Shown piece after piece: positions 1 through 61,424 of a stretch of DNA of 61,424 nucleotides. Every line of letters begins with the position of its first letter. Positions within the stretch are counted from its first letter, which is position 1. The notes below the pieces were generated by a model. The model saw only the letters and a program-made list of their open reading frames with translations. It was not told the DNA's origin and made no database searches. Location: the IMG/VR virus record IMGVR_UViG_3300028840_003815, positions 1 to 61,424 of that record; one strand, written 5' to 3'. Both the position numbers and the translations under genes were made by a program. Origin of the DNA: a virus. Its lineage: Duplodnaviria > Caudoviricetes.

Positions 1-144
1 GGGGCAGGAGCGACTACTGCATTAGAAGGGCAGAGAGATGCTTTGTCAGGACAGCAGGATGCAGCCAGAAAAGAGTTGCAAAACACTGAAGCAGTTGTGT
101 CTTCAATGCAGAATGCCATAGATCAATTTTCCTCAATGTTTAAA
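1..144. repeat. 144-bp direct terminal repeat, left copy (circular assembly overlap)
   Basis: 1-144 is identical to 61281-61424 and lies inside a continuous ORF. Confidence 0.97.
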
Positions 145-957
145 CAGGTTTTTGAACAAATGGGATTTGAAATTTCTGATACAATGGGGGAAATAAAAGC
201 CACTGTTGAAGAACCCATGTCCCCTAATGTTGATGTCAATCCAGCAAAATTAGCGCTTCAGGAACTTGCACAAGAAGCAGCCACCCAAGCTGCTACACTG
301 GAAAAAGAAAAGATCAAAATGTGGGAATCGTTTCAGGAAGCGGATGCACGTTTTCAAGGGTTAATCCTGCAAAACTATGAAACTCTTGCAGATCAAGCAA
401 AAACTGCAACTGAAAAATATAAAGGCTATATGGATGAGTTAAAAAAGCCTGTTGATACATATGTTAATTTTTATGGCACTGCAAGCCCTACTCTGCCATT
501 AACTGAGACAATAAATAATGTTAATTCGTTAATGTCTGATTTTAAATCAAATGCTACTGCTCAAATTGATTCTAATGTAAATCTAACTGCTGATTCTGGA
601 AGCGGGAAAATGTCATTTTCAGGAGCTATTACAGCAGCCCGTGAGGGCGTAACTGGGTTCTATGATTCATTACGGACGGGGGCGGTATTAAATATTGATA
701 CCAGTTCAGCACATCAGGCGTTAAATGGAATAGCAGCCAAAGCAGCCGGGGTTATGGCAAGTGTGGATGTAGTACAAACACAGAAAGCAGTTACACCGAA
801 ACCGATAACAGCAAAAGATTTTTTTGGCGATGTTAAGGATCTAGGCAAGACTGATTTACAATATAATGGCAAGGCGTATCCGGTTACGGGTGATAAAGAT
901 GTCATAAGTCAACTCCAAACAGCGCTCCGGCGTGGAACAAAAATGAGCGTATCATGA
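1..957 (+). CDS. tail tape-measure protein, C-terminal part (continues from 57444 across the circular junction)
   Basis: Same frame as the ORF starting at 57444 once the 144-bp overlap is removed; Ala/Gln/Glu-rich helical sequence. Confidence 0.9.
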   Translation, partial: GAGATTALEGQRDALSGQQDAARKELQNTEAVVSSMQNAIDQFSSMFKQVFEQMGFEISDTMGEIKATVEEPMSPNVDVNPAKLALQELAQEAATQAATLEKEKIKMWESFQEADARFQGLILQNYETLADQAKTATEKYKGYMDELKKPVDTYVNFYGTASPTLPLTETINNVNSLMSDFKSNATAQIDSNVNLTADSGSGKMSFSGAITAAREGVTGFYDSLRTGAVLNIDTSSAHQALNGIAAKAAGVMASVDVVQTQKAVTPKPITAKDFFGDVKDLGKTDLQYNGKAYPVTGDKDVISQLQTALRRGTKMSVS

Positions 958-1463
958 AAAATATGTCAAGACCAGGCTTTATATATAGTGTTGAAATAAA
1001 TGGAAAACGATTGCCACCCAAGCGGAATATTATCACGGATGAAGGCTTGAATTATTTAAATGATGCATCATTAACAGGAGGGACTCCGATAACAGATTTT
1101 TATTTATTGCTATTTGATAGTAATTATACGCCGTTAGGTACTGAAGCGTATACCACTCCTGGCTTTGTTGAGTATACCGGATATACTGAAGCAACTAGGG
1201 TTTTATGGGATAATGCAGGGACTTTAAACGGCGAGGCGACTAATGCGGCTAATCCTGCTCAATTTTCAGTTGCAAATGAAACTGAATCGCCTATTACTAT
1301 TTATGGCACTGCCATTGTCGGTGGCGGTTCCGCTCCTGATACAAAAGGGGATATTGCAGGTGGAGGTATATTATTGTCAATCGGTCGGTTCCCTTTCGCA
1401 CAATTGATTAATCCAGGCAATACAATTATTTCAGTTACAGCAACGCATAGGATGAAGCGATAA
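954..1463 (+). CDS. virion tail protein
   Basis: Overlaps the tape-measure stop (ATGA); Gly/Thr-rich beta-type sequence. Confidence 0.65.
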   Translation: MKNMSRPGFIYSVEINGKRLPPKRNIITDEGLNYLNDASLTGGTPITDFYLLLFDSNYTPLGTEAYTTPGFVEYTGYTEATRVLWDNAGTLNGEATNAANPAQFSVANETESPITIYGTAIVGGGSAPDTKGDIAGGGILLSIGRFPFAQLINPGNTIISVTATHRMKR

Positions 1464-2282
1464 ATGGCAAAACTTTATACTTCCTGGAATCCCGATGACA
1501 AATATTCAGATGCTATTGTATTATCAAATAATAATTTAACTGTATCCAGGGGGGCTGGTGGCGGTTTTATTTCAATTAGAAGCGTATTAAATACAAGTAT
1601 TGTTTCTGGCAAAATTTATATTGAAGTAAAAAAACAGTGTGATCTTACAGATATAGATATAGGCGTTGTTGATATAAGTCAGCCGCTTGGTAATATGTAT
1701 AATATTCCTAATGCCTTTATTTACAGGTCTACCGGTGTCTATTACGGAACGGGGGGCAGCCCAGGACACCCAGCTTATTTTGAAAATGATATTGTAAATA
1801 TTGCAATTGATTTTGATGATAATAAAATATGGTTTGGTATTAATGGAGTTTGGAATGATGGAGACCCGGCAACAGGCTTAAATCAATCTATGTCTCTTAA
1901 CTCTCCTGTTACTTATGCAATTGTGGCAGGGTTAGCCGGCGACTCTCAATTGACTGCTAATTTTGGAGCTTCAGATTTTATTTATTCTGTTCCTGAAGGA
2001 TTTTTAAGTGGATATTTTGAAGACACATCCATTTATGTTTTATCCGGTACTGTAAAGGATGGAGCAACGCCACTTCAAAGAACAGTAAGAGTTGAAAAAC
2101 ATTCCAATAAAGGGTTTGTAGGTGAACAGACAAGCAATACTGATGGTTCTTTTGAATTTGATTCTGTTACATATCCATTATTAGCCGATAATGATACTTT
2201 TGATATTTTCGCATATGGGGATGATACAACAGAGTCAGGGCAAATTTTATCTTTTGGTAATGTAACAGCAAAAGAAACATAA
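1464..2282 (+). CDS. SPRY/B30.2-like (lectin-fold) tail protein, putative receptor binding
   Basis: WNPDDK..LSNNNLT..SGKIYIEV..DIVNIAIDFDDNKIWFGING..ANFGASDF.Y.VPEGF motifs typical of phage SPRY domains. Confidence 0.75.
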   Translation: MAKLYTSWNPDDKYSDAIVLSNNNLTVSRGAGGGFISIRSVLNTSIVSGKIYIEVKKQCDLTDIDIGVVDISQPLGNMYNIPNAFIYRSTGVYYGTGGSPGHPAYFENDIVNIAIDFDDNKIWFGINGVWNDGDPATGLNQSMSLNSPVTYAIVAGLAGDSQLTANFGASDFIYSVPEGFLSGYFEDTSIYVLSGTVKDGATPLQRTVRVEKHSNKGFVGEQTSNTDGSFEFDSVTYPLLADNDTFDIFAYGDDTTESGQILSFGNVTAKET

Positions 2283-2287
2283 CATAT

Positions 2288-3790
2288 ATGGCTATTTATA
2301 CACAGCCCGCCGGTGATGAATTATTCTTTGATTTTTCGACAGAATATACACAACCCGCCGGTGATGAATTATTCTTTGATTTTTCGGCAGGAGACGGCGG
2401 CTTATCTATTACTGAATCTGCGGTTCCTAAAGATGAATTTGAAATTATTTCAGAAGCATATTATGATAGACTTGAATCTGTGGTTCCTGAAGATGAATTT
2501 GAAATTATTTCAGAATCATATTATGACAGAATTGAATCTGTAATCCCTGAAGATGAATACGATTCATATATATTATTATTAGAATCAGATACTAATGAAA
2601 CAATTGCTCAAGATGATTACACCTTTGATATATCGTTAAGGCCGGGAGAATTTGAAGTGATAGATAATGTTGAAATCTTTTTATTTAAAAAATGGACAAC
2701 AGAAAATGGTACGGCTCTAAAAGGGTTAGTTCCTGCCTCTCATGTAATAGAAGACTGGGAAATTAATTTAAATGAAGATAATTATTGCTTTGAATTTTCA
2801 GCAAATGTTTTAGGTTCTGAATTTTGGGAATTTTGCAATCCTTTAATTGAACAAAATACCATAAAAATTAGATTTGTATTCAATAAAATACTCCCTGATG
2901 AGTCCGTATCAAGTGAAACATTCCAATTTTTAATTGAAGAAAGAGAAGATGTTTATAAGGGAGAAATCTTCAAAATATGGGGAAGGTCTGAACATGCTTT
3001 TTTAGGTGAGGGCTTTTCTGATTCAATAACAGACTCAGAAATTCCGTATGCGATTGAAGCAAACCCTTGGCAAGCCCGGCATACAACAGTGGGTGATTCT
3101 ATTCAATTTATTTATGACAATTATACCCCTGAATTGTATAGACGTGATTATTCTACAAAAATTTATCTGACTGTTGAAAATTATCCTATTTACCGGGGGC
3201 AGTTTTCAGCACAAGAAAAATACCCCATTGACATGTTAAAAGAATTTGCTGATGCAATTGGGGCAGTTATCAGGCCGTTAAATATTATTGAGTCAATTTA
3301 TAATACAGGCGGTTTTGTTTCTATTGAACCTTTTTTTGTCAAAACAGAGGAAGTTATTCCTTATCAAATAGCTGCTGAATATGACGGTGCTGTTGATCTT
3401 TTAACGCCTTCAAGCCGTGTGCTATCCATGCCTAAATATAATAAAGTCAAAGTTTATGGCCCCACTCCTTACAATGATAGAGATAAAGCAGAGGGTGGTG
3501 ATGGTTCCGGTGGCACTAATGAAGATGGTTCGGGAACTTTTAGCAGTGGTACAGGTGTTTTTGTAGCACAGCAAATATGGGTTTATGATAAAGATACACC
3601 GCACCCTCGTGAACCAGTTGCAGGCGCTTCTGTTACAATAAATGATATATCTCAAGGCGTAACAAATGAGAACGGTTATCTTGAAACAGAACCTTTTGAA
3701 GTGGGGGTTAGTATGAGTGTTCAAGTAACACATCCAGAATATGCGGAACAAATTGACACAACTATAACAGCACAAGGGTCTGCCTCGTGA
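2288..3790 (+). CDS. tail tip/hub-like protein with N-terminal tandem repeats
   Basis: Position in tail module; very acidic; C-terminal PVAGASVTIN..GVTNENG Ig-like motif. Confidence 0.6.
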   Translation: MAIYTQPAGDELFFDFSTEYTQPAGDELFFDFSAGDGGLSITESAVPKDEFEIISEAYYDRLESVVPEDEFEIISESYYDRIESVIPEDEYDSYILLLESDTNETIAQDDYTFDISLRPGEFEVIDNVEIFLFKKWTTENGTALKGLVPASHVIEDWEINLNEDNYCFEFSANVLGSEFWEFCNPLIEQNTIKIRFVFNKILPDESVSSETFQFLIEEREDVYKGEIFKIWGRSEHAFLGEGFSDSITDSEIPYAIEANPWQARHTTVGDSIQFIYDNYTPELYRRDYSTKIYLTVENYPIYRGQFSAQEKYPIDMLKEFADAIGAVIRPLNIIESIYNTGGFVSIEPFFVKTEEVIPYQIAAEYDGAVDLLTPSSRVLSMPKYNKVKVYGPTPYNDRDKAEGGDGSGGTNEDGSGTFSSGTGVFVAQQIWVYDKDTPHPREPVAGASVTINDISQGVTNENGYLETEPFEVGVSMSVQVTHPEYAEQIDTTITAQGSAS

Positions 3791-4362
3791 GCCATGAAAT
3801 TTTATTACGGCATAATGTTCCTTTACTGGATGATACTGTCTATGAATATGTAGACGGGAATCATTTGTTTTATTTGTCTAATATTAACAGTGAGTTTGTT
3901 AGCCCTGCAAAAAATATTTTTCTTATGGGGAAAGCAGGCCCAGGCCCTGCTGTTGGCGGTACTGATGCAGATACAAGGGCAATATCTATTACCGAGGGAG
4001 GGGATTATAATTTCAGCAATGTTAGCGGCCTTCCATGTCAATATGATTTTACTTTATTTTTGGTTTTTTATTATGACGGCCCCGACCCGAACTATAATTA
4101 TTATATTACACCGACTCTTGTGGAATGGAATGGAGAACAAGTTTTCCCTGCTCAAAACGGCGGCTTAACAGGGTTTTATGTGTCTGGAAATACCTTTAAT
4201 TTATATTCTCTTACAGCAGAATTGGATGGATTTGAAACTATCGAAATTGATAATTTTGTTAAATATAAAGAAGAAAATTTTGGGTGGGATTGTAGCACTT
4301 GGAAAATATATGAACAGTTAGGACTTAAAGTAACATTTCAAAAGATGATTGAAACGCCATAA
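3787..4362 (+). CDS. putative tail protein
   Basis: Overlapping start/stop in tail operon. Confidence 0.5.
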   Translation: MSHEILLRHNVPLLDDTVYEYVDGNHLFYLSNINSEFVSPAKNIFLMGKAGPGPAVGGTDADTRAISITEGGDYNFSNVSGLPCQYDFTLFLVFYYDGPDPNYNYYITPTLVEWNGEQVFPAQNGGLTGFYVSGNTFNLYSLTAELDGFETIEIDNFVKYKEENFGWDCSTWKIYEQLGLKVTFQKMIETP

Positions 4363-4371
4363 AGGAAATAT

Positions 4372-4707
4372 ATGCCAATACAAATAATATGTAAACGTGG
4401 AAATGCTACAAGAGAAGCTCCCCCCATTCAATCTAATTTAATAAACAGCGTAACTATGGCTAAATCCATAGGAAAGCGTTTCTTTGACGATCCAAAACAG
4501 GGGAGTTTTTATTTAACTCAGTATCATAAATTTACAGCACCGTATAAAATGGGGATAGCACCGGGAAAATTTATAAAATTAACATCTGAAAGAATGGCTT
4601 TACAAAATGCTGAAATGAAAGTTAAATCAGTTAGAATTTATCCTGGGGAAGCTTCTATTATGTGTGAAATAGAAGCTATTCAATTTATAAACCCGGAAGG
4701 AGGCTAA
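4372..4707 (+). CDS. putative tail tip protein
   Basis: AAGGA RBS; in tail operon. Confidence 0.55.
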   Translation: MPIQIICKRGNATREAPPIQSNLINSVTMAKSIGKRFFDDPKQGSFYLTQYHKFTAPYKMGIAPGKFIKLTSERMALQNAEMKVKSVRIYPGEASIMCEIEAIQFINPEGG

Positions 4708-4708
4708 A

Positions 4709-4954
4709 ATGATTGACGAAATAAAGAAAATTACAAAAAAAGATATTAAAGAGCAGCCTGTCAAGGCTGCTCAAGTTATTGCCGTTCTTGCGAATGGTCA
4801 AGTCCAAGTTAAAGATCAAGCTGGCAGAATATCTTACGCAATGGGTAACGGTGATGAGGTTTCCATTACCCAAAACGTATATATTACAGGTTCCTATGTT
4901 GTCAATACTAATGGGCCTCGTATGTTTCCAGAATTGGAGGAGTTTGATGTTTAA
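4709..4954 (+). CDS. small OB-fold-like tail protein
   Basis: GGAGG RBS; last gene of the + strand tail operon; short beta-rich sequence. Confidence 0.5.
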   Translation: MIDEIKKITKKDIKEQPVKAAQVIAVLANGQVQVKDQAGRISYAMGNGDEVSITQNVYITGSYVVNTNGPRMFPELEEFDV

Positions 4955-5018
4955 CGCCCTCCTGTCAGGTAGTCCTGCAAAGGTAGTGTGAATAATATTC
5001 AGAGTGCTGGTGTTTAAA

Positions 5019-5321
5019 CTAATGAATCAGATTTATCACTACTTGTGCAGGACTATCTTCGGGTTTAATAATTTCAATTTTTGTACCGCAAAACGGACAA
5101 AATGTTATAGGCATTGTTTCATGTGTAACGACTTCCGGGTAAACAGAGCATGTATATATACATACATTATTTATTGTATTCATGTTTTTATCAAAATCGC
5201 CAAAACCGATAAATCTTGAATCCCAAGCCTCCTGAACTTTTTTACAGCAAGGTAAAAAGTTAGTTTCTGTAATTTCAAAAATATCATCTGAATATTGTAC
5301 TTTCATTGTAAATATTTTCAT
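5019..5321 (-). CDS. hypothetical protein with Zn-ribbon (CC...FCPFCG)
   Basis: ORF with Cys motif. Confidence 0.65.
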   Translation of the reverse strand: MKIFTMKVQYSDDIFEITETNFLPCCKKVQEAWDSRFIGFGDFDKNMNTINNVCIYTCSVYPEVVTHETMPITFCPFCGTKIEIIKPEDSPAQVVINLIH

Positions 5322-5324
5322 GAT

Positions 5325-5531
5325 TTACCGCTCTTCAAAAATAGTAATTTTTATATCAAAATAAAGTTTTCGTTTACAGGAAGGACAGATAAAATAATCA
5401 TCTTTATCATAACTTAAGATAGCATCAGACCAACCTTCAAACTCTTGTCCGCAAACACATTTTAACAAAGACAAAAAATCATTATTAGAATATCCAAAAT
5501 CAACTTTATCCGTTACATCCAAGTCTTTCAT
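5325..5531 (-). CDS. small Zn-ribbon protein
   Basis: AAGGA RBS before ATG 5531; CVCG..CPSC. Confidence 0.65.
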   Translation of the reverse strand: MKDLDVTDKVDFGYSNNDFLSLLKCVCGQEFEGWSDAILSYDKDDYFICPSCKRKLYFDIKITIFEER

Positions 5532-5550
5532 GAATCTATTCCTTTCTGTC

Positions 5551-5712
5551 TTACCGTTTACTATTCCAAACTGTAATGGCTTTATTGCATATAATACACA
5601 AAACAACTGTGAATTTAGGAGAAAAAGCAACAAGGTCAACGGCATCCGTATCAGTGTGCTTATATCCGCAATGAGGACAAACGATATTCGTTATTGTTCC
5701 GGCTCTATCCAT
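5551..5712 (-). CDS. 53-aa Zn-ribbon protein (not in ORF track)
   Basis: AAGGAG RBS; MDRAGTITNIVCPHCG...CIIC. Confidence 0.6.
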   Translation of the reverse strand: MDRAGTITNIVCPHCGYKHTDTDAVDLVAFSPKFTVVLCIICNKAITVWNSKR

Positions 5713-5769
5713 AGTTATACTCCTTTTAATTCATTCAACAGAAGATTTGCGGTCTCCTGTTGAATGAGA

Positions 5770-6696
5770 CTATCGCCTTCTATTTAAATCAAATTCTGTA
5801 CAGACCGGCTGCCCTGAAAATCCATATTGCCACTGTTCAGGGTATTCTTTGCTATCAATGTCAAAAGCCTTAGACAAGTGTTTTATCTTGCAAAATTTCT
5901 TCTTTGTACATATCTTGCAATAAATTGCATTCATGAGGGATTCTTCAGTTGGGGATACCGGTTTAAACGGTTGCCCTGCTTTATCCTCAAGTTTTTTTGC
6001 TACTGATTGAGGCAAGAAAACCTTATGCTTCCTGAGTATTGCAGAGACTTTTTTAACTGAGTTCCCATTACTATACCCGTAAACTCTTTTGGCGATTTGA
6101 CTTAATGATAAATCCTTGTTTCTCAATTGGATAATATCAAACTCTTTTTCAGAGTACTGTATTGGTAAATCCGGTTGGCGGTGTGGCTGTGTCGGTTGAA
6201 AATCTTGTGAAAGCTGTTGAATGATTTCCTGTGAAACCTGATATTCCAATGTCTTCAATTTTGCCTTTTTAAATTTTAAAAAGGATTCAAATAAAATTTC
6301 CATCTGACTCGGTTCATAATGCTGAATTTCGGCGCTTTGTTCAAGGGCGGAAAAAGCCCGCATAATTTGAATTGAGCGCTTGATAGCAATGTCTGTATGA
6401 AGAACGGCTGAAAGCATGTTGCAGCCTTCACGGGTGAAGGCGTGAGGAAGGTATTTAACATCTTGTAACCATTGAAAGGTCGCACCCTGCGACCTTAGAA
6501 TTCCAACTTCATCCTTTGTCATCTGGAATATAAAATCTTCCGGGAACCGTTCAGGGTTTCTTTTGACTGCTTCATTAACTCTTTTGGTTTCAGTCCCGTA
6601 AATAACTGCAATGTCTTTATCTAACATTGCGTCCGGCCTGCCTTCAAGCCTGATGATTTGCGATTGAATTTCTGTAACTGTTAATTCCGTATTCAT
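5770..6696 (-). CDS. ORF6N-domain antirepressor-like DNA-binding protein
   Basis: MLDKDIAVIYGTETKRVNEAVKRNPERFPEDFIFQ..PHAFTREG..MLSAVL is the ORF6N signature. Confidence 0.9.
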   Translation of the reverse strand: MNTELTVTEIQSQIIRLEGRPDAMLDKDIAVIYGTETKRVNEAVKRNPERFPEDFIFQMTKDEVGILRSQGATFQWLQDVKYLPHAFTREGCNMLSAVLHTDIAIKRSIQIMRAFSALEQSAEIQHYEPSQMEILFESFLKFKKAKLKTLEYQVSQEIIQQLSQDFQPTQPHRQPDLPIQYSEKEFDIIQLRNKDLSLSQIAKRVYGYSNGNSVKKVSAILRKHKVFLPQSVAKKLEDKAGQPFKPVSPTEESLMNAIYCKICTKKKFCKIKHLSKAFDIDSKEYPEQWQYGFSGQPVCTEFDLNRRR

Positions 6697-6726
6697 ACTT
6701 GTCTCCTTTTTAGAATCCTGATGTCA

Positions 6727-6993
6727 TTATACATCTTTGTTTGACAGCCTTTCACATATATCCTTTTTCAAAGATATAACTTTTGATGAATTTTTCATTA
6801 ACATAACTACGAAGTAAGCTTGTACATTACTAAGCTGATAATATGTAATCGGGCGACCTCCTGAATAATTTTTTTTTTCAATCATTTTATCATTTCCGCA
6901 CTCCTGAATGATTGCTTCATGGCGTTTTATAAGCAGCACTACTGTTCTATGCTGAACGCCTGATATTTCTGACACATATAAACTTGTTAGCAT
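6727..6993 (-). CDS. Rha-family regulator
   Basis: TSL.VSE.SGVQH..V..LI...GGRP..YY.L...QA..V..LM.NS..V..LK. Confidence 0.75.
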   Translation of the reverse strand: MLTSLYVSEISGVQHRTVVLLIKRHEAIIQECGNDKMIEKKNYSGGRPITYYQLSNVQAYFVVMLMKNSSKVISLKKDICERLSNKDV

Positions 6994-7139
6994 TTTTTAA
7001 ATTCCTTTATGTAGAAAAATATAATCATATTTATACATTTATCTGTTATAAAAGTCAACCATTTTTAACTTTACAATCATCTTTTTTTATGATACCGGAA
7101 TAGGACACTTTATCAATTGTACTATGTTTTGGAGTTTAA

Positions 7140-7571
7140 ATGACTACACAAATTTTAAAAACAGATAATGAGATTCTCGTTACTCTGGATAATGATATGC
7201 TATGGATAGATGAGTTTGAATATAATCCAATACTTATAGATGAGTCTGACACAGCAGATTATGGGATATGGCACAACGAAGCACTCCGGCCTGATGAAGT
7301 CGGTAGAAAAATTACTCTGGAAAGTCAAGACGGATTAGGCTTTCAAAAAAGAAGTACAGTCATTGCATTAAAAATGCTTGATATTGTTCCAAATACAAAA
7401 TATAAATTAAAAATTATTGATGAGGGTTCGACTATTGAAAAAATTGTCAGGTTTGACCATTCCGGTGATGAGGGCGGGGTATCATTCCGGCCTGCGTCCA
7501 GTATTGCAGGGATAAGCCCGACAGAATTTTGGTATACAGGCCGGATAAGTATGATAGTTACAACTGTTTAA
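7140..7571 (+). CDS. putative distal-tail-type virion protein, displaced from the tail module
   Basis: L..DMLW.DEF...P...GR.ITL....G...R.T pattern resembles siphophage tail proteins; GGAG RBS. Confidence 0.5.
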   Translation: MTTQILKTDNEILVTLDNDMLWIDEFEYNPILIDESDTADYGIWHNEALRPDEVGRKITLESQDGLGFQKRSTVIALKMLDIVPNTKYKLKIIDEGSTIEKIVRFDHSGDEGGVSFRPASSIAGISPTEFWYTGRISMIVTTV

Positions 7572-7777
7572 ATGCTTTCTATTGGATTGTTAGGTGTAAA
7601 TTCAGACTTTGGAATGAATGACACTATATTATGAAGATAACCGCCACAACTCCCTATACATGACCAAGAACCTGATGACTCATTTCTAAATAAATTACCT
7701 ACCATCATAGAGCCTTCTTTATCGACGGCAAGAACTTCGTCATTCAACCCGATTTCTGAAATATTATACTTTTTCAT
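7568..7777 (-). CDS. hypothetical protein (paralog of the N-terminus of 7774..8169)
   Basis: AGGAGG RBS; LA..K.S...G.....SW shared with neighbour. Confidence 0.65.
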   Translation of the reverse strand: MKKYNISEIGLNDEVLAVDKEGSMMVGNLFRNESSGSWSCIGSCGGYLHNIVSFIPKSEFTPNNPIESI

Positions 7778-8169
7778 TCTTCCTCCTTTAAAGCATATTC
7801 CATTTTTGCGTTGAATAATATATTCCACGCACGATCTTCTTTAGCAGATGCTACGTGCCATTCTTTGGAATCCTTCTCAATCGCATTCAAAATCTTTTTT
7901 GCGTCTGCATAAGCTTCAGCAGCTACCCTGACATTTTCTTCAAGTTTTTCCAGTGAAAAAGACTTTGATTGAGACTTGAACGATTCAATTAAATCATTCT
8001 CAGAAATGACAGATACAACATTGCTCATGCTGTCTCCCCCATTGATACACCAGGAAGTTTTTGCCATATTGACTATATCGCCGAAAAGAATAGATTCCTT
8101 TTCATTAATAGCCAAGTAGCGACTTTTTTGGTCAATTTCAACATCTTCAACCTTTTTCCATTTCATCAT
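7774..8169 (-). CDS. hypothetical protein
   Basis: ORF, coupled to neighbours. Confidence 0.7.
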   Translation of the reverse strand: MMKWKKVEDVEIDQKSRYLAINEKESILFGDIVNMAKTSWCINGGDSMSNVVSVISENDLIESFKSQSKSFSLEKLEENVRVAAEAYADAKKILNAIEKDSKEWHVASAKEDRAWNILFNAKMEYALKEEE

Positions 8170-8470
8170 TTAACAATGCCTCTCCTTCCCTGATTAAATA
8201 TTCAAGTGTTTCTCGATGATACTCATCATCATTTATATAAATCTTTTTCCAGATTCCATTCAGATTTACAGTTTTTGGAATTGTCATTGCAATTCCGTTT
8301 ACTGCATAAAGGATTTTGGGTTGTTCCGGGTCAATTAGACAGATAGCTCCGCCTGAATACGAAGCTTTTTTGACTAAAAGAACAGCCTTTGGAATTGTTA
8401 AAGGCCATACTTTACCTTGTTCTTCAAATTGAGATTTTGAGACTCGCTTACTTTTCATGTCTTCAAACAC
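8147..8470 (-). CDS. YebY/DUF2511-like protein
   Basis: VSK..F...WPLT....L...YAVNGIA pattern; GGAGG RBS. Confidence 0.45.
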   Translation of the reverse strand: MFEDMKSKRVSKSQFEEQGKVWPLTIPKAVLLVKKASYSGGAICLIDPEQPKILYAVNGIAMTIPKTVNLNGIWKKIYINDDEYHRETLEYLIREGEALLNDEMEKG

Positions 8471-8969
8471 TTTTCACCTCCTTTTCAGATAAAAGCCATT
8501 CATAAAAATTCTTAACAGCTTGAGATATATCATTATCAATTCTGGCATAATAATCATACTCATAATTTAGAGTACATTCATCAGCCGGAACCCCTGTTTC
8601 TATTGCAAAATCAGATTCTATATGGAGAGTATAAACTCTTTCTTTATAATGTTTTTTTATCATATCTATATATTCAGCCTGTCTGATATGACAAAAAATT
8701 ATTGAATCTGAATCTGAAACTGAATCAATTTTTTCACATAAAAGCTTCAGAGGTTTTCTGTTTGTATTCATCCAGGCTATTAATACATTTTGTAATAGTA
8801 GTCTATACTCTGAATCTTTCTCATAATTATATTTGTTGAATAGTTCTTTCACCGGGTCTATTAAAGAAAAATTTATAATTGGAATATCAGAAATTTCTTT
8901 TAAATGTCTAATAAATGTGTCTTTCCCTGCGTTTGCTTTTCCGTTTACAATAATGATAGGGTTACTCAT
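8463..8969 (-). CDS. P-loop nucleotide (dNMP) kinase-like protein
   Basis: N-terminal IIIVNGKANAGKDT Walker A; near thyX. Confidence 0.75.
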   Translation of the reverse strand: MSNPIIIVNGKANAGKDTFIRHLKEISDIPIINFSLIDPVKELFNKYNYEKDSEYRLLLQNVLIAWMNTNRKPLKLLCEKIDSVSDSDSIIFCHIRQAEYIDMIKKHYKERVYTLHIESDFAIETGVPADECTLNYEYDYYARIDNDISQAVKNFYEWLLSEKEVKSV

Positions 8970-9047
8970 AAACTCCTTTATATGAGGCTCTAAAACGCTG
9001 TGTTAGAGCCTCATTATTCAATGTTCTGTTAAATAATAATGTTTTTC

Positions 9048-9374
9048 TTAACAGTAGATAGTTTCAAGAAAAAACACTATATCCATATAATTGATACGGA
9101 TTCCCAAATGACGAAATTCTGACATAAATTCAATTACATTATTGTTAATCTCAGCTAAGTTAGCTCCTGGAATTATAAAATAATAAACAAAATTTCCATT
9201 TTCTTTTTTAGAAAATGATTCAAATTTGTTTTCAAATGGCAATTCATACAAACATAAGTCAGGATTGTCTTCCCATTCTTTTTTTGTAAAATGATTATTT
9301 GCAATCAATTCTTGAACAAGGGCATCAGTAAGCAAAAGTCCTACGCCAGAATATATTGTTATTGGCATATCCAT
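9048..9374 (-). CDS. hypothetical protein
   Basis: AAGGAG RBS. Confidence 0.7.
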   Translation of the reverse strand: MDMPITIYSGVGLLLTDALVQELIANNHFTKKEWEDNPDLCLYELPFENKFESFSKKENGNFVYYFIIPGANLAEINNNVIEFMSEFRHLGIRINYMDIVFFLETIYC

Positions 9375-9441
9375 AAACTCCTTTATATGAGGCTCTCAGG
9401 CTGTATAACACAGCGCTTTAGAGCCTCATTGTTGAAGGTTC

Positions 9442-10056
9442 TTAAAGAACAAGTCCTATATCATCAAATATTACAGGGTATTTGTCTTTCAAATTATGCA
9501 ACAATTGAATCATAAGCTCTCTGATTTGCGGGTGTGCAGCTTTCGATGTTCTCAGACTTAAAATATGTCTCAATTCCCTGATGTTTGCAGTCATAACAAT
9601 CACGGTTTTAAGGCTGTTAGGTAACACACTTCTGGCTTGTTCCGGCTTGGCTCCTTTTGCAAGGAGTTGTACATACATCATTTCTGCATAATTCATTGCA
9701 GTTTCCCAATTCATCATTTCCAGTGATGAATTTTTCCAGAATACCGGCCTGATGACTGCAATGCCATTTTTATACATGCAGTATCTTGTGCTTTCCTGAC
9801 TGTACGAAGCAAGGCGATGTCTTACAAGTTCATGCGATACTCCCCTATCCGTAATGAACTTTATGGTAAAGTTCATATGTTCAATCACGCTGTGATGCCC
9901 TGATTTTATAATTTTCTTTACAAATCCGGCTGCTGAATCAGCGGTTATTTTCCCCTCGCTTTGATAGCATGTTCTGCCTGCCAGTTCGATATTCTTTAAA
10001 ATAGTCTCACCATCCGGTGAGAATAAAATCTCATGAGACTGGTCAATTATCTTCAT
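9442..10056 (-). CDS. thyX: flavin-dependent thymidylate synthase
   Basis: GHHSVIEH, RGVSHELVRHRLASYSQESTRY, EQARSVLP, AHPQIR motifs. Confidence 0.97.
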   Translation of the reverse strand: MKIIDQSHEILFSPDGETILKNIELAGRTCYQSEGKITADSAAGFVKKIIKSGHHSVIEHMNFTIKFITDRGVSHELVRHRLASYSQESTRYCMYKNGIAVIRPVFWKNSSLEMMNWETAMNYAEMMYVQLLAKGAKPEQARSVLPNSLKTVIVMTANIRELRHILSLRTSKAAHPQIRELMIQLLHNLKDKYPVIFDDIGLVL

Positions 10057-10135
10057 TTATACCTCCTGTTCCATTTTTCTCCGATGTCATTTTAAGCGCC
10101 GTCAAACGCATCATGTGAACAATTTAATCCCATGA

Positions 10136-10330
10136 TTATTCCTTTACAGCTTCAAAATCAGGACATTTAGCTGCGGCCTGAACGATTGTTCTGTATTCTC
10201 TTTCATCACAATCATTAGTAATTCCCCAATGGGTTTTAACGCAGCCTTCATCATAAAAGCCACTGTCGTTATCATCACAAATGCCAGAATAAAAAAACCA
10301 GTGTTTGCAAAATATACAAATCTTTCCCAT
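10136..10330 (-). CDS. small Cys-rich hypothetical protein
   Basis: GAGG RBS; CIFCKH..C. Confidence 0.65.
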   Translation of the reverse strand: MGKICIFCKHWFFYSGICDDNDSGFYDEGCVKTHWGITNDCDEREYRTIVQAAAKCPDFEAVKE

Positions 10331-10343
10331 AATTACCTCGCTT

Positions 10344-10368
10344 TCTGCCGGGCGTGAACCCGGCAGAA
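10344..10368. terminator. GCCGGG/CCCGGC hairpin
   Basis: tctgccgggcgtgaacccggcaga inverted repeat between genes. Confidence 0.55.
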
Positions 10369-10372
10369 TTGA

Positions 10373-10567
10373 TTATTCGGTTGGGGTTACAAATCTTAAT
10401 CGACTTGGGTCGATTTCTTCCACATCGCCATTTTGACGCTCAATAGCAGCTACAAGCGAATACCCGTCTCCATTTGAATCTACACCGATAATAAGCACGT
10501 TTACAATCCCCAAAGGTTCCCCAATTTTTCTGAAATCTTTGTATAAATAAGCTTTTCTGTTAATCAT
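10373..10567 (-). CDS. hypothetical protein
   Basis: AAGGAG RBS. Confidence 0.7.
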   Translation of the reverse strand: MINRKAYLYKDFRKIGEPLGIVNVLIIGVDSNGDGYSLVAAIERQNGDVEEIDPSRLRFVTPTE

Positions 10568-10587
10568 GTTTTTCTCCTTGTAATTGA

Positions 10588-10929
10588 TTAATATTCTGGA
10601 ATCCAGAATAACTCTACCCTTAAACTTTTTAACTCAACTTTACACTTGAGATTGAGTCTTAAAGCTGGACATTTTCTTTTAGCCGGAACTGTACAATCTT
10701 TTGCTAAATACTGCAAATCCTCTATTAATTGTTTACCTTTTTTTAAATTTGAAATACTGTAAACATAGCTATCCGGCTGTTCAAAGCGGATTTCAACTCC
10801 GCCGTTAATATAAGTTCTGTTATCTTCTTTATAGAAGCCTTTCTTAGCTGCCTTGATTCCGTCCGCCAGCCATTCTTTTTCCAGTTTAAGAAAAAGATAC
10901 TTATCTTTATTTGAGAATGTTTTTACCAT
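10588..10929 (-). CDS. hypothetical early protein
   Basis: ATG 10929 follows the conserved CATTAACCAATTC leader. Confidence 0.7.
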   Translation of the reverse strand: MVKTFSNKDKYLFLKLEKEWLADGIKAAKKGFYKEDNRTYINGGVEIRFEQPDSYVYSISNLKKGKQLIEDLQYLAKDCTVPAKRKCPALRLNLKCKVELKSLRVELFWIPEY

Positions 10930-10945
10930 TTGATTTTCTCTCTTT

Positions 10946-11035
10946 GAATTGGTTAATGTTGATTTCTTTTTACAGAATTTATATTTGATTGTCAAGAAAA
11001 TAATTATAAATTTATAATTTATTTTTTTCTTGACA
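10946..11035. promoter_or_regulatory. back-to-back sigma70-type promoters on an AT-rich palindrome (early promoter copy 1 of 7)
   Basis: tgtcaagaaaataattataaatttataatttatttttttcttgaca has TTGACA on both strands; conserved leader at 10946-10958. Confidence 0.75.
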
Positions 11036-11084
11036 TGGAATAGATATATATTCTATATTCAATAAATAGAAAGGAGGCAGCAAC

Positions 11085-11282
11085 ATGACAGCAGGAACAA
11101 TTAGAGAACTTGCGGAAGCCACTGGAAGATTCCCCGCATGGCTGTATAAAATCATGCCTGAGCTACTTGAGGCAGGCATAGTTGAAGAAAAAGGAATACG
11201 CACAAAATATATTCCTGATATGGAACAGGCTATTGATTATATTAATAGCAGAAAAGAAACGAGGGGAAGGCCGAAACAATGA
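11085..11282 (+). CDS. small HTH DNA-binding protein
   Basis: TIRELAEATG helix-turn-helix start; C-terminal RGRPK; GGAGG RBS. Confidence 0.7.
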   Translation: MTAGTIRELAEATGRFPAWLYKIMPELLEAGIVEEKGIRTKYIPDMEQAIDYINSRKETRGRPKQ

Positions 11283-11443
11283 GAAAAACTTATATAGTAA
11301 CATATAAGATAATAGTGAAAGCAGAGAATGAGGCCGAAGCGGTCTATTTCGCTGGAATTAATCCAATTCATAATGATGTTAAAGATTTAATCATTGAGAA
11401 AAAACTTGATGTAAAAGTATACATTAAAGATACATCAACATAA
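11279..11443 (+). CDS. 54-aa protein, VxAENExEA family (not in ORF track)
   Basis: MRKTYIVTYKIIVKAENEAEAVYFAGIN, paralog of the next gene. Confidence 0.7.
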   Translation: MRKTYIVTYKIIVKAENEAEAVYFAGINPIHNDVKDLIIEKKLDVKVYIKDTST

Positions 11444-11459
11444 GAGAAGGGGCAAAATA

Positions 11460-11645
11460 ATGAGTAAAGTTTACAAAGTAGTATACGCAGCCTTTGTAAA
11501 GGCAGAGAATGAAGCTGACGCATTAATTTTCACTGGAATTAATCAACAAAAAACTGGGTCTATTATAAAGGATGTTATTGAGATTAAAGAAGTTAATCTT
11601 GAGGAGGAGTTGAAAAATGCCCAAAAGCAAATTATACAAAGTTGA
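11460..11645 (+). CDS. small protein, VxAENExEA family
   Basis: VYKVVYAAFVKAENEADALIFTGIN. Confidence 0.7.
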   Translation: MSKVYKVVYAAFVKAENEADALIFTGINQQKTGSIIKDVIEIKEVNLEEELKNAQKQIIQS

Positions 11646-11847
11646 AACTTTCACCCTTGTCCAAGCCGCATCTGAACAGGAAGCCAGGATAACTGCTGGC
11701 ATTACAAATGATTATAATGTCGATGAGAGCAAGGTGGTTGAAATCACAAATATTAAGGACATTCCAGGGACATGGAGCATTACAGATATTCCTTATCATA
11801 TGCCTGATGATAAAGATATGACAATATCAGATATTTTAAAGAGCTAA
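11617..11847 (+). CDS. small protein, related family
   Basis: LYKVETFTLVQAASEQEARITAG; GAGGAG RBS. Confidence 0.7.
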   Translation: MPKSKLYKVETFTLVQAASEQEARITAGITNDYNVDESKVVEITNIKDIPGTWSITDIPYHMPDDKDMTISDILKS

Positions 11848-11854
11848 ATAAATA

Positions 11855-11880
11855 GCCGGGTATTATTACCCGGCCTTTTT
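11855..11880 (+). terminator. intrinsic terminator between convergent genes
   Basis: gccgggta-ttat-tacccggc followed by a T run. Confidence 0.8.
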
Positions 11881-12566
11881 TATTTGTTACAAATGCAATC
11901 TTTATTAATAGCAAAAACCAAAACTCCATCCTTGAATTTTTTCTTTACTTTTACTATCTTAAATTTATATCCGTTTATATCTCTTATATTTTCTGTTACT
12001 ATTTCAATTTTGCCATTTTCTATAATTTCTATATCTGATTTGTGATAAGTATCCTTTTTTTCCCAGGGGACTGACAAAACATCTTTTCCGATTATTTCCT
12101 GTGGCTCATAGCCAAGCAAGCCCGCAAAAGCCCTGTTTACAACTTTATATACACCATTTTTATCTTTTACAGCAAGGTAACAAGGTATTGAATCAATTAA
12201 GGATAGCATATAATGCTGCTGCTGATACAATTCATCTGTTAATTGTTCTCGTTGTGCTGTTTCAATTGCTAATATTTTAAGTATTTTACACATTTCTGCG
12301 TAATGATTCTCTAAATTTTTAGAGGCTTTTTCTACATCTGGAGCGATGGAAATTTTTTCTACTTGATAAAGATATTTACCTAAAAAAATAAAAACAATAA
12401 CACTTGATACAAGTAGAAATAATGATATGAAGATATGTCTATCAGGGAAAAAATGTTCCCAAACAACTATAAAACCGGATGACAACATAAAGTAATTTAT
12501 AAGAAAAAAAATACTTTTCCTTATCTTTTTGGGTATTCTATAAAATGATAATAAAATTTTTTTCAT
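11880..12566 (-). CDS. membrane protein with two TM helices, a coiled coil and a PAS domain
   Basis: LIDSIPCYLAVKDKNGVYKVVNRAFAGLLGY..QEIIGK is a PAS_4-type signature; no kinase or output domain. Confidence 0.85.
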   Translation of the reverse strand: MKKILLSFYRIPKKIRKSIFFLINYFMLSSGFIVVWEHFFPDRHIFISLFLLVSSVIVFIFLGKYLYQVEKISIAPDVEKASKNLENHYAEMCKILKILAIETAQREQLTDELYQQQHYMLSLIDSIPCYLAVKDKNGVYKVVNRAFAGLLGYEPQEIIGKDVLSVPWEKKDTYHKSDIEIIENGKIEIVTENIRDINGYKFKIVKVKKKFKDGVLVFAINKDCICNK

Positions 12567-12817
12567 TTTTTAAAATTACCCCCACTTAAAAGATATATCA
12601 CTCCTGCCGCGATGCCAGTCCACAGGATTTTAAATAACAAATCTAACCCAGGCCGGGTAGCAGCATTACTTAACTCAAGAACTTTTATTCTTGCTTTTAA
12701 ATCTTTTATTTCTTCATTGCAAGATTCTTCATGTTTGGAAAATAATTCTCTTATATGTTTTTGTTCTTTACTACTTAATTCAAGCAGTAAAGCTATTTGC
12801 TTTTCAATTTCCTGCAT
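12563..12817 (-). CDS. coiled-coil protein with C-terminal TM helix (holin/XhlA-like)
   Basis: IKDLKARIKVLE coiled coil followed by ILWTGIAAGVIYLL. Confidence 0.55.
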   Translation of the reverse strand: MQEIEKQIALLLELSSKEQKHIRELFSKHEESCNEEIKDLKARIKVLELSNAATRPGLDLLFKILWTGIAAGVIYLLSGGNFKK

Positions 12818-13230
12818 GTTTTCCAGTTCCGCTTAATTTCTGAAATTAATAGCGTATCTCTGACACTTCCCCAATAAAAAAACCATTCTCCGCACTTTTT
12901 TAATGGCTTCAAATATGGGTCAATCTTTTTTTTATCATCTCTTTTTTTCCCTAACTGCCAGTCATTTTTCATTCTGTTTATTACTGCAAACTCGTGGCGT
13001 TCATCAGCCGTGAATGGAGCCAAATCTGTATTTATTACATGCTGAAACCAAGTCAAATGCTCCCATTGAAGTTCCGGTGCTAATTTTTCCCATACAGGCC
13101 ATTCAAAACTATTAAGCTGATATATATCATTTTTTAGCTCGTAATTTAGAGTCCTTGTCTTTTCCCATATATTTGCGACAATAGCTATCAAAATTATCCT
13201 CTCTTTCCAAGTGCCTGAACAGGCACTCAC
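12793..13230 (-). CDS. RyR-domain-like protein
   Basis: HE.....R....WQLG..RDD.KK.DP.L.P matches the RyR repeat pattern. Confidence 0.6.
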   Translation of the reverse strand: MSACSGTWKERIILIAIVANIWEKTRTLNYELKNDIYQLNSFEWPVWEKLAPELQWEHLTWFQHVINTDLAPFTADERHEFAVINRMKNDWQLGKKRDDKKKIDPYLKPLKKCGEWFFYWGSVRDTLLISEIKRNWKTCRKLKSK

Positions 13231-13426
13231 TTGTGCCTTGATAAAAATACAAGTACCCCATTATAATGTAGTTTAAAAGCTTGCTCATGTCTGTAATGCC
13301 TAATGACTTTTGACATTTTTTAAGCAATTCTTTTACTGTCGGCGTAACATGCAATACAAGCCGTTCAGATTTATTTTCGTGTATAGCTTTTTCGGAGTAG
13401 TAAGTAGGCCGTTTTTTTATAGGCAT
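13127..13426 (-). CDS. ribbon-helix-helix-like regulator
   Basis: SERLVLHVTPTVKELL...LGITDMSKLLNYII beta-alpha-alpha pattern. Confidence 0.5.
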   Translation of the reverse strand: MPIKKRPTYYSEKAIHENKSERLVLHVTPTVKELLKKCQKSLGITDMSKLLNYIIMGYLYFYQGTSECLFRHLEREDNFDSYCRKYMGKDKDSKLRAKK

Positions 13427-13518
13427 TTAGATAATACACTTTTTTAAGATTAATTTATATGTGTCGTTTCAATAATATTAACATATAAAAAACATAATGG
13501 CAATAGGAGATTTTAACA

Positions 13519-14133
13519 ATGGAAACCACAAATAATGAGGAGAAAAAAATGACTGATTCAGGATTTAGCACAAACGATGCAGTACTCTGGGGAGCTATGA
13601 ATAACATGGGGCGTGGCGGATATGGCGGTACTTGGGGAGGCGGCGGATATGGCGGACATGCCCCTTTTGCCAGCCCCGGAAGCAATGCTGTACGGGTCAA
13701 TCGCAATGCGGAAATTGCAAAACTCGGTATTGACAGGATTTCTGACCAAAATGAAGAAACCCGCCGGAATCTTGGCGAAGCTCGTGTAATGGACAATATT
13801 ACAGGAGGCCATAATCGGATTTGCGAAAATCTGAACAACCAGGCTATTGCAAATCGTGATCTTATTTTTCAGCAGGAGCTTCGTACATCTGACAGAATGG
13901 CTGCTATTACTGCTCAAATGAATGATTTCCGTGCTGAGGCTGCAAAATGCTGTTGCGATACAAAGCTTGAAATTTGTAACGTAAAAGCGGAACTGGCAGC
14001 AGAGATCAAAGCTGTTGAGAGCCGGGGTATTGAACGTGATCTGAACCGTGCAGAAAGAGAGCTTCAGACTCAAAAGATTCTGACAACCTGCGGCTGTGGA
14101 TGTGGTGGCGGAGTGCGACCCTGTCCTTCCTGA
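13519..14133 (+). CDS. Gly-rich / coiled-coil / CCC protein with Cys-Gly tail
   Basis: AGGAG RBS; GGYGG N-terminus, AKCCCDTK, TCGCGCG C-terminus. Confidence 0.85.
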   Translation: METTNNEEKKMTDSGFSTNDAVLWGAMNNMGRGGYGGTWGGGGYGGHAPFASPGSNAVRVNRNAEIAKLGIDRISDQNEETRRNLGEARVMDNITGGHNRICENLNNQAIANRDLIFQQELRTSDRMAAITAQMNDFRAEAAKCCCDTKLEICNVKAELAAEIKAVESRGIERDLNRAERELQTQKILTTCGCGCGGGVRPCPS

Positions 14134-14163
14134 AATGGAGGCAACGGCGGGCTGAAAGTAACA

Positions 14164-14403
14164 ATGTGTCATCGACCTGGAACACCGGCAGAGCAGACAA
14201 TTGAAGTCCCTCTCTCTGCTGTTCCAGCACACTTGGCACATGGCGATCATTTCGGGCCATGTAAACCGCCTAAAGCAGAAGCACCAGCACCAGCACCAGC
14301 CGTTGAACCGGTAACGCCGGAAAATGAAGCACCGACACCGGAATCTATACCAGAACCAGAGATAGCACCTACACCTACACCGGAACCTGAGACAATTATT
14401 TAA
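14164..14403 (+). CDS. KVTxCH...AHLxHGD..G.C domain plus Pro/Glu-rich tail; possibly a read-through extension of the upstream gene
   Basis: In frame with 13519..14133; KVT motif residues are encoded upstream of the ATG. Confidence 0.75.
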   Translation: MCHRPGTPAEQTIEVPLSAVPAHLAHGDHFGPCKPPKAEAPAPAPAVEPVTPENEAPTPESIPEPEIAPTPTPEPETII

Positions 14404-14409
14404 GACAAT

Positions 14410-14443
14410 AAGAAAAGCCGGGAATTATTACCCGGCTTTTCTT
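14410..14443. terminator. bidirectional intrinsic terminator
   Basis: aagaaaagccggg-aattatta-cccggcttttctt between convergent genes. Confidence 0.85.
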
Positions 14444-14459
14444 TAGCTCTTTGATATTA

Positions 14460-14795
14460 TTATAAAAAATCTTTTCTCTTTAACTCTTCTTTAAACTCTG
14501 TAAAAGCTTCAATTTTTATCAAATTTACAGCATTTGTCAACTGGCAAGTTGAATACCTGGCTGGAAGCCTCAATGCTTCCATTGTTTTTGATTCAAGCCA
14601 AGCAATCAACTCATCTTTGTTTTCCAGAGCCTCGGCTTCTTTCCAGAGCTTAACTCTTTCCTCGAATTTTAAGATAAATTGGCAATTTCTGATTGCCAAT
14701 GAAATGTTTATTCTTGAATCTTCAAGAAAGTTTTTCTTATATTCATGGAAAAGTTTCTCCGCTTTTTCTCTCTCTTTGATGATTTCTTTTTGCAT
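14460..14795 (-). CDS. hypothetical protein (likely start 14795, MQKEIIK)
   Basis: AAGGAG RBS after the conserved hairpin. Confidence 0.7.
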   Translation of the reverse strand: MQKEIIKEREKAEKLFHEYKKNFLEDSRINISLAIRNCQFILKFEERVKLWKEAEALENKDELIAWLESKTMEALRLPARYSTCQLTNAVNLIKIEAFTEFKEELKRKDFL

Positions 14796-14816
14796 GTGTT
14801 TTTCTCCTTGTTGTTT

Positions 14817-14838
14817 AAGCCCGACCGGAGCCGGGCTT
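14817..14838 (-). repeat. conserved pre-RBS hairpin AAGCCCGACCGGAGCCGGGCTT (also 16269-16288, 19090-19111, 19420-19441, 19897-19918; variant 18478-18498)
   Basis: Near-identical 22-nt hairpin between minus-strand genes, just 5' of an RBS. Confidence 0.9.
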
Positions 14839-14847
14839 GGTGATGGA

Positions 14848-15117
14848 TTACTGATTAAAGGATGGAAATGCAGCCTTAAATTGCTTCTCAATATCTTCGT
14901 CAAACTTAATTTCAACGGGGGATACTTCTTGTGATGGCTCCCAAGTATCATAATATCCCTCGTACCAGTCTGCCCCGCACTTAGGACAGGTACACCATTT
15001 TTCCCCTTGATACTCGCCATTGCTTTTGCAACACGTCCAGCAAAAAACATGCCCGCATGTACACTTTTTTTCAGCGTACTCATGATTGTAATTATTTGTA
15101 CAATTTTCTGTATTCAT
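14848..15117 (-). CDS. Cys-rich Zn-binding protein
   Basis: CTCGHVFCWTCC..CPKCG; follows an early promoter cassette. Confidence 0.7.
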   Translation of the reverse strand: MNTENCTNNYNHEYAEKKCTCGHVFCWTCCKSNGEYQGEKWCTCPKCGADWYEGYYDTWEPSQEVSPVEIKFDEDIEKQFKAAFPSFNQ

Positions 15118-15132
15118 GTTTTTTCTCCTATT

Positions 15133-15182
15133 GAATTGGTTAATGATGAATCCTTTTTATAGGAACTTTGAATCATTGTCAA
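15133..15182 (-). promoter_or_regulatory. early promoter cassette copy 2
   Basis: TTGACA, TATAAA, CATTAACCAATTC leader and AGGAG on the minus strand. Confidence 0.8.
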
Positions 15183-15242
15183 TAACTTTTTTCAAAAAAA
15201 TACAAAAAAATCATAAATAACTAAAATATAAAGGATATTTTT

Positions 15243-15533
15243 ATGACAGATGAATCAAAATGCACTTGTAATGATGAATTTATAACAACTCCATGTCCTA
15301 TCCATTCAGAAGAAAAATTAGGATATGGCAATAAGGATATTATCATTTCTGATGAACATTTAAAGATAAATCGCTTAGATACGTTTGTGGGATATAAATT
15401 TTTTTGTCCTGTATGCGGAATGGACTCTATTATGGAGTTTTTTAATTATTGCCCTAATTGCGGAAGTCATGTTATTGTGCGTTCTAAAATAGTAACTGAG
15501 GCCATTCGTAAATCTCAAAAAGGAGTTGAATAA
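15243..15533 (+). CDS. Zn-ribbon protein
   Basis: CTC..CPIH, CPVCG..YCPNCG. Confidence 0.7.
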   Translation: MTDESKCTCNDEFITTPCPIHSEEKLGYGNKDIIISDEHLKINRLDTFVGYKFFCPVCGMDSIMEFFNYCPNCGSHVIVRSKIVTEAIRKSQKGVE

Positions 15534-16015
15534 TGAAAGATTCCACATTTAAAACATACAATAATGTATACAATCAGATGTTTAAGACAAAGCAGCAATA
15601 CTTGGCGCTGGCTCTGGCCTTTGATGCTGAATATTTACACGGATTCCATGATTTTGCTATGAATGAGAGTCGGGAGCGCTGGGATTATTCAGAAATGATA
15701 AGAGAACATGTTGCATTGTTCAGGCGTAAAATCCATATAACTGATTTGCCGGCCCCTGTTCAGGATTTCCCGGAAATGTCGCCGAAACAAGTTTTGGAGA
15801 TCGGATTAAAATATGATAATGCAGTCTTGAGCGCTATCAACACAGCGATTGAAGCTGTCGAAACTGGGGAAATTACATTTATGACAAAGTTGCGGGATAT
15901 TATGCAGTATCAAGTCAATGAAGTTCATGATTGTATTGCAAAGCTTGGTTTTCAGGGAGGGGATTTGTATACAGTCGATGAGGCATTAATAACCAAGTTT
16001 GGCGGATATGATTAG
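15533..16015 (+). CDS. ferritin-like four-helix-bundle protein
   Basis: NQ....YL.L...F...L.GF..F...S.E......I..L.AP......E..L......IN....QVNE follows ferritin helix spacing. Confidence 0.7.
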   Translation: MKDSTFKTYNNVYNQMFKTKQQYLALALAFDAEYLHGFHDFAMNESRERWDYSEMIREHVALFRRKIHITDLPAPVQDFPEMSPKQVLEIGLKYDNAVLSAINTAIEAVETGEITFMTKLRDIMQYQVNEVHDCIAKLGFQGGDLYTVDEALITKFGGYD

Positions 16016-16020
16016 AACAA

Positions 16021-16053
16021 AAAGTAAGGCCGGGCGTATTCCCGGCCTTACTT
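16021..16053. terminator. bidirectional terminator
   Basis: aaagtaaggccggg-cgtatt-cccggccttactt. Confidence 0.8.
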
Positions 16054-16248
16054 TCATAGTTTCCAGGTTGGGTTATCCTTTAAAATCAAGTCCAATATAT
16101 ATTTAGAAATATTAGGCTTATTTTTTTTTAATCTTTCTTTTATCCTTTTCGGCAGGCTAATCTGTTGCTGAGTTCTTTTTAAATGTGTGGGCTTTGTCTG
16201 TACTCCGGCCTTGCGGCCTGCCCCTTTACGCTTACCGCCACGAGCCAT
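16054..16248 (-). CDS. small DNA-binding protein (GGKRKGAGRK plus RHH-like)
   Basis: Basic N-terminal motif; ISLP...L....NISKYI. Confidence 0.7.
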   Translation of the reverse strand: MARGGKRKGAGRKAGVQTKPTHLKRTQQQISLPKRIKERLKKNKPNISKYILDLILKDNPTWKL

Positions 16249-16307
16249 GATTTTCTCCTTTTTGTTTTAGCCCGACCGGAGCCGGGCTTAGTGATGAAAC
16301 ATTGATT

Positions 16308-16751
16308 TTACAGAATTATCTTTTTAATTCCAAGATATGATAAATCGTTATTGACAGTTATGCCGGTTTTTTCGTTCCGACATTTGAAAAAATCTGGTTT
16401 TTTTTCAGCTTTTTCATAAAAAATTTTTGCTGACTGCTTCCCAATGAGTTTTTGGGAATAATCTACATCTTCGACCATTTTTGTGCTACCTATTAAGGCA
16501 GCGCTTTTATCTCTTACTTTATAGCTTTTCCGATATCCTGGAAAAAATGATAGATGTTTATCGCATTTATCTGTAACAGGCATAGATATTTTTTCTGTAT
16601 ATATCTTCCCGCAAAAAGAGCAGCTATCGAATTTATTCGCTTCTCTTGTTTCAAGATATTCAAGCCCTGAGATATTCGAATCGATATTACAGTTTTCACA
16701 TGCGAAGGTGGCTCCGAACCACCCTTTTTTATAAATATTTATTTTAGCCAT
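16308..16751 (-). CDS. hypothetical early protein with CxxC pairs
   Basis: Follows promoter cassette 3. Confidence 0.7.
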   Translation of the reverse strand: MAKINIYKKGWFGATFACENCNIDSNISGLEYLETREANKFDSCSFCGKIYTEKISMPVTDKCDKHLSFFPGYRKSYKVRDKSAALIGSTKMVEDVDYSQKLIGKQSAKIFYEKAEKKPDFFKCRNEKTGITVNNDLSYLGIKKIIL

Positions 16752-16765
16752 TTTTTTCTCCTATT

Positions 16766-16815
16766 GAATTGGTTAATGATGAATCCTTTTTATAGGAACT
16801 TTGAAACATTGTCAA
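16766..16815 (-). promoter_or_regulatory. early promoter cassette copy 3 (near-identical to copy 2)
   Basis: TTGACA..TATAAA..CATTAACCAATTC. Confidence 0.8.
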
Positions 16816-16836
16816 CAGCTTTTTTCAAGAAAAATA

Positions 16837-16872
16837 CAAAAAAGCCTATTATTTTTATAACAGGCTTTTTTT
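16837..16872. terminator. terminator, duplicated at 23005-23040
   Basis: aaaaaagcctatta..taacaggctttttt. Confidence 0.75.
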
Positions 16873-16896
16873 ATTACTTAATCAGTATCTTTTTTT

Positions 16897-17094
16897 TTAG
16901 GCTCCACCTTCAACTGAAAAAGCAATTTTAGAAATTGGAAATATATTTAAAGGCCCCCAGTCAATTTCTTCAATGGTATCCCCTAATTTTTCAGCAACCA
17001 GTTTCATTGCTTCATTTTTATTCTCAGCGATTGCAAATGCTAATCCTGAACTACAATCAGGGCTATACTCATCCCATACAAATAATTTAAGCAT
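16897..17094 (-). CDS. small hypothetical protein (AIAENKNEA motif)
   Basis: ORF; RBS. Confidence 0.65.
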   Translation of the reverse strand: MLKLFVWDEYSPDCSSGLAFAIAENKNEAMKLVAEKLGDTIEEIDWGPLNIFPISKIAFSVEGGA

Positions 17095-17095
17095 A

Positions 17096-17332
17096 TCATT
17101 TTGTCTCCTGTTCTGTCCGGCTATCGAATAAAATCACTGGCGCAAAAGGATCGTTAATTTTTTTGTATTCTGCTAATAACTTTTTTAATTCAGGAAAAGA
17201 TTCAATACAAAATGGTAACGCTCTGCTTTCACCAAAACCTAAATTTTCTATACATGTAACAATTTCATCAAGCAATTTGCTTTTATCTTCAAGCTTTTTG
17301 ATTATTTCATCTGTTATTAATTCATGAACCAT
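17096..17332 (-). CDS. hypothetical protein
   Basis: ORF in operon. Confidence 0.6.
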   Translation of the reverse strand: MVHELITDEIIKKLEDKSKLLDEIVTCIENLGFGESRALPFCIESFPELKKLLAEYKKINDPFAPVILFDSRTEQETK

Positions 17333-17386
17333 TTTCCAAAACCTGTTTTCTTTCCGGCTATCGATGCAATAGCCAGAATTTATTAA

Positions 17387-17611
17387 TTAATAGATAAATC
17401 GAGAAAGAAACCATCCCTTTTTAGTATGGGGATTCTTTCTATTTGTTCCAAGCCTGTGTCCGACATGCCACTTCCCACAAAAATTGCAATGATAAACAGT
17501 GAGATTATCATTGCATCTCATGTTCATGAGAGCTTTTTTTGCAGCATAAAATGTGTCATGCTTTACTTTATTGCTGCATGTTTTCCGCCTCAACAGCCTT
17601 TTACTTGTCAT
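17387..17611 (-). CDS. basic Zn-finger protein
   Basis: C..KVKH.T...A...VYHCNFCGKWHVG. Confidence 0.7.
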   Translation of the reverse strand: MTSKRLLRRKTCSNKVKHDTFYAAKKALMNMRCNDNLTVYHCNFCGKWHVGHRLGTNRKNPHTKKGWFLSRFIY

Positions 17612-17862
17612 TTTGATTCTCCCTTACTGTACCGGCTTGAGATTTCCCATGCTGAGAATAAATCAAGCTGTTTTTGAGGATTAAACTTAACAGCGCTCAA
17701 ATGAGTGTGAATCGTTTCTAAGTCTTTTTGCATAGCTTCAATAATCTCTTGTTGTTCTTTGACCTTGTAGACGATTTCACGGGCTTTAAAGCCTATCCTT
17801 TGCTGATATAAATGGGACTCACAGCCTGAGAAAAACTCTTTTCTTTTGGGCAGACTTATCAT
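17608..17862 (-). CDS. hypothetical protein
   Basis: Overlapping start/stop coupling. Confidence 0.65.
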   Translation of the reverse strand: MISLPKRKEFFSGCESHLYQQRIGFKAREIVYKVKEQQEIIEAMQKDLETIHTHLSAVKFNPQKQLDLFSAWEISSRYSKGESK

Positions 17863-18242
17863 TTTTTAAACTCCTCAATATCTTTGTATAATTCGTTAAT
17901 AAATTCTTTCCTGTCTTCTACATCCCATTCCCAAAAGAAATCATATTTCCGGGAATAACAGCGATCTTTATCATGGGTTGTCTTTGCGAAAATCTTCCAT
18001 AAGTCTTTCTTTTTCATTTCAAAAAACTCCTGTTTCACTTCATTGAAAAGTTGTTTTTCAAATGTTCTGAATTGGTTATGTCTCATATCAAGCTGGTCTT
18101 CCAGGTCATCTAAATCAACATCTTTGAAGTGTTTTTTATTAAAATAGATTTCTTCAATGTCTGCTGTAAGTCTCTTGATTTCCTTTATGATATAATCTCT
18201 TGCTGATTTTTTGAAGGCTCTGGAGAACTGGGCTTTGTCCAT
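17859..18242 (-). CDS. hypothetical protein
   Basis: RBS; coupling. Confidence 0.7.
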   Translation of the reverse strand: MDKAQFSRAFKKSARDYIIKEIKRLTADIEEIYFNKKHFKDVDLDDLEDQLDMRHNQFRTFEKQLFNEVKQEFFEMKKKDLWKIFAKTTHDKDRCYSRKYDFFWEWDVEDRKEFINELYKDIEEFKK

Positions 18243-18254
18243 GTCTTTTCCTTC

Positions 18255-18458
18255 CTAAATTAAATCAAGCGCTGTGAAATAAATTTTTGATTTCAAATCA
18301 TTAAATTCATTTAAAATCATGTCAATAATTTCATCTTCTTCAAATTCTTCTGCCAATTCTTCATGGAAAAGAGTTGAATCAATAAGTCGAATTTCGGATA
18401 ACAGTCGCTTTAAAGCCTTTGCTTTAACTATTTTTTTTATCTCATTGTCTATACTCAT
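18255..18458 (-). CDS. hypothetical acidic protein
   Basis: RBS after hairpin. Confidence 0.65.
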   Translation of the reverse strand: MSIDNEIKKIVKAKALKRLLSEIRLIDSTLFHEELAEEFEEDEIIDMILNEFNDLKSKIYFTALDLI

Positions 18459-18511
18459 GTCTTTTCCCTTCCTGTTTAAGCCGGGATACTTCCCGGCTAT
18501 GTGGTTAAAAT

Positions 18512-19072
18512 TTATGACGAAATTGAATCGATATAGCTAATTTCATCATAATCGAAAATCAAATCCGCTAAATTCTCTGGTATCTTTGAGTTTTCAAATT
18601 GGATTACAATAGAGTCAAACACATTTTGATCTTTAAATTTATGCAGATGTTCTAAGATTTCTGCTTTTGTTCCGGTAAAACTTTTACCAGAATAAAAGCA
18701 AACAAACAGTTGTTCGTGATATGGAATACATGAACTTAATGCCCATGTTTTTTCTTTTATTTTATTTGGAATGATGACATTAATACGTTTCGAGTCAATA
18801 ATATTTGTAACAAGTCCAATTGCCCCTGAGTGCTTGTTTTTAACAATTGAACCAAGTCGAATTTTGTTGACATTGTAAGCCATTAGCGTGGGGCTGTTGT
18901 TATCGTAACCGCCAATTGATACAAATTCGATATTGTTCCAAATATCGAATTTTCTCTTGAACTTCTTACCTTTTTTATCTGTAAATATTATAAATTTTTT
19001 AGTGCGACCTGTTACTGTAAACGTTTCTGCATCTGATTTATACCCTCTGCATACATGGAATCTTCTAATCAT
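18512..19072 (-). CDS. hypothetical protein; N-terminus resembles the N-terminus of 20944..22359
   Basis: F.V..RT.KF.......K.....E.V..G.Y...P.L.A. Confidence 0.65.
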   Translation of the reverse strand: MIRRFHVCRGYKSDAETFTVTGRTKKFIIFTDKKGKKFKRKFDIWNNIEFVSIGGYDNNSPTLMAYNVNKIRLGSIVKNKHSGAIGLVTNIIDSKRINVIIPNKIKEKTWALSSCIPYHEQLFVCFYSGKSFTGTKAEILEHLHKFKDQNVFDSIVIQFENSKIPENLADLIFDYDEISYIDSISS

Positions 19073-19120
19073 TTCTTTCTCCTTTGTTTAAGCCCGGCCG
19101 GAGCCGAGCTTGGGATGGTG

Positions 19121-19402
19121 TTATGGATAACAAATTGGAATATTATACCTAATCTCTCTAAATTTTTCCAGGGCTTCTTGCTCTTCTATCGCATCGCCAC
19201 TTAGAGAATTATTCTTGCTTCGATAGCAGCAGGTGTTCCCATTAAATGCAATAAAGAATATGTAACAATCTGAATCGTTTTCATACCAAGGAGCTTCTAC
19301 TGAAAACATTTTCTTGCTTGATTTTTTCATTCCATCCTCAATTGAGGATATGTTAGCTTGAAAACCTTTCCCCATTGTTCCGTTATAAATCCACGCTTTC
19401 AT
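19121..19402 (-). CDS. hypothetical protein
   Basis: RBS after conserved hairpin. Confidence 0.7.
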   Translation of the reverse strand: MKAWIYNGTMGKGFQANISSIEDGMKKSSKKMFSVEAPWYENDSDCYIFFIAFNGNTCCYRSKNNSLSGDAIEEQEALEKFREIRYNIPICYP

Positions 19403-19446
19403 GATTCCCCCCTTTATTTAAGCCCGACCGGAGCCGGGCTTGAGTT

Positions 19447-19878
19447 TCAATAATCTAATTTAATCCCCCCCAATACAGATGCAAGAGCAAGGAAGTCAAT
19501 TGTTTCAGATGTTTTTAATATCTCAATTGCCCTTTCCTTTAATATTTCTTGTATCTCACGCCCCCCCTCATACCACCCAGGGATGGGTTTTAACCATTCC
19601 AATGCAGCGATATTAAAATAGTCGCTTTGGATGCCTTTGTTATATCCCCCATTTCTGAGAGACTCTAAACAGATGTTTTTCAGTTCTTCTGGAAAACATG
19701 AACGTTCTCCGCCAAATTTTTTTCTCAATTGTGTTGCCGGGTCTTTTATATATGTTGCGTTTTCGTTTAAAATTATTTTTATTGAGAAACCTTCTGTTAC
19801 AGTCCCAGAAATCCATGCGTAAATGCACGGTGTCGATTCCAATGTTATCCGGATTTTAATTCTTTCATTCATAATCAT
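19447..19878 (-). CDS. hypothetical protein
   Basis: RBS after conserved hairpin. Confidence 0.7.
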   Translation of the reverse strand: MIMNERIKIRITLESTPCIYAWISGTVTEGFSIKIILNENATYIKDPATQLRKKFGGERSCFPEELKNICLESLRNGGYNKGIQSDYFNIAALEWLKPIPGWYEGGREIQEILKERAIEILKTSETIDFLALASVLGGIKLDY

Positions 19879-19926
19879 AAAAATTCCCCTTTATTTAAGC
19901 CCGACCGGAGCCGGGCTTGATTAATG

Positions 19927-20307
19927 TTAGTATTCGCCCTCAATCTCTGATTCAATGGCACTTACCCAGTCAGAGATGCTTTCTTCCCGGTGCTGGGCAT
20001 TGACTTCTTCTATAAAGTCCTCTTCTGAGGACCATTTATCATCTTCAGCGATGTCTGTATCCCCATCGCCCTTGATGTTCCATTCTAAGGAATCAGTCGC
20101 AATTATCCCCAATCCAATGAAGTATTCTCCGATTTGTGGCCGGTAGGCGTTCCCTGGGGGAGTTCCTACTGAGATTTCAATTCCCTTTGTTTCAGAGTCA
20201 TAAAAGACTCTGGCTGTTGGTTCGAGATCATCTTTGCATGACTCAACGATTACGAAATTTGTATCTTTAAGTGCTGCTTCCAGTGCTGCTTTAATTTTTT
20301 CTCTCAT
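19927..20307 (-). CDS. highly acidic early protein
   Basis: First gene after promoter cassette 4; D/E-rich. Confidence 0.75.
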   Translation of the reverse strand: MREKIKAALEAALKDTNFVIVESCKDDLEPTARVFYDSETKGIEISVGTPPGNAYRPQIGEYFIGLGIIATDSLEWNIKGDGDTDIAEDDKWSSEEDFIEEVNAQHREESISDWVSAIESEIEGEY

Positions 20308-20324
20308 AATTTTTTCTCCATGTT

Positions 20325-20408
20325 GAATTGGTTAATGATTCTCTTTTATAGGATTCAGGTTAGTCTGTCAAGAAAATAATTAGTAATTTATAATTTATTT
20401 TCTTGACT
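20325..20408 (-). promoter_or_regulatory. early promoter cassette copy 4 with upstream palindrome
   Basis: Leader 20325-20337, TTGACA 20366-20371, gtcaagaaaataatt..atttattttcttgac. Confidence 0.8.
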
Positions 20409-20418
20409 ATCTGATTTA

Positions 20419-20799
20419 TTAGATAAATTTGACTAACAGATATTTATACCCGTCAATCTCAATCACCCCTTCATGTACTTCTTCAGAAGTCAATGACCAG
20501 TCTCCCCTGCTCATGATTGCCCGGCCTTTTTGGGCTTCAGATACGATAAAGCTCTTTAAGTCTTCCATGTTGATTCCTTTCAAGTGTTTATACAATGTTG
20601 AAATTTCCAAAAAAGAAAAATCTTTTTTTGCCTGATTGTAAGCATCAACAATGGTTTCTCTGTTTGGTGTTGTCTTCACCTGGATTACTTTGTTTCCGTT
20701 CCATGTCTCTATATTGCCATTTATAATTACTGTGAAATTAATTTCATCGACATCAATAACTTTTCCGATTTTTTTGGTTTCTGTATTCATAACTTTCAT
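20419..20799 (-). CDS. hypothetical early protein (likely start 20799)
   Basis: GGGAG RBS after promoter cassette 5. Confidence 0.7.
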   Translation of the reverse strand: MKVMNTETKKIGKVIDVDEINFTVIINGNIETWNGNKVIQVKTTPNRETIVDAYNQAKKDFSFLEISTLYKHLKGINMEDLKSFIVSEAQKGRAIMSRGDWSLTSEEVHEGVIEIDGYKYLLVKFI

Positions 20800-20814
20800 T
20801 GTTTTCTCCCTGTT

Positions 20815-20865
20815 GAATTGGTTAATGTTAAGTAAGGTTATATATGAAAGTTGAAACATTGTCAA
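20815..20865 (-). promoter_or_regulatory. early promoter cassette copy 5
   Basis: TTGACA-17-TATAAC plus conserved leader. Confidence 0.85.
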
Positions 20866-20943
20866 TAACTTTTTTCAAAAAGAATATAAAAATGTAAAAG
20901 ATTTTTTATTGACCGGCTTTTATGCCGGTCAACTTTAGGTTAT

Positions 20944-22359
20944 TCATAGTAGCAAAAATTTCAATTCTTTTTTACAACGCCTGATGTTTGCAGCGTTGTT
21001 TGCCAACTCATATGCCGGAAAGCCTTCATATAGTCGGGCTTCAGAGAAGGACTTGACTTGATTTTCAGTCAATCCCAATTCAGCAATAGCCGCTCGTTTC
21101 TCATCTGATGAGATTGGTTTTCTGCAAATTTTGTTTACAGACTTTAAGAATTGCTGTCTTTCCTCCATTGCAGCAATTTTGTCTTGCATTTTAGGTATTG
21201 CATCCGGGTCATCTGATGATATTGACAGATTAGACCGGGCGTTCACGGTCTTAGAATCGTAGATAATATGGCTGCCTTCACTATACGGAATCACTTCAGC
21301 AGACTTCCTGTCCGCTTCATAAAGTTCTGATGACATGTCAGCGGCTTCAACTGATTTCAGTTTAAAATAATCAGCTTTGTCAGATTGTCTCTGTTCATAT
21401 TTATTAAGTTCCATCAAGCCTGCATTTGTCTTGATTGTCAGGGGTGCTGGATTTTCTTCTATCAATGAAGATACCGCTTCTTGCTGTTCATCTGTCAGGC
21501 TGCCAACCAGTTCTTTGTATGTTTCAAGAATTTCCGTTTCTGATTCATTGATTTCCGGTTCTGCGGTGGATGTTTCAGGCGGTACGTTTAAGCTGTTTAT
21601 TTCAGAAATTATCAAATCAGGATTATCATTAAGAAATTGTATACGTTCCGAGGTGTCCATTTGCTCAAACTGCCATAATGTTTCACATGTATACTCAATC
21701 GGAAACATATCTGTATCAATTTCGTAAACGCCGTCTATTATGCTAACGCCGTTATTGTCGGTTTTTGCTGTCTTATATCTCAAAATGTCATTTTTTGAGA
21801 TATTGTGATAATTCAGATCGTTAAAATTTTGACCGAAACTTGTAAACTCAAGAGTAAACTCCCCTGGTTTCCAATATCCTATTATATCAGGTTCACCGTC
21901 CAGTTTGACTGCGATAAAATGCCTTTGTTCATTCCCACCGATTATAAAGTTATATCCTGGAAATCTGTTTTCAATGAGATTGAGAGCATGACTGCCAATA
22001 ATTGTGATTTCAGTTTCATGCGGTTTTGACTCAATAATCATGGGGGGGTAAAAATTTTCCAGTTCAGGAGTTTCAATGATTTCTGTTGTTTCTTCTGTTA
22101 TTTCTTCTGTCATCCAGTCTGGTTTTAAAACTTTTGTGTCGGTAGCGAAAAGTACAGGACACATTGAATAATGACCTGCTGGAAAACAATATTCAGCATC
22201 ATCTCTATCCTTATGAATTTTCACTCTTTTTTCTTCGCCTCGTTCATTCTGTAATGTTACGAAACATTTAGTCGTTTTTATTACTGTGTATTTAAAAATA
22301 CAATTGTGATCGCAAGCTGAACTGGTAAAGTATGTTTTTCCGATTTCAAATTTTGTCAT
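20944..22359 (-). CDS. multidomain early protein with C-terminal DUF3560-like region
   Basis: YEQRQ.....ISSDDPDAI..M..KI...E..Q...K.VN...GFPAYELANN.ANIRR. Confidence 0.7.
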   Translation of the reverse strand: MTKFEIGKTYFTSSACDHNCIFKYTVIKTTKCFVTLQNERGEEKRVKIHKDRDDAEYCFPAGHYSMCPVLFATDTKVLKPDWMTEEITEETTEIIETPELENFYPPMIIESKPHETEITIIGSHALNLIENRFPGYNFIIGGNEQRHFIAVKLDGEPDIIGYWKPGEFTLEFTSFGQNFNDLNYHNISKNDILRYKTAKTDNNGVSIIDGVYEIDTDMFPIEYTCETLWQFEQMDTSERIQFLNDNPDLIISEINSLNVPPETSTAEPEINESETEILETYKELVGSLTDEQQEAVSSLIEENPAPLTIKTNAGLMELNKYEQRQSDKADYFKLKSVEAADMSSELYEADRKSAEVIPYSEGSHIIYDSKTVNARSNLSISSDDPDAIPKMQDKIAAMEERQQFLKSVNKICRKPISSDEKRAAIAELGLTENQVKSFSEARLYEGFPAYELANNAANIRRCKKELKFLLL

Positions 22360-22376
22360 GATTGTTTTCTCCTTGT

Positions 22377-22427
22377 GAATTGGTTAATGTTGAGTAAGGT
22401 TATATAGGATTCAGTTTAATCTGTCAA
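22377..22427 (-). promoter_or_regulatory. early promoter cassette copy 6
   Basis: TTGACA-17-TATAAC plus leader. Confidence 0.85.
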
Positions 22428-22450
22428 GAAAATAATTAGTAATTTATAAT

Positions 22451-22918
22451 TTATTTTGTTTGAGTAATAAGAACCTGTAAAACTTCGCCATTCTGCATTA
22501 CTAATCCTGCATCAGCCTTTATAATCCCGTCATGCGGAATATATCCGTAGCGGGTTAAGTCTTCATCTTTCCATATCGGCCTAAAAACTTCTTTTGTTAC
22601 CAGCATGCTGCAAACATGATGCCGGATAACCAGCATTGGTTCACCTTCTTTATTTACATAGTGCCATGCTGCGTGGCAGGCTGCGGTAAAATTACCTGTA
22701 TTACTTCTCCATTCTTTTATTTTTGCTTTTCTTTTCTTATCTACATCACCAATTTTATTTATTATTTCAATATTAAAGTTTCCAAAATTTTCTTTTTCTT
22801 CCTTTGCCATTTTCAGACACATGGCCCAAGAAATTTCCATTACTTTACAGTTGTATTTTTTTGCTGCTTCTCTTCTGATTTTCCATGCTTTCTTAATTAA
22901 TACTGATGTGAATTTCAT
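22451..22918 (-). CDS. hypothetical early protein
   Basis: IKKAWKI....CLKMA N-terminal helical motif; follows cassette 7. Confidence 0.7.
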   Translation of the reverse strand: MKFTSVLIKKAWKIRREAAKKYNCKVMEISWAMCLKMAKEEKENFGNFNIEIINKIGDVDKKRKAKIKEWRSNTGNFTAACHAAWHYVNKEGEPMLVIRHHVCSMLVTKEVFRPIWKDEDLTRYGYIPHDGIIKADAGLVMQNGEVLQVLITQTK

Positions 22919-22931
22919 TGTTTTTTCCTGT

Positions 22932-22982
22932 GAATTGGTTAATGTTGAGTAGTCTTATACAGGAGGCTTGAAATAATGTCAA
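22932..22982 (-). promoter_or_regulatory. early promoter cassette copy 7
   Basis: TTGACA-17-TATAAG plus leader. Confidence 0.85.
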
Positions 22983-23064
22983 TAGCTTTTTTCAAAAAGA
23001 ATATAAAAAAAGCCCGTTATTTTTATAACGGGCTTTTTTTATTACTTAATCAGTAGCTTTTTTT

Positions 23065-23250
23065 TTACAAATTACCTTCTTGAAAAACAAGGCCGGGCTT
23101 TGTTGCGTCTATTTCTTCAATATAATATTCAATCTCAGAGAGAATATCTTCTAATTCCGCTATTTTTAGAGCGGCAGTCTCATTCTCTGCGGTTATGATA
23201 TAAACTTGTTGCCTGTTCCAATGATGAACTACCAAAGCAAAAATTTTCAT
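23065..23250 (-). CDS. small protein (ITAENETAA motif)
   Basis: ORF; GGAG RBS. Confidence 0.65.
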   Translation of the reverse strand: MKIFALVVHHWNRQQVYIITAENETAALKIAELEDILSEIEYYIEEIDATKPGLVFQEGNL

Positions 23251-23256
23251 AATATT

Positions 23257-23760
23257 TCACTCCCACATATAACGTAAATGTTTATATGGCATTATCCAGA
23301 AATGACGATCAAGGATTTCACGGCATAAGCTAATCAAAAGTTCATAATCTTCTTTATTTTCAAAATTAAATGGCTGCCAATCTGAAGACTCAATAATTAT
23401 TAAAAAGAGTCTGCATTCAAGCTTGTTGTATATCCATTCTATATTGCCATACTTTGAAAATGCTGTTACTTCTTCAGAACAACCGTAAGATGTTAATGTA
23501 TGATTTAAAAATTCATTACAATCATCACAAAAAGTAGTTGAATCGCTTTCATATCCAAAACCCTCCATTAAATAAAATGTTTCATCAGGAAAAGTTTTTT
23601 CTAACATCTGTATCTTTTTTATTACACAATCTTTGCAATAATTTAAGCCTTGATCTACATCCCCACCAGCAAGCCAATAGTCATCAAGCAAACGTTCACC
23701 TTGACTGTTTAAATACCATTCCAACCTGCTTTTTTCAAGTTCTGACAATTCACATTTCAT
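23257..23760 (-). CDS. hypothetical protein with CxxC pairs
   Basis: GGAGG RBS; coupled to the amidase. Confidence 0.7.
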   Translation of the reverse strand: MKCELSELEKSRLEWYLNSQGERLLDDYWLAGGDVDQGLNYCKDCVIKKIQMLEKTFPDETFYLMEGFGYESDSTTFCDDCNEFLNHTLTSYGCSEEVTAFSKYGNIEWIYNKLECRLFLIIIESSDWQPFNFENKEDYELLISLCREILDRHFWIMPYKHLRYMWE

Positions 23761-24278
23761 ATTACCTCCGCAATCTTATCGATGGCTCTGCCGTAAGCTT
23801 CAGCCAGAGCTTCAATGTTATCCTGAGCTGTCTTTAAATCTTTGTTATTGTCGATAAAAAAAGATTCTGCAATAACGCATGGGGCTTTTGTATGCTTCAG
23901 AAGATAACCGCCCCTGTCTTTTTCAGTTTTGGGCTTGATTCCCCTGTCAGCAAGCCCCAAGCAGTTTACAATTTCATTTTGCAGAATTTCAGCCATTTGA
24001 CGGCCTTTTTCAGAGCCATGATAATATAGCATTTCCGTCCCGGATGCCTTTTTATTGAAGGCATTACAATGCAATTCAATGATAAAATCCGGCCTCATTC
24101 TATTTGCTTCCAATGGAAGTGATTTATATGATGTCCGGTAATACGGACGAATACAATTATTTGACGGTGTTCTCCATGCCAGATTATCATTAAATTCAAA
24201 CTCCGATATACCTGAATTTGAGTTTATGGCCCCGGGTGATTTTTCTGTATGTCCAATTATCAATAAACATTTCTTCAT
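23757..24278 (-). CDS. N-acetylmuramoyl-L-alanine amidase (Amidase_3), putative endolysin
   Basis: IIGH...GA....SE..FN, ELHCNA....ASGTE, DRGIK, LL..T.AP.V..E.FFIDN. Confidence 0.92.
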   Translation of the reverse strand: MKKCLLIIGHTEKSPGAINSNSGISEFEFNDNLAWRTPSNNCIRPYYRTSYKSLPLEANRMRPDFIIELHCNAFNKKASGTEMLYYHGSEKGRQMAEILQNEIVNCLGLADRGIKPKTEKDRGGYLLKHTKAPCVIAESFFIDNNKDLKTAQDNIEALAEAYGRAIDKIAEVI

Positions 24279-24423
24279 TTTGTCTCCTTCCATTTTAAGA
24301 ATTTTTGTTTAGTATTTTCAGCCTTTATATAAACTTTCAATACTTGCTTAATAAATCTTTTTATACCGACTGAGCCAGCTAACTCAGTCAATTTTTTATG
24401 ATCTTTGTCTGCAATTTCAAGTA

Positions 24424-24699
24424 TTACCTTTTTGATTTCTTAACTCCTTCCCAGTTTTGGATTTCAAGTATTTTCCCCAGTTGAATTGCATAGCAGTCTT
24501 TTATCTTTATGCCTTTAAATTCAACACTCATGAACGGCCTGTCCTTGCCGTATCCGTTCCGAAAATGGATAATGTCATAGTCTCTATCTTTAAGCCTAGA
24601 ATCCCAATACGGCTTAATCTCTCTGTATTCTTCAGTTTTTTGACCTGTTGCAATTAGATCAAACCATTTCCGATGTAATGTCAGGTGTAAAATTTTCAT
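24424..24699 (-). CDS. ASCH-domain protein
   Basis: LHLTL..KWFDLI..G.K.EEYRE.KPYW..RL..F.NGY. Confidence 0.85.
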   Translation of the reverse strand: MKILHLTLHRKWFDLIATGQKTEEYREIKPYWDSRLKDRDYDIIHFRNGYGKDRPFMSVEFKGIKIKDCYAIQLGKILEIQNWEGVKKSKR

Positions 24700-24874
24700 T
24701 ATCTCTCCTGTTCAGTGTAAATTTTCCCATCTGATTCTTTTATCATAGAAGCTTCTTCTTTATTCCACAAGTAACCTGTAAGGATGTCTATTATTTCATC
24801 CCTTTCTTTTGAACACATAAGAGACAGAATATTAACGGCGTTAAAGACAATTGTATATTCATTTTTTTGTGATC

Positions 24875-25111
24875 TCATTTTTTCTCCAATCTATTACAAT
24901 ACATTAACCTGTTATTCTTTCTGATTCTTTTGTTTTTCGCATATGAAAGTTTAATTTTGGGCTGCTTTACCGGATAGCCAGCCGGAGGTATTGAACTTGG
25001 TTTATGTTTAGAAAATATTGGTTTTTCCATATCTTCTAATATTTCAATAGTTTCGCTGAAAGATTTTAAATACCAAAAATCTTCTTCTGTAAAATATTCA
25101 TATTTTTTCAT
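24875..25111 (-). CDS. hypothetical protein
   Basis: GGAG RBS. Confidence 0.55.
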   Translation of the reverse strand: MKKYEYFTEEDFWYLKSFSETIEILEDMEKPIFSKHKPSSIPPAGYPVKQPKIKLSYAKNKRIRKNNRLMYCNRLEKK

Positions 25112-25121
25112 ACCACTCCAC

Positions 25122-25382
25122 CTAAATCGCTGAAACTACGCATTTTATTTTTTCTATCGGAACATTACCTTCATTCCAATAAGCATCACCGAACTGATTA
25201 TGATGATCTGGTAATTTATGCGGGTTCCCGGCTTCGATTTCATAGATAATTTTCCGGCCTGTTTTCATACTCCAAAACATGGCAGCTTGCAGTGTTGTGA
25301 ACCCCCGCACTGGGGATTTAATAAAGCCGACCTGCTGGTATCTTTTGGCTTTTTTTGGGGTTGTGGCGTGATATAGTTTCAT
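25122..25382 (-). CDS. small protein with LYHAT motif (ADP-ribosyltransferase-like fold possible)
   Basis: MKLYHATT...GFI...VRGFTT...A. Confidence 0.55.
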   Translation of the reverse strand: MKLYHATTPKKAKRYQQVGFIKSPVRGFTTLQAAMFWSMKTGRKIIYEIEAGNPHKLPDHHNQFGDAYWNEGNVPIEKIKCVVSAI

Positions 25383-25608
25383 ATCTTTTCCCTGAATATT
25401 TGAGTGCATATCTAAGCGACTCCGATACGTTTAGAGATAGGCCGGAGACGCTCAAATTCAGTCTTTGTATGTCTTGATATATAGCCAGTCCTTAAACCTA
25501 TTTAACGCATATATCAATAAAGATTTTATCTGTACCTGGAAATTCATTCATACAAGAAATAATAAAAGGTGTATAATCATACTTATTTGCATGAAATATT
25601 TTTCAAGA

Positions 25609-25839
25609 TCAAGCTCGTGGGCTGTGGATATTATCATAAAAAAACTTTTTAGAGCAATATAGGAAAAGGTTTGTACAGATTCCACAATTGAACACCCTTC
25701 CGCAATAATCACATTTACTCTTCTCTATTTTTTTTATAATTTCCTTAACAGATAATTCTTTCATTCTGCCTCCAATATTGTTTTTTTCAATATCCATATC
25801 TGACAATATTTTATTGAATAGGTCTTTTGCTTTACTCAT
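25609..25839 (-). CDS. hypothetical protein with CDYC..CGIC
   Basis: Coupled to the repeat protein. Confidence 0.5.
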   Translation of the reverse strand: MSKAKDLFNKILSDMDIEKNNIGGRMKELSVKEIIKKIEKSKCDYCGRVFNCGICTNLFLYCSKKFFYDNIHSPRA

Positions 25840-26306
25840 TTCTTATTAGCTTCATACCAAGCTTTGCTTCGTGCTTTTATCTTATCCTTATTAGCCTCAT
25901 AGTAAGTTTTTGCTTTATCCTTATTAGCCTCATAGTAAGTTTTTGCTTTATCCTTATTAGCCTCATAATAAGCTTTTGCTTTATCCTTATTAGCCTCATA
26001 ATAAGCTTTTGCTTTATCCTTATTAGCCTCATAATAAGCTTTCTTCCGTGCTTTTATCTTATCCTTATTAGCCTCATAGTAAGTTTTTGCTTTATCCTTA
26101 TTAGCTTCATAGTAAGTTTTTGCTTTATCCTTATTAGCCTCATAATAAGCTTTATTGTAAGCTTTTGCTTTATCCTTATTAGCCTCATAATAAGCTTTTG
26201 CTTTATCCTTATTAGCCTCATAATAAGCTTTCTTCCGTGCTTTTATCTTATCCTTATTAGCCTCATAATAAGCTTTGTTTTTTGCTTTGCGTTCTTCTGG
26301 TGTCAT
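25836..26306 (-). CDS. tandem-repeat basic protein (KAYYEANKDKA)n
   Basis: About 12 near-identical 33/42-nt coding repeats. Confidence 0.75.
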   Translation of the reverse strand: MTPEERKAKNKAYYEANKDKIKARKKAYYEANKDKAKAYYEANKDKAKAYNKAYYEANKDKAKTYYEANKDKAKTYYEANKDKIKARKKAYYEANKDKAKAYYEANKDKAKAYYEANKDKAKTYYEANKDKAKTYYEANKDKIKARSKAWYEANKK

Positions 26307-26420
26307 GATCTTTATCTTTCTTATTAAGCGTAACAGATACGAGCTATCTGATTAATGACAGACTTTCAGCAGCACTGGTTATGCCGGTATATATCATATT
26401 GATATGGATTCTCTGAGCTT

Positions 26421-26993
26421 TTATGACTTGTTACAGCTTTGCAAGCTTATAAACTGTTTGATTGTCAGCATATTATCATATTTTTTTCTGTTCTTCTTTG
26501 TTTTTATATATTCCTTCTGTTTGCCGGGTCTATGTTTTCTTATAAAATCAGGTGCGAAAGTTTCTTTAAAAAAAATATCTGGAATTATTTTATATATATA
26601 TATTCCATACTTATCATAAACCCATTTTTGATTTATAATAAAATCTCTTCCATCTCCATTTCTTGTATAAGAACCTTTTATATCTACAAAAATATTTGTA
26701 GTATCAGGATGAAATACAGTATTAAATAAATGAGTATTTAATTTAAAATTCCAGTCTGCTGTGTAATGATGGCTTGATAAAAGTACTCTTTTTATTGTTT
26801 TTTCTTTTTCTTCTTGTCGAACTTTAGTTTTATATTTTTTGATGATAGAAATAAATTGTTTATCTGATAACAAAAATGATTCAGGCTGATAAATTGAATT
26901 TGAAATCAGATCGGCCTGCTCGCATTCTTTAAGCCAATGAAAGAATACTAACTCCTCAAAAGAGGAGTAATTATGAGTTAAAATTTTTGCCAT
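26421..26993 (-). CDS. PD-(D/E)xK endonuclease (DUF1064-like)
   Basis: YSS.EE...F..L....YTAD.....VDIKG. Confidence 0.7.
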   Translation of the reverse strand: MAKILTHNYSSFEELVFFHWLKECEQADLISNSIYQPESFLLSDKQFISIIKKYKTKVRQEEKEKTIKRVLLSSHHYTADWNFKLNTHLFNTVFHPDTTNIFVDIKGSYTRNGDGRDFIINQKWVYDKYGIYIYKIIPDIFFKETFAPDFIRKHRPGKQKEYIKTKKNRKKYDNMLTIKQFISLQSCNKS

Positions 26994-27018
26994 TTATAGC
27001 TTTCCTTTGTCTGTTTTA

Positions 27019-27041
27019 TGCCGGGAATTATTCCCGGCATT
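27019..27041. terminator. GCCGGG/CCCGGC hairpin
   Basis: atgccgggaattattcccggcat. Confidence 0.6.
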
Positions 27042-27047
27042 GATTAT

Positions 27048-28538
27048 TTAAAATGGTTGTTTTTCTGTTTCTGCTGTTTCTGCTGTATCAACTATAAATT
27101 CAGACTCAAATTTGTCTAAATTCTTATTAATAAAATTAATGGTACGTGGCAACAAGCAATACCAGTGCCCAATTTCATCAAAATTTACAGGTGTTGCGAA
27201 TTCTGGCATTTTCTGCTTTATAAATTCTGTTAATCCAGGAGTACGCTGCTCTCTCTTTCCCAGATCAACAAATAATTTATGATGTTCTGTCAGTTCGGTG
27301 AGAAAATCAGCCCACATTGGAACATGCTGAACCTGAATCAATTTTGTTGACTCCACCCGGAACGGAAAAAATTTGTCTTTGCCTTTTGGATGCCTGCTGA
27401 AATTCTGCATAGCGATTTTTACGCCGTCTCTATCATAACCGCGCTCTGAAACCTGAGCATGAATTTTTTTCAGCAGTTTGCGCTCCGGATCGTCTCCGAT
27501 TAAATCTGTTTTGGCTCCTGTATATTGTGCTGGTGATTGTTCCGGCTGTTGCTGTTTTTCTGTATCAGGCTGTTGACTTGCTGTAACAAAATTCAATTCC
27601 CCTGAAGGCATGGCATCAGTCTGTGTAACAATTTCATTATCAGTTTTTTCAGGATAAAATTCTTCTGAATTTTCAGGATAAAATTCTTCTGAAAAATCCT
27701 GAGAATCATCAACAGTAGAATCAAAAGCGATTGATTTTATTTGAGATAATGCAAGCTCTTTGACTTGTCCGAATTGCTGTGAACGAAATTCAATGGATTG
27801 CGCCTGTTTAAATGCCAAAGTCTGTAATTCATCAACTGAGCCTTTAAAAACTATCGAAACAACCGGAATTGTGGTTTGCCCTCCATTCGGTATTGTAATG
27901 GCCTGGGGTACAAGCATCAGGTATAATGGAAGAAATGCAAGATTTCCACCTGTAAAATTTTGCAAGAAATATAGACTGCCCATAATGGAGCTGATTGTCC
28001 TGAAAGATGTTGTACGAAATCTGAAACAGCCTCCAATGTATTCTGCCTGATCTATCAAAAAAGTCAGGCAGCCATTCGGTTTGCATTTTCTTGCCCCGCT
28101 TGAATTTGGATTGAGCAAATGACATGTGCATTTTACTTTCTCACGTTTTCCGGATTGCTGGTTCAGACTCAAACCCATATGCCCGTCTCCTTCACATTGA
28201 CATTGAGAGCCATTGTAATAAGCATACCGGGTATAAAAGATTAAGTCCATATCCTGCTCAGACTGGCAATTATGCAAGAGCCTGATAGGGATTCCAATTA
28301 TATTCCCGTCTTTATTCAATAAAGCCGGTCTTTTTTGATCTGCTTTGAGTTTTTCAATCAAATCAGTATCAAGGATAAAATTGTCATCTGAACCACGCTC
28401 GGTTTTTGTGATTAAAAAATGGTCTGTTTTTTGCGGAAGCCGGAATTCTTTTCCGGCTTTGCTTTTCCGCTTTTCGCCTTTGAAACCGACTTTTACAGAG
28501 CCTGTATGCAACAGTTGTGGTGTAAAATTCTTAATCAT
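27048..28538 (-). CDS. phiBT1 gp3-like (recombination directionality factor family) protein, likely start 28538
   Basis: G.VKVG.KG...S..G...R.PQK.DHF.IT, C.GDG, CKP.G.L.F, F.F.TTS..T. Confidence 0.65.
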   Translation of the reverse strand: MIKNFTPQLLHTGSVKVGFKGEKRKSKAGKEFRLPQKTDHFLITKTERGSDDNFILDTDLIEKLKADQKRPALLNKDGNIIGIPIRLLHNCQSEQDMDLIFYTRYAYYNGSQCQCEGDGHMGLSLNQQSGKREKVKCTCHLLNPNSSGARKCKPNGCLTFLIDQAEYIGGCFRFRTTSFRTISSIMGSLYFLQNFTGGNLAFLPLYLMLVPQAITIPNGGQTTIPVVSIVFKGSVDELQTLAFKQAQSIEFRSQQFGQVKELALSQIKSIAFDSTVDDSQDFSEEFYPENSEEFYPEKTDNEIVTQTDAMPSGELNFVTASQQPDTEKQQQPEQSPAQYTGAKTDLIGDDPERKLLKKIHAQVSERGYDRDGVKIAMQNFSRHPKGKDKFFPFRVESTKLIQVQHVPMWADFLTELTEHHKLFVDLGKREQRTPGLTEFIKQKMPEFATPVNFDEIGHWYCLLPRTINFINKNLDKFESEFIVDTAETAETEKQPF

Positions 28539-29418
28539 AATAGATAATTCCTTTCTGTGTTTTTGTATTGCCTTCAATCCATGTTGCCCATGATGGGAGT
28601 GTAATATATTCCGTTTTTTCTGAATATCCGGGCCATTCATCAGCAGTCAGGCATTTTCCGTATAAATCCAAATATTGCTGGTATTGTTGCCGTGCGGATT
28701 CTATATCAGCGGAATGGAGTCTGTAAACAGCAACTCCAATTTCAGGATTCTGTTCTGGTAATTTTTTTTCTACTGCGATAAACCTGAAATCGTTGAATTT
28801 TATCCCAGGGTTCGCTTCTGTCAATACATCCAGATAAAATGCGGCGCTCCAATGATATTTAAAATTCCCTATTGATTTTGAAAAGCCTTCCATAGATGCG
28901 TCAGAAGTGCTTTTTAAATCGATGCAGGTAAAGCCTGTATCAGTCGGTTTCAAGTAGTCAGGGCGGCATTTCTTCCAGAATCCGCGCCAGTCTTTTGAAA
29001 AAACGGAATGTTCTGCGTATCCATTTGACACCAATCGTGCGGCTTCAGGATGATTCATGACGGCCTGCTGCATTCTGCTAATCGTATCAAAATCTCTCTG
29101 ACGTACAGGCAATTTCCCGGATTCAAGAGGGAGCTTTGTTTTTTTCCCGTCTTCTATCACTTCATATTGTTCGCCAAATTTTTTCGGTTCCAGTACTAAT
29201 GTATGAAATAAAGTGCCTATTTGAAGAACTGATAAGCGGTTAAAATTCCACTCCGGTTCAGGTTCGGTAAATGTTTGAAATGCTTTTGCAGGGCTGCTGT
29301 CTGCCAGTTTTTTGAGTGTAGAAGATGACAGAATATATCTGTCTTCTGGGTCCCTAACATCTCTATGATAAACATGATTTGACATATCAGGAATAATACC
29401 GGGTTTGTCTATTTTCAT
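28531..29418 (-). CDS. RecE/ExoVIII-like PD-(D/E)xK exonuclease (DUF3799-like)
   Basis: YH..LSSS.LK, GT.FH.LVLEP, KCRPD, DLKST, F.FIAVEK. Confidence 0.9.
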   Translation of the reverse strand: MKIDKPGIIPDMSNHVYHRDVRDPEDRYILSSSTLKKLADSSPAKAFQTFTEPEPEWNFNRLSVLQIGTLFHTLVLEPKKFGEQYEVIEDGKKTKLPLESGKLPVRQRDFDTISRMQQAVMNHPEAARLVSNGYAEHSVFSKDWRGFWKKCRPDYLKPTDTGFTCIDLKSTSDASMEGFSKSIGNFKYHWSAAFYLDVLTEANPGIKFNDFRFIAVEKKLPEQNPEIGVAVYRLHSADIESARQQYQQYLDLYGKCLTADEWPGYSEKTEYITLPSWATWIEGNTKTQKGIIYYD

Positions 29419-29432
29419 GATGATAATCCTTT

Positions 29433-29684
29433 CTAATCATGTGAGCGCTCATTATAGACGCTTTGTAAGACAGGATATAATTCTGTTTGTAGTTCAATTT
29501 CAAAATTTTTTACAAGCTTATGAAAACTTTCTACAAATTCAGATTGTTCCTTTGTCAGTTTATCTCTGTCAATTGCCAAGACTGAATTGGGGGCTGTTGT
29601 GCGTTCTGCATCCCAGAGAACTTGAGCTATTTTTTCAAATAAATCATAGATTTCTTTTAGATTTGGCCTTTTCGTTTCTCCCAT
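29433..29684 (-). CDS. hypothetical protein
   Basis: GGAGG RBS. Confidence 0.65.
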   Translation of the reverse strand: MGETKRPNLKEIYDLFEKIAQVLWDAERTTAPNSVLAIDRDKLTKEQSEFVESFHKLVKNFEIELQTELYPVLQSVYNERSHD

Positions 29685-29694
29685 GATCCCCTCC

Positions 29695-30066
29695 TTATTT
29701 TCTTATTAAATCACCTGTCATAAGAGAGTGCCATTCCTCATGGCATTCTCTGCACAATAAACTTTTCGGCCATTCATCAGCATCCTTAAAAAATTTATGC
29801 GGTGCCCAGTGGTGTTCTTCAACGTGAGTATGTTTATTGCATCTCTGACATATGCCTAAATTTGGCTGATAAATTTTTCCAGGTTCACTATTCAATATTT
29901 CTTCAGGAACATTTTTCTTTTTTACAAAAAATGTTGTTCTCTTCCCGCAAAATGAGCAGGCATAAGGGAATCTTGATCTTTCATTGCTATCAATGATTTT
30001 AACTATTTTCCATTTCGGGCCTTGTCCGCAATATTGGCAAGGCTTCATTAAATCTTTTCTTAACAT
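29695..30066 (-). CDS. Zn-finger / HNH-like protein
   Basis: CQRC..EEHHW.P....LCRECH.EWH. Confidence 0.65.
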   Translation of the reverse strand: MLRKDLMKPCQYCGQGPKWKIVKIIDSNERSRFPYACSFCGKRTTFFVKKKNVPEEILNSEPGKIYQPNLGICQRCNKHTHVEEHHWAPHKFFKDADEWPKSLLCRECHEEWHSLMTGDLIRK

Positions 30067-30240
30067 TTAATTTACATCTCCATTTGATCTGAAATTTAAA
30101 AGATGGTTTCTTATAAAAAATCTGTGTATGCTTGTCAAGCATTTTTTTGACTGTGTGTTAATTTTTTTTGATATGTAGTTAAAAAATATCTTGACTTGTT
30201 AATTATATATATTTATAAAAGGACAAGAAAGAGAGGTTTT

Positions 30241-30441
30241 ATGCAGAAAAGAATTTTAAGATTGTCTGAAATAAGGAAATTAGTCGATAAAAAAATTATC
30301 AACATGAAGTTTTTATCAAGAGAAACAGGTATTTCATATAATAATATCTGGACAGCGTTGAAGCGAAATAAAAATCCGTCCTATACTGTAATTGAAAAAA
30401 TTTCAGATTGCATTGATAAAAATTTCAGGGAGAGAATATGA
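30241..30441 (+). CDS. Cro-like HTH regulator
   Basis: LSRETGISYNNI......NPSYTVIEKI; divergent from the recombination operon. Confidence 0.75.
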   Translation: MQKRILRLSEIRKLVDKKIINMKFLSRETGISYNNIWTALKRNKNPSYTVIEKISDCIDKNFRERI

Positions 30442-33041
30442 ATCCATCTTTTAAAAATAAAGTATTAGATTGTTTAAAAAACAGTCAATTTTGGACTCAA
30501 AAGACAAAAGACAATGGCAGTAAAATTTCGGGATTAACTTGTCCTGAGTGCGGAAAAAATGAAGCGTGGGCGTATAGCAAAAGCCCTATGGCTATATTTT
30601 GCAGCAGGGGAAATAAATGCTACGCAAAAACACTGACTTTATCCCTGTTCCCGGAAATCAGACAGAACGTAGAGAGGGATTATCCAGCTACAAAAACAGA
30701 ACCCCATAAACCAGCACTTCATTATTTACAATCCAGAGGGCTTAATAAGAGTCTGGAAGGGCTTGACTTCCAATATTGGAAAAAAACCCGCAAGGGCTGC
30801 GGTGGCGCTGTCATGTTCCCTGTTTCTAAAGATGTTTGGAATGGCCGTTTATTTAACCCAAACGGAAGCGGGAAAAGCCATACAAAAGGGGCGTATGGCG
30901 GAATATTCTGGAAGCATCCGGGAATACAGTATGATTCCGATAAAAAAACGTATGTTACTGAGGGGATTCTTGACGCACTTTCCTTTATAGAGATGGGATT
31001 TCAGGCAATTGCGATTATTTCAGCAGGGCAGACACCTGAAAATATAAAGCTGATTGAGTTTCATAACGTATGGTTAGCTTTTGATAACGATAACGCAGGT
31101 ATAAACGCCCTGAAAAAATGGAAAGATAAATTTCCGGGATACAAGGCTATTCTGCCGGACAAGGGGCAGGATTGGAATGATTTTCTTGCATTGAATGATG
31201 ACAAAGCATCTGAAATTTTTAAGAAAAAGAGTGGGAAATTTCAATTCAATGCAGAGCTGGCATTATCCAAGACTGCCCTTGAATACACAGAAAAGTTTTA
31301 TGGATTTCATAAATTTCTGCCTGGATTATTTCAATTCAATGGCTGTTACTGGATGGCAGGTATTAAGCAAAAGAAAGATGATGTAGAGATTAACGTTTAT
31401 AAATGTTCTGATTTCATCATGAAACCGCTTTATAAGCGATTGTTTATGGAATCTAAACAAACTGCTGAATATAGTTATTACCTACGGGTAACTCCAAAAA
31501 ATGAGAAATCCGTTGATATAACTATATCCGGTAAGGATTTGGCAGTTTTAAATAATACAAGACAAGTTTTTGGATTCAGGGCCGGGGTTTCATGGGTGGG
31601 AGATAATGAAGCCTTGACAAAATTACAGGAAAAAATCAGGCGCGCAAAGATTCAGGAAATCAAAATTGTTGATAATGTAGGATATAATGACGGTTGTTAT
31701 ATCCATTCCCATTTTATGATTGATGAGCGTGGAAATTTTCATTTACCGGATAAAATCGGAATAATCAAAAGTTTTGAACCGTTTGAAGCTGAGGACGCAT
31801 TAAAGCCACTTTCTGAACCTGTTTTAAATGCTCAAAAAGTGCAAAATATGATTTACAAAGCATGGGGAAATCAAGGTCTTGTGGCTATGGCTTGGACAGT
31901 TGCTTCGTGGTTCCGGTCTCAGATTCTTGAATCAGCCGGTTTTTTTCCGTTTTTATCGTTATATGGCGACCCCCAAACCGGCAAAAGTAACTTGATAAAG
32001 CTTTTACAGCATTGTCAGGGGTTCAGAAATGAAGGACATGGACTAAAAAAGGCTGATACAATCAAATTTATTGCTCGGTCTATCGCTCAAAGAAGCAATC
32101 TGTTTTATGCAATTCTGGAAGAACAGGGAAAACATGATAGTAAATTTGATTATCCAGGTATTATCCTGACTGGATATAATGGGAGCAGTATTCAGGGCCG
32201 TGCAGCTTTTTCAAATAATAACAAAACTCAATCCAGCCCGCTTGAGTGCGGAATAGTTTTTGTACAAAATTTTGAGCCATTCACAACCCAACAGGAAAAA
32301 GAAAGAGTTTTTTCTGTTCCATTCCGGATATCCCAGCTTTCAGAACAATCCTTTACAGCATTCAGGGAGCTTTTAAAGTATCAACCTGCTGCATTTTTAC
32401 AGGTTTTTATAGATGTCATGTTAAATAAGCAGGTTATTGAATCTGACTGGTTTGAAAGATTTAATATTCTAAGAGATGAGTTTATTCAGACTCTCCATGA
32501 CAACCGACTTGCTGAAGTATCGGCTATACTTATGACTTTTCATAATATTCTTTGTGCTATTACCGGCAATAATTTTGATATTAAGGATTACATATTACAG
32601 CTTACAAGAGAAAAGCAGGTGAATAAATCAAATGATTTGCCAGAAGCGGATATGATCCTTGATTATATTTATACAAATGCAGAAAAAGATTTAAGTCAAT
32701 TTGTAAAAATTGACTTACAAAACAGTCTTTTATGCTTCCACTGGGTTTCAGTGAAACAGCATGTTGAATCTTTCAGAGGGTTAAAACAGAGTGAAATTGT
32801 TAAGCAATTCAAGCGGCATGAGGCTTTCAACGCATGTAATAAAACTGTTAGATATGGCGATAATACATATAAATCATATGTATTTGATATTGAAAAAATG
32901 TCATGTGCTGTGAATTCTGGCTCTAACAATTGCTTTAATTGTGAATGGATTTACAGGGAAAATGGGATATTTACATGCCTAAAACACAATGGATCATCCA
33001 TTGAATCAGTGGTAGATTGTCAGCATTTTGAGCAATCATAA
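30438..33041 (+). CDS. primase-helicase (Zn finger, TOPRIM, P-loop)
   Basis: CPECGK, VTEGILDALS, AFDND.AG, DWND, LYGDPQTGKS. Confidence 0.9.
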   Translation: MNPSFKNKVLDCLKNSQFWTQKTKDNGSKISGLTCPECGKNEAWAYSKSPMAIFCSRGNKCYAKTLTLSLFPEIRQNVERDYPATKTEPHKPALHYLQSRGLNKSLEGLDFQYWKKTRKGCGGAVMFPVSKDVWNGRLFNPNGSGKSHTKGAYGGIFWKHPGIQYDSDKKTYVTEGILDALSFIEMGFQAIAIISAGQTPENIKLIEFHNVWLAFDNDNAGINALKKWKDKFPGYKAILPDKGQDWNDFLALNDDKASEIFKKKSGKFQFNAELALSKTALEYTEKFYGFHKFLPGLFQFNGCYWMAGIKQKKDDVEINVYKCSDFIMKPLYKRLFMESKQTAEYSYYLRVTPKNEKSVDITISGKDLAVLNNTRQVFGFRAGVSWVGDNEALTKLQEKIRRAKIQEIKIVDNVGYNDGCYIHSHFMIDERGNFHLPDKIGIIKSFEPFEAEDALKPLSEPVLNAQKVQNMIYKAWGNQGLVAMAWTVASWFRSQILESAGFFPFLSLYGDPQTGKSNLIKLLQHCQGFRNEGHGLKKADTIKFIARSIAQRSNLFYAILEEQGKHDSKFDYPGIILTGYNGSSIQGRAAFSNNNKTQSSPLECGIVFVQNFEPFTTQQEKERVFSVPFRISQLSEQSFTAFRELLKYQPAAFLQVFIDVMLNKQVIESDWFERFNILRDEFIQTLHDNRLAEVSAILMTFHNILCAITGNNFDIKDYILQLTREKQVNKSNDLPEADMILDYIYTNAEKDLSQFVKIDLQNSLLCFHWVSVKQHVESFRGLKQSEIVKQFKRHEAFNACNKTVRYGDNTYKSYVFDIEKMSCAVNSGSNNCFNCEWIYRENGIFTCLKHNGSSIESVVDCQHFEQS

Positions 33042-33065
33042 TCTAAGTCGTTGTAAATATTCACT

Positions 33066-33312
33066 TGTTACCTTTTTGTTACCTTTTTTTGAATAGGTAA
33101 CAAAAAGGTAACACTCTAAGCTGTTAAAAATATTACATTGTTACCTTGTTACCTATGTTACCTGATATATGTATGTATATATGTGCGAGCCTATATGTTT
33201 TTATTTATATATGTAGTGAAAAATCAGGTAACATAGGTAACAAGGTAACAATGTAATATTTTTAACAGCTTAGAGTGTTACCTTTTGTTACCTTTTTTGA
33301 AAAAGGTAACAT
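33066..33312. other. putative replication origin: 13 GGTAAC/GTTACC iterons in a long inverted repeat
   Basis: 64-bp arm 33103-33166 is perfectly inverted from 33223; AT-rich spacer; directly after the primase-helicase. Confidence 0.8.
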
Positions 33313-33349
33313 TTTTAAAAGGCAATTTTTAGAGAAAGGAATCTATTTT

Positions 33350-35428
33350 ATGAATGAAATAGAGGGAGTTATACAGCAAATCAGGGGGCCATACGGAAAA
33401 GGTAACAACTGGTTTATCATGACATTGAAAGATGGACAAATGGTAACAGGCTGCAAACCCAGTCATATTGCAATTGGTGATAATTGCAAATTTACAGGAA
33501 ATTATAAAGAGAGCAAATACGGTCAGCAGTTTGCAGCTTCACAATTCAGCGTGTCTATGCCTAAAGATATGGCCGGGATTCTGGAATATTTAAAAAGACA
33601 CATGCCTGGAATCGGAAATAAAACTGGTAGAGCGATTGTTCAGCATTTCAGAGAAAATATATTTTCCATTCTGGATAATGAACCTGAACGACTTGCAGAA
33701 ATCAGGGGAATATCACAGAAAAAGGCCGAAAAAATAGCGGAAGTATACAAAGAGATAAAAGCCAGGCAAGATATGGATATATTTTATGCTGAAAATGGTA
33801 TTACTGCAAATTTGAGAGCAAGATTTGTTGATGCTTTAGGTGATGATGACAGTTTTATTATCAGACAAATTAAAAAGAATCCATACGGGCTTATTGAAAG
33901 AGTAGACGGATTCGGATTTATGACTGCTGACAGAATATTTCTGTCAATCAATAATACTGATATGGAAAATTCTTACCGGATTAATGCAGGTATTTCGCAC
34001 ACATTGAGAGACGCTGAAAATCAAGGACATTGTTATTTACTGGAAGCTGAACTTTTTAAGAAGGCAAGCAAATTATTATCAGTCTCAATAGAATCTGTCA
34101 TTGAAGCGTTTAAAGCTGATAGATTTGAAATTGAAGGTAATAGAGTTTACAATGATGATTTGTATTTTGCTGAAAAATCTGTATCTGAGAAGCTTAAACA
34201 GATGCTTTCTTGTCATAATTATATGGAAATTAATGATATATCACAGAAAGATTTTTTAGATTTATCGCCAGACCAGCAACAGGCTTTCCGATTTGCCACT
34301 AAAAATAAAGTCTGCATTATTACGGGCGGGCCTGGAACTGGCAAAACTCATATGCTTAAAATGTTATTGCAAGCCTTTTCTGAATTAGAAGTGGCGTTAG
34401 CAAGTCCGACCGGGAAAGCAGCAAAGAGGATGCAGGAGAGTACAGGGAAGCAGGCTTTTACTATTCATAGGCTTTTAAAATACAGACCATTTGAAGGATT
34501 TCAGCATAATGAAAAGAATCAACTTGAATATGATGTTGTTATTATAGATGAAAGCAGTATGATTGATATCCGGCTTTTTTCAGCTTTATTAAAAGCTATA
34601 CCGATAGATAGCCGGGTTGTCATTGTAGGAGATGCCGATCAGTTGCCAAGTGTGGGGCCGGGGCGGTGTCTTGCTGATATGATTAAGGCCAGGGTTCCTA
34701 CTGCAATGTTGACAACATTACATAGACAGGAATCAGGATCATTGATTGATTTAAATGCTCAAAAGATTAATAACGGGCAAGGTATTCGAGGAGGCAATAT
34801 AAAATCAGATTTTATATTCTGTATTGAAGAAGACCCGGAAACACTGGCAGACAGAATTGTAAAAGCCTGTAAATATTACATTGATGACAATCCGCAGGTA
34901 CTTTGCCCACAAAAAAAGGGGGTTATCGGAGTTTTTAATCTTAATGAACGGCTGCGTAATGAGGTTTTTAACCCGGATGGTGAACCGGTTCCAGGAACTT
35001 TTTTCAGGCTTGGTGATAGGGTTATTCAGCTTCGGAATAATTATAATCTGGAAATCTTTAATGGTGATATTGGAATAATCACAGGTATACATGAAGATAA
35101 GGACAAGCAGGTATTTATCAAAATCGAGTTTGACACTGGGCCGGTTTTATATCCGAAACATATGATTGACGACTTACAACTTGCATACGCATTGACAATC
35201 CACAAGAGCCAAGGCAGTGAATTTCATACTATAATTATGCCGGTACACACTCAAAATTATATTATGTTAAAGCGTCAATTGCTTTATACCGGTATCACAC
35301 GAGGCAAAAAGCGTGTTGTGTTAATTGGGACTGAGAAAGCCGTAAATCTGGCTATTAAAATGCCCGATACTTCGGTTAGATATTCAGCTTTGGCTGAAAG
35401 AATTAAAAAAGAAAGGAAAATAGATTAA
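33350..35428 (+). CDS. recD2: RecD2-like SF1B helicase
   Basis: ITGGPGTGKT, SPTGKAAKR, IIDESSM, VGD.DQLPSVGPG, AYALTIHKSQGSEF, LLYTGITR. Confidence 0.93.
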   Translation: MNEIEGVIQQIRGPYGKGNNWFIMTLKDGQMVTGCKPSHIAIGDNCKFTGNYKESKYGQQFAASQFSVSMPKDMAGILEYLKRHMPGIGNKTGRAIVQHFRENIFSILDNEPERLAEIRGISQKKAEKIAEVYKEIKARQDMDIFYAENGITANLRARFVDALGDDDSFIIRQIKKNPYGLIERVDGFGFMTADRIFLSINNTDMENSYRINAGISHTLRDAENQGHCYLLEAELFKKASKLLSVSIESVIEAFKADRFEIEGNRVYNDDLYFAEKSVSEKLKQMLSCHNYMEINDISQKDFLDLSPDQQQAFRFATKNKVCIITGGPGTGKTHMLKMLLQAFSELEVALASPTGKAAKRMQESTGKQAFTIHRLLKYRPFEGFQHNEKNQLEYDVVIIDESSMIDIRLFSALLKAIPIDSRVVIVGDADQLPSVGPGRCLADMIKARVPTAMLTTLHRQESGSLIDLNAQKINNGQGIRGGNIKSDFIFCIEEDPETLADRIVKACKYYIDDNPQVLCPQKKGVIGVFNLNERLRNEVFNPDGEPVPGTFFRLGDRVIQLRNNYNLEIFNGDIGIITGIHEDKDKQVFIKIEFDTGPVLYPKHMIDDLQLAYALTIHKSQGSEFHTIIMPVHTQNYIMLKRQLLYTGITRGKKRVVLIGTEKAVNLAIKMPDTSVRYSALAERIKKERKID

Positions 35429-35916
35429 TGGCAGGAATGTTAAAAGGCATTATTATTGGCAATCTTGGAGGCAATCCAGAACTTAAATACGGACAAGACG
35501 GGCTTGCACGGTGTCATTTCTCTGTTGCTTGCAATGAAAAAGTTAAGGGTGAAGACAGAACGGAATGGATACGGGTTACGGTATTCGGTAAACTGGCAGA
35601 AATATGCAGCCAATATCTTTTTAAAGGTAAACAGGTTTATCTTGAAGGCAGGCTTCAGACAAATACATGGGAAGATCAACAGGGGCAGTCCAGGTTTTCA
35701 CTGGAAATGGTTGCAAATAATATGGTAATGCTTGGGACAAAAGCGGATAATGGACAGGGCGGCGGTTATCAAGGCCGGCAGGGAGGCTACCAGCAGAATT
35801 CGTATAACCAGCCGCAGCAGGGAGGAAGCGGTTATCAGCCTACCCCACCCATACCGCAGGGACACCAGCAGTTACCGGAACAGCCTCCGGTTGATAATGA
35901 TGATATTCCATTTTAG
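35428..35916 (+). CDS. ssb: single-stranded DNA-binding protein
   Basis: IIGNLG..PE, TEW.RV..FGKLAE, KG.QVY.EGRLQT, C-terminal DDIPF. Confidence 0.97.
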   Translation: MAGMLKGIIIGNLGGNPELKYGQDGLARCHFSVACNEKVKGEDRTEWIRVTVFGKLAEICSQYLFKGKQVYLEGRLQTNTWEDQQGQSRFSLEMVANNMVMLGTKADNGQGGGYQGRQGGYQQNSYNQPQQGGSGYQPTPPIPQGHQQLPEQPPVDNDDIPF

Positions 35917-35955
35917 ATTTATTGATAAATGGCTTAACATATCATCATAAAATTT

Positions 35956-35999
35956 ACATCATTTTTATACTTGACACATAAAAATGATGTTGCTATAAA
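35956..35999 (+). promoter_or_regulatory. sigma70 promoter with a 13-bp inverted-repeat operator around the -35
   Basis: TTGACA(35971)-17-TATAAA; acatcatttttat / ataaaaatgatgt. Confidence 0.8.
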
Positions 36000-36007
36000 G
36001 AAAATAC

Positions 36008-36072
36008 TTTCAGGGATAGATTTCGGGTAGCTCCCGGAATTGATAAGCCGGTATTCACGAACCGGCTTCCCT
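36008..36072 (+). ncRNA. structured RNA element copy 1 (three-way junction)
   Basis: Three near-identical copies; two hairpins closed by an AGGGA/TCCCT stem. Confidence 0.75.
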
Positions 36073-36121
36073 TAAAAACCTCACTCGTGAAATCTTTACT
36101 CTTTACGTGAAAGGAGCTTTT

Positions 36122-36787
36122 ATGAAAACCGAAGTTATTATGTATCGGCCTTTTCTTACTTTTCAAGTTCGGCAAATGTCAAAATGTGAATTTTTGAATT
36201 GCAATGATGCACTTAAGGCTGTCAATGTTATTCGAATTGCTAATGGAAAAAGTGAAAAACGCCTTGATAAGTTTTTTGAAAATGACCATTCAGAATATTT
36301 AGAGGCTCTTTGTAAGTATTTGAATCAAGACAATATTTTAATTCCCCAGAAAAATGGGGAATTAAAACCTACTGATTTAATTATAGTAAAAAAGGGTCGC
36401 TATGGCGGGACTTGGTTGCATCCGTATTACTATACGAAATTTGCCAGATGGCTTTCTCCTGAATTTGAGGCTGCTGTTGATATATGGATAACAGATAACT
36501 TGCTCATGTTTCGGAATAATGGCGGCGATTCTTTTAAATTTCTAAATCGTATTCTTGATTCAAAATTTGAGATTGGTTCAAAATATTGGGAATATGCAAA
36601 GGTCGCAAAGTTTGTGCAAATTACAGTTTTTGGACATGAAGGGAATGATCTTTGGAACTTTGCAAATCAGGAACAACTTGCAAAAAGAGAACGCATTTTA
36701 ATTGAAATCGAAGCCGCTGCAAAGTATGGTAATTTTTCAAGCCTTGATGATCTTCTTGATTCTGTGGAAATCTCAATAAATAAATAA
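36122..36787 (+). CDS. KilA-N domain protein
   Basis: VRQ....FLN......KGRYGGTWLHP....FA.WLSPEF. Confidence 0.9.
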   Translation: MKTEVIMYRPFLTFQVRQMSKCEFLNCNDALKAVNVIRIANGKSEKRLDKFFENDHSEYLEALCKYLNQDNILIPQKNGELKPTDLIIVKKGRYGGTWLHPYYYTKFARWLSPEFEAAVDIWITDNLLMFRNNGGDSFKFLNRILDSKFEIGSKYWEYAKVAKFVQITVFGHEGNDLWNFANQEQLAKRERILIEIEAAAKYGNFSSLDDLLDSVEISINK

Positions 36788-36839
36788 CCGGATGCAAGCC
36801 GGAATAATATCCGGGGTGCAGTTCAAAAGGATATAAAAA

Positions 36840-37223
36840 ATGGAAAATAATGTCTTTGTTGTAGATGGCCTAACAAATAAATTTTTTTTATCGGTAGATT
36901 GTTTTTTATGTTTCATTAATCCTATAATGCAAGACACGGAAAAACTTGCAAGAACGGCGCACATTCCACAATTTAAATGGGAAGATGAAAAAGACTCTTT
37001 TATCCCCCTTGATATAGCTGAACGAGAAATAAAGGAAGAGTTAAAACATTGTGATACAAATTTTCAGGATTTATTTTATGAAATTTTAAATATTTTTAAT
37101 GAAATGAGAGATACATGTGAATTTAGTTTAAAGGGAAATTATTCTTATGTGTCCGCTCTTTTAAAGGCTTATCCAGATTTCAAAAATCATAAAATGTATA
37201 AAAAATATTATACTAAACTTTAA
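36840..37223 (+). CDS. hypothetical protein
   Basis: AAGGA RBS. Confidence 0.65.
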   Translation: MENNVFVVDGLTNKFFLSVDCFLCFINPIMQDTEKLARTAHIPQFKWEDEKDSFIPLDIAEREIKEELKHCDTNFQDLFYEILNIFNEMRDTCEFSLKGNYSYVSALLKAYPDFKNHKMYKKYYTKL

Positions 37224-37224
37224 T

Positions 37225-37240
37225 TGTTCTACGTGGAACA
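37225..37240. other. parS-like palindrome 1 (TGTTCTACGTGGAACA)
   Basis: One mismatch to TGTTCCACGTGGAACA. Confidence 0.8.
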
Positions 37241-37309
37241 TTTCAGGGATAGATTTCGGGTAGCTCCCGGAATTGATAAGCCGGTATTCACGAACCGGCT
37301 TCCCTGGAA
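37241..37309 (+). ncRNA. structured RNA element copy 2
   Basis: Identical core to copy 1. Confidence 0.75.
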
Positions 37310-37360
37310 TCCTTCTTATCGTGAATCTCTATAACTCTTTACGTGAAAGGAGTCCAAAAA

Positions 37361-37954
37361 ATGATTGATCTTCTTAAAGAATCGGTAGATAAATTTAATT
37401 CATTCAGACAAGAAAATCCTGAGATAAAAATTGACTTTCAGGGGGTAGATTTACAGGGTATGAATCTCCAGAATGTTGACCTGCAGGGTGCGAATCTCCA
37501 GAATGTTGACCTGCGATATACAGACCTTCAGAATGCGAAGCTCGAAAATGCTGATCTCCGATGTACATCTCTTAGATATGCAGACATTCAGAGGGCAAAC
37601 CTTAGATATGCTAAGCTCTCTGATGCTGACCTTCGTGGTGCTGACCTCAGTCATACTATTCTTCTAAGGGCAGACATTAGAGATGCGGATCTCCGGTATG
37701 TTGATCTCCATAATGCTGATCTCAGTCATGCAGACATCAGGGGAGCCGTTTTAGATTTCTCTTGCATCCCTTTATCCTGCAAAACAACTGGGATAATCGT
37801 TGATGACAGATTTATTGCTCAACAGTTATTTTATTTAACACGGCAAAATACAAAATATTGTTCCGGTGGGGTTCAAGAAGCCATTGAACATATAAAAGAT
37901 ATGGCGGTCTCTGATTTGTTTTGCGAATACCGTAATGATATTTCTCGATTATAA
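37361..37954 (+). CDS. pentapeptide-repeat protein
   Basis: (A/V)DLxx repeats; AAGGAG RBS before ATG 37361. Confidence 0.92.
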   Translation: MIDLLKESVDKFNSFRQENPEIKIDFQGVDLQGMNLQNVDLQGANLQNVDLRYTDLQNAKLENADLRCTSLRYADIQRANLRYAKLSDADLRGADLSHTILLRADIRDADLRYVDLHNADLSHADIRGAVLDFSCIPLSCKTTGIIVDDRFIAQQLFYLTRQNTKYCSGGVQEAIEHIKDMAVSDLFCEYRNDISRL

Positions 37955-37958
37955 AAAT

Positions 37959-37974
37959 TGTTCCACGTAGAACA
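37959..37974. other. parS-like palindrome 2 (TGTTCCACGTAGAACA)
   Basis: Reverse complement of site 1. Confidence 0.8.
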
Positions 37975-38040
37975 TTTCAGGGATAGATTTCGGGTAGCTC
38001 CCGGAATTGATAAGCCGGATTAATGCACCGGCTTCCCTGA
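37975..38040 (+). ncRNA. structured RNA element copy 3 (different loop)
   Basis: Same stems; loop ATTAATGCA. Confidence 0.75.
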
Positions 38041-38106
38041 TATCTCTCACCATGAGGGGTTATGAACTTCATGAGTTGCCAAAAACATTAAGGGGAAATA
38101 TTCATA

Positions 38107-38385
38107 ATGAAATGGTATCAGTGTGATATTATCAAAAAGTCAGGGGATATTAAGTTTTGGTGCAGGTTTATCGCTCATGATGCCCAAGATGCTGAAAAAC
38201 GCATTGAAACACTTTTAAAAAAAACTTTAACTGGGAGTATAAAAAATAAAGCCTACTTGTTTGCGGCTAAAAGATACATTGATGATTTTAGGATTACAGC
38301 CGTACCGGAAAATATTTTGGCAATGTATGACTTAAATAAATCTTCAGATGTGGATTTGTTTTATGTGAAAGGCAAGGAGGGTTAA
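38107..38385 (+). CDS. hypothetical protein
   Basis: AAGGGG RBS. Confidence 0.7.
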   Translation: MKWYQCDIIKKSGDIKFWCRFIAHDAQDAEKRIETLLKKTLTGSIKNKAYLFAAKRYIDDFRITAVPENILAMYDLNKSSDVDLFYVKGKEG

Positions 38386-38392
38386 AAAGTTC

Positions 38393-38517
38393 TTGACATA
38401 TGATACACGTTAGTATAGTATACCAAACATAAGTTTTTTTTGCCAAAATAATTCAACATTGGGTGTGGACTTATTTTGTCGGGGGGCGTTCCATAGGGGA
38501 GCGCTCCCTTTTTTTTG
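38393..38517 (+). ncRNA. candidate small RNA (promoter plus terminator, no ORF)
   Basis: TTGACA-17-TAGTAT, about 90 nt, GC hairpin plus T run. Confidence 0.4.
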
Positions 38518-38541
38518 CTTGACAGAGTTAAAGCTTTAGTA

Positions 38542-39330
38542 TAACTTGACAATGTCATACTAATGGTTTTTCAAAAAGTTGGAATAAAAATAGTTATTAT
38601 CCTAATGGTAAAGAAAAATTTGGTGTTTCATTAAAATATAAATTTTTAGAATATTTGGGTAAGGGGTGGTATCGTCCAGATTTTGCTCCGGTAGACTATT
38701 CAATAACAACACAACATTCTGACATTAAAGATATTATTAACAAGTGGAGAAAAAGATTAGATCGTAAAGTGGCTTTTGCAATATATAAAAATTGGGGATT
38801 TTTTAAAAAATATCAAATTGAAAGCATAACTGTCTTAAAAAACAAAATTGAAACGGGAGAATTACTATGACTATAAAGAATTTGGAATCAAGTATTCCTG
38901 CAAATAATGAAAAAATTATTGAGATATACAAAAAAGTAAAGGCTGGACAACTTGATCATAGTCCTGACTTTCAAAGAAAACTTGTTTGGAAAAAGCAACA
39001 TAAAATTAATTTTATAAAAACTATACTGCTTAATTATCCTTTCCCGGAGATATATAAAGCACCAGGAGATTTGAATGTTGATGATTTAGAATTGACAGAT
39101 TTGATTGTTGATGGCCAGCAAAGAGTAAATGCGATTGTAAATTTTATTGATTCTAAAGATGTTTTCGCCTTACCTAAAACATCTTTAAAATTTACAAATC
39201 TTACCAAAAAAGAAAAAGAAGATTTTCTGAATTATGAAGTTTCTGTACGTTATTTGAAAAATGCTGATAAAGCACAAATAAAAGAAATTTTTCAGCGAAT
39301 AAACAATACAGATATGACATTGTCAAGTTA
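38542..39330. mobile_element. 789-bp cassette bounded by perfect 18-bp inverted repeats
   Basis: taacttgacaatgtcata (38542-38559) / tatgacattgtcaagtta (39313-39330). Confidence 0.6.
38550..38870 (+). pseudogene. apparently 5'-truncated gene fragment
   Basis: Frame is open back to the left inverted repeat with no ATG or RBS; the track uses TTG 38655. Confidence 0.5.
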
Positions 39331-39331
39331 A
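38867..39331 (+). CDS. DUF262 (GmrS, ParB/Srx-fold) domain only, 3'-truncated
   Basis: PDFQR..VW, I.TIL..YP.PEI, IVDGQQR, EIFQRIN; ends inside the right inverted repeat. Confidence 0.88.
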   Translation: MTIKNLESSIPANNEKIIEIYKKVKAGQLDHSPDFQRKLVWKKQHKINFIKTILLNYPFPEIYKAPGDLNVDDLELTDLIVDGQQRVNAIVNFIDSKDVFALPKTSLKFTNLTKKEKEDFLNYEVSVRYLKNADKAQIKEIFQRINNTDMTLSS

Positions 39332-39366
39332 AGTGCTGGAACATATTCCAAAGCTTATAAAATAAT

Positions 39367-39382
39367 TGTTCTACGTGGAACA
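39367..39382. other. parS-like palindrome 3
   Basis: TGTTCTACGTGGAACA. Confidence 0.8.
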
Positions 39383-39404
39383 TTTTTAAAAGGAATAAAG
39401 CTAA

Positions 39405-39594
39405 ATGTGTAAACATATAGAATCAAAAACTTGCTGGTGTAATCCCACTGTTGAAGACTATTCAAAAAAAAAAGAAAGTTAATTTCTGCTGGCATTGTGG
39501 TCGAAAACTTCAAGGAAATCATCGTGTTGAAAAGTTTATAGATGGTGAAATAAGAACACTCCATAAACAATGTGCTAAAAATTGTTCCACGTAG
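39405..39594 (+). pseudogene. small Cys/His-rich gene split at an A10 tract
   Basis: MCKHIESKTCWCNP..., then +1 frame KVNFCWHCGRKL...LHKQCA. Confidence 0.55.
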
Positions 39595-39598
39595 AACA
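39583..39598. other. parS-like palindrome 4
   Basis: TGTTCCACGTAGAACA. Confidence 0.8.
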
Positions 39599-39616
39599 TT
39601 TTTAAAAGGAGTAAAA

Positions 39617-40132
39617 ATGATACTATGTGATTTAGAAATTAAAGAAATGGCTCAAGCCGGTATGATTGAGCCATTCTCTATAAAAAATCTTAATCCCGCA
39701 AGCTACGATCTTACACTTGGGGATAAATTCAGAGTACCGGAATCCGGGGGCTGGTCTGATGAAGTCCATATGCCAGAAGCAGGTATTGATCTTGATGTTT
39801 TCCCCTTTATCCTCGCTCATTCTCTTGAATACCTGAACATGCCTGATAATATAGCAGCTATGCTATATAGTAAAAGCACTGCCGGCCGCAAAGGGATTGA
39901 GCATTCTCACGCCGGATTTATTGATCCAGGATTTCCAGGGCAACTGACTTTTGAAGTTAGTTGCCTATGGCCTTTTAAGCGGATTATAAAACCCGGTAAT
40001 AAATTATTCCAGATTGTATTTTTCAGAATGTCCGGGAAGCCGGAAAAGAATTATATGGAAAAATCTGATTCTCATTATGTAAATCAGTCCGGAGCCACTG
40101 CTAATTATGATAATGGAAGGAGCAGTTTATGA
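39617..40132 (+). CDS. dcd: dCTP deaminase
   Basis: NPASYDLTLG, KST.GR.G, AGFIDPGF.GQLT.E, Y..Q.G. Confidence 0.92.
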   Translation: MILCDLEIKEMAQAGMIEPFSIKNLNPASYDLTLGDKFRVPESGGWSDEVHMPEAGIDLDVFPFILAHSLEYLNMPDNIAAMLYSKSTAGRKGIEHSHAGFIDPGFPGQLTFEVSCLWPFKRIIKPGNKLFQIVFFRMSGKPEKNYMEKSDSHYVNQSGATANYDNGRSSL

Positions 40133-40476
40133 AATTTAGGAATTTAACAGATTGTACTATCGAAGTAGTTAATCATTTGTCCGGTGAAACTGTTTTATTT
40201 ATAGAACCTGAATACATTGGATTGGATGTAATAAAAAAAGCTATCCATGTCGATTCTGTCCATGTAAAAGATATTCCATTTTTCAAAATATACCATAAAG
40301 TTAATGGCTTACCAGAGCCTCAAGCCGATACAATGTTAATTGTACCGTATGATTTTTTTATGTTAGTATCAGATAGGTATGATATTTGTTGCCCAGATAC
40401 ATGGCCTGAAGCACTGAGCGGGGTTCATGGAAATGTGTTTAAGGCTAATGGGTTTCAGGTTCATCATGTCAAATAA
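40129..40476 (+). CDS. conserved phage hypothetical protein
   Basis: NLT..I...GLPEP....LIV......R.D...P. Confidence 0.7.
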   Translation: MKFRNLTDCTIEVVNHLSGETVLFIEPEYIGLDVIKKAIHVDSVHVKDIPFFKIYHKVNGLPEPQADTMLIVPYDFFMLVSDRYDICCPDTWPEALSGVHGNVFKANGFQVHHVK

Positions 40477-40798
40477 TAATATAAAGCCCTCAGTATGTCC
40501 AAAATGCTGGAAAAAAACATTATATAAGTTTTCAAGCAATGATATGTATTGTGATAGTTGTGGCTTTACATGCCCTGAAATAATAGAAATAGACAGAGAT
40601 CGTATTAATTTAATTTCTGAAATGGATGAAACACAAAAAGATTTTTTTGCAATCGGGCTTGCGTTTCATTCTGTATGGATGACAGACAAAGCTTTAAAAC
40701 GAGGCGAAAAAAATGTGCATCCAAGCGATATTAAATGTATGGAAATAATTGTAAGCCTATTGAATAAATACGGATTAAGTCATTCTTTAGGTGGTTAA
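40466..40798 (+). CDS. Zn-ribbon protein
   Basis: CPKC..YCDSCG. Confidence 0.65.
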   Translation: MSNNNIKPSVCPKCWKKTLYKFSSNDMYCDSCGFTCPEIIEIDRDRINLISEMDETQKDFFAIGLAFHSVWMTDKALKRGEKNVHPSDIKCMEIIVSLLNKYGLSHSLGG

Positions 40799-41033
40799 AA
40801 AATGGCGTGACAATAGATTTAATACAGAGTATTATATTTTATATTAAATATAAATGGATTGATATACCACGAAAAAAGGGTGTATTAATCCATTTATAGC
40901 GGATAAAACATGGTGTTTAATCTGGTTCCCCAACCGATTTAAATTCGTTTTTGTCTGCAAAACTTCTTAAAAACCGGGTTTATTCAAGGTGTTGGCGCAC
41001 CTTAGTGAGTCCGGTTTTTTTATTTTTTTATAC

Positions 41034-41174
41034 TTGACATTCAAATATGAATCCTGTATATATATTTACAGTAATTGGGAGCTTTCTGTTTTTATTTCAT
41101 AAAGATTTTTTCCTTTTGAGTGTTAATGTTAAGAAAGGGGGATGGTGCGCAGGGCATCACCCCCTTTTCTTTTT
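41034..41174 (+). ncRNA. candidate small RNA (promoter plus terminator)
   Basis: TTGACA-17-TATATA; pyrimidine-rich anti-RBS-like core; GC hairpin plus T run. Confidence 0.4.
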
Positions 41175-41193
41175 GTAAGGATATTGATAAAAA

Positions 41194-41706
41194 ATGATTT
41201 GCCGTAATTGTGGTGTAGAATCAGAGTTTTATAAGGGTAGACGAGTCTGTAAGGCTTGTGTTCGCAAAAAACATCAAGCATATAGAAGCCGTCCTGATGT
41301 TAAAGAGAGACAAAAAGAATACCATAAAGAGTACAAAAAACGGCCTGAAGTTAGAGAAAAAAGAAAAAAATATATTCAAAAATATAATCAACGCCCTGAA
41401 GTTAAAGAAAAAATAAAAATATATAAAAGAGAATATGAAAAACGCCCTCATGTTCTTAAATATAGGCAGGAATATAGAAACCGGCCTGAAGTTAAAAAGA
41501 GAGCTGCGGAAATGAGAGTTAAACCTAAAAAAGTTAAAATCAAAAAAGACCCCTTTCATTTTAAAAAATATATTGACAATGGCAGAAAATGCAGATTGTG
41601 TAATGAAAACACTCAGGGAAATTGGTTTTATTGTCCTGTATGTTATAAAAAAGTTTGTAAAAAAACTAATTATGCCGAAACTGATAACAATACTGCGGAG
41701 ATTTGA
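41194..41706 (+). CDS. Zn-finger protein with (Y..RPEVKE)n repeats
   Basis: CRNC..CKAC, basic repeats, CRLC..CPVC. Confidence 0.75.
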   Translation: MICRNCGVESEFYKGRRVCKACVRKKHQAYRSRPDVKERQKEYHKEYKKRPEVREKRKKYIQKYNQRPEVKEKIKIYKREYEKRPHVLKYRQEYRNRPEVKKRAAEMRVKPKKVKIKKDPFHFKKYIDNGRKCRLCNENTQGNWFYCPVCYKKVCKKTNYAETDNNTAEI

Positions 41707-41764
41707 CCAGACTTAATAAATAATACTTGACATTTTATTGATTTTTTTGATAGATATAAATATT

Positions 41765-42886
41765 ATGATTGGATATCCTCAAATAACGCTTCCATCCGGG
41801 AGCGAAAATCAAATTTTAGCTTTTAACGGTTCTGGACAATTACAAGTCTTTAGCTTATTTGACGGAGCCGGGAAAATAGACGCTCAATACCTTCCTGATA
41901 TAACAATTACTACAACACATGTGGTTACGAGCGAGGCTGCGCAAATACTTCTTACTGTTCAAGAGGGTGATGTTGCTATAAGAACAGACTTGAATAAGTC
42001 ATATATTGCACTCAATTCTGATAATTTAGATATGGAAGACTGGCAAGAATTATTATCACCATTGGATTCTGTATCTTCTGTTTTCGGAAGAACAGGAAAT
42101 GTAATTGCTGAAAATAATGATTATACGTGGGCGCAGATTAATAAAACAACATCTTCTCTTGCTGATATTACCACAAAAAATCATTCTGATTTATCCGGGA
42201 TAACTACTAATATTCATACTCCTGTGGATGCCGGTACAGCCGATTACAATACTCTTGTATGGGATAATGATAATCAGAAATTTATCCCTAACAATGTTTT
42301 AAGTGTTGATTTTGATAATAAAAAAATAAAGCTGAAATATTCTGATAGCATTTATACTGACATATTCACTGATAGCGATGGTTATTCTTATATTGAGCCT
42401 CTTGGAGGGGAATTATTTTTAAAATCAGATAATACAGCTCTTGGGCATAAATTATTAAATATTATAGGGCCGAGACCGGCTATTTATCAGGAAGTTCAGC
42501 GCAGTGCCGGAGGATTCGCTTTTTATACAAATCAGCTTTATGCTAAAAATACAAATACTTTATTAACGGCGAAAATGGCAGAAATTGGGGTATACGGAGA
42601 TGTACAATCTGGAGAGAACCCGCCGTCATTAACTTATTTTTATATTGCGACTCAAACAGAAGATTATTCCAATGCGTCATTTAAAATTTATTCAGACTAT
42701 TTTAATTTAAATAAAAATTTAGGCGTTGGAATGTCTAATTTCGCTAATGGGCAAAAAGTAGTAGGGATTGGTAACGGAACAGCGCCCACCGGAACGCCTT
42801 CCGGAGGAGGTCTGTTATATGTTGAAGCCGGTGCATTAAAATATAAAGGCTCATCTGGAACTATAACAACAATTGGGGTAGCATAG
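41765..42886 (+). CDS. tail-fibre-like virion protein
   Basis: GKI...[22 protein letters not shown]...DY; C-terminal [18 protein letters not shown]. Confidence 0.7.
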
Positions 42887-43123
42887 ATGATTGATATTGT
42901 TGGATTTATAATTAGTCAAGACCCTGTTGCAAGCATGACAGCGGCACAAAAACAAGCAATATTAGACAGGTTTTGCCGGGCAAGAGGATATGTTGAGGAA
43001 AGCGGGCAAACTAAAAAAGAATTTATGAATCAAGACATTTGTCAATATATAAAAACCATGTTCGATGCTGACGCAAAAAAAGAAGCCACAAGAGGCTTAA
43101 TATATGATACTTTGGAGTTTTAA
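42887..43123 (+). CDS. small protein following the fibre gene (chaperone-like)
   Basis: Position; ORF. Confidence 0.55.
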   Translation: MIDIVGFIISQDPVASMTAAQKQAILDRFCRARGYVEESGQTKKEFMNQDICQYIKTMFDADAKKEATRGLIYDTLEF

Positions 43124-43126
43124 TAT

Positions 43127-43261
43127 ATGGAATTAACAAAAGAAGAAATTAATTTTTTATATAATCTATTACAGTCTCCTATCCCCGCAAGTGCAGATGG
43201 GCATAAACTCATAGCTGATTTATACGAAAAATTGAAAAAGGTAGCCAATGACAACAAATAA
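43127..43261 (+). CDS. 44-aa protein (not in ORF track)
   Basis: GGAG RBS; MELTKEEINFLYNLL. Confidence 0.55.
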   Translation: MELTKEEINFLYNLLQSPIPASADGHKLIADLYEKLKKVANDNK

Positions 43262-44312
43262 CGGCTATGCAAATTTAGGGGATACAATTCGTTTTATAGC
43301 AGTATTCCCGGATTCAACAGGGGCATTTCAAACGGGATTAAGCCCGACAATATCTGTAAAGCTATTGACAGGGGTATCGTTACTTGTAACCGGTGCTGCA
43401 ATGACTGAAGATAGCAATTTGCCGGGAGTCTATTATTATGAGTATACCCCTCCCTCTGCTGGAATATATATAAGCAAAGCCATTACTGGAACACTTCACG
43501 CTATTCCATACATGATTATCGGCGATGGGCTTGGAGCGATTGAGGCAACAAGTCAGAATATTTTATCAGATACAGCTAAGCTTGACATTGCAGTAAGTAC
43601 ACGAGCGAGCGCTGCGGATGTTTGGACATATGGAACACGGACTTTATCAAGTTTTGGTTCTCTAATTTCTGATATATGGAATTATGTAAGCCGGACACTG
43701 ACTACATTCGGATTTACAGTAACAACAGATACAGCAAGTCGGGATGCCAGCAAAGCGGATATAACAAACCTTGCTACAAGCGCAGAAATATCAAATTTGA
43801 ATAATTTAAGTGCGCAACAGGTATGGGAATATGTAACTCGTGAATTGACATCGGCGGGGGCAGGGGGAGCGACTGCACAAGAAGTATGGGAATATGCAAC
43901 CCGTGAATTAACATCAGCAGCAGGGATAACTGAAACTCAATTCCATGATTATCTACAATCATATCCTGATAGCCTTGATCCTGCAGATACCCCTGCGATA
44001 CCTCTCCCCCCTGAAAATACAGCAGTAGTTTTGATTTATAAATATTGCAGAAACAAAGATGATTCAATACTTGCAAGTGCAACTCCGTCATGTCAACTGT
44101 TAGAATATACAACTGCGGATGGAAAAGCTTATTATGTTAATAAAGAAGCTATGTCATTTAACCCTGAGACAGGTTTAGCGTCAATACTTGTGCCTCCCAA
44201 TGCTTATATAAGAGTAAAGATTCCTGAGATAGATATGGATATTATAGGCTATTCCGGGGCTGGTGGCACGTCTCTTGACGCTGATTTGCTTTATACGGAA
44301 AGGCAAGTTTAA
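43248..44312 (+). CDS. putative virion protein with VW.Y.TR.LT repeats
   Basis: Four ADVWTYGTRTLS / QEVWEYATRELT-type repeats; TGLSPTI..MTE....GVY.Y. Confidence 0.65.
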   Translation: MTTNNGYANLGDTIRFIAVFPDSTGAFQTGLSPTISVKLLTGVSLLVTGAAMTEDSNLPGVYYYEYTPPSAGIYISKAITGTLHAIPYMIIGDGLGAIEATSQNILSDTAKLDIAVSTRASAADVWTYGTRTLSSFGSLISDIWNYVSRTLTTFGFTVTTDTASRDASKADITNLATSAEISNLNNLSAQQVWEYVTRELTSAGAGGATAQEVWEYATRELTSAAGITETQFHDYLQSYPDSLDPADTPAIPLPPENTAVVLIYKYCRNKDDSILASATPSCQLLEYTTADGKAYYVNKEAMSFNPETGLASILVPPNAYIRVKIPEIDMDIIGYSGAGGTSLDADLLYTERQV

Positions 44313-44636
44313 ATGAATCATAACGATATAGAAAATTTGTTTCAAGAACACCCAGATGTTAAATTTTTTGATTTTGTGGGTGAATGCCATGATTGCGGTA
44401 AAGATACAACTGTAACAATTGAGAGGCTGATAGATGGGTTTAAAATTTCAGGCGGGGCTTTGTATACAAAAAACATTAAATGCCAAAAATGCTATGAATT
44501 AGAGCCTGCTTTAAAGCAAAAATGTGAAATATACAGCAGAGTAGTTGGGTATATGCGACCCGTGCAAAGCTGGAATAATGGCAAACAACAGGAGTTTGAA
44601 AAGCGAAAAAAATTCGATGGGGATGTAAATGCTTAG
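44313..44636 (+). CDS. stand-alone NrdD C-terminal (glycyl-radical loop) Zn-ribbon protein
   Basis: CHDC..CQKC; CEIYSRVVGYMRPV..WNNGKQ.EF..R. Confidence 0.85.
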   Translation: MNHNDIENLFQEHPDVKFFDFVGECHDCGKDTTVTIERLIDGFKISGGALYTKNIKCQKCYELEPALKQKCEIYSRVVGYMRPVQSWNNGKQQEFEKRKKFDGDVNA

Positions 44637-45396
44637 AAGACTTGGAAACAAAAAGAAAATATTACCGCATTTGCTTCCTTTATTCCCGGAATGCAAAACT
44701 TTTATTGATATGTTCATGGGAACAGGGTCCGTATCCTTTGCAATGATAAAGCGCTGTAATTATGTATTTGCAAATGATATTGAGAATGAAATATTTAATC
44801 TGTATCAGGTACTTAAAAATGATAAAGATGAATTGATTAAACAGCTTCAGATTATGCCTGTTCATAATGGATTGTTTCAGCATTGGAGGCATAATAAAGA
44901 ATCTGAAGCGGTTATGAAGGCAGTCAGGTTTTTGTTTTTAAGTAATTTTGGGTATATGGGTGTATCAGAAGCGCTTCGTTTTGGCATGGTGAAATCTAAA
45001 AAAATCTTACTCAATAATATTGAAGAAGTTTTTAGGAAAATCCAGAATGTTCAGTTTTTGAATTATGATTTCAGAGAAGTTTTAAAGAAAATAGAAATAA
45101 AGAATATTCAAAACGCTTTCCTATACTGCGACCCGCCGTATTTAAACACTACATCAAATTATAATTCAGAATGGAAATTGCAGGATACTGAAGACTTATT
45201 CCAGATATGTATGGATTCCGGCTTGCGTTTTGCCATTTCTGAATTTGAGAATCCTATCATTGTTGATATGGCTAAATCTTCCGGCTTAAAAGTGAATCAT
45301 GTTATTGAGCGTAAATCTTTAAGGAATCGTAATAATGAAATTTTAATAACTAATTATTCAACAGCAAAACAAAGATTATTATTTTATGGAACTTAA
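44629..45396 (+). CDS. DNA adenine methyltransferase (D12/Dam-like)
   Basis: GNK, DMFMGTGSV, ND, YCDPPY, EILITNY. Confidence 0.93.
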   Translation: MLRRLGNKKKILPHLLPLFPECKTFIDMFMGTGSVSFAMIKRCNYVFANDIENEIFNLYQVLKNDKDELIKQLQIMPVHNGLFQHWRHNKESEAVMKAVRFLFLSNFGYMGVSEALRFGMVKSKKILLNNIEEVFRKIQNVQFLNYDFREVLKKIEIKNIQNAFLYCDPPYLNTTSNYNSEWKLQDTEDLFQICMDSGLRFAISEFENPIIVDMAKSSGLKVNHVIERKSLRNRNNEILITNYSTAKQRLLFYGT

Positions 45397-45721
45397 ACAT
45401 TTTATATTCTCATTAGTATTAATTCCTGTATCTGTTGCATTTTTTAAAAAAGAAATAGGGGATTTCATTACAGCATTTTCAATCTACCGGAACAGGCGCT
45501 TTGATGAAGATAGAGACCCAAACACCCCGGACACATGCCAGTTATTAAATCCAGCCAAAGGCAAATGGACAACTGTTATTATTGAAAAATATGTGTTTAG
45601 TCTCAATAAAAATAAAAGCGGTGTTTATGTATTGCATCCCTGTAAAAACAATAAACACGCTCGTGAGATTTTCAGATTTTCTGACTGGGATAAAATAAGA
45701 AAAAGGGAATTACCAAAATAG
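45386..45721 (+). CDS. hypothetical protein with N-terminal TM helix
   Basis: FIFSLVLIPVSVAFF. Confidence 0.65.
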   Translation: MELKHFIFSLVLIPVSVAFFKKEIGDFITAFSIYRNRRFDEDRDPNTPDTCQLLNPAKGKWTTVIIEKYVFSLNKNKSGVYVLHPCKNNKHAREIFRFSDWDKIRKRELPK

Positions 45722-45722
45722 T

Positions 45723-46022
45723 ATGGACAAAACGATTTATGAAAAAACTTTAAAACATTATGGAGAAGATAAACAGATTCTCAAAATTGCAGAGGCTTGT
45801 AATGAGTTATCTGTTAAAGTTTTTCACTTGAGAGATAATAAAGTGAGTTTGGGGCAGGTTGCGGAAAAGATCGCAGAAGTTGAAATTATGTGTCAGCAAG
45901 GCCGGTTAATCGTAGGGGATGATATAGTTGACAATGAAAAAAGAATGAAGCTTAAACAGCTTGAGTATAATATCCAGAGAGAAAAGTTTGGAAAGATATT
46001 GAATGAAACTAAAAAAATATAA
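45723..46022 (+). CDS. MazG-like protein (degenerate)
   Basis: YG...Q.....EA..EL......EKIAEV.IM..Q. Confidence 0.6.
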   Translation: MDKTIYEKTLKHYGEDKQILKIAEACNELSVKVFHLRDNKVSLGQVAEKIAEVEIMCQQGRLIVGDDIVDNEKRMKLKQLEYNIQREKFGKILNETKKI

Positions 46023-46136
46023 AATTTCAGATATTCAAGAGTACCCAGGCAATTATAATCAGCACCCGGAATATTGTGATATAATAATTAAACGCTTTGA
46101 AGATTATGCCGGAATTAAGGCAGAAAAGATATAATT

Positions 46137-46553
46137 ATGCCAGAAACACCTAAAAAAAACGGTAGACCGTATAAAGTAATTGATAAAGATGAATTTGAAA
46201 AACTTTGCATGATTCAATGCACAAAACTTGAGATGTGCGATTGGTTCTGCTGCGATGATAAAACGCTTGAGTCTTGGTGTAAACGCACGTATAATAAAGG
46301 TTTTTCCGAAATTTTTAAACAAAAAAGGGGAAAAGGCAAGATTTCACTCAGGCGGACAGGCTTTCAAATGGCTCAGGAAGTCCCGGCTGTATGGATATTT
46401 CACGCTAAGAATTTTCTTGGCATGTCTGATAAGCAGGAAATTAAGCAGGAAGTAACGCAGAAAACAGATATAGATTATTCAAAGTATACGCCTGAAGAAC
46501 TTGAACAGCTTGAAATGTTATTGAAAAAAGGTACTAATGACACGCCTGGATGA
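46137..46553 (+). CDS. terS: terminase small subunit
   Basis: GRP...ID...FEKLC..QCT, GK.SLRR, IF..KN.LG..D; precedes terL. Confidence 0.8.
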   Translation: MPETPKKNGRPYKVIDKDEFEKLCMIQCTKLEMCDWFCCDDKTLESWCKRTYNKGFSEIFKQKRGKGKISLRRTGFQMAQEVPAVWIFHAKNFLGMSDKQEIKQEVTQKTDIDYSKYTPEELEQLEMLLKKGTNDTPG

Positions 46554-47970
46554 TCTACAAAAATTCAGATGCCAGACATCCTTATCATATTTTATCAGGC
46601 ATTTCTGGAATACGGTAGACCCATCTGACTATATTCATAACTGGCATATTGACGCTATTTGTGAACATTTACAAGCCGTGTCAGAAAGCAAAATCAGGCG
46701 GTTAATTATTAACGTACCGCCGAGACATCAAAAAAGCCTGTCCACTTGCGTATTTTGGCCTGCATGGGATTGGATAAACAGACCAGCCCGGCAATGGCTT
46801 TATTTTTCATACGCTCATGCCCTTAGCATTAGAGACTCAATAAAATGCAGACGGTTAATCGAGTCTGATAAATATCAAAAATTCTTTGGCGATGGTTTCC
46901 AGTTAATGGGAGACCAAAACACCAAAATAAAATTTGAGAATGATAAAAACGGCTGCCGGATATGTTCCTCAATTGGCGGTGTGGCGACAGGGGAAGGCGG
47001 AGACGCGATAGTTATTGACGACCCTCATAATATTAAAGATATAGAATCAGAAATTAAGAGGGAGTCTGTTTTATTGTGGTGGGATTCAGTATTAGGAACC
47101 CGTCTAAATCATCCGAAAACGGGCGCTATCGTTATCATAATGCAACGGACTCATAAAAGGGATTTAGTAGGGCATGTCCTGGAAAATGAAACCGGGTGGG
47201 AACATCTTATGCTGCCTGAAAGATATGAAAGCAATCACCCCTTCATAAGTCATACATCTTTAGGCTTTGTAGATAAGCGGAATGAAGGTGAACTCTTATG
47301 GCCTGACAGGTTTGGAGCTTCTGAAATTGCTGAAATAAATAAGCGGCTTGGTTCTTACGGAGTCGCAGGACAAAAGCAGCAACGCCCCTCCCCTCGTGGC
47401 GGCGGAATGATAAAGCTTGCATGGTTTAAAAGTTCAAGATATAAAGCCTTGCCTGTCAAATTCAATAGAATAATTCAATCATGGGATACAGCGCAAAAAG
47501 TTAAAGAGATAAACGATTATTCTGTCTGTACTACGTGGGGGGAACTGGCAGATGGGCGGATATTTCTTATTGATGTATTCAGAAAAAAGCTTGAATATCC
47601 TGAATTAAAGCGGGCAGTGCAAATGTTATTCGATAAATACAAACCTGCTGCTACACTTATTGAAGACAAGGGAAGCGGAACTACACTAATTCAGGATTTA
47701 AAATATAAAGTAAAAGCTATTGCCATTGAGCCAAAAGGCAATAAAGCTTACAGACTTGACTCTGTTCTCCGTGCGGATGCTGAAACGCCCACGCTTGAAA
47801 GCGGTGCGGTATGGCTGCCTGAGAGCGCAACATGGCTTTTAGAATTTGAATCTGAATTAGAAGCATTCCCCAATGCAGCCCATGACGATCAGATTGACAG
47901 TATGACTCAATATCTCAACTGGAAAAACAGGGGTGTGAAATACCGGAAGCGAAAGCAGAAAGGCTTTTGA
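46537..47970 (+). CDS. terL: terminase large subunit
   Basis: INVPPRHQKS, TGEGGD..IDDP, IIMQR.H..D, SWDTA, EDKGSG, FP...HDDQ.D. Confidence 0.96.
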   Translation: MTRLDDLQKFRCQTSLSYFIRHFWNTVDPSDYIHNWHIDAICEHLQAVSESKIRRLIINVPPRHQKSLSTCVFWPAWDWINRPARQWLYFSYAHALSIRDSIKCRRLIESDKYQKFFGDGFQLMGDQNTKIKFENDKNGCRICSSIGGVATGEGGDAIVIDDPHNIKDIESEIKRESVLLWWDSVLGTRLNHPKTGAIVIIMQRTHKRDLVGHVLENETGWEHLMLPERYESNHPFISHTSLGFVDKRNEGELLWPDRFGASEIAEINKRLGSYGVAGQKQQRPSPRGGGMIKLAWFKSSRYKALPVKFNRIIQSWDTAQKVKEINDYSVCTTWGELADGRIFLIDVFRKKLEYPELKRAVQMLFDKYKPAATLIEDKGSGTTLIQDLKYKVKAIAIEPKGNKAYRLDSVLRADAETPTLESGAVWLPESATWLLEFESELEAFPNAAHDDQIDSMTQYLNWKNRGVKYRKRKQKGF

Positions 47971-47971
47971 T

Positions 47972-48283
47972 ATGAATAAGGTTTTGAATGATAAAACTAT
48001 CAGGTTATGTGGACAAGATATTGAAATAGTATGTAATGACCCAAAAGAATGGGCCAATGGAGGCATGGGTCAATGTTCTGAAAAGCAGTGCAAAATTTTA
48101 GTTCATTCTGCAATGGTAAAATCTGCAATAGATTCAACAATTTTACATGAAATAGTTCATCTGATACTTAATTTTAATGGATTCCATAATGAATCAGCCA
48201 ATGAGCAACTTGTATCAGTGTTAGGCAATTCATTTCTTGCATTAATAAGAGATAATCCAGAGTTTATCAAGGATTTGATATGA
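47972..48283 (+). CDS. HExxH metallopeptidase-like protein
   Basis: STILHEIVH...E..V..L......LIRDNP. Confidence 0.75.
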   Translation: MNKVLNDKTIRLCGQDIEIVCNDPKEWANGGMGQCSEKQCKILVHSAMVKSAIDSTILHEIVHLILNFNGFHNESANEQLVSVLGNSFLALIRDNPEFIKDLI

Positions 48284-49701
48284 ATAAAGAACAACTTTTA
48301 GCAACAGATTCTTATTATGATAGTCATATTGACACTTGGCAATATTTACAGGCTGCGTATGATGGTGCGAAAGCCCTTGTTGAATATGGGATATTGGAAG
48401 GATTTAAAGAGCCTGAACAGTATAAAAAGAACGGCGCTGTGTATGGATATGAATACACAAGCCGGATAAATAAAATATTAACTGGCTTTATCGCAAATTC
48501 AAAATTTATAAACGATTATGGCAAACTTTCAGATGACGAAATGTTTCAAAACTTTATGCAGGATTGCGATTTATACGGAACTGATTTTAATCTTTGGTTC
48601 AATGAACGCCGGGAAGTAGTTTCTTATATGGGGCATATCGGAATAGTAGTTGACATGCCTGTTGAACCAACGGGAGAAGGCAATCTTCAGGCTCAAAAAG
48701 ATTTAGGGATTTATCCTTATTTATCGAGCTATGACCCTGTTAATATTTTGGAAATGCAGATAAGCAGAAATCCGCAAACAAATAGACCCTTTTTTAGTAA
48801 AGTAAAATTGAGGGAATATAATCCTGATAGAGTAATTATTTTAACACCGGAAAAAATAGAAAAATATTCAATTCCCATTGAAGATGATGAAGAAGCGGAA
48901 CAGTTAAATGCCGGGAATGATATTAATAAATTGGGTGTTATCCCTTTTTTCCTTTTTATCAATGACAAAAAGCCCGGAACTCTGGAAACAAAATCAAGTG
49001 TCAGGGGTATCGCAGATATAGACGTGTCTCTTATAAAGGATGGATTAAAATCTGAAAAAGTTTTGTTTAATGCTGCATTCCCGGCGCTGGTAATGGCTGC
49101 TGATAGGGATGACCCAACCCTTAGTGAGCAGACAATGGAAAAGGGCGTGAATCAGCTTTTAACGGAAACTCCTGAAACAAAAGGCATTCATAGATGGATT
49201 TCTTCAGAGGCTTGGAGTGCAATACAGCCCATTTTAGCCTCAACAGATGATAAGCGGCGTGAAATTTACTTAATGGCTAATCTGGGGGCGATTCTGCAAT
49301 CAACAAGCAATGAAGCCAGGAGCGGTGAGAGTTTAAAACAGTCATTCAGATATTTAGAGGGAAGCTTGGCACGGATGGTTTCTAATGAGTTAGAGGCAAG
49401 AAGAAATGTTTTCAGGTATTGGTTATTATGGTTAAATCGGCTTGATGAATTTCAAGAAATATCCATAGGACATGATGGGGATTTCGATATTGAGAGCATG
49501 ATTTCTTCTATGGACGATATTCTTGTTGAGCAGTCATTACTGCAAGCCTCCCCAACTGCTCAAAAAGAATTATCTAAAAAGATTGTAAACATTGGGACTT
49601 TAAAGACTTTGGATTTGTCTACAATATCAATTATTAATGATGAAATTGACAATTTTAAAATTGGCCTGGATGAGAATATCCAAAACGAAACCTCTCAATA
49701 A
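48280..49701 (+). CDS. portal protein
   Basis: Size and position after terL; VVDMP, N.LG.IP, ARSGES. Confidence 0.85.
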   Translation: MNKEQLLATDSYYDSHIDTWQYLQAAYDGAKALVEYGILEGFKEPEQYKKNGAVYGYEYTSRINKILTGFIANSKFINDYGKLSDDEMFQNFMQDCDLYGTDFNLWFNERREVVSYMGHIGIVVDMPVEPTGEGNLQAQKDLGIYPYLSSYDPVNILEMQISRNPQTNRPFFSKVKLREYNPDRVIILTPEKIEKYSIPIEDDEEAEQLNAGNDINKLGVIPFFLFINDKKPGTLETKSSVRGIADIDVSLIKDGLKSEKVLFNAAFPALVMAADRDDPTLSEQTMEKGVNQLLTETPETKGIHRWISSEAWSAIQPILASTDDKRREIYLMANLGAILQSTSNEARSGESLKQSFRYLEGSLARMVSNELEARRNVFRYWLLWLNRLDEFQEISIGHDGDFDIESMISSMDDILVEQSLLQASPTAQKELSKKIVNIGTLKTLDLSTISIINDEIDNFKIGLDENIQNETSQ

Positions 49702-49957
49702 TGCTTGTTCTTACTAAAGCTTCTGCAATTTCAGAAGCTTTTAAAATCTCAAATCTTGGTAGACACATTTTTTTATGACAGCCAGTTTTTAAATCTTTCT
49801 GTTTTGAAAATGATTTTAAAAGTTGTGTTCTGAATGTAAACCCCGCTTTCCTGCCTTTTTTTCCGGCTTGAGCCAAACAGATTAAGCAATCTGCTTTTTT
49901 GGGTACAAACGGATTAATAAGTGGGAGTCTTATCGCCTGTTTCTCTAAAAGTGTCAT
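49655..49957 (-). CDS. hypothetical protein (moron-like)
   Basis: AAGGAG RBS and upstream TTGACA; overlaps the portal end. Confidence 0.45.
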   Translation of the reverse strand: MTLLEKQAIRLPLINPFVPKKADCLICLAQAGKKGRKAGFTFRTQLLKSFSKQKDLKTGCHKKMCLPRFEILKASEIAEALVRTSIIERFRFGYSHPGQF

Positions 49958-50104
49958 ATTTTCTCCTTTGATAATACATGTTTTGGCAAATGTATATTTG
50001 TCAAAGAAAACTTGTTTTCAGGATTTTCTTTGACATTTTTGGTTATGGCTATATCAAACCAATGTTTTACCCTATCTCTGTTTGGTACGGTACAATTTGA
50101 ATCA

Positions 50105-50575
50105 TCATGAATTGTCATCATGCCTCCTTATTTCAGTTATAGCTATACCAGACCAACTACTTACGCTATCTATATCTTTTGTGTACATGTCGGAAAGTAT
50201 TGATATAGATTTGTCTATGCTAAAACCAACCCTTAATAATAATTCTACATCCTCTGCAACCTGTTTAACAGGTAAACGAGTTTGAGAAGCCAAAGTTTTG
50301 ATTTTATCAATTATTTGTGTAATTTCATCCCTAACTGCCTCAGTATTCCGCATCTGGTCATCAAAATCTGTAACCGGTTCAATCTCAAAAATAAATCGCT
50401 TATCTGCCTGATTATTTTTCTCTGGAAAAGATATATTCTTTTCAAAGATTAAATTTTTTAAAGGTGCTGGTTCAAACCTTTCAAAGAGATTGTTAAAAAC
50501 ATAACCTGTTGCAAAAATCTTTATTTTTATTTCTTTTTGATCTTTATCTAATTCAATCTGAAAATTATTACTCAT
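50105..50575 (-). CDS. hypothetical protein (moron-like)
   Basis: AAGGAG RBS before ATG 50575. Confidence 0.65.
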   Translation of the reverse strand: MSNNFQIELDKDQKEIKIKIFATGYVFNNLFERFEPAPLKNLIFEKNISFPEKNNQADKRFIFEIEPVTDFDDQMRNTEAVRDEITQIIDKIKTLASQTRLPVKQVAEDVELLLRVGFSIDKSISILSDMYTKDIDSVSSWSGIAITEIRRHDDNS

Positions 50576-50735
50576 ACTTTCTCCTTTCTTTATAATTATT
50601 ACCAAAAAAATATAATTAAGTCAATAAAAAGCTTGACATGGTATTTTATTGTATAGTACACTTTACACATTGTACTAATACACTTTAATTTAAAAAGGCG
50701 TGATGCCTAACACACTTTTAAAAAGGGAGGGCGAG

Positions 50736-51545
50736 ATGCCCTGGAATTTTGATGACAACGGAAATTTTGTAAAGGATGAGTCGGGTAATCCCGTCTGGAT
50801 AGACGAAACCGACAAAACAGAAAAAGCTGTAAATCCTGAAGCTTATTTCAAGAAAATTTCTGAATTAAATAAAGAGTCAATGAACCACAGGCTTAAAGCC
50901 AAAGAAGTACAGGAAGCTTTTGAACAATTCAAAACGCAATATAAAGACCTTGACGACCCGGAACAAGCCTTGAAAGCCCTTGAAACTGTTAAGAATCTGA
51001 AAGATGGGGATTTTTTGAAGGCAGACCAGGTTGACGCTCTGAAAGAAAAAATCCGCCGTGAGTTTGCGGAATCTTACGAGTCTAAAATAAAAGAGACTTC
51101 AGAGACGTATAAATCTCAAGTTGAAAAATATAAAAAGAAATCTGACACTCTTGAATATGAAATTGAGCAGGGGATGAAAGAGCGTGCTATCGCAAATTCT
51201 TTGCAGTCAGGCGTTTTGAAATCAAAAACAACCCTGGGAAACCTTCGTGCCGGAATGGGATATTTTGGCGACAGGTTTAAAAGAGACCCTGAAACCGGTA
51301 AAATGGTCGGGTATCACTGGAACTCTGACAGAAAGATTATTTCTACAAATACAGAAAATGCAGGCGAACCGGCTGACATGGAAACATGTTTAAAAGTGCT
51401 GTATGAAACAGACACATTTAAAGACGGGATTTCAAAAGAAATTCCCGGCGGTGCTGGCAGTACAGGAGGACACGGAACGCCTACAAAAGAGGGAGCCGTT
51501 TCAACTGAGGAGTGGATAAGCGGACTCGGCTTTGACGGTTCTTAA
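50736..51545 (+). CDS. capsid scaffolding protein
   Basis: G.PVWID, KI.ELN.ES..HR, coiled coil, C-terminal GGAGS.GG; precedes the major capsid gene. Confidence 0.8.
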   Translation: MPWNFDDNGNFVKDESGNPVWIDETDKTEKAVNPEAYFKKISELNKESMNHRLKAKEVQEAFEQFKTQYKDLDDPEQALKALETVKNLKDGDFLKADQVDALKEKIRREFAESYESKIKETSETYKSQVEKYKKKSDTLEYEIEQGMKERAIANSLQSGVLKSKTTLGNLRAGMGYFGDRFKRDPETGKMVGYHWNSDRKIISTNTENAGEPADMETCLKVLYETDTFKDGISKEIPGGAGSTGGHGTPTKEGAVSTEEWISGLGFDGS

Positions 51546-51556
51546 TAGGAAAAAAT

Positions 51557-52459
51557 ATGGCAACATTACCAGAACTTTCTAATTTATACGCAAAAAAGCA
51601 GCCTCATCAGGTTGATTATTTAACAGAAAATGCACCGCTTTTAGCGATGTTTCCTTTTGAAAAAGCATCGCACGGGCTTTGGAATGCTTATGAAGAAATA
51701 AAAGATGTTAAAGGAGCATCTTTTGTCGAGATGGATGCTCCCCTTCCCACTGTTTCTGCGGAGTCAGAATTGAAACAGTTTAGTTTGCAGGTTATGGGGG
51801 GGCAAATCGAAGTAGGGGAAGATAAAGCGAAAATGTTTGGCGGTGCTGCAAAGTATTTTGCAACTAAAATGCCAGCCGTACTGAGAAAATCCGGTCAAAG
51901 TGCTGAAAGTGCTATTTTACACGATACAATCCGGGCGTATGCTATTGCAACTGGGAATGTGATTGAACCAGCGGACGCCGCAGGTGATGCAAACTACACA
52001 ATTTTATGCGTAAGATTTGTATCAGGAGAAACGACAGGACTTTACAGCCCGGATGGATTCAAAAACGGAGCGACTCTTGACGCTATGGCTCTGAATAGCG
52101 GGGCTTTGTATAAAAACGAAGATGGTATTAATGTTTACGGAATGAGGCTTAAAGGGTATTTTGGCTTTCAGATAGCCAACCCGAAAACTGTATCAGCAAT
52201 TGTCAATGTTAAGAAAACAAAACAGCCCACAGCAGATCAGCTGGATGAACTTATTGAAATGGCGAGGGGAACATCCGGTTCTACTTATATAATGTGTCAT
52301 CCAGCGGTCAAAAGCATGTTGTATAAGCTGAAAAATGCTAAAATGACAACAGTTCCGAATGATAAAAATATCAATAACATGATTGAGATGTGGAATGACA
52401 TCCCCATTTTGACTTCATACAACTTTGCAAACGGCACTGAAGTGGATGTGGCTATCTAA
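51557..52459 (+). CDS. major capsid protein
   Basis: 300 aa after the scaffold; L.E..P.L...PF, GG.I.V..D. Confidence 0.85.
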   Translation: MATLPELSNLYAKKQPHQVDYLTENAPLLAMFPFEKASHGLWNAYEEIKDVKGASFVEMDAPLPTVSAESELKQFSLQVMGGQIEVGEDKAKMFGGAAKYFATKMPAVLRKSGQSAESAILHDTIRAYAIATGNVIEPADAAGDANYTILCVRFVSGETTGLYSPDGFKNGATLDAMALNSGALYKNEDGINVYGMRLKGYFGFQIANPKTVSAIVNVKKTKQPTADQLDELIEMARGTSGSTYIMCHPAVKSMLYKLKNAKMTTVPNDKNINNMIEMWNDIPILTSYNFANGTEVDVAI

Positions 52460-52471
52460 GGAGTTTTTATT

Positions 52472-52882
52472 ATGTATAATCATACTGTTAAGGATTATGA
52501 CGGTTATCTTGCAAAAGATCAGACAGTGCCTCAAAATGATACAGCAGACGGGAACGGCGGAGGGTTAAAACTTTCCGGGACTATGGGAGGTATTGAAGTC
52601 GTTGCAGTCGTTGGCTCTGTAAAGCTTGATCTGGCAGACACAAAAGTTATGACTATCAAACTTCAGCAAAGCTCTGATGACGGTGATGCTGATGCGTATA
52701 CAGACTTGCATACATTGTATACAGTTACAGCAGCCGGTGCTACTTCAGTAGCTATCGGAACAGAATTAGGACGTTTTGTAATCCCCTCCAATGCTGAGAC
52801 GTATATAAAAGCAACTATTACAAATGATGATATAGCCGCAACCGGGAAAGTGGAAATTTATCCGCATTACCTGCCGAGATAA
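52472..52882 (+). CDS. capsid cement/decoration protein
   Basis: Beta-rich, follows the capsid gene; LQ.S.D.G..D.Y. Confidence 0.65.
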   Translation: MYNHTVKDYDGYLAKDQTVPQNDTADGNGGGLKLSGTMGGIEVVAVVGSVKLDLADTKVMTIKLQQSSDDGDADAYTDLHTLYTVTAAGATSVAIGTELGRFVIPSNAETYIKATITNDDIAATGKVEIYPHYLPR

Positions 52883-52884
52883 TC

Positions 52885-53493
52885 ATGAGATATTGTAATG
52901 ATTCCGATATAGAAAAAATAAGAGAGTCAGCATTGTCAAATTTGACAATTGACTCTTTACAGCCGGAAGATTTTCAAAAAATGGCCGGGCAGAATATCGA
53001 AATGGATTTAGTTTCATTATGGTATTCAGGAACAGACCCATTTAACGCCCGGCTCTTACCCTATTCTTTTGATTACGATTATAAACAAAGAGTTTCAGTT
53101 GTGTCGATAGGAGAACGAGTTGATAAAAAAGGAATTATTTATGAAAAAATAAATTCAGATTTATCAATAAATTATCTTACTGATACAGACTTTACAGATA
53201 CGGATAACTGGAAAAAAATTGAATGTACTTTTCCGGCATTATTCCGGGACTTGGCTGCATATCAAACTTTATTTTTAATATATCGTTATCAGGCAGGGGA
53301 TTCCGAAACGGAAAACACTTTTGAACGGCAAAGGGATTATTTTTTAGAAGCATATCGTAATGAGTTAGCCAGAATACTTGAAATCGGAATTGATTATGAT
53401 CTGGATGAATCCGGGGTTATCGATACTGATAATGAAAAACGAATAATTTCTAATAAGGTACGCCCTGCATTGCAGAGCGTAACGGTTTGGTAA
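52885..53493 (+). CDS. head-tail adaptor
   Basis: MRYC..SDI; Y...Y..EL......DYD.D.SG. Confidence 0.6.
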   Translation: MRYCNDSDIEKIRESALSNLTIDSLQPEDFQKMAGQNIEMDLVSLWYSGTDPFNARLLPYSFDYDYKQRVSVVSIGERVDKKGIIYEKINSDLSINYLTDTDFTDTDNWKKIECTFPALFRDLAAYQTLFLIYRYQAGDSETENTFERQRDYFLEAYRNELARILEIGIDYDLDESGVIDTDNEKRIISNKVRPALQSVTVW

Positions 53494-53510
53494 AAAAGGA
53501 GGATTTAAAA

Positions 53511-53795
53511 ATGACTAAAAAAACATTGCATAATTCAACAGTATCGGCGGCAAAGGACAATGTGAAAGATATGGAAGTTGTAGGTAACGGTGATATGTTT
53601 CGGCTTCTCTGTAAAGCCAGTTCAAAAACAGAGGGCTGGATGAAATCTACAAAAGCTTGTGAAATACCTGGTGTGGGCTGTGTTGTTCAAGTAACAACTC
53701 AACAGGGGGAAAATGTTGCCGAGGCGGTTACTTTTGTTCCGGGGGTAACAATTTATGCTGATAAAAATAATGGCAGAAAACTTGTAAGGTTTTAA
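53511..53795 (+). CDS. conserved phage hypothetical protein (inserted)
   Basis: GGAGG RBS; WMKSTKA..GC.VQVTTQQ..AEA..FVPGV. Confidence 0.75.
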   Translation: MTKKTLHNSTVSAAKDNVKDMEVVGNGDMFRLLCKASSKTEGWMKSTKACEIPGVGCVVQVTTQQGENVAEAVTFVPGVTIYADKNNGRKLVRF

Positions 53796-53931
53796 AACAA
53801 TTGCAGAAATTAATGATATATTTCAAGCTACTGAAGATAAGATTGACAGCTTATTAAAACAAACGATGCAAATATCGTTAAGTCTAACAAGGTACGCTCT
53901 GCAATGCAGAGCGTAACGGTTTGGTGAAAAA
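53786..53931 (+). repeat. degenerate duplicate of 54211-54310 fused to a duplicate of 53449-53497
   Basis: Direct sequence comparison; ATG changed to ATT and a 1-nt deletion. Confidence 0.9.
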
Positions 53932-53932
53932 A

Positions 53933-54220
53933 ATGGGAATTGATTTGAAAACAGGTAGTAAAGAAGAAGTAAGAAGCCGGTTGCTTGATTGGCTTGATAA
54001 GGTTCTGAATCCTGTCAATAAAGATTTTGTTCGGATAACAGAGGATGCTTTTACTTATCGGGTTGAGTATTCAAAAAAACCTAAAATTGAAGCTGATGAT
54101 ATTAGATCAATTATAAAAAATACATCTTCTGAAACACCTATTCGGGTTTCTTATTTTGAAACTGATGAAGGCACGGTTGAAGTCTTGCATATAGAAAAAC
54201 CGGGAACCACAAGGCTTTAA
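53933..54220 (+). CDS. hypothetical protein (inserted)
   Basis: ORF between the duplicated flanks. Confidence 0.6.
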   Translation: MGIDLKTGSKEEVRSRLLDWLDKVLNPVNKDFVRITEDAFTYRVEYSKKPKIEADDIRSIIKNTSSETPIRVSYFETDEGTVEVLHIEKPGTTRL

Positions 54221-54224
54221 AACA

Positions 54225-55124
54225 ATGGCAGAAATCAATGACATTTTTCAAGCTACTGAAGATAAAATTGACAGCTTATTAAAAACAAACGATGCAAATA
54301 TCGTTAAGTCAATAAAAAAGCTTGAAAAGAATATTCTAAATCTTTATCAGGCGGAATACCCAAAGGGGAAAGCTAAATTTAAGATTGCTCAAGCTACAAA
54401 AGTTCATAAGGGAATGATAAGGCTTATGAACACTGAATATAATACGGCGATGCAGTCAATTACTAATGAATATTCAAAAGTCATTTCTGCCATTCAAGCG
54501 GAGTTTGCAGCACTTGAAGTTCCGGTAAGCTTTACCAATGTTGATTCAAAGATTTTTTCAGAATTACAAACAACTGCTTATAATTCCTTTAATCAATTGG
54601 GAAATAAAGCATTAAACGAATTATCGCAAAGTTTATATAACGGTGTGGCATTAGGTTCTGACTTTGCGTCTCTTGTAGGCGAAATGAAGGGCGCTCTTAT
54701 AGGGCTTGAGACGGTTACAGGCACGTCTTTAGCGTCTTATGCCTCAAGATATGCACATGATAGCTTAATGTCTTATTATTCGACTGTTCAGAAGCGTACC
54801 GCAAAAAAAGCCGGATTAAACTATTTCTTATATATGGGGAATATCCAGTTTAATACAAGACCGTTTTGTGCTGCCCGTGCTGGATTGGTTTTTTCAGAAT
54901 CTCAAATCGACTCCTGGAATAATATGAGTTGGCGAGGTCAATCCGGTGATGTTTGGACAAATCGGGGTGGTTTCAGATGCAGGCATTCATTTCATGCTGT
55001 TGATCCGGAATGGATCAAAGAGGGCAAGATTGAAGTTCAGTCTATTTTTGATGAAAAGCCAGACTTGATGACAGCTAAAAATGCTGCTGCTGTTGAAAAG
55101 GAAAAGGCAAGGATGTATGGCTAA
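54225..55124 (+). CDS. minor capsid / head morphogenesis protein (MuF/SPP1 gp7-like)
   Basis: Y.G.....TRPFC..R.G, GG..CRH. Confidence 0.8.
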   Translation: MAEINDIFQATEDKIDSLLKTNDANIVKSIKKLEKNILNLYQAEYPKGKAKFKIAQATKVHKGMIRLMNTEYNTAMQSITNEYSKVISAIQAEFAALEVPVSFTNVDSKIFSELQTTAYNSFNQLGNKALNELSQSLYNGVALGSDFASLVGEMKGALIGLETVTGTSLASYASRYAHDSLMSYYSTVQKRTAKKAGLNYFLYMGNIQFNTRPFCAARAGLVFSESQIDSWNNMSWRGQSGDVWTNRGGFRCRHSFHAVDPEWIKEGKIEVQSIFDEKPDLMTAKNAAAVEKEKARMYG

Positions 55125-55548
55125 ACCTGTAAAAATCAAGGGGCTTGATGAATTATTTAAAAAGCTTGACCCGATAAACATTTTTGATTCAGAGCGTACT
55201 TTGTCAAAAATGGCAGCATATGGGAAAACCAAAATACTTTCCAGAACATCTTCTGGAAAAGACTATTTAAACAGACCATTTAAGCCATATACTGAAGCAT
55301 ATAAGCAGACCCGTTCAAAGCTTGGTTTGCCAAGTAAAAAACCTGATTTATTTAAAACAGGCAGGATGCTTGGCAGTTTATCTTTTTATCTTGAAAAAGA
55401 TGAAGCTCATTTATTCTTTTTGAATCCACAAGAAAGTCTTAAAGCCTATGTAAATAACAAAATAAGGAATTTCTTTGAATTTAATGATAAAGATGAAAAA
55501 GGAATGCTGCGTATTGCTGAAACTGATATAAAAAAGGCTTTGAAATAA
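55117..55548 (+). CDS. neck / tail-completion protein
   Basis: I..RT..GKD....F..Y...Y, DL..TG.ML, R.FF. Confidence 0.7.
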   Translation: MAKPVKIKGLDELFKKLDPINIFDSERTLSKMAAYGKTKILSRTSSGKDYLNRPFKPYTEAYKQTRSKLGLPSKKPDLFKTGRMLGSLSFYLEKDEAHLFFLNPQESLKAYVNNKIRNFFEFNDKDEKGMLRIAETDIKKALK

Positions 55549-55550
55549 AA

Positions 55551-55566
55551 TGTTCTACGTGGAACA
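55551..55566. other. parS-like palindrome 5
   Basis: TGTTCTACGTGGAACA, intergenic. Confidence 0.8.
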
Positions 55567-55587
55567 ATTAAACAGGACTGTAAAAAA

Positions 55588-56043
55588 ATGGCTCATGACT
55601 CAATAAGAGAACAGATAATCCAAAATGTTATTGATACAGTTCAAAATATTGAGAATGTAAAATCTGTTGAGCGCTCCCACCCGGCAACCCCTACTATATT
55701 AAAAAAAATTCCATCAACGCAATTACCGAGAATAGGCATAACAGCCGGACTTCCTAAGCCTGAAAAAACTTTAGGCGATAAAATGGGTGATAATGATTTT
55801 AAGATTAATTCAAATCTTCAAATTGTATTATCATTTTTTGCTCAACATAAAACAAGCCCTGATAAATGGATTTCATTTTATTTAGATGAGTTATGGAGAG
55901 AATTATATAAAGATCAAACACGGGGCGGCTTGGCAGTTTTAACTAATTTAGAGCCGGATATTGAAGACGGGGTAGAAAGTCCGTATATAGGCTTTTATCT
56001 TATTATTACAGTAAACTATTATCATGATACAAAGGGGATATAA
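55588..56043 (+). CDS. tail terminator-like protein
   Basis: SIREQI, D.TRGGLA; precedes the tail tube gene. Confidence 0.7.
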   Translation: MAHDSIREQIIQNVIDTVQNIENVKSVERSHPATPTILKKIPSTQLPRIGITAGLPKPEKTLGDKMGDNDFKINSNLQIVLSFFAQHKTSPDKWISFYLDELWRELYKDQTRGGLAVLTNLEPDIEDGVESPYIGFYLIITVNYYHDTKGI

Positions 56044-56045
56044 AA

Positions 56046-56795
56046 ATGGCTGGAGGCACTGAATTATCAAAGACAAATTTTGCGTTAGGTAAAGGAGAAT
56101 TACTTTTTGATGAAAAAGTGGATGGCTCTTATACCGGTTTAATCCCATTCGGAAACGTACCGGAGTTATCAACTTCGTTTGAAATTGAATCGCTCCAGGT
56201 TTATTCCAGTATGGAAGGCTTGAAAAAACTTGAATTAGATCAAGTTATTTCGGTAGCTCCCAAAATTTCATTTGTTGTTAATAATATGACAGCCAGGAAT
56301 TTTGGTTTAAACACAATGGGAAATCAAACATCAGTTTCACAGGCTTCGGGGATAGATACAACTTTTGAGTTTACATCAAAAAAATTCCAGTATTTTGACA
56401 CTGGATATAGAGATATATCGGATGTAACAATTCCGACATATTCAGAAAATACGGATTTCATTGTTTATAGTAAAATGGGTTACATTTTCATCCCCGCCGA
56501 CTCCACAATTGCGGATGATACAACAGTAACAGCAACTTTTGATGTGGCAGCAAAAGATTATGAAAGCGTTTCAATGTTCACAAGAACAGCTATTGAAGGC
56601 AAGATGGTCTTTTTGGGTGCTAATCCATCTGGCTATCAGCCACTATGGAAGGATGTCCATGTATCACTCAAACCTGCAGGTGAACTGGCTTTTATTTCCG
56701 ATGGTGATGTTTTGTCAATGGCGTTTGAGGGAACAATTATAAGCAATGCCACTGCCAACCCCACCTATCCTTATGGAAAAATTGATTTATTATAA
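56046..56795 (+). CDS. major tail tube protein
   Basis: LGKGEL.F, GNVPEL, NP.G, V.L.P.G.L.FI. Confidence 0.85.
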   Translation: MAGGTELSKTNFALGKGELLFDEKVDGSYTGLIPFGNVPELSTSFEIESLQVYSSMEGLKKLELDQVISVAPKISFVVNNMTARNFGLNTMGNQTSVSQASGIDTTFEFTSKKFQYFDTGYRDISDVTIPTYSENTDFIVYSKMGYIFIPADSTIADDTTVTATFDVAAKDYESVSMFTRTAIEGKMVFLGANPSGYQPLWKDVHVSLKPAGELAFISDGDVLSMAFEGTIISNATANPTYPYGKIDLL

Positions 56796-56817
56796 TATCT
56801 AAATAAAAGGGGTGTAT

Positions 56818-57246
56818 ATGGCTCGTATTGCAAAGATTTTAAAGATTGAAGGCAGAAAAGAGTACACAATTAAGGAGTTGAAAAACAGCCATTCCAAACA
56901 AATTATCTTGATGATAAAAGAAATGGAAGACATAAACAGCTTCGATTCATTGACTGCCTTTTTTTCTCAAAATTTGAAAAAGATTTTAGAATGGGTTTCA
57001 AATATTCCGATTGAAGATTTTGAAGACTTTTCGCATTCCGAAACCGCTCAAGTCTGGGAAATGTTCAAGTCTATAAACCCTTTTTTTTTGCAAACAATCA
57101 AGCTGTTGAAAGTCAAAGAAAATCTGGGAAGGATGACAAACTTGGGATGGGAGGGGTTTATGATGGGTTATGCAAGATCGTTGCAAAACTTATCAGAAAC
57201 GGACACTCAGAAGCCTGGGATTACGGATGGCACTTCTCCGAAATAG
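56818..57246 (+). CDS. tail assembly chaperone (gpG-like)
   Basis: Between tube and tape measure; INPFFL slippery site. Confidence 0.75.
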   Translation: MARIAKILKIEGRKEYTIKELKNSHSKQIILMIKEMEDINSFDSLTAFFSQNLKKILEWVSNIPIEDFEDFSHSETAQVWEMFKSINPFFLQTIKLLKVKENLGRMTNLGWEGFMMGYARSLQNLSETDTQKPGITDGTSPK

Positions 57247-57437
57247 CAATAAATGAACTGATAGAATCACAACGGCAATATCAAAGAGATATTGCCGTTG
57301 CTATAAATATGGCTTTTGCTGATGAAAAGAAATTGAATGAGTTCCTTAATCCTGAAAATGAAAAGAAGACAGATAATGATAATGGATTAGGGGAATGGAA
57401 AAGACTCGCTAATACTTTAAATTCGCTCGGTAATTAA
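57090..57437 (+). CDS. gpT-like -1 frameshift extension of the tail chaperone
   Basis: -1 frame is open from CCCTTTTTTTTTG (57078-57090) to 57437. Confidence 0.7.
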   Translation, partial: ANNQAVESQRKSGKDDKLGMGGVYDGLCKIVAKLIRNGHSEAWDYGWHFSEIAINELIESQRQYQRDIAVAINMAFADEKKLNEFLNPENEKKTDNDNGLGEWKRLANTLNSLGN

Positions 57438-57443
57438 AAATTT

Positions 57444-60400
57444 ATGTCATCAAAAATTGAAATTATAATAGCTCTCAAAAATGCAACTAAAGCCGGATTG
57501 GATTCCGTAAAAAAAGGTTTAACCGGCATTCAGGGCGCTGCTAATAATGTTTCAGATTCCTTGTTTAATCTGAAAAGCGGGCTTGCGACTATCGGAGTGG
57601 GAGCGGGTTTAAATCAAGTCATTTCTACATTTGCAAGTTTTGATGACCAGATGCGGAGCGTGGGCGCTATTGCGGGAGCTACCGGAGATCAACTTGCGCT
57701 CATGACGGCTAAAGCCGAGGCTTTAGGCTCTGAAACTCGTTATTCTGCTACACAGGCAGCAGAGGGAATGCAGTTTTTATCAATGGCTGGCTTTGATGTA
57801 GGGCAGTCTATGGAAGCCATTGACGGCGTGTTAGAACTGGCAGCAGCTAACATGATGGACTTAGGGCAAGCTTCTGATATTGCCACAAATGTTTTATCCG
57901 GCATGAGTCTCCCCATTGAAGATTTAGGAAGGGTAAACGATGTTCTTACAAAAACTGCTTTTTCCGCAACTACAAGTGTAATAGAATTAGGGGAAGCAAT
58001 GAAGATTGCAGGCCCCGCAGCAGACGGTTCAAACATGTCATTGGAAAAGGTTGTTTCTGTTTTGGGTGGGCTTGGTAATAAAGGTATTCGAGGGGCGGAA
58101 GCGGGTAATGCAGTCAAGCGTATGCTTATGGCATTACAGTCTCCCACTGCCAGAGCAAAAAAACAGCTTTCTGATTTAGGAATAGAATTAACAGATCAAG
58201 AAGGGAAATTTCGAGGTTTAATTCCTATATTAAAAGATATGGGTAAATCCCAGATTGATCTTGCTCAGTCAACTGAAATTTTTGGCAAGTTTACAGCAAC
58301 ATCTGCCCTTGCTGCTGCTAAAAGTTCAATATCTATTGAAAATTTAGAACAAACACTCAAATCCGCAGCCGGAACAGCAAAGAAAGCTGCAACTGAAATG
58401 GAGGCCGGTCTCGGCGGTTCTATCAGGGCTTTAAAATCTGCATGGGAAGGTCTTCAAATTGCTTTTGGGAAAGGGCTTGAAAGCGGTGCTATAAGCTTTG
58501 TTCAATTCCTTACTGCTGAATTTAGAAATCTCACAGAAACAATAAAGGCTTTAAATACAGATGGTTCTCTTAATAAATGGAGAGATTTATTTGTAACAGC
58601 ACTTAAAGAAACGTATAATCAGATAGTTTCTTTTTCTAAAATTTTATTAGAATTGCTGGATATTTTTTCACCTGTAATAAAACAACTTATTGAAATAACA
58701 CCGTATGTAGTAGCTTTTGGAGCTGCTGCTTTCACGACTTCTAAATCTATCGAGTTGATGAATGGAGCTATCAGTCTAACAACTGCTGCAATGGATATGT
58801 TACGCAAAGTTTTTTATGCTGATATTTTAGGCACTTCTATTGCACGAATCCAAAGATTGACAATGGAGTTCGGTATTCTCCGCACGGCTGCAATGGGGAT
58901 GCAGGCGGTAATGAGTACGGTATGGGGGTTTTTCCTTGTTCCGGCTGCTATCGGCGTGGCATTAGGCACTTTGATTGCTAACTTTGACAAAGTAGCTGAT
59001 GCCGCTGTAATTTCATTTAATGCTGTAAGGAATGTTTTATCTGGAACAAGCAAAAAAAATCAGGCAGAATTAGAAAATTTAATAGCGATTACTGATAAAG
59101 TCATTAATAAGTATGCTGAATTTAAAAATGTAAAGCTTCCTGCTGATATTGCTTCAGAATCAATTCAATCGTTAAAAACACTTAATGATGAGTTGAATAG
59201 ATCAAAAACATATTGGAGTTCATATATTACACAATTAGAAGCCACAAACGATGGAAGTCGGGAAATGGCTATCCTAATTGAAGATGCAAAAGAGAAACTT
59301 AACGCAGTTAAATCTGCTCTTATATCAGTTCAACAGGAAATGCAAGCCTATGGTGAAAGCTATCAGTCTGCAATAGATCAGGCAAGTAAAGTACATGAGA
59401 ATCATTTAAAATTAATTAACGATCTTACTGAAAAGCAAATAACTGAAGAAATGGCAGCCCGCAGAAAAGCCCTGTCTGATGCTGAAAAAGCTTATAGGGA
59501 TTCCGGCAAAACAGAAACGGCTGAATTAGAAAAACTTCAGGCTGAAAAACAGAAAATTATTTCTGAATCTGAAAATAAAATTATTGGATTCCGCAAAGCT
59601 GCTGCTGAAAATATCCAGAGTACTGCGGCAGATGAGATCGCCATTGCAGAAAGTATCAGGGATGAAAAGTTACGGATTTTACAAGATCAACTTGAAAGGG
59701 AAGTAGTTAATCAAGGACAATTTTCACAACAAAAAAATGAAATTATAAAACAATACGAAGCTGAAAAAGTAAAGATTTCAGAAACTACTGAAAAAGCAGC
59801 AGCGAAAGCAATTGAGTCTATACAGAAAGAGAGTGTTAAGAATTATCTTAAAAGTGTAGAGTCTCGAAATAAGCAGGAAAAATTAATCTATGAGTCAAAA
59901 ATAAAAGAGATTGAGAAGCTTGAATCCAAAGGAGCTATTTCATATAAAAAAGCTAATGAACTAAAAGAAAAAGAAACCATTGATTTTTATAAGAAAATTG
60001 CAGATAGGGCAAGGGTAAATTTTGCGGACGCTGCAAAAGTTTATGATACAGATTCAACAAAATATATTGACTCTCTTGAAAATAAGCTTAAAGCAGAACA
60101 AAATTTAAGCGATAAAATTGTCGAGGTAAACAGAAATAAACAGCAACAAATAAAAGCCCTTGAGGATGCTGAACTCGGTTTAAGAAAAGCTCAAATGGAT
60201 GCGGAACTTGCAAAAACTGAGCAATGGCTTGAGGCCGGGGTTATTTCCGCAGAGACGGCTGCTTATAGAAAGATAGATGCTGAAAAAGAATTTTACACAT
60301 TCAAGCTTGATATGGCTAAAAAAGCCGTTTCTGAATTAGCTGAAGCCGGAAAACAGGAAACTGCTGATTATAAAAATGCGGTAGCTGAAAAAATTGCAGC

Positions 60401-61424
60401 AGAACAGGAGCTTGAAACTGTAAGGATTTCAGCTTATAAAAATGTTTCTCAAAATTTAAAAGAGGTTGGAACTGAAGCTAAAAAAACACTTGATACTGTT
60501 GATGGGAAAGAATCTACATTAAAAGTTAATACACAACAAGCCAAAGAAGGGATTCATGAAAGCAAATCCCTTTTTGAGCAATTCACAGTCGCAGCCGGGT
60601 CGCCTGTTCAGGTTCCTACAATAGATATTAATGCGGATTCAGGGGCAGGGCCGGTTCCGTTCCATGAGGGTATTCAGCAAATCACAGAAGATTTTGAAGC
60701 AATGAAAACTAAAGTTGCTGATGCTGAAATACGGGGAGTTGTAGGCTTTGACGTAGACAGCCAGACGCTTGATGACGGGTTGGGATATGTTCAATCTGCT
60801 TTTGATACACTTATGACTGACTTGTCCGGGCGTTCTACTCAGTACGGGGCTGACTTTGCTTCTATAATGCAAGATGGGGGTGCGGCTGCCATGACTATGG
60901 CTCAAGATGTTATTAGTCATGGAGAAGAAATGATTTCAGCACTTACGCAGTCTATTTCTGATTTCGGGAATCAGATAGCAGCCATTGAAGCGGAGATATT
61001 GGGGGTTGGAGCTAATACAGAAGAACAGATTCGGACGTTACAGCAGGGCTTGATGTCCGATTATGAAGTTTGGATGGCAGACAGAGCCAGAGTTGATGAG
61101 CTTTATGCCGAAGGAAAAGCGGCACTTGAGCAGGGGAATTATGAAAAGTCAAAAGAATTAATGCTGGCTGCTCAAGACTTGGCAAAAGGACTGGCTCAGG
61201 AAGTTACAGACGCTAATGGAGAAGTCGTTGTCTCATTGGAAGAAGCCACAACACAGGCGATTGCACTTGTTGAGCAGGCCGGGGCAGGAGCGACTACTGC
61301 ATTAGAAGGGCAGAGAGATGCTTTGTCAGGACAGCAGGATGCAGCCAGAAAAGAGTTGCAAAACACTGAAGCAGTTGTGTCTTCAATGCAGAATGCCATA
61401 GATCAATTTTCCTCAATGTTTAAA
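57444..61424 (+). CDS. tail tape-measure protein (TP901-family core), N-terminal part; 1597 aa in total with 1..957
   Basis: FASFDDQMRSVGAIAGATG..TRYSATQAAEGMQFLSMAG; runs off the end in frame with 1..957. Confidence 0.93.
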   Translation, partial: MSSKIEIIIALKNATKAGLDSVKKGLTGIQGAANNVSDSLFNLKSGLATIGVGAGLNQVISTFASFDDQMRSVGAIAGATGDQLALMTAKAEALGSETRYSATQAAEGMQFLSMAGFDVGQSMEAIDGVLELAAANMMDLGQASDIATNVLSGMSLPIEDLGRVNDVLTKTAFSATTSVIELGEAMKIAGPAADGSNMSLEKVVSVLGGLGNKGIRGAEAGNAVKRMLMALQSPTARAKKQLSDLGIELTDQEGKFRGLIPILKDMGKSQIDLAQSTEIFGKFTATSALAAAKSSISIENLEQTLKSAAGTAKKAATEMEAGLGGSIRALKSAWEGLQIAFGKGLESGAISFVQFLTAEFRNLTETIKALNTDGSLNKWRDLFVTALKETYNQIVSFSKILLELLDIFSPVIKQLIEITPYVVAFGAAAFTTSKSIELMNGAISLTTAAMDMLRKVFYADILGTSIARIQRLTMEFGILRTAAMGMQAVMSTVWGFFLVPAAIGVALGTLIANFDKVADAAVISFNAVRNVLSGTSKKNQAELENLIAITDKVINKYAEFKNVKLPADIASESIQSLKTLNDELNRSKTYWSSYITQLEATNDGSREMAILIEDAKEKLNAVKSALISVQQEMQAYGESYQSAIDQASKVHENHLKLINDLTEKQITEEMAARRKALSDAEKAYRDSGKTETAELEKLQAEKQKIISESENKIIGFRKAAAENIQSTAADEIAIAESIRDEKLRILQDQLEREVVNQGQFSQQKNEIIKQYEAEKVKISETTEKAAAKAIESIQKESVKNYLKSVESRNKQEKLIYESKIKEIEKLESKGAISYKKANELKEKETIDFYKKIADRARVNFADAAKVYDTDSTKYIDSLENKLKAEQNLSDKIVEVNRNKQQQIKALEDAELGLRKAQMDAELAKTEQWLEAGVISAETAAYRKIDAEKEFYTFKLDMAKKAVSELAEAGKQETADYKNAVAEKIAAEQELETVRISAYKNVSQNLKEVGTEAKKTLDTVDGKESTLKVNTQQAKEGIHESKSLFEQFTVAAGSPVQVPTIDINADSGAGPVPFHEGIQQITEDFEAMKTKVADAEIRGVVGFDVDSQTLDDGLGYVQSAFDTLMTDLSGRSTQYGADFASIMQDGGAAAMTMAQDVISHGEEMISALTQSISDFGNQIAAIEAEILGVGANTEEQIRTLQQGLMSDYEVWMADRARVDELYAEGKAALEQGNYEKSKELMLAAQDLAKGLAQEVTDANGEVVVSLEEATTQAIALVEQAGAGATTALEGQRDALSGQQDAARKELQNTEAVVSSMQNAIDQFSSMFK
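61281..61424. repeat. 144-bp direct terminal repeat, right copy
   Basis: Identical to 1-144. Confidence 0.97.

Follow-up and report, generated by a model that had tools for sequence, protein, structure and literature searches.

The window, that is, the whole 61,424-nucleotide stretch of phage DNA analyzed here, contains on its + strand an operon in which three copies of a 65-nt repeat stand in front of genes. The features of this region are as follows.

35971-35999, + strand: predicted sigma-70-like promoter, found by reading (TTGACA at 35971-35976, 17-nt spacer, TATAAA at 35994-35999)
36008-36072, + strand: copy 1 of the repeat, with the three-way junction proper at 36012-36072
36122-36787, + strand: KilA-N domain gene behind copy 1, 221 amino acids (Pfam PF04383, E = 1.3e-12)
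36840-37223, + strand: open reading frame of 127 amino acids, no family match
37225-37240, + strand: 16-nt palindrome TGTTCYACGTRGAACA, in the gap that separates the preceding stop codon from copy 2
37241-37309, + strand: copy 2 of the repeat, closing stem lengthened to 9 bp
37361-37954, + strand: pentapeptide-repeat protein gene, 197 amino acids (Pfam PF00805, E = 1.4e-40), its start at 37361 behind copy 2
37959-37974, + strand: second copy here of the 16-nt palindrome, directly before copy 3
37975-38040, + strand: copy 3 of the repeat, with an identical scaffold and a different loop
38107-38385, + strand: open reading frame of 92 amino acids, no family match, its start at 38107 behind copy 3
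38481-38509, + strand: terminator-like hairpin followed by a T run, from the terminator scan

The predicted promoter would start transcription ∼2–6 nt before copy 1; it is absent from the promoter scan because the scan accepts only −10 hexamers that end in T. At the other end, the hairpin and T run at 38481-38509 are likely the end of the operon. The KilA-N gene that the first-pass annotation had placed after copy 1 is confirmed by its Pfam match. The 16-nt palindrome occurs five times in the window, twice next to the element. Neighbors in the window comprise SSB, KilA-N, pentapeptide-repeat, and small open reading frames of a phage with terminal repeats, and a scan of 20 window open reading frames (a non-exhaustive set) revealed no integrase or repressor module. 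The phage sequence occurs in public sediment and seawater metagenome runs but in no RNA run, which counts neither for nor against processing of the element, and blastn of the region against phage records returned no close phage relatives.

The 65-nt repeat family occupies 36008-36072, 37241-37305, and 37975-38039. Its 40-nt core is found exactly three times in the window, at 36012, 37245, and 37979, always on the + strand (chance expectation 0.00), and a covariance-model scan of the full window returns these three copies only. All of them fold into a three-way junction, with free energies of −27.8, −32.3, and −30.0 kcal/mol for copies 1, 2, and 3 (z-scores of −3.65, −4.57, and −4.57), and none of 200 shuffles folds equally well. 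The core count, the coordinates, and the folds bear out the earlier description of three ∼65-nt copies of a three-way junction, as well as the claim that copy 3 keeps the scaffold and differs in the loop of hairpin 2 alone. According to our reading of the folds, hairpin 2 is stacked on the closing stem with no base between them, which yields 11–15 bp in total. In its outline, this unit of hairpin 2 and closing stem resembles the acceptor/T-arm minihelix of tRNA.

Relationship to the int-alpA RNA

At the Rfam gathering thresholds, the int-alpA (35.8 bits), c4, and isrK models have no match in the whole window, and they find nothing on 35900-38200 or on 37225-37365 (141 bases), at E ≤ 10 in the case of int-alpA. 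A known ribozyme or riboswitch was rejected because no Rfam match was obtained, and no tRNA or tmRNA identity was found.

Two purpose-built covariance models give a different picture. Model R1 is made from the three window copies only, whereas R2 is made from seven non-window sequences, which were all the loci among 21 with an R1 match at E ≤ 0.04. R1 matches places of Rfam int-alpA on the same strand (L204, 36.7 bits; L234, 36.3 bits, E = 6e-8; L228, 24.7 bits; L229, 20.4 bits; L225, 16.2 bits), where the Rfam scores range from 33.6 to 59.2 bits. R2 scores copies 3, 2, and 1 of the window at 47.2, 46.6, and 45.0 bits (E ∼1e-12; 4e-12 for copy 1), versus 18.4 bits for the next best match, and recovers all 22 family loci with no other match at E ≤ 0.01. 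Detection works both ways, from R1 to the Rfam-confirmed places and from R2 to the three window copies, in a reciprocity that is partly circular because three of the seven R2 seeds came from a window-derived pattern and R1 was used to select and align all seven. Several members above the Rfam threshold have exactly the same hairpin-1 core as the window copies.

We read the three elements as distant relatives, forming a long-hairpin-1 subtype, of the int-alpA RNA (Rfam RF02996). By the R1 and R2 models, the element is not without relatives; the Rfam comparison proposed in the first-pass annotation yielded no direct c4, isrK, or int-alpA match but, through these models, the kinship with int-alpA. 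As judged from sequence, what is new here is a variant of a known RNA family and not an orphan element. The int-alpA family thereby appears to extend beyond the integrase-linked islands of Proteobacteria into a terminal-repeat phage, and the Rfam int-alpA model appears to miss a whole subtype.

The window elements share with int-alpA the order of parts: the closing stem is followed by UA, a hairpin 1 whose first letter is G, a GA-type junction rich in purines, and hairpin 2 with its ∼9-nt loop, before the closing stem returns. Hairpin 1, however, has 9 bp in the window and ∼4 bp in the Rfam consensus, and the closing stem has 5–9 bp compared with 8 bp in int-alpA. The consensus also has a 2-nt bulge before the 3′ closing strand, which the window copies lack. 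The window has this absence in common with L204, L234, and the copies in Xanthomonas prophages, which score 33.6–41.1 bits with Rfam. The setting differs as well, because the window elements lie in an operon of a terminal-repeat phage and as three copies in 2 kb, whereas int-alpA lies in the gap after a P4-type integrase gene. Indeed, P4-type integrases account for 7 of the 10 upstream open reading frames tested next to classical members; the integrase stop codon precedes the element by 6–12 nt in five of these seven and by 27 and 60 nt in the other two. Throughout the family, the upstream stop codon lies 5–12 nt before the element in 15 of 22 rows. The 16 downstream open reading frames tested showed no Pfam family above threshold, and viral contigs show the element upstream of a GIY-YIG gene and of an HNH/AP2 gene. 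A U-rich stretch 5′ of the closing stem is conserved in the family and in the window, and in many classical members a U-rich tract directly follows the 8-bp GC-rich closing stem.

A pattern search of genome contigs returned five stretches, two of which are real and belong to Xanthomonas arboricola prophages; the other three were discarded as terminator-like hairpins by eye. In viral contigs, the exact 21-nt hairpin 1 had no match. At least 114 stretches fitted a loose two-block pattern; of these, 80 loci were searched, and R1 matched none at E ≤ 1. Scanning the viral contigs for the helicase protein gave no match, and the next helicase in the protein collection has 46% identity. The 80 loci from the helicase alignment contained no element (one R1 match of 13.8 bits, E = 3.6), and neither did five whole records, the nearest of which (L118) is not syntenic.

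Loop and target complementarity

The loop of hairpin 2 (L2) and the downstream sites complementary to it (T1 and T2) are located as follows.

36053-36060, + strand: L2 of copy 1, from the minimum-free-energy fold
36085-36091, + strand: T1 of copy 1, 7 nt complementary to L2, 13 nt past the closing stem (−9.1 kcal/mol)
36106-36116, + strand: T2 of copy 1, of which 36106-36111 are 6 nt complementary to L2 (−7.3 kcal/mol), fused to the Shine-Dalgarno sequence AAGGAG at 36111-36116
37286-37293, + strand: L2 of copy 2, with the same sequence as in copy 1
37319-37326, + strand: T1 of copy 2, 8 nt complementary to L2 (−9.7 kcal/mol)
37342-37352, + strand: T2 of copy 2, of which 37342-37347 are complementary to L2, fused to the Shine-Dalgarno sequence at 37347-37352
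38019-38027, + strand: L2 of copy 3, from the fold, with a sequence unlike that of copies 1 and 2
38086-38096, + strand: weak T2-like site of copy 3, in which CATTAA at 38086-38091 forms 6 bp with the copy 3 loop (−3.6 kcal/mol) and adjoins a G-rich Shine-Dalgarno sequence

Loops and sites all lie where the first-pass annotation had put them, including the complements that abut AAGGAG. With T1, copies 1 and 2 possess a tail site complementary to the hairpin-2 loop, as int-alpA does. Shuffled loops match this first site as well in 10 of 5000 (copy 1) and 16 of 5000 cases (copy 2), and they are as good on the 13 nt beside the ribosome-binding site in 38 and 36 of 5000 cases; because the two leaders are paralogous over their whole length, copies 1 and 2 count as one observation and not as two. 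T2 adjoins the Shine-Dalgarno sequence in the window and does not cover it, and the window loop, unlike most int-alpA loops, is not anti-Shine-Dalgarno-like.

For copy 3, no T1 was found (best, −2.6 kcal/mol), and 2377 of 5000 shuffled loops match the 22–65-nt part of the leader as well; on the 13 nt beside the ribosome-binding site, a segment chosen after the match had been seen, 84 of 5000 are as good. The earlier proposal that the copy 3 site changes in accordance with its loop is overstated or unsupported: the match adjoining the ribosome-binding site has 6 bp, mostly A-U, the first site is missing, and copy 3 is one of two outliers among 30 family members. Its loop had also been matched to the CATTAA start of the early leaders; this match covers 6 nt without extension, and we take it as chance.

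In the ordinary fold of the copy 1 and copy 2 leaders, T1 lies in a weak hairpin with T2, the Shine-Dalgarno sequence, and the start-codon region (−8.7 and −13.4 kcal/mol; z = −0.5 and −1.8). T1 thus has an alternative partner, so that a switch could run in either direction. Elsewhere in the window, trans targets for the loops with up to two mismatches show no excess over shuffles (15 versus 26 expected and 78 versus 86 expected). An 11-nt complement of the copy 3 loop, with one G-U pair allowed, is present at 40880-40890 (0.06 expected); there, it is sequestered within the 3′ arm of a 20-bp hairpin, and we treat it as unproven as a trans target.

Across the family, the stems covary, and loops match their targets. 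In 21 distinct rows, 95% of the cells are paired, 11 of 15 pairs change on both sides, and the observed covariation score exceeds that of all 500 shuffles; sense-strand G-U pairs indicate an RNA rather than a DNA structure. Relatives in other genomes carry different loops with matching targets, T1 being located ∼10 nt past the junction and T2 on or beside the Shine-Dalgarno sequence. For 30 distinct members, with kinship ignored, loops pair with their own T1 at a mean of −8.30 kcal/mol versus −5.06 kcal/mol when loops are swapped, and the values for T2 are −7.86 and −6.25 kcal/mol; 0 of 20,000 permutations are as good at either site. This result stands without the window copies (n = 28). In 15 of 30 members, T1 pairs best or second best with the member's own loop among all 30, whereas copy 3 ranks 29th for T1 and 27th for T2; L255 is the second outlier. 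The own/swapped gap for T2 amounts to only 1.6 kcal/mol, and part of the T2 signal is common to all members because most family loops resemble an anti-Shine-Dalgarno sequence. By crude, automatic calls of Shine-Dalgarno sequences and starts, T2 overlaps a Shine-Dalgarno 4-mer in 22 of 30 called members and abuts one within 3 nt in four more, including the three window copies. L238, L240, L201, and W2 were left out of the set of 21 as near-duplicates. The set of 30 was also made without L258, L249, L252, L257, L260, L247, L254, and L261, the last two of which resemble L253 and L255, both retained, without being identical to them.

The design of the family, with a loop, a nearby decoy site, and a site at the ribosome-binding site that have undergone many independent compensatory changes, suggests a hypothesis for the translational control of mobile accessory genes, such as KilA-N, pentapeptide-repeat, and homing endonuclease genes and island cargo. 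No published function for int-alpA was found in the literature searched. The motif comes from Weinberg et al. 2017 (PMC5737381), the main text of which does not mention it; one further paper uses the name as a gene order only, and another lists the motif in a genome screen with no further study. The supplements of PMC5737381 may already show an int-alpA pseudoknot, in which case the loop–T1 pairing would not be new, and the T2 finding and the window subtype possibly still would be.

Possible modes of action

The P4 CI RNA and the Gifsy-1 IsrK RNA (Rfam accession presumably RF01394) are leader-derived small RNAs of mobile elements, in which a loop pairs with repeated sites on the same transcript family and shuts off downstream genes; they act via transcription termination or anti-Q control, and the window element has no sequence or model match with them. 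The C4 antisense RNA of phages P1 and P7 (RF01695) is, like the window element, a three-stem RNA inside the leader of the operon it controls. By our reading of C4 loci, it also has a hairpin loop complementary to the ribosome-binding region of the next gene and a second complementary site just past the closing stem, and, according to excerpts of PMC5320573, the b′ loop of c4 occludes the ribosome-binding site. The comparison with P1 c4 made at first pass is apt as an analogy, since the C4 loci show the same logic. The C4 closing stem, however, measures ∼16 bp rather than 5–9 bp, and C4 uses two seeds (a′ single-stranded, b′ in a loop) with a target each, whereas here a single loop faces two copies of one target. 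In contrast to C4 with its a′, the window element has no single-stranded stretch before the closing stem.

Most likely, pairing between loop and target serves to control the translation of the accessory gene downstream, with c4-like logic. The reading that we favor, at about even confidence, is that of a divergent int-alpA subtype acting as a portable leader module, in which pairing of L2 with T1 or T2 sets or switches translation of the next gene. Such a module would be placed directly before accessory genes, as a leader or an intercistronic element, and its three-way junction would hold out L2 toward the two complements further along the same RNA. Pairing of L2 with T2 would block ribosome binding and turn the gene off, whereas pairing with T1, the nearer alternative partner, would free the Shine-Dalgarno sequence and turn the gene on, independent of the host operon. 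With one loop/target pair between them, copies 1 and 2 would place the KilA-N and pentapeptide genes under common control; copy 3, with another loop, a weak T2, and no T1, may be a weakened copy or act in a different mode. The analysis establishes the copies, their fold, the family relationship, and the loop/target complementarity across the family, from which we infer the effect on translation, its direction, and the trigger of the switch. The modular scaffold with a programmable loop suggested at first pass holds for copies 1 and 2 and the relatives, in which a variable loop matches a site at the ribosome-binding site, but the match of copy 3 is weak.

Alternatively, the junction could be cut out, for example by RNase P on the 5′ side of the closing stem, and act in trans as a c4-like small RNA; by pairing with T1 and T2 of other transcripts, it would silence both the KilA-N and the pentapeptide gene, and copy 3 would provide a second orthogonal specificity. 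Two targets per loop, the loop and targets shared by copies 1 and 2, the minihelix-like stacking of hairpin 2, and the conserved U-rich stretch 5′ of the closing stem would all suit such an RNA; Rfam classes int-alpA as an sRNA gene, and the KilA-N gene after copy 1 brings to mind the control of antirepressors by c4. According to excerpts of PMC5320573 and the reference list of PMC4919922, c4 undergoes processing by RNase P and works through its loops. We nevertheless consider this unlikely, as neither the Rfam C4 model (threshold 45 bits) nor the isrK model matches in the window, R2 matches 0 of 14 C4 loci at the C4 place, an immunity role has no obvious setting among the 20 open reading frames scanned (non-exhaustively), and copy 3 is almost without a target. 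It is also improbable that the junction and an L2–T1 pseudoknot serve RNA processing or stability, by marking a cleavage site or shielding the 5′ end of the downstream message and so uncoupling the accessory cistrons, with the nearness of T2 to the Shine-Dalgarno sequence being secondary. The position right after upstream stop codons, copy 1 at the predicted 5′ end of the primary transcript, and the separate palindromic hairpin before copies 2 and 3 are compatible with this role, as is the stronger and more specific complementarity of T1 compared with T2. T2, however, also tracks the loop in the permutations, and its location on or beside the Shine-Dalgarno sequence in 26 of 30 called members would be needless for a pure stability element.

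If a phage DNA-binding protein used the CGTGAA-type words in L2, T1, and T2 and the related 16-nt palindrome as its operators, the RNA fold would be incidental; the palindrome core does resemble T2 and its flanks, and the palindrome recurs in the window and beside the element. This is highly improbable, since the relatives keep the loop/target complementarity with quite different words, and stem covariation and sense-strand G-U pairs point to RNA. A branched intrinsic terminator or attenuator that ends transcription after the upstream gene would account for the GC-rich closing stem and U-rich tract of many classical members, but in the window copies the stem is not followed by a U run, the terminator scan is empty at all three sites, and copy 1 lies at the start of a transcript and not at its end, so that we regard this reading, too, as very unlikely.

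Tentatively, we consider it possible that phages and integrative islands share a widespread system of portable antisense “addresses” built on int-alpA-type junctions, in which each copy has its own loop and two targets, one of them at the ribosome-binding site. An accessory gene would in this way carry along a translational control of its own to every new location. This operon would then hold two addresses (copies 1 and 2 versus copy 3), and the processed junction would also act in trans, like c4. If true, this would provide a mechanism for an orphan Rfam motif and a natural set of orthogonal loop/target pairs.

Three copies of the element in a single operon

The record is complete (61,424 bases) and carries direct terminal repeats of 144 bp. 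The region with the three element copies forms a single plus-strand operon, which extends from a promoter-like site through a terminator-like hairpin and is ordered as follows.

Features of the operon, in order
35971–35999, +, sigma-70-like promoter (by reading the sequence)
36008–36072, +, 65-nt repeat unit, copy 1 (repeat search of the window)
36122–36787, +, KilA-N gene
between the KilA-N gene and the first operon palindrome, +, 127-aa ORF
palindrome
37241–37305, +, 65-nt repeat unit, copy 2 (repeat search of the window)
37361–37954, +, pentapeptide-repeat gene
palindrome
37975–38039, +, 65-nt repeat unit, copy 3 (repeat search of the window)
38107–38385, +, 92-aa ORF
38481–38509, terminator-like hairpin, last part of the operon

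The first-pass annotation had described three copies of a three-way-junction RNA, and this description holds. The 40-nt core occurs exactly three times in the window (0.00 expected by chance), and scanning the whole window with a covariance model revealed no fourth copy. Each copy assumes the junction fold, with z-scores of −3.65, −4.57, and −4.57 for copies 1, 2, and 3, and none of 200 shuffles folds equally well. Comparison of the scaffolds confirmed that they differ solely in the hairpin-2 loop (L2) of copy 3, and the downstream complements of the loops were located where the annotation had placed them.

The palindrome TGTTCYACGTRGAACA (16 nt) has five intergenic copies in the window (37225–37240, 37959–37974, 39367–39382, 39583–39598, and 55551–55566). 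Two of these lie directly 5′ of element copies 2 and 3, and two others are situated 8–10 nt ahead of an AAAAGGA-type ribosome-binding site. Its role could be that of a DNA operator, or of a hairpin for RNA processing.

Relationship to int-alpA RNA

Rfam models gave no match at the gathering threshold on the whole window. At E ≤ 10, the element region showed a single weak, unrelated match overlapping an element, and the c4 and isrK models, the types for which an Rfam scan had been proposed, failed to match, as did int-alpA. By blastn, no close relative of the phage was found in the collections searched; the next best helicase in the protein collection is 46% identical, and neither the 80 loci linked to a helicase nor the 5 whole records examined contain the element.

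A search pattern with the junction and the hairpin-2 stem fixed and the loop left free retrieved 6 viral and 12 metagenome stretches. A covariance model built from the three window copies only (R1) matched 9 of these 18 at E ≤ 4e-4, and the matching stretches also share the 5′ closing strand, a UA, and a different but compensated hairpin 1, features beyond the demands of the pattern. Scanning the pattern-found relatives against Rfam led to int-alpA RNA (RF02996), a motif from Weinberg et al. 2017 (PMC5737381), with scores of 41.1, 36.6, and 35.2 bits (gathering threshold, 35.8 bits). Among 151 sampled genomes of the class to which Xanthomonas belongs, the Rfam model locates int-alpA RNA in 12 (19 places, 18 above the cut-off), and R1 matches several of these places on the same strand (loci L234, 36.3 bits; L228, 24.7; L229, 20.4; L225, 16.2). 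In one of the Xanthomonas genomes (G006), C4 copies occur together with an int-alpA-like element that scores 34.2 bits, under the Rfam cut-off.

Conversely, a model from seven non-window sequences (R2) scores the window copies at 45–47 bits versus 18.4 for the next best match, a reciprocity that is partly circular, as three R2 seeds came from the window-derived pattern and all seven were chosen by R1. At E ≤ 0.01, R2 recovered 22 of 22 family loci and nothing else. The R2-based family alignment supports the junction well: 95% of the cells are paired, 11 of 15 pairs vary on both sides, and none of 500 shuffles attains the observed covariation score. The hairpin-1 core of the window copies is also present in several members above the Rfam threshold. 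Differences concern hairpin 1, which has ∼4 bp in int-alpA RNA versus 9 bp in the window element, and a bulge before the 3′ closing strand of int-alpA RNA that is absent in the window element. The window-type subtype also includes two loci from viral contigs (L242 and L243), one from a metagenome (L204), L234, and Xanthomonas prophages. By Rfam's own criterion the window element is a non-member; in our reading of the sequences, it is a real but divergent relative. It adds a new variant to a family that is known but functionally uncharacterized.

Classical members lie directly 3′ of a gene, the stop codon of which precedes the element by 5–12 nt in 15 of 22 rows. In 7 of the 10 cases tested, this gene encodes a P4-type integrase, and the 16 downstream ORFs tested revealed no Pfam family. 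On viral contigs, three settings occur: the element separates a major capsid gene from a GIY-YIG gene, follows a NinG gene, or precedes an HNH/AP2 gene. The theme shared by these settings is an accessory or selfish gene behind another gene.

Complementarity of the hairpin-2 loop to two downstream sites

In family sequences, L2 is complementary to two downstream sites, a nearer one (T1, ∼8–12 nt past the junction) and one on or beside the Shine-Dalgarno sequence (T2, 20–30 nt past the junction). Loop and target words vary between members and change together, with at least 15 distinct loop/T1 pairs counted. We exchanged L2 among members and compared the pairing energies in 20,000 permutations. 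For T1 (n = 30), own pairs reach −8.30 kcal/mol versus −5.06 kcal/mol for swapped pairs; for T2 (n = 30), the values are −7.86 and −6.25 kcal/mol, the swapped T2 scores being inflated because most family loops are anti-Shine-Dalgarno-like. No permutation was as good at either site, on a basis that treats members as independent and ignores their relatedness. The result persists without the window copies (n = 28), and a smaller set (n = 21) gave 0 of 20,000 permutations as good for T1 and 6 of 20,000 for T2. Crude automatic calls of the start codon and the Shine-Dalgarno sequence make T2 overlap the Shine-Dalgarno 4-mer in 22 of the 30 members called and abut it, at a distance of up to 3 nt, in 4 others; four calls had an evidently mistaken start, and one additional member received no call. 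Of all results, this family-wide three-part design of loop and targets is the most useful, unless the 2017 supplement of PMC5737381 already describes it.

The first-pass interpretation is supported in part. Its idea of a programmable loop with a site at the ribosome-binding site applies to copies 1 and 2, which conform to the family pattern. Their T1 pairings amount to −9.1 and −9.7 kcal/mol, their T2 pairing (−7.3 kcal/mol) ends 1 nt 5′ of the Shine-Dalgarno 4-mer, and shuffled loops rarely equal the observed pairing. The two leaders retain the T1 core and differ in its flanks; because they are paralogous, both copies count as one observation. The idea does not extend well to copy 3, which fits the pattern poorly, ranking 29th for T1 and 27th for T2 among 30 members. 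It has no T1 (−2.6 kcal/mol), and its T2 consists of 6 mostly A-U pairs (−3.6 kcal/mol). In the 22–65-nt part of its leader, 2377 of 5000 shuffled loops pair equally well; 84 of 5000 are as good within the 13 nt next to the Shine-Dalgarno sequence, a stretch picked after the match had been seen. The other exceptions to the loop/target rule are two viral-contig members (L255:8519–8576 and L261:5700–5757), in which the loop of hairpin 2 is long and of another type and no T1 is evident; pairing in L255 reaches only −0.9 kcal/mol.

An intergenic stretch at 40842–41020 is strongly structured (z = −7.1 for 40842–40975) and starts with a 20-bp perfect hairpin (40849–40897), the 3′ arm of which contains 11 nt complementary to the loop of copy 3, including one G-U (0.06 expected). 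The stretch is flanked by a promoter-like site (40807–40835) and by a hairpin with a U-run near 40972–41025, terminator-like by reading.

Proposed mechanism and further window features

The potential of L2 to pair with T1 and T2 was shown computationally; everything beyond it is inferred, and we favor a role of the element in translational control. In this model, the ribosome-binding site would be masked when L2 pairs with T2, and T1 would act as the nearer partner competing for L2. Ordinary folding of copies 1 and 2 yields a weak hairpin of the T1 strand with the T2/Shine-Dalgarno/start-codon region, and therefore L2–T1 pairing could activate, beyond mere competition.

We rank the c4 RNA of phage P1 as the best analogue. 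In PMC5320573, c4 is described as excised by RNase P and as occluding the ribosome-binding site through its b′ loop. In the C4 loci inspected (among L262–L275, from sampled genomes), the loop of hairpin 2 has complementarity to the downstream ribosome-binding-site region, and a second seed, single-stranded before the 3′ closing strand, complements a site immediately past the closing stem. The c4 parallel drawn earlier is retained for its loop-to-ribosome-binding-site logic, whereas C4 and the window element are distinct families at the covariance-model level: the Rfam C4 model has no match on the window, and R2 has none at the C4 place of 14 C4 loci.

Several further features were noted in the window. 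Seven conserved minus-strand leader copies with promoter-like sequence upstream correspond to the "seven early leaders" of the first-pass annotation. A GC-rich hairpin, the stem of which resembles hairpin 2 of the element, occurs five times, each directly 5′ of the ribosome-binding site of a minus-strand early gene; a weaker sixth match lies at 30844–30878 (63% identity).

Further features of the window
10933–10963, 15120–15150, 16753–16783, 20312–20342, 20802–20832, 22364–22394, 22919–22949, −, early leaders (repeat search)
14806–14840, 16257–16291, 19079–19113, 19409–19443, 19886–19920, before minus-strand genes, GC-rich hairpins (repeat search)
9442–10056, ThyX thymidylate synthase ORF
38867–39331, GmrSD_N/DUF262-like protein ORF
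39572–40132, dCTP deaminase-like protein ORF

A second antirepressor-type gene (5770–6696, −) combines an ORF6N domain with a Ros/MucR-like C terminus and is without an element copy. A tandem array at 25798–26264 comprises 11 copies of a 33-nt unit (61–92% identity to the reference copy) within overlapping ORFs on both strands. The GmrSD_N/DUF262-like, dCTP deaminase-like, and ThyX ORFs are a hint that nucleotide metabolism is altered or DNA modified.

Follow-up and report, generated by a model that had tools for sequence, protein, structure and literature searches.

Five parS-like palindromes at gene junctions of a marine sediment phage as putative sites for host ParB

The phage genome and its origin-like region

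The window, the whole stretch of DNA that was analysed (61,424 nucleotides), is the record IMGVR_UViG_3300028840_003815, a complete circular phage genome of ~61 kb from marine sediment. The record is rated 100% complete and carries direct terminal repeats of 144 bp. The phage is siphovirus-like and was assembled as a circle, and no close relative was found in the collections searched. The relatives of its primase, at only 35-41% identity, belong to Desulfobulbaceae, other Desulfobacterota and Magnetococcales, and the host is probably an anaerobic sediment bacterium. Around 60 ORFs are without annotation. A Pfam scan detected several DNA-binding-type proteins (KilA-N, Rha, ORF6N/Ros-MucR and HTH_26).

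A spacer of 290 bp between the primase and helicase genes (33041..33330) contains 13 of the 16 genomic copies of an 8-mer iteron (TGTTACCT/AGGTAACA), as well as a 98-nt inverted repeat that flanks an AT-rich core. Based on these features, we infer that the spacer is the replication origin. The minimum of the cumulative GC skew is near 30 kb, which corresponds to the strand switch and not to this spacer.

Five palindromes in the spacers between genes

The word TGTTCTACGTGGAACA or its reverse complement is present at exactly five places in the genome. These are the positions given by a previous sequence-only reading (37225, 37959, 39367, 39583 and 55551), all of which were recovered exactly by sequence search. 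The mean count in shuffled sequences was 0.02, and none of 100 shuffles reached the observed count. Allowing up to three mismatches added one weak site only, at 59033.

Site 1 (37225..37240, + orientation) begins just 1 nt past the stop of ORF 36840-37223, and site 2 (37959..37974, reverse-complement orientation) starts 4 nt after the stop of a pentapeptide-repeat gene. Each is directly followed by a copy of a structured leader, which makes up the distance of ~100-130 nt to the next gene. Site 3 (39367..39382, + orientation) is located 35 nt after the stop of a DUF262 gene, and 22 nt separate its end from the ATG of a small Zn-ribbon-like ORF. Site 4 (39583..39598, reverse-complement orientation) has within it the stop codon of a small uncalled ORF, and a dCTP deaminase gene has its ATG (39617) 18 nt beyond the site. 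Site 5 (55551..55566, + orientation) stands alone in the structural module; it starts 2 nt past the end of ORF 55081-55548, and 21 nt separate it from the ATG at 55588. The orientation is therefore 3:2 on a single transcribed strand and arm.

The sequence-only reading had placed all sites at gene junctions and most of them near the putative origin, and both observations hold. All five are in short spacers between genes, with site 4 overlapping the stop of the small ORF, and sites 1-4 are 3.9-6.3 kb from the iteron-rich spacer. By our own crude gene calls, on which these junction distances are also based, fully intergenic 16-mer positions make up 7.2% of the genome, and five of five intergenic sites would be expected by chance with a probability of ~2e-6. 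All five lie in the gap from a stop codon to the ribosome-binding site or leader that comes next, a pattern usual for expression control that a centromere does not require, and this counts against a reading by host ParB.

The flanks are directional, as had been noted: TTTCAGGG... comes after sites 1 and 2, and TTTTTAAAAGGA after sites 3 and 4. The flank after sites 1 and 2 belongs to leader copies 2 (37241..37305, + strand) and 3 (37975..38038, + strand), predicted three-way-junction RNAs that differ only in the loop of the second hairpin, and palindromes 1 and 2 end exactly at the first base of these copies. Leader copy 1 (35971..36072, + strand) lies upstream of the KilA-N gene; in the place that the palindrome takes at copies 2 and 3, it has a consensus sigma-70-type promoter. 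This promoter (TTGACA, 17 nt, TATAAA, at 35971-35999) ends 8 nt before the leader, and a second true consensus promoter occurs elsewhere in the genome, at 38393-38421.

A parS-type word with one altered letter

The word is identical at 15 of 16 positions to the perfect palindrome TGTTCCACGTGGAACA, which is parS2/parS3 of P. aeruginosa (PMC4368675). Near-identical parS words have been listed for M. xanthus as well as P. putida (PMC7022226). Every copy has one mismatch to the widespread chromosomal parS consensus that the sequence-only reading had quoted. In each, one half is perfect (GTTCCAC) and the other has a C->T change inside the CACGTG core. Assignment of the word to the parS family is upheld by this match and by other viral contigs, in which the word co-occurs with or replaces TGTTCCACGTGGAACA.

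Published work on P. aeruginosa bears on whether such a word could be bound. Its ParB is described as binding all ten of its own parS variants, with a preference for sites in which one arm is intact over sites altered in both, and as also binding lone GTTCCAC half-sites (PMC4368675, PMC7022226, PMC10419367). Natural chromosomal variants with one or two mismatches are still bound, and the window sites differ from TGTTCCACGTGGAACA by one (PMC4368675, PMC7022226). The core position of the changed base counts against binding by host ParB, as the CACGTG core matters for affinity in P. aeruginosa; parS5, which has the same T and one further change, is given as the weakest site, and the authors stress the core (PMC4368675). 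The intergenic parS3 and parS4 are reported to repress adjacent genes (PMC4368675, PMC7022226).

Overall, the window sites resemble chromosomal parS of P. aeruginosa, M. xanthus and P. putida in their perfect GTTCCAC half and in origin-proximal clustering, found for four of the five sites relative to the putative origin. They differ in being on a phage, in the core mismatch, which lowers affinity in P. aeruginosa, and in the lack of a cognate ParB gene on the replicon. Among five genomes from the lineages of the nearest primase relatives, three have the perfect TGTTTCACGTGAAACA, one has a one-mismatch site only and one has neither.

The altered letter is consistent with avoidance of 6-bp palindromes throughout the genome. 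The window genome lacks 26 of 64 palindromic hexamers vs 170 of 4032 non-palindromic ones. CACGTG is absent (expected 6.6 from composition and 2.9 from a Markov model), as is TACGTA (expected 20.8 and 4.9, respectively). Viral records with only the T-variant contain one CACGTG in a total of 197 kb (none in the window, G010, G012 and G017, and one in G023), and the 189 kb of records with perfect sites contain 17 that are not part of the sites, 11 of which are from G025. Because a C->T change on either strand destroys CACGTG, a genome that avoids 6-bp palindromes would be expected to show a one-sided mismatch whose orientation alternates. This alternation is thus not itself a directional signal. 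CACGTG is part of every perfect parS, so in a palindrome-avoiding genome the sites can be regarded as 'restriction-proofed' parS; most likely, the one-letter change would let the word still dock host ParB while escaping a restriction-enzyme site. Avoidance does not always force the edit, since G013 and G015 retain perfect sites despite having no other CACGTG.

Absence of partition genes and of a shared reader

No partition or integration genes were detected in the Pfam scan of 107 ORFs. A six-frame HMM search (E<=10) also gave no matches to ParB_N, HTH_ParB, KorB, AAA_31, CbiA (PF02195, PF17762, PF08535, PF13614 and PF01656 for the partition profiles), Phage_integrase or Resolvase, and identical profile searches match in 10-14 of 14 control genomes. 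In a genome rated complete, this agrees with the earlier statement that ParA, canonical ParB and integrase are absent, and it speaks against a self-contained ParABS or KorB-type module, which would have its own ParB-family protein and usually a ParA ATPase.

Beside site 3 is a gene for a 154-aa protein that has only a DUF262/GmrSD_N domain with a DGQQR motif (38867..39331, + strand; Pfam). We take this domain, the sole one of its kind in the genome, to belong to the ParB/Srx superfamily. It is unlikely that this protein reads the sites, as it lacks a DNA-binding domain or HTH and the family is missing from all 15 other site-bearing viral records. A ParB_N protein is encoded in two of 14 other site-bearing records (G019 and G020), and also in G002, and relatives of these proteins were not found in the window genome. 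In comparison with six fully fetched site-bearing records, the window phage shares only an endolysin with G010, and an SSB, an NTP pyrophosphohydrolase and a 102-aa structural-module protein with G012; no DNA-binding regulator or other candidate reader is shared with any of the six. The ~60 unannotated ORFs may leave room for a very divergent phage-encoded reader.

The same word in other viral contigs

For comparison, 15 AT-rich loci were hand-picked from 119 exact matches, and 14 records were examined. G013 has three perfect sites and one T-variant, and G015 combines one perfect site with a T-variant and a one-mismatch site. In G014 a T-variant and a perfect site are 26 nt apart, and in G017 two T-variants are 18 nt apart. 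These last two phages are related (TerL 73% identical), and in both the two sites are kept in the TerL-portal spacer, the remainder of which has diverged. The sites themselves changed only at positions 6 and 11, including an orientation flip at a homologous site. In this lineage, which is not that of the window phage, the word and canonical parS can replace each other at one locus. A search for tandem pairs without prior selection identified 23 viral contigs, of which 20 have all-perfect sites, two have T-variants at both and one is mixed. The T-variant and the perfect TGTTCCACGTGGAACA are therefore the same class of site, interchangeable in other viral DNA.

Candidate explanations for the sites

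Judging from the sequence, the five palindromes are putative ParB-type parS sites read by the ParB of the host, as published for Bacillus phage phi29, and we assign this reading a probability of about 0.55.

The main rival is a phage-encoded regulator. The sites would be operators of a dimeric protein that acts in a roadblock-like manner, controlling whether transcription reads through or initiates into the gene downstream, and the parS likeness would be coincidental. We consider this unlikely. It would account for the intergenic location of all five sites, four of which start 1-35 nt past a stop and three of which end 18-22 nt before an ATG, and for sites 1 and 2 holding the promoter's place ahead of the shared leader. 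The phage encodes several proteins of a suitable type, and candidates are the KilA-N protein (36107-36787), the neighbouring 127-aa protein (36840-37223) and a Cro-like HTH protein (30196-30441). The 127-aa protein, upstream of site 1, is weakly AntA/Bro-N-like in its predicted structure (TM 0.41-0.47; model pLDDT 0.56), which provides a lead only. Binding by any of these is putative, however, and there is no copy of the word in the early control region (29.7-30.2 kb). In addition, a random palindromic operator would match parS at 15 of 16 positions in roughly 1 of 1,000-10,000 cases by a rough estimate, and phages that have no regulator in common with the window phage carry this very word as well as its perfect form. 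Stoperators of cluster A mycobacteriophages are asymmetric repressor sites oriented with transcription and are accompanied by a phage repressor. The window sites are not of this type, as they are near-palindromic and 3:2 on one transcribed arm, and no repressor was identified in the genome.

It is improbable that the sites are promoter or transcription-start elements through which an unrecognised phage transcription factor directs middle or late transcription to begin a short way downstream, either where the leader starts or ~20 nt ahead of the ATG. The promoter ahead of leader copy 1, in the place that the palindrome occupies at copies 2 and 3, suggests such a role, as do the short 5' regions after sites 3-5, which are T-rich and contain a ribosome-binding site. 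However, an ordinary sigma-70-type promoter is ruled out because no consistent -35/-10 pair occurs at a fixed spacing from the sites and promoter-like matches are no commoner than in shuffles. No sigma factor or RNA polymerase was found in the genome, the core flips 3:2 where directionality would be expected, and the map would be odd for promoters, with five sites, two of them 216 bp apart, and none on the leftward arm.

Slightly less probable still are recombination or cassette junctions, that is, seams at which accessory genes such as those for the pentapeptide protein and the small Zn-ribbon ORF are inserted or exchanged. Sites 1/2 and 3/4 each bracket a single accessory gene, with duplicated flanks of 61+ nt and 12 nt, and a contig from run X2 connects position 37245 with 39367 through 26 intervening letters from elsewhere, a joint that is untrustworthy because its shorter side is only 21 letters long. 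No recombinase, integrase or homing endonuclease was detected in the genome, site 5 brackets nothing, and the parS likeness and the recurrence in unrelated phages would be left unexplained.

The least probable explanation, for which we see very little chance, is that the sites act as RNA, forming a transcribed hairpin that is a weak terminator, processing site or stabiliser: despite the location between cistrons and a T run after sites 3 and 4, the hairpins are weak (-3.5 to -6.5 kcal/mol, z -0.4 to -2.9, with 3 to 59 of 200 shuffles folding equally well), two of the five copies have a C-A mismatch in place of a G-U pair on the transcribed strand, and the loop letters are invariant. An intrinsic terminator in particular is ruled out by these energies, by the T run being limited to two sites and by a terminator scan that made no call at any site. 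Together, the 3:2 orientation flip and the weak hairpins indicate that double-stranded DNA, not RNA, is read.

Comparison with known systems and a possible role

The closest parallel to reading by host ParB is found in the virulent Bacillus phages phi29 and Nf, which likewise have no partition genes of their own and several copies of the chromosomal ParB-binding word (PMC2731898). Five parS sites are described for phi29, and host Spo0J has been implicated in movement of the genome into the prespore (PMC2731898, citing Meijer et al. 2005). Use of the host protein, attributed to Spo0J in phi29/Nf (PMC2731898), is proposed for the window phage from sequence alone. The phages are unrelated: phi29 is a 19-kb protein-primed podovirus, and the window phage is a 61-kb phage from sediment. 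The window copies also differ in being all identical and core-edited, with four clustered beside a putative iteron origin.

The KorB operators of IncP-1 plasmid RK2 are similar in that ParB-family palindromes are dispersed over a mobile genome, some at gene starts, with a possible regulatory effect, but RK2 encodes its own ParB-family protein (KorB), and the six-frame search gave no match to such a protein in the window genome. In the linear plasmid-prophage N15, dispersed centromere sites occur near expression signals. As in the window phage, these repeats are scattered over the phage genome rather than in one block; N15, however, has its own SopA/SopB, and its sites are not of the chromosomal parS type.

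To the earlier observations, the analysis adds an explanation of the mismatch by palindrome avoidance, the interchange of variant and perfect sites in unrelated AT-rich viral contigs, and reading at the level of DNA. Any of the three purposes put forward by the sequence-only reading (segregation as an episome, positioning of the DNA, or repression of adjacent genes) may apply. The reader would be a symmetric dimer, most likely host ParB (Spo0J-type). Nucleation would take place at the fifth site as well as at the four near the putative origin, and the dimer would then be loaded as a CTP-dependent clamp that slides along the DNA. Replicating, non-integrated phage DNA could thereby be marked as a partition complex, which host ParA and SMC might position, compact or pass to daughter cells. 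The result would be a carrier or episomal state, analogous to the entrapment of phage phi29 in spores.

parS-like sites and their genomic setting

Five exact copies of a parS-like 16-mer occur at positions 37225, 37959, 39367, 39583 and 55551 (sites 1 to 5), with a 3:2 split in orientation and against a shuffle mean of 0.02, in agreement with the sequence-only reading of this genome. Each is a T-variant, that is, a word with one C of the CACGTG core changed to T. Allowing up to three mismatches adds one weak match, and 10 of the 11 occurrences of the 8-base half-site in the genome fall within the sites. All five sites are intergenic, as had been claimed. By crude gene calls the coding fraction of the genome is 91.5%, and a 16-mer fits wholly between genes at just 7.2% of positions. 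The last codons of a small uncalled ORF run into site 4. A small Cys-rich ORF of Zn-ribbon-like type (39405-39595), lying between sites 3 and 4, is interrupted by a shift of frame at ten consecutive A residues (39464-39473), and the TAG that closes its second part is inside site 4. Contigs from two DNA sequencing runs, one without cover over part of the stretch, contain no length variant at the A run and no variants at the sites, and one joint in these contigs has just 21 letters on its short side; these run data were not taken as evidence. No RNA sequencing runs containing the window DNA are listed.

The record is rated 100% complete with direct terminal repeats. The same 144 bases open and close it, which makes the genome a 61,280-bp circle with the tape-measure gene spanning the record ends. 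The G+C content is 36%. By ORF annotation, the genes of a rightward arm (30.2-61.4 kb, continuing to about 5 kb) code for a Cro-like HTH protein, a Toprim primase, a RecD2-like helicase, SSB and a KilA-N protein, together with a pentapeptide-repeat protein, a DUF262-only protein, a dCTP deaminase, a Dam-type methyltransferase and the structural genes (terminase, portal, capsid and tail). The leftward arm encodes ThyX, an Amidase_3 endolysin, an exonuclease and many genes of no known function; a 228-aa protein in this arm (11883-12566) has a PAS sensor domain. Promoters of the consensus sigma-70 type precede the early genes, whose ribosome-binding sites are strong and of the AGGAG type. Across the window, no Rfam family reached its gathering score, no tRNA was found and an NCBIfam scan added no further regulator. 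The window DNA is present in one sediment and one seawater metagenome run.

An 8-bp iteron, TGTTACCT/AGGTAACA, has 16 copies in the genome, and 13 of them, in both orientations, are in the primase-helicase spacer (33041-33330), where an inverted repeat of 98 nt with 85% complementarity also flanks an AT-rich core. These features back the earlier proposal of a putative origin, and sites 1 to 4 lie 3.9-6.3 kb from the spacer, consistent with the proximity that had been proposed.

Several other features occur around the site cluster. The pentapeptide-repeat protein (37343-37954; Pfam E 1.8e-40) is bracketed by sites 1 and 2; it has a weak, below cut-off Qnr/MfpA-type likeness and may be a DNA mimic. 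In a non-coding stretch (38385-38655) amid the sites, a consensus promoter (TTGACA-17-TAGTAT, 38393-38421) is followed by a strong terminator (38481-38509; 12 pairs, then a T run), with a second TTGACA right after the terminator; the stretch is a candidate for a small RNA gene of roughly 80 nt. Structure-atlas look-ups of ORFs 36840 and 38107 gave weak leads only.

The same word in other viral DNA

The exact 16-mer was found in at least 119 stretches of IMG/VR, many inside coding sequence, and the 80 loci listed have one match each. We hand-picked 15 loci with AT-rich, apparently non-coding flanks and examined 14 records. Viral record G013 has three perfect sites (intact palindromic parS) and one T-variant; G015 has one perfect, one T-variant and one 1-mismatch site; G014 has a T-variant and a perfect site 26 nt apart; and G017 has two T-variants 18 nt apart. 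The remaining ten have a single copy each, one of them with an extra weak site. G014 and G017, whose TerL proteins are 73% identical, are related, and in both the two sites lie in the TerL-portal spacer, right before the portal ribosome-binding site. This spacer has diverged elsewhere and the 16-mers are kept, changing only at positions 6 and 11, with the orientation flipped at one homologous site.

Independently of this selection, a scan for two parS words 10-40 nt apart identified 23 viral contigs (L337-L358 and L085), 20 with only perfect words, two with two variants and one mixed. Each contig has two or three of the words. In L350 the word is part of a longer hairpin that has a T run after it, and in L344, L353 and L354 it is within a tandem repeat unit. 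A metagenome scan with the word and its flanks returned at least 120 loci, with 122 perfect parS matches and 10 variants; none of the loci listed is related to the phage.

Candidate readers of the sites

The best supported reading, to which we give a probability of about 0.55, is that the sites are parS of the host type, carried by a phage that lacks ParB, ParA and integrase. The claimed absence of these genes held in a Pfam scan of 107 ORFs, and six-frame HMM searches at E≤10 gave 0 matches for ParB_N, HTH_ParB, KorB, AAA_31 and CbiA, and 0 for Phage_integrase and Resolvase, with controls positive in 10-14 of 14 known genomes. A near-palindrome used in either orientation implies a symmetric dimer as reader, and the word itself points to host ParB.

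Published data make this plausible. Phage phi29 is reported to have five parS sites, with host Spo0J implicated in movement of its genome into the prespore (PMC2731898). P. aeruginosa ParB is described as binding all ten parS variants, sites with one intact arm better than those with both arms changed, and also lone GTTCCAC half-sites, and the intergenic parS3 and parS4 as repressing adjoining genes (PMC4368675, PMC7022226, PMC10419367). Against the host-parS reading, the changed base falls in the CACGTG core, and P. aeruginosa parS5, with the same T and one more change, is reported as the weakest of its sites (PMC4368675).

The sites also look like elements of expression control, being strictly placed between a stop codon and the next start, although placement alone may be neutral, since a 16-bp insert in so dense a genome fits spacers only. 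Three copies of a repeated RNA leader precede the KilA-N gene (36011-36072), the pentapeptide gene (37244-37305) and the 38107 gene (37978-38038). The leader opens with a three-way-junction core of about 62 nt (about -35 kcal/mol, z -3.1 to -3.5), its copies differ only in the loop of the second hairpin, and a hairpin further downstream (CTCTTT...AAAGGAG) can mask the ribosome-binding site in copies 1 and 2. The leader may act as a control element that is riboswitch-like or binds a protein; an Rfam search around the leaders at E≤10 gave nothing meaningful, and a leader 19-mer has 0 matches in IMG/VR. A consensus promoter (TTGACA-17-TATAAA) stands before copy 1, at the KilA-N gene, and copies 2 and 3 have the palindrome in its position; this substitution does argue for a transcriptional role. 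A promoter scan around the sites found no consistent promoter.

A reader encoded by the phage itself is another alternative. ParB_N proteins occur in two of the 14 picked records (G019 and G020) and in G002, a record matched by its primase, and in none of five in a separate check; some phages thus pair parS-like words with a predicted ParB-like protein of their own. The window has no relatives of these proteins. Between the window and six fully fetched site-bearing records, the common proteins are the endolysin, SSB, an NTP pyrophosphohydrolase and a 102-aa structural-module protein, and no regulator is common to them. Since the same word occurs in lineages without a common regulator, a conserved host protein, putatively ParB, would be the simplest reader.

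The one relevant domain in the window is GmrSD_N/DUF262 (E 9.5e-20), a family which we take to be a member of the ParB/Srx superfamily, in a 154-aa protein with a DGQQR motif that ends 35 nt upstream of site 3. The protein matched no solved structure. It was rejected as the site reader: the family is missing from all 15 of the other site-bearing viral records and the protein is too small for an additional DNA-binding domain, so we treat its adjacency to site 3 as incidental.

As RNA, the sites form weak hairpins (-3.5 to -6.5 kcal/mol, z -0.4 to -2.9) with a C-A mismatch on the transcribed strand of two copies, and a terminator scan called none of them; the sites are read as DNA.

Palindrome avoidance and the core substitution

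Avoidance of 6-bp palindromes is unusually strong in this genome. Over the whole window, 26 of 64 palindromic hexamers are absent, compared with 170 of 4032 non-palindromic ones, and among palindromic hexamers with four G/C the fraction absent is 16/24. CACGTG has a count of 0 (expected 6.6 by composition and 2.9 by a Markov estimate), as has TACGTA (expected 20.8 and 4.9, respectively). ACGT occurs 49 times against 203 expected (0.24 of expectation), and five of these 49 copies are site centres. CTAG (3 against 203) and CGCG (5 against 64) are also depleted over the window, and CCGG is over-represented four-fold (253 against 64). Ten GCCGG...CCGGC hairpins occur in the window, mainly at gene ends.

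Every perfect parS contains CACGTG. This hexamer is the Eco72I restriction site (PMC4368675). A core C to T change on either strand yields exactly both observed forms without creating TACGTA. We therefore add one explanatory idea, that the parS core has probably been restriction-proofed, which would explain why all five sites are asymmetric and occur in either orientation. On this view the alternating mismatch is not a directional signal, both forms being expected from restriction-proofing.

Records with only variant sites have one CACGTG in 197 kb (none in the window, G010, G012 or G017 and one in G023), whereas perfect-site records have 17 outside their sites in 189 kb, 11 of these in G025. 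G013 and G015 have none outside their own sites. This association with CACGTG avoidance is suggestive and falls short of proof.

Relatives and putative host

No match to GenBank phages was found by blastn with the 36.8-40.2 kb region, and helicase peptides identified no close relative in IMG/VR or the metagenome collection. A primase profile recovered 6 viral and 59 genomic loci (24-44% identity), only one of which carries a parS-like word. Two viral records have little in common with the window: only the primase in G003, and the primase, SSB and a fragment in G002. A 32.6-kb viral contig, G012 (L324-L325), has one T-variant site and no CACGTG; judged by its SSB (63% identity), NTP pyrophosphohydrolase (39%) and 102-aa structural-module protein (54%), it is the nearest relative seen, still mosaic.

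TerL is 47% identical to that of Roseobacter phages, and portal and helicase matches are scattered and weak. The closest primase relatives (35-41% identity) are in Desulfobulbaceae, other Desulfobacterota and Magnetococcales, and ordinary parS words in four of five genomes of those lineages are compatible with host ParB, not diagnostic of it. A stand-alone 107-aa protein (44313-44636) corresponds to the C-terminal glycyl-radical region of the anaerobic ribonucleotide reductase NrdD. Possibly a "spare part" protein, it hints at an anaerobic host.

Implications for phage persistence

The closest known case is phi29/Nf, and our literature search found experimentally documented use of the host chromosome-partition protein by phages in the phi29 family only; a search for the variant 16-mer found no mention of it. 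This genome and the 23 tandem-pair contigs suggest that a host-parS habit is widespread across unrelated lineages of uncultured phages. Here the sites may serve inheritance in an episomal or carrier state, positioning, loading of SMC or local silencing.

We consider unlikely the joint reading of a phage-plasmid-like element without ParA or ParB. Under it, a non-integrating phage would persist as an episome in slow-growing anaerobic sediment bacteria, with the host's own ParB loaded at the origin-proximal parS cluster. The parS would be edited at one tolerated core position and so escape CACGTG-type restriction, and the toggling of positions 6 and 11 across unrelated phages would represent a general trade-off between centromere strength and restriction avoidance.

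What is new is a simple and testable rule: as CACGTG is part of every perfect parS, palindrome-avoiding phages would carry a one-letter core variant. The rule predicts parS changes that ParB tolerates, and the core variant may serve as a sequence signature by which to recognise phages persisting without integration.
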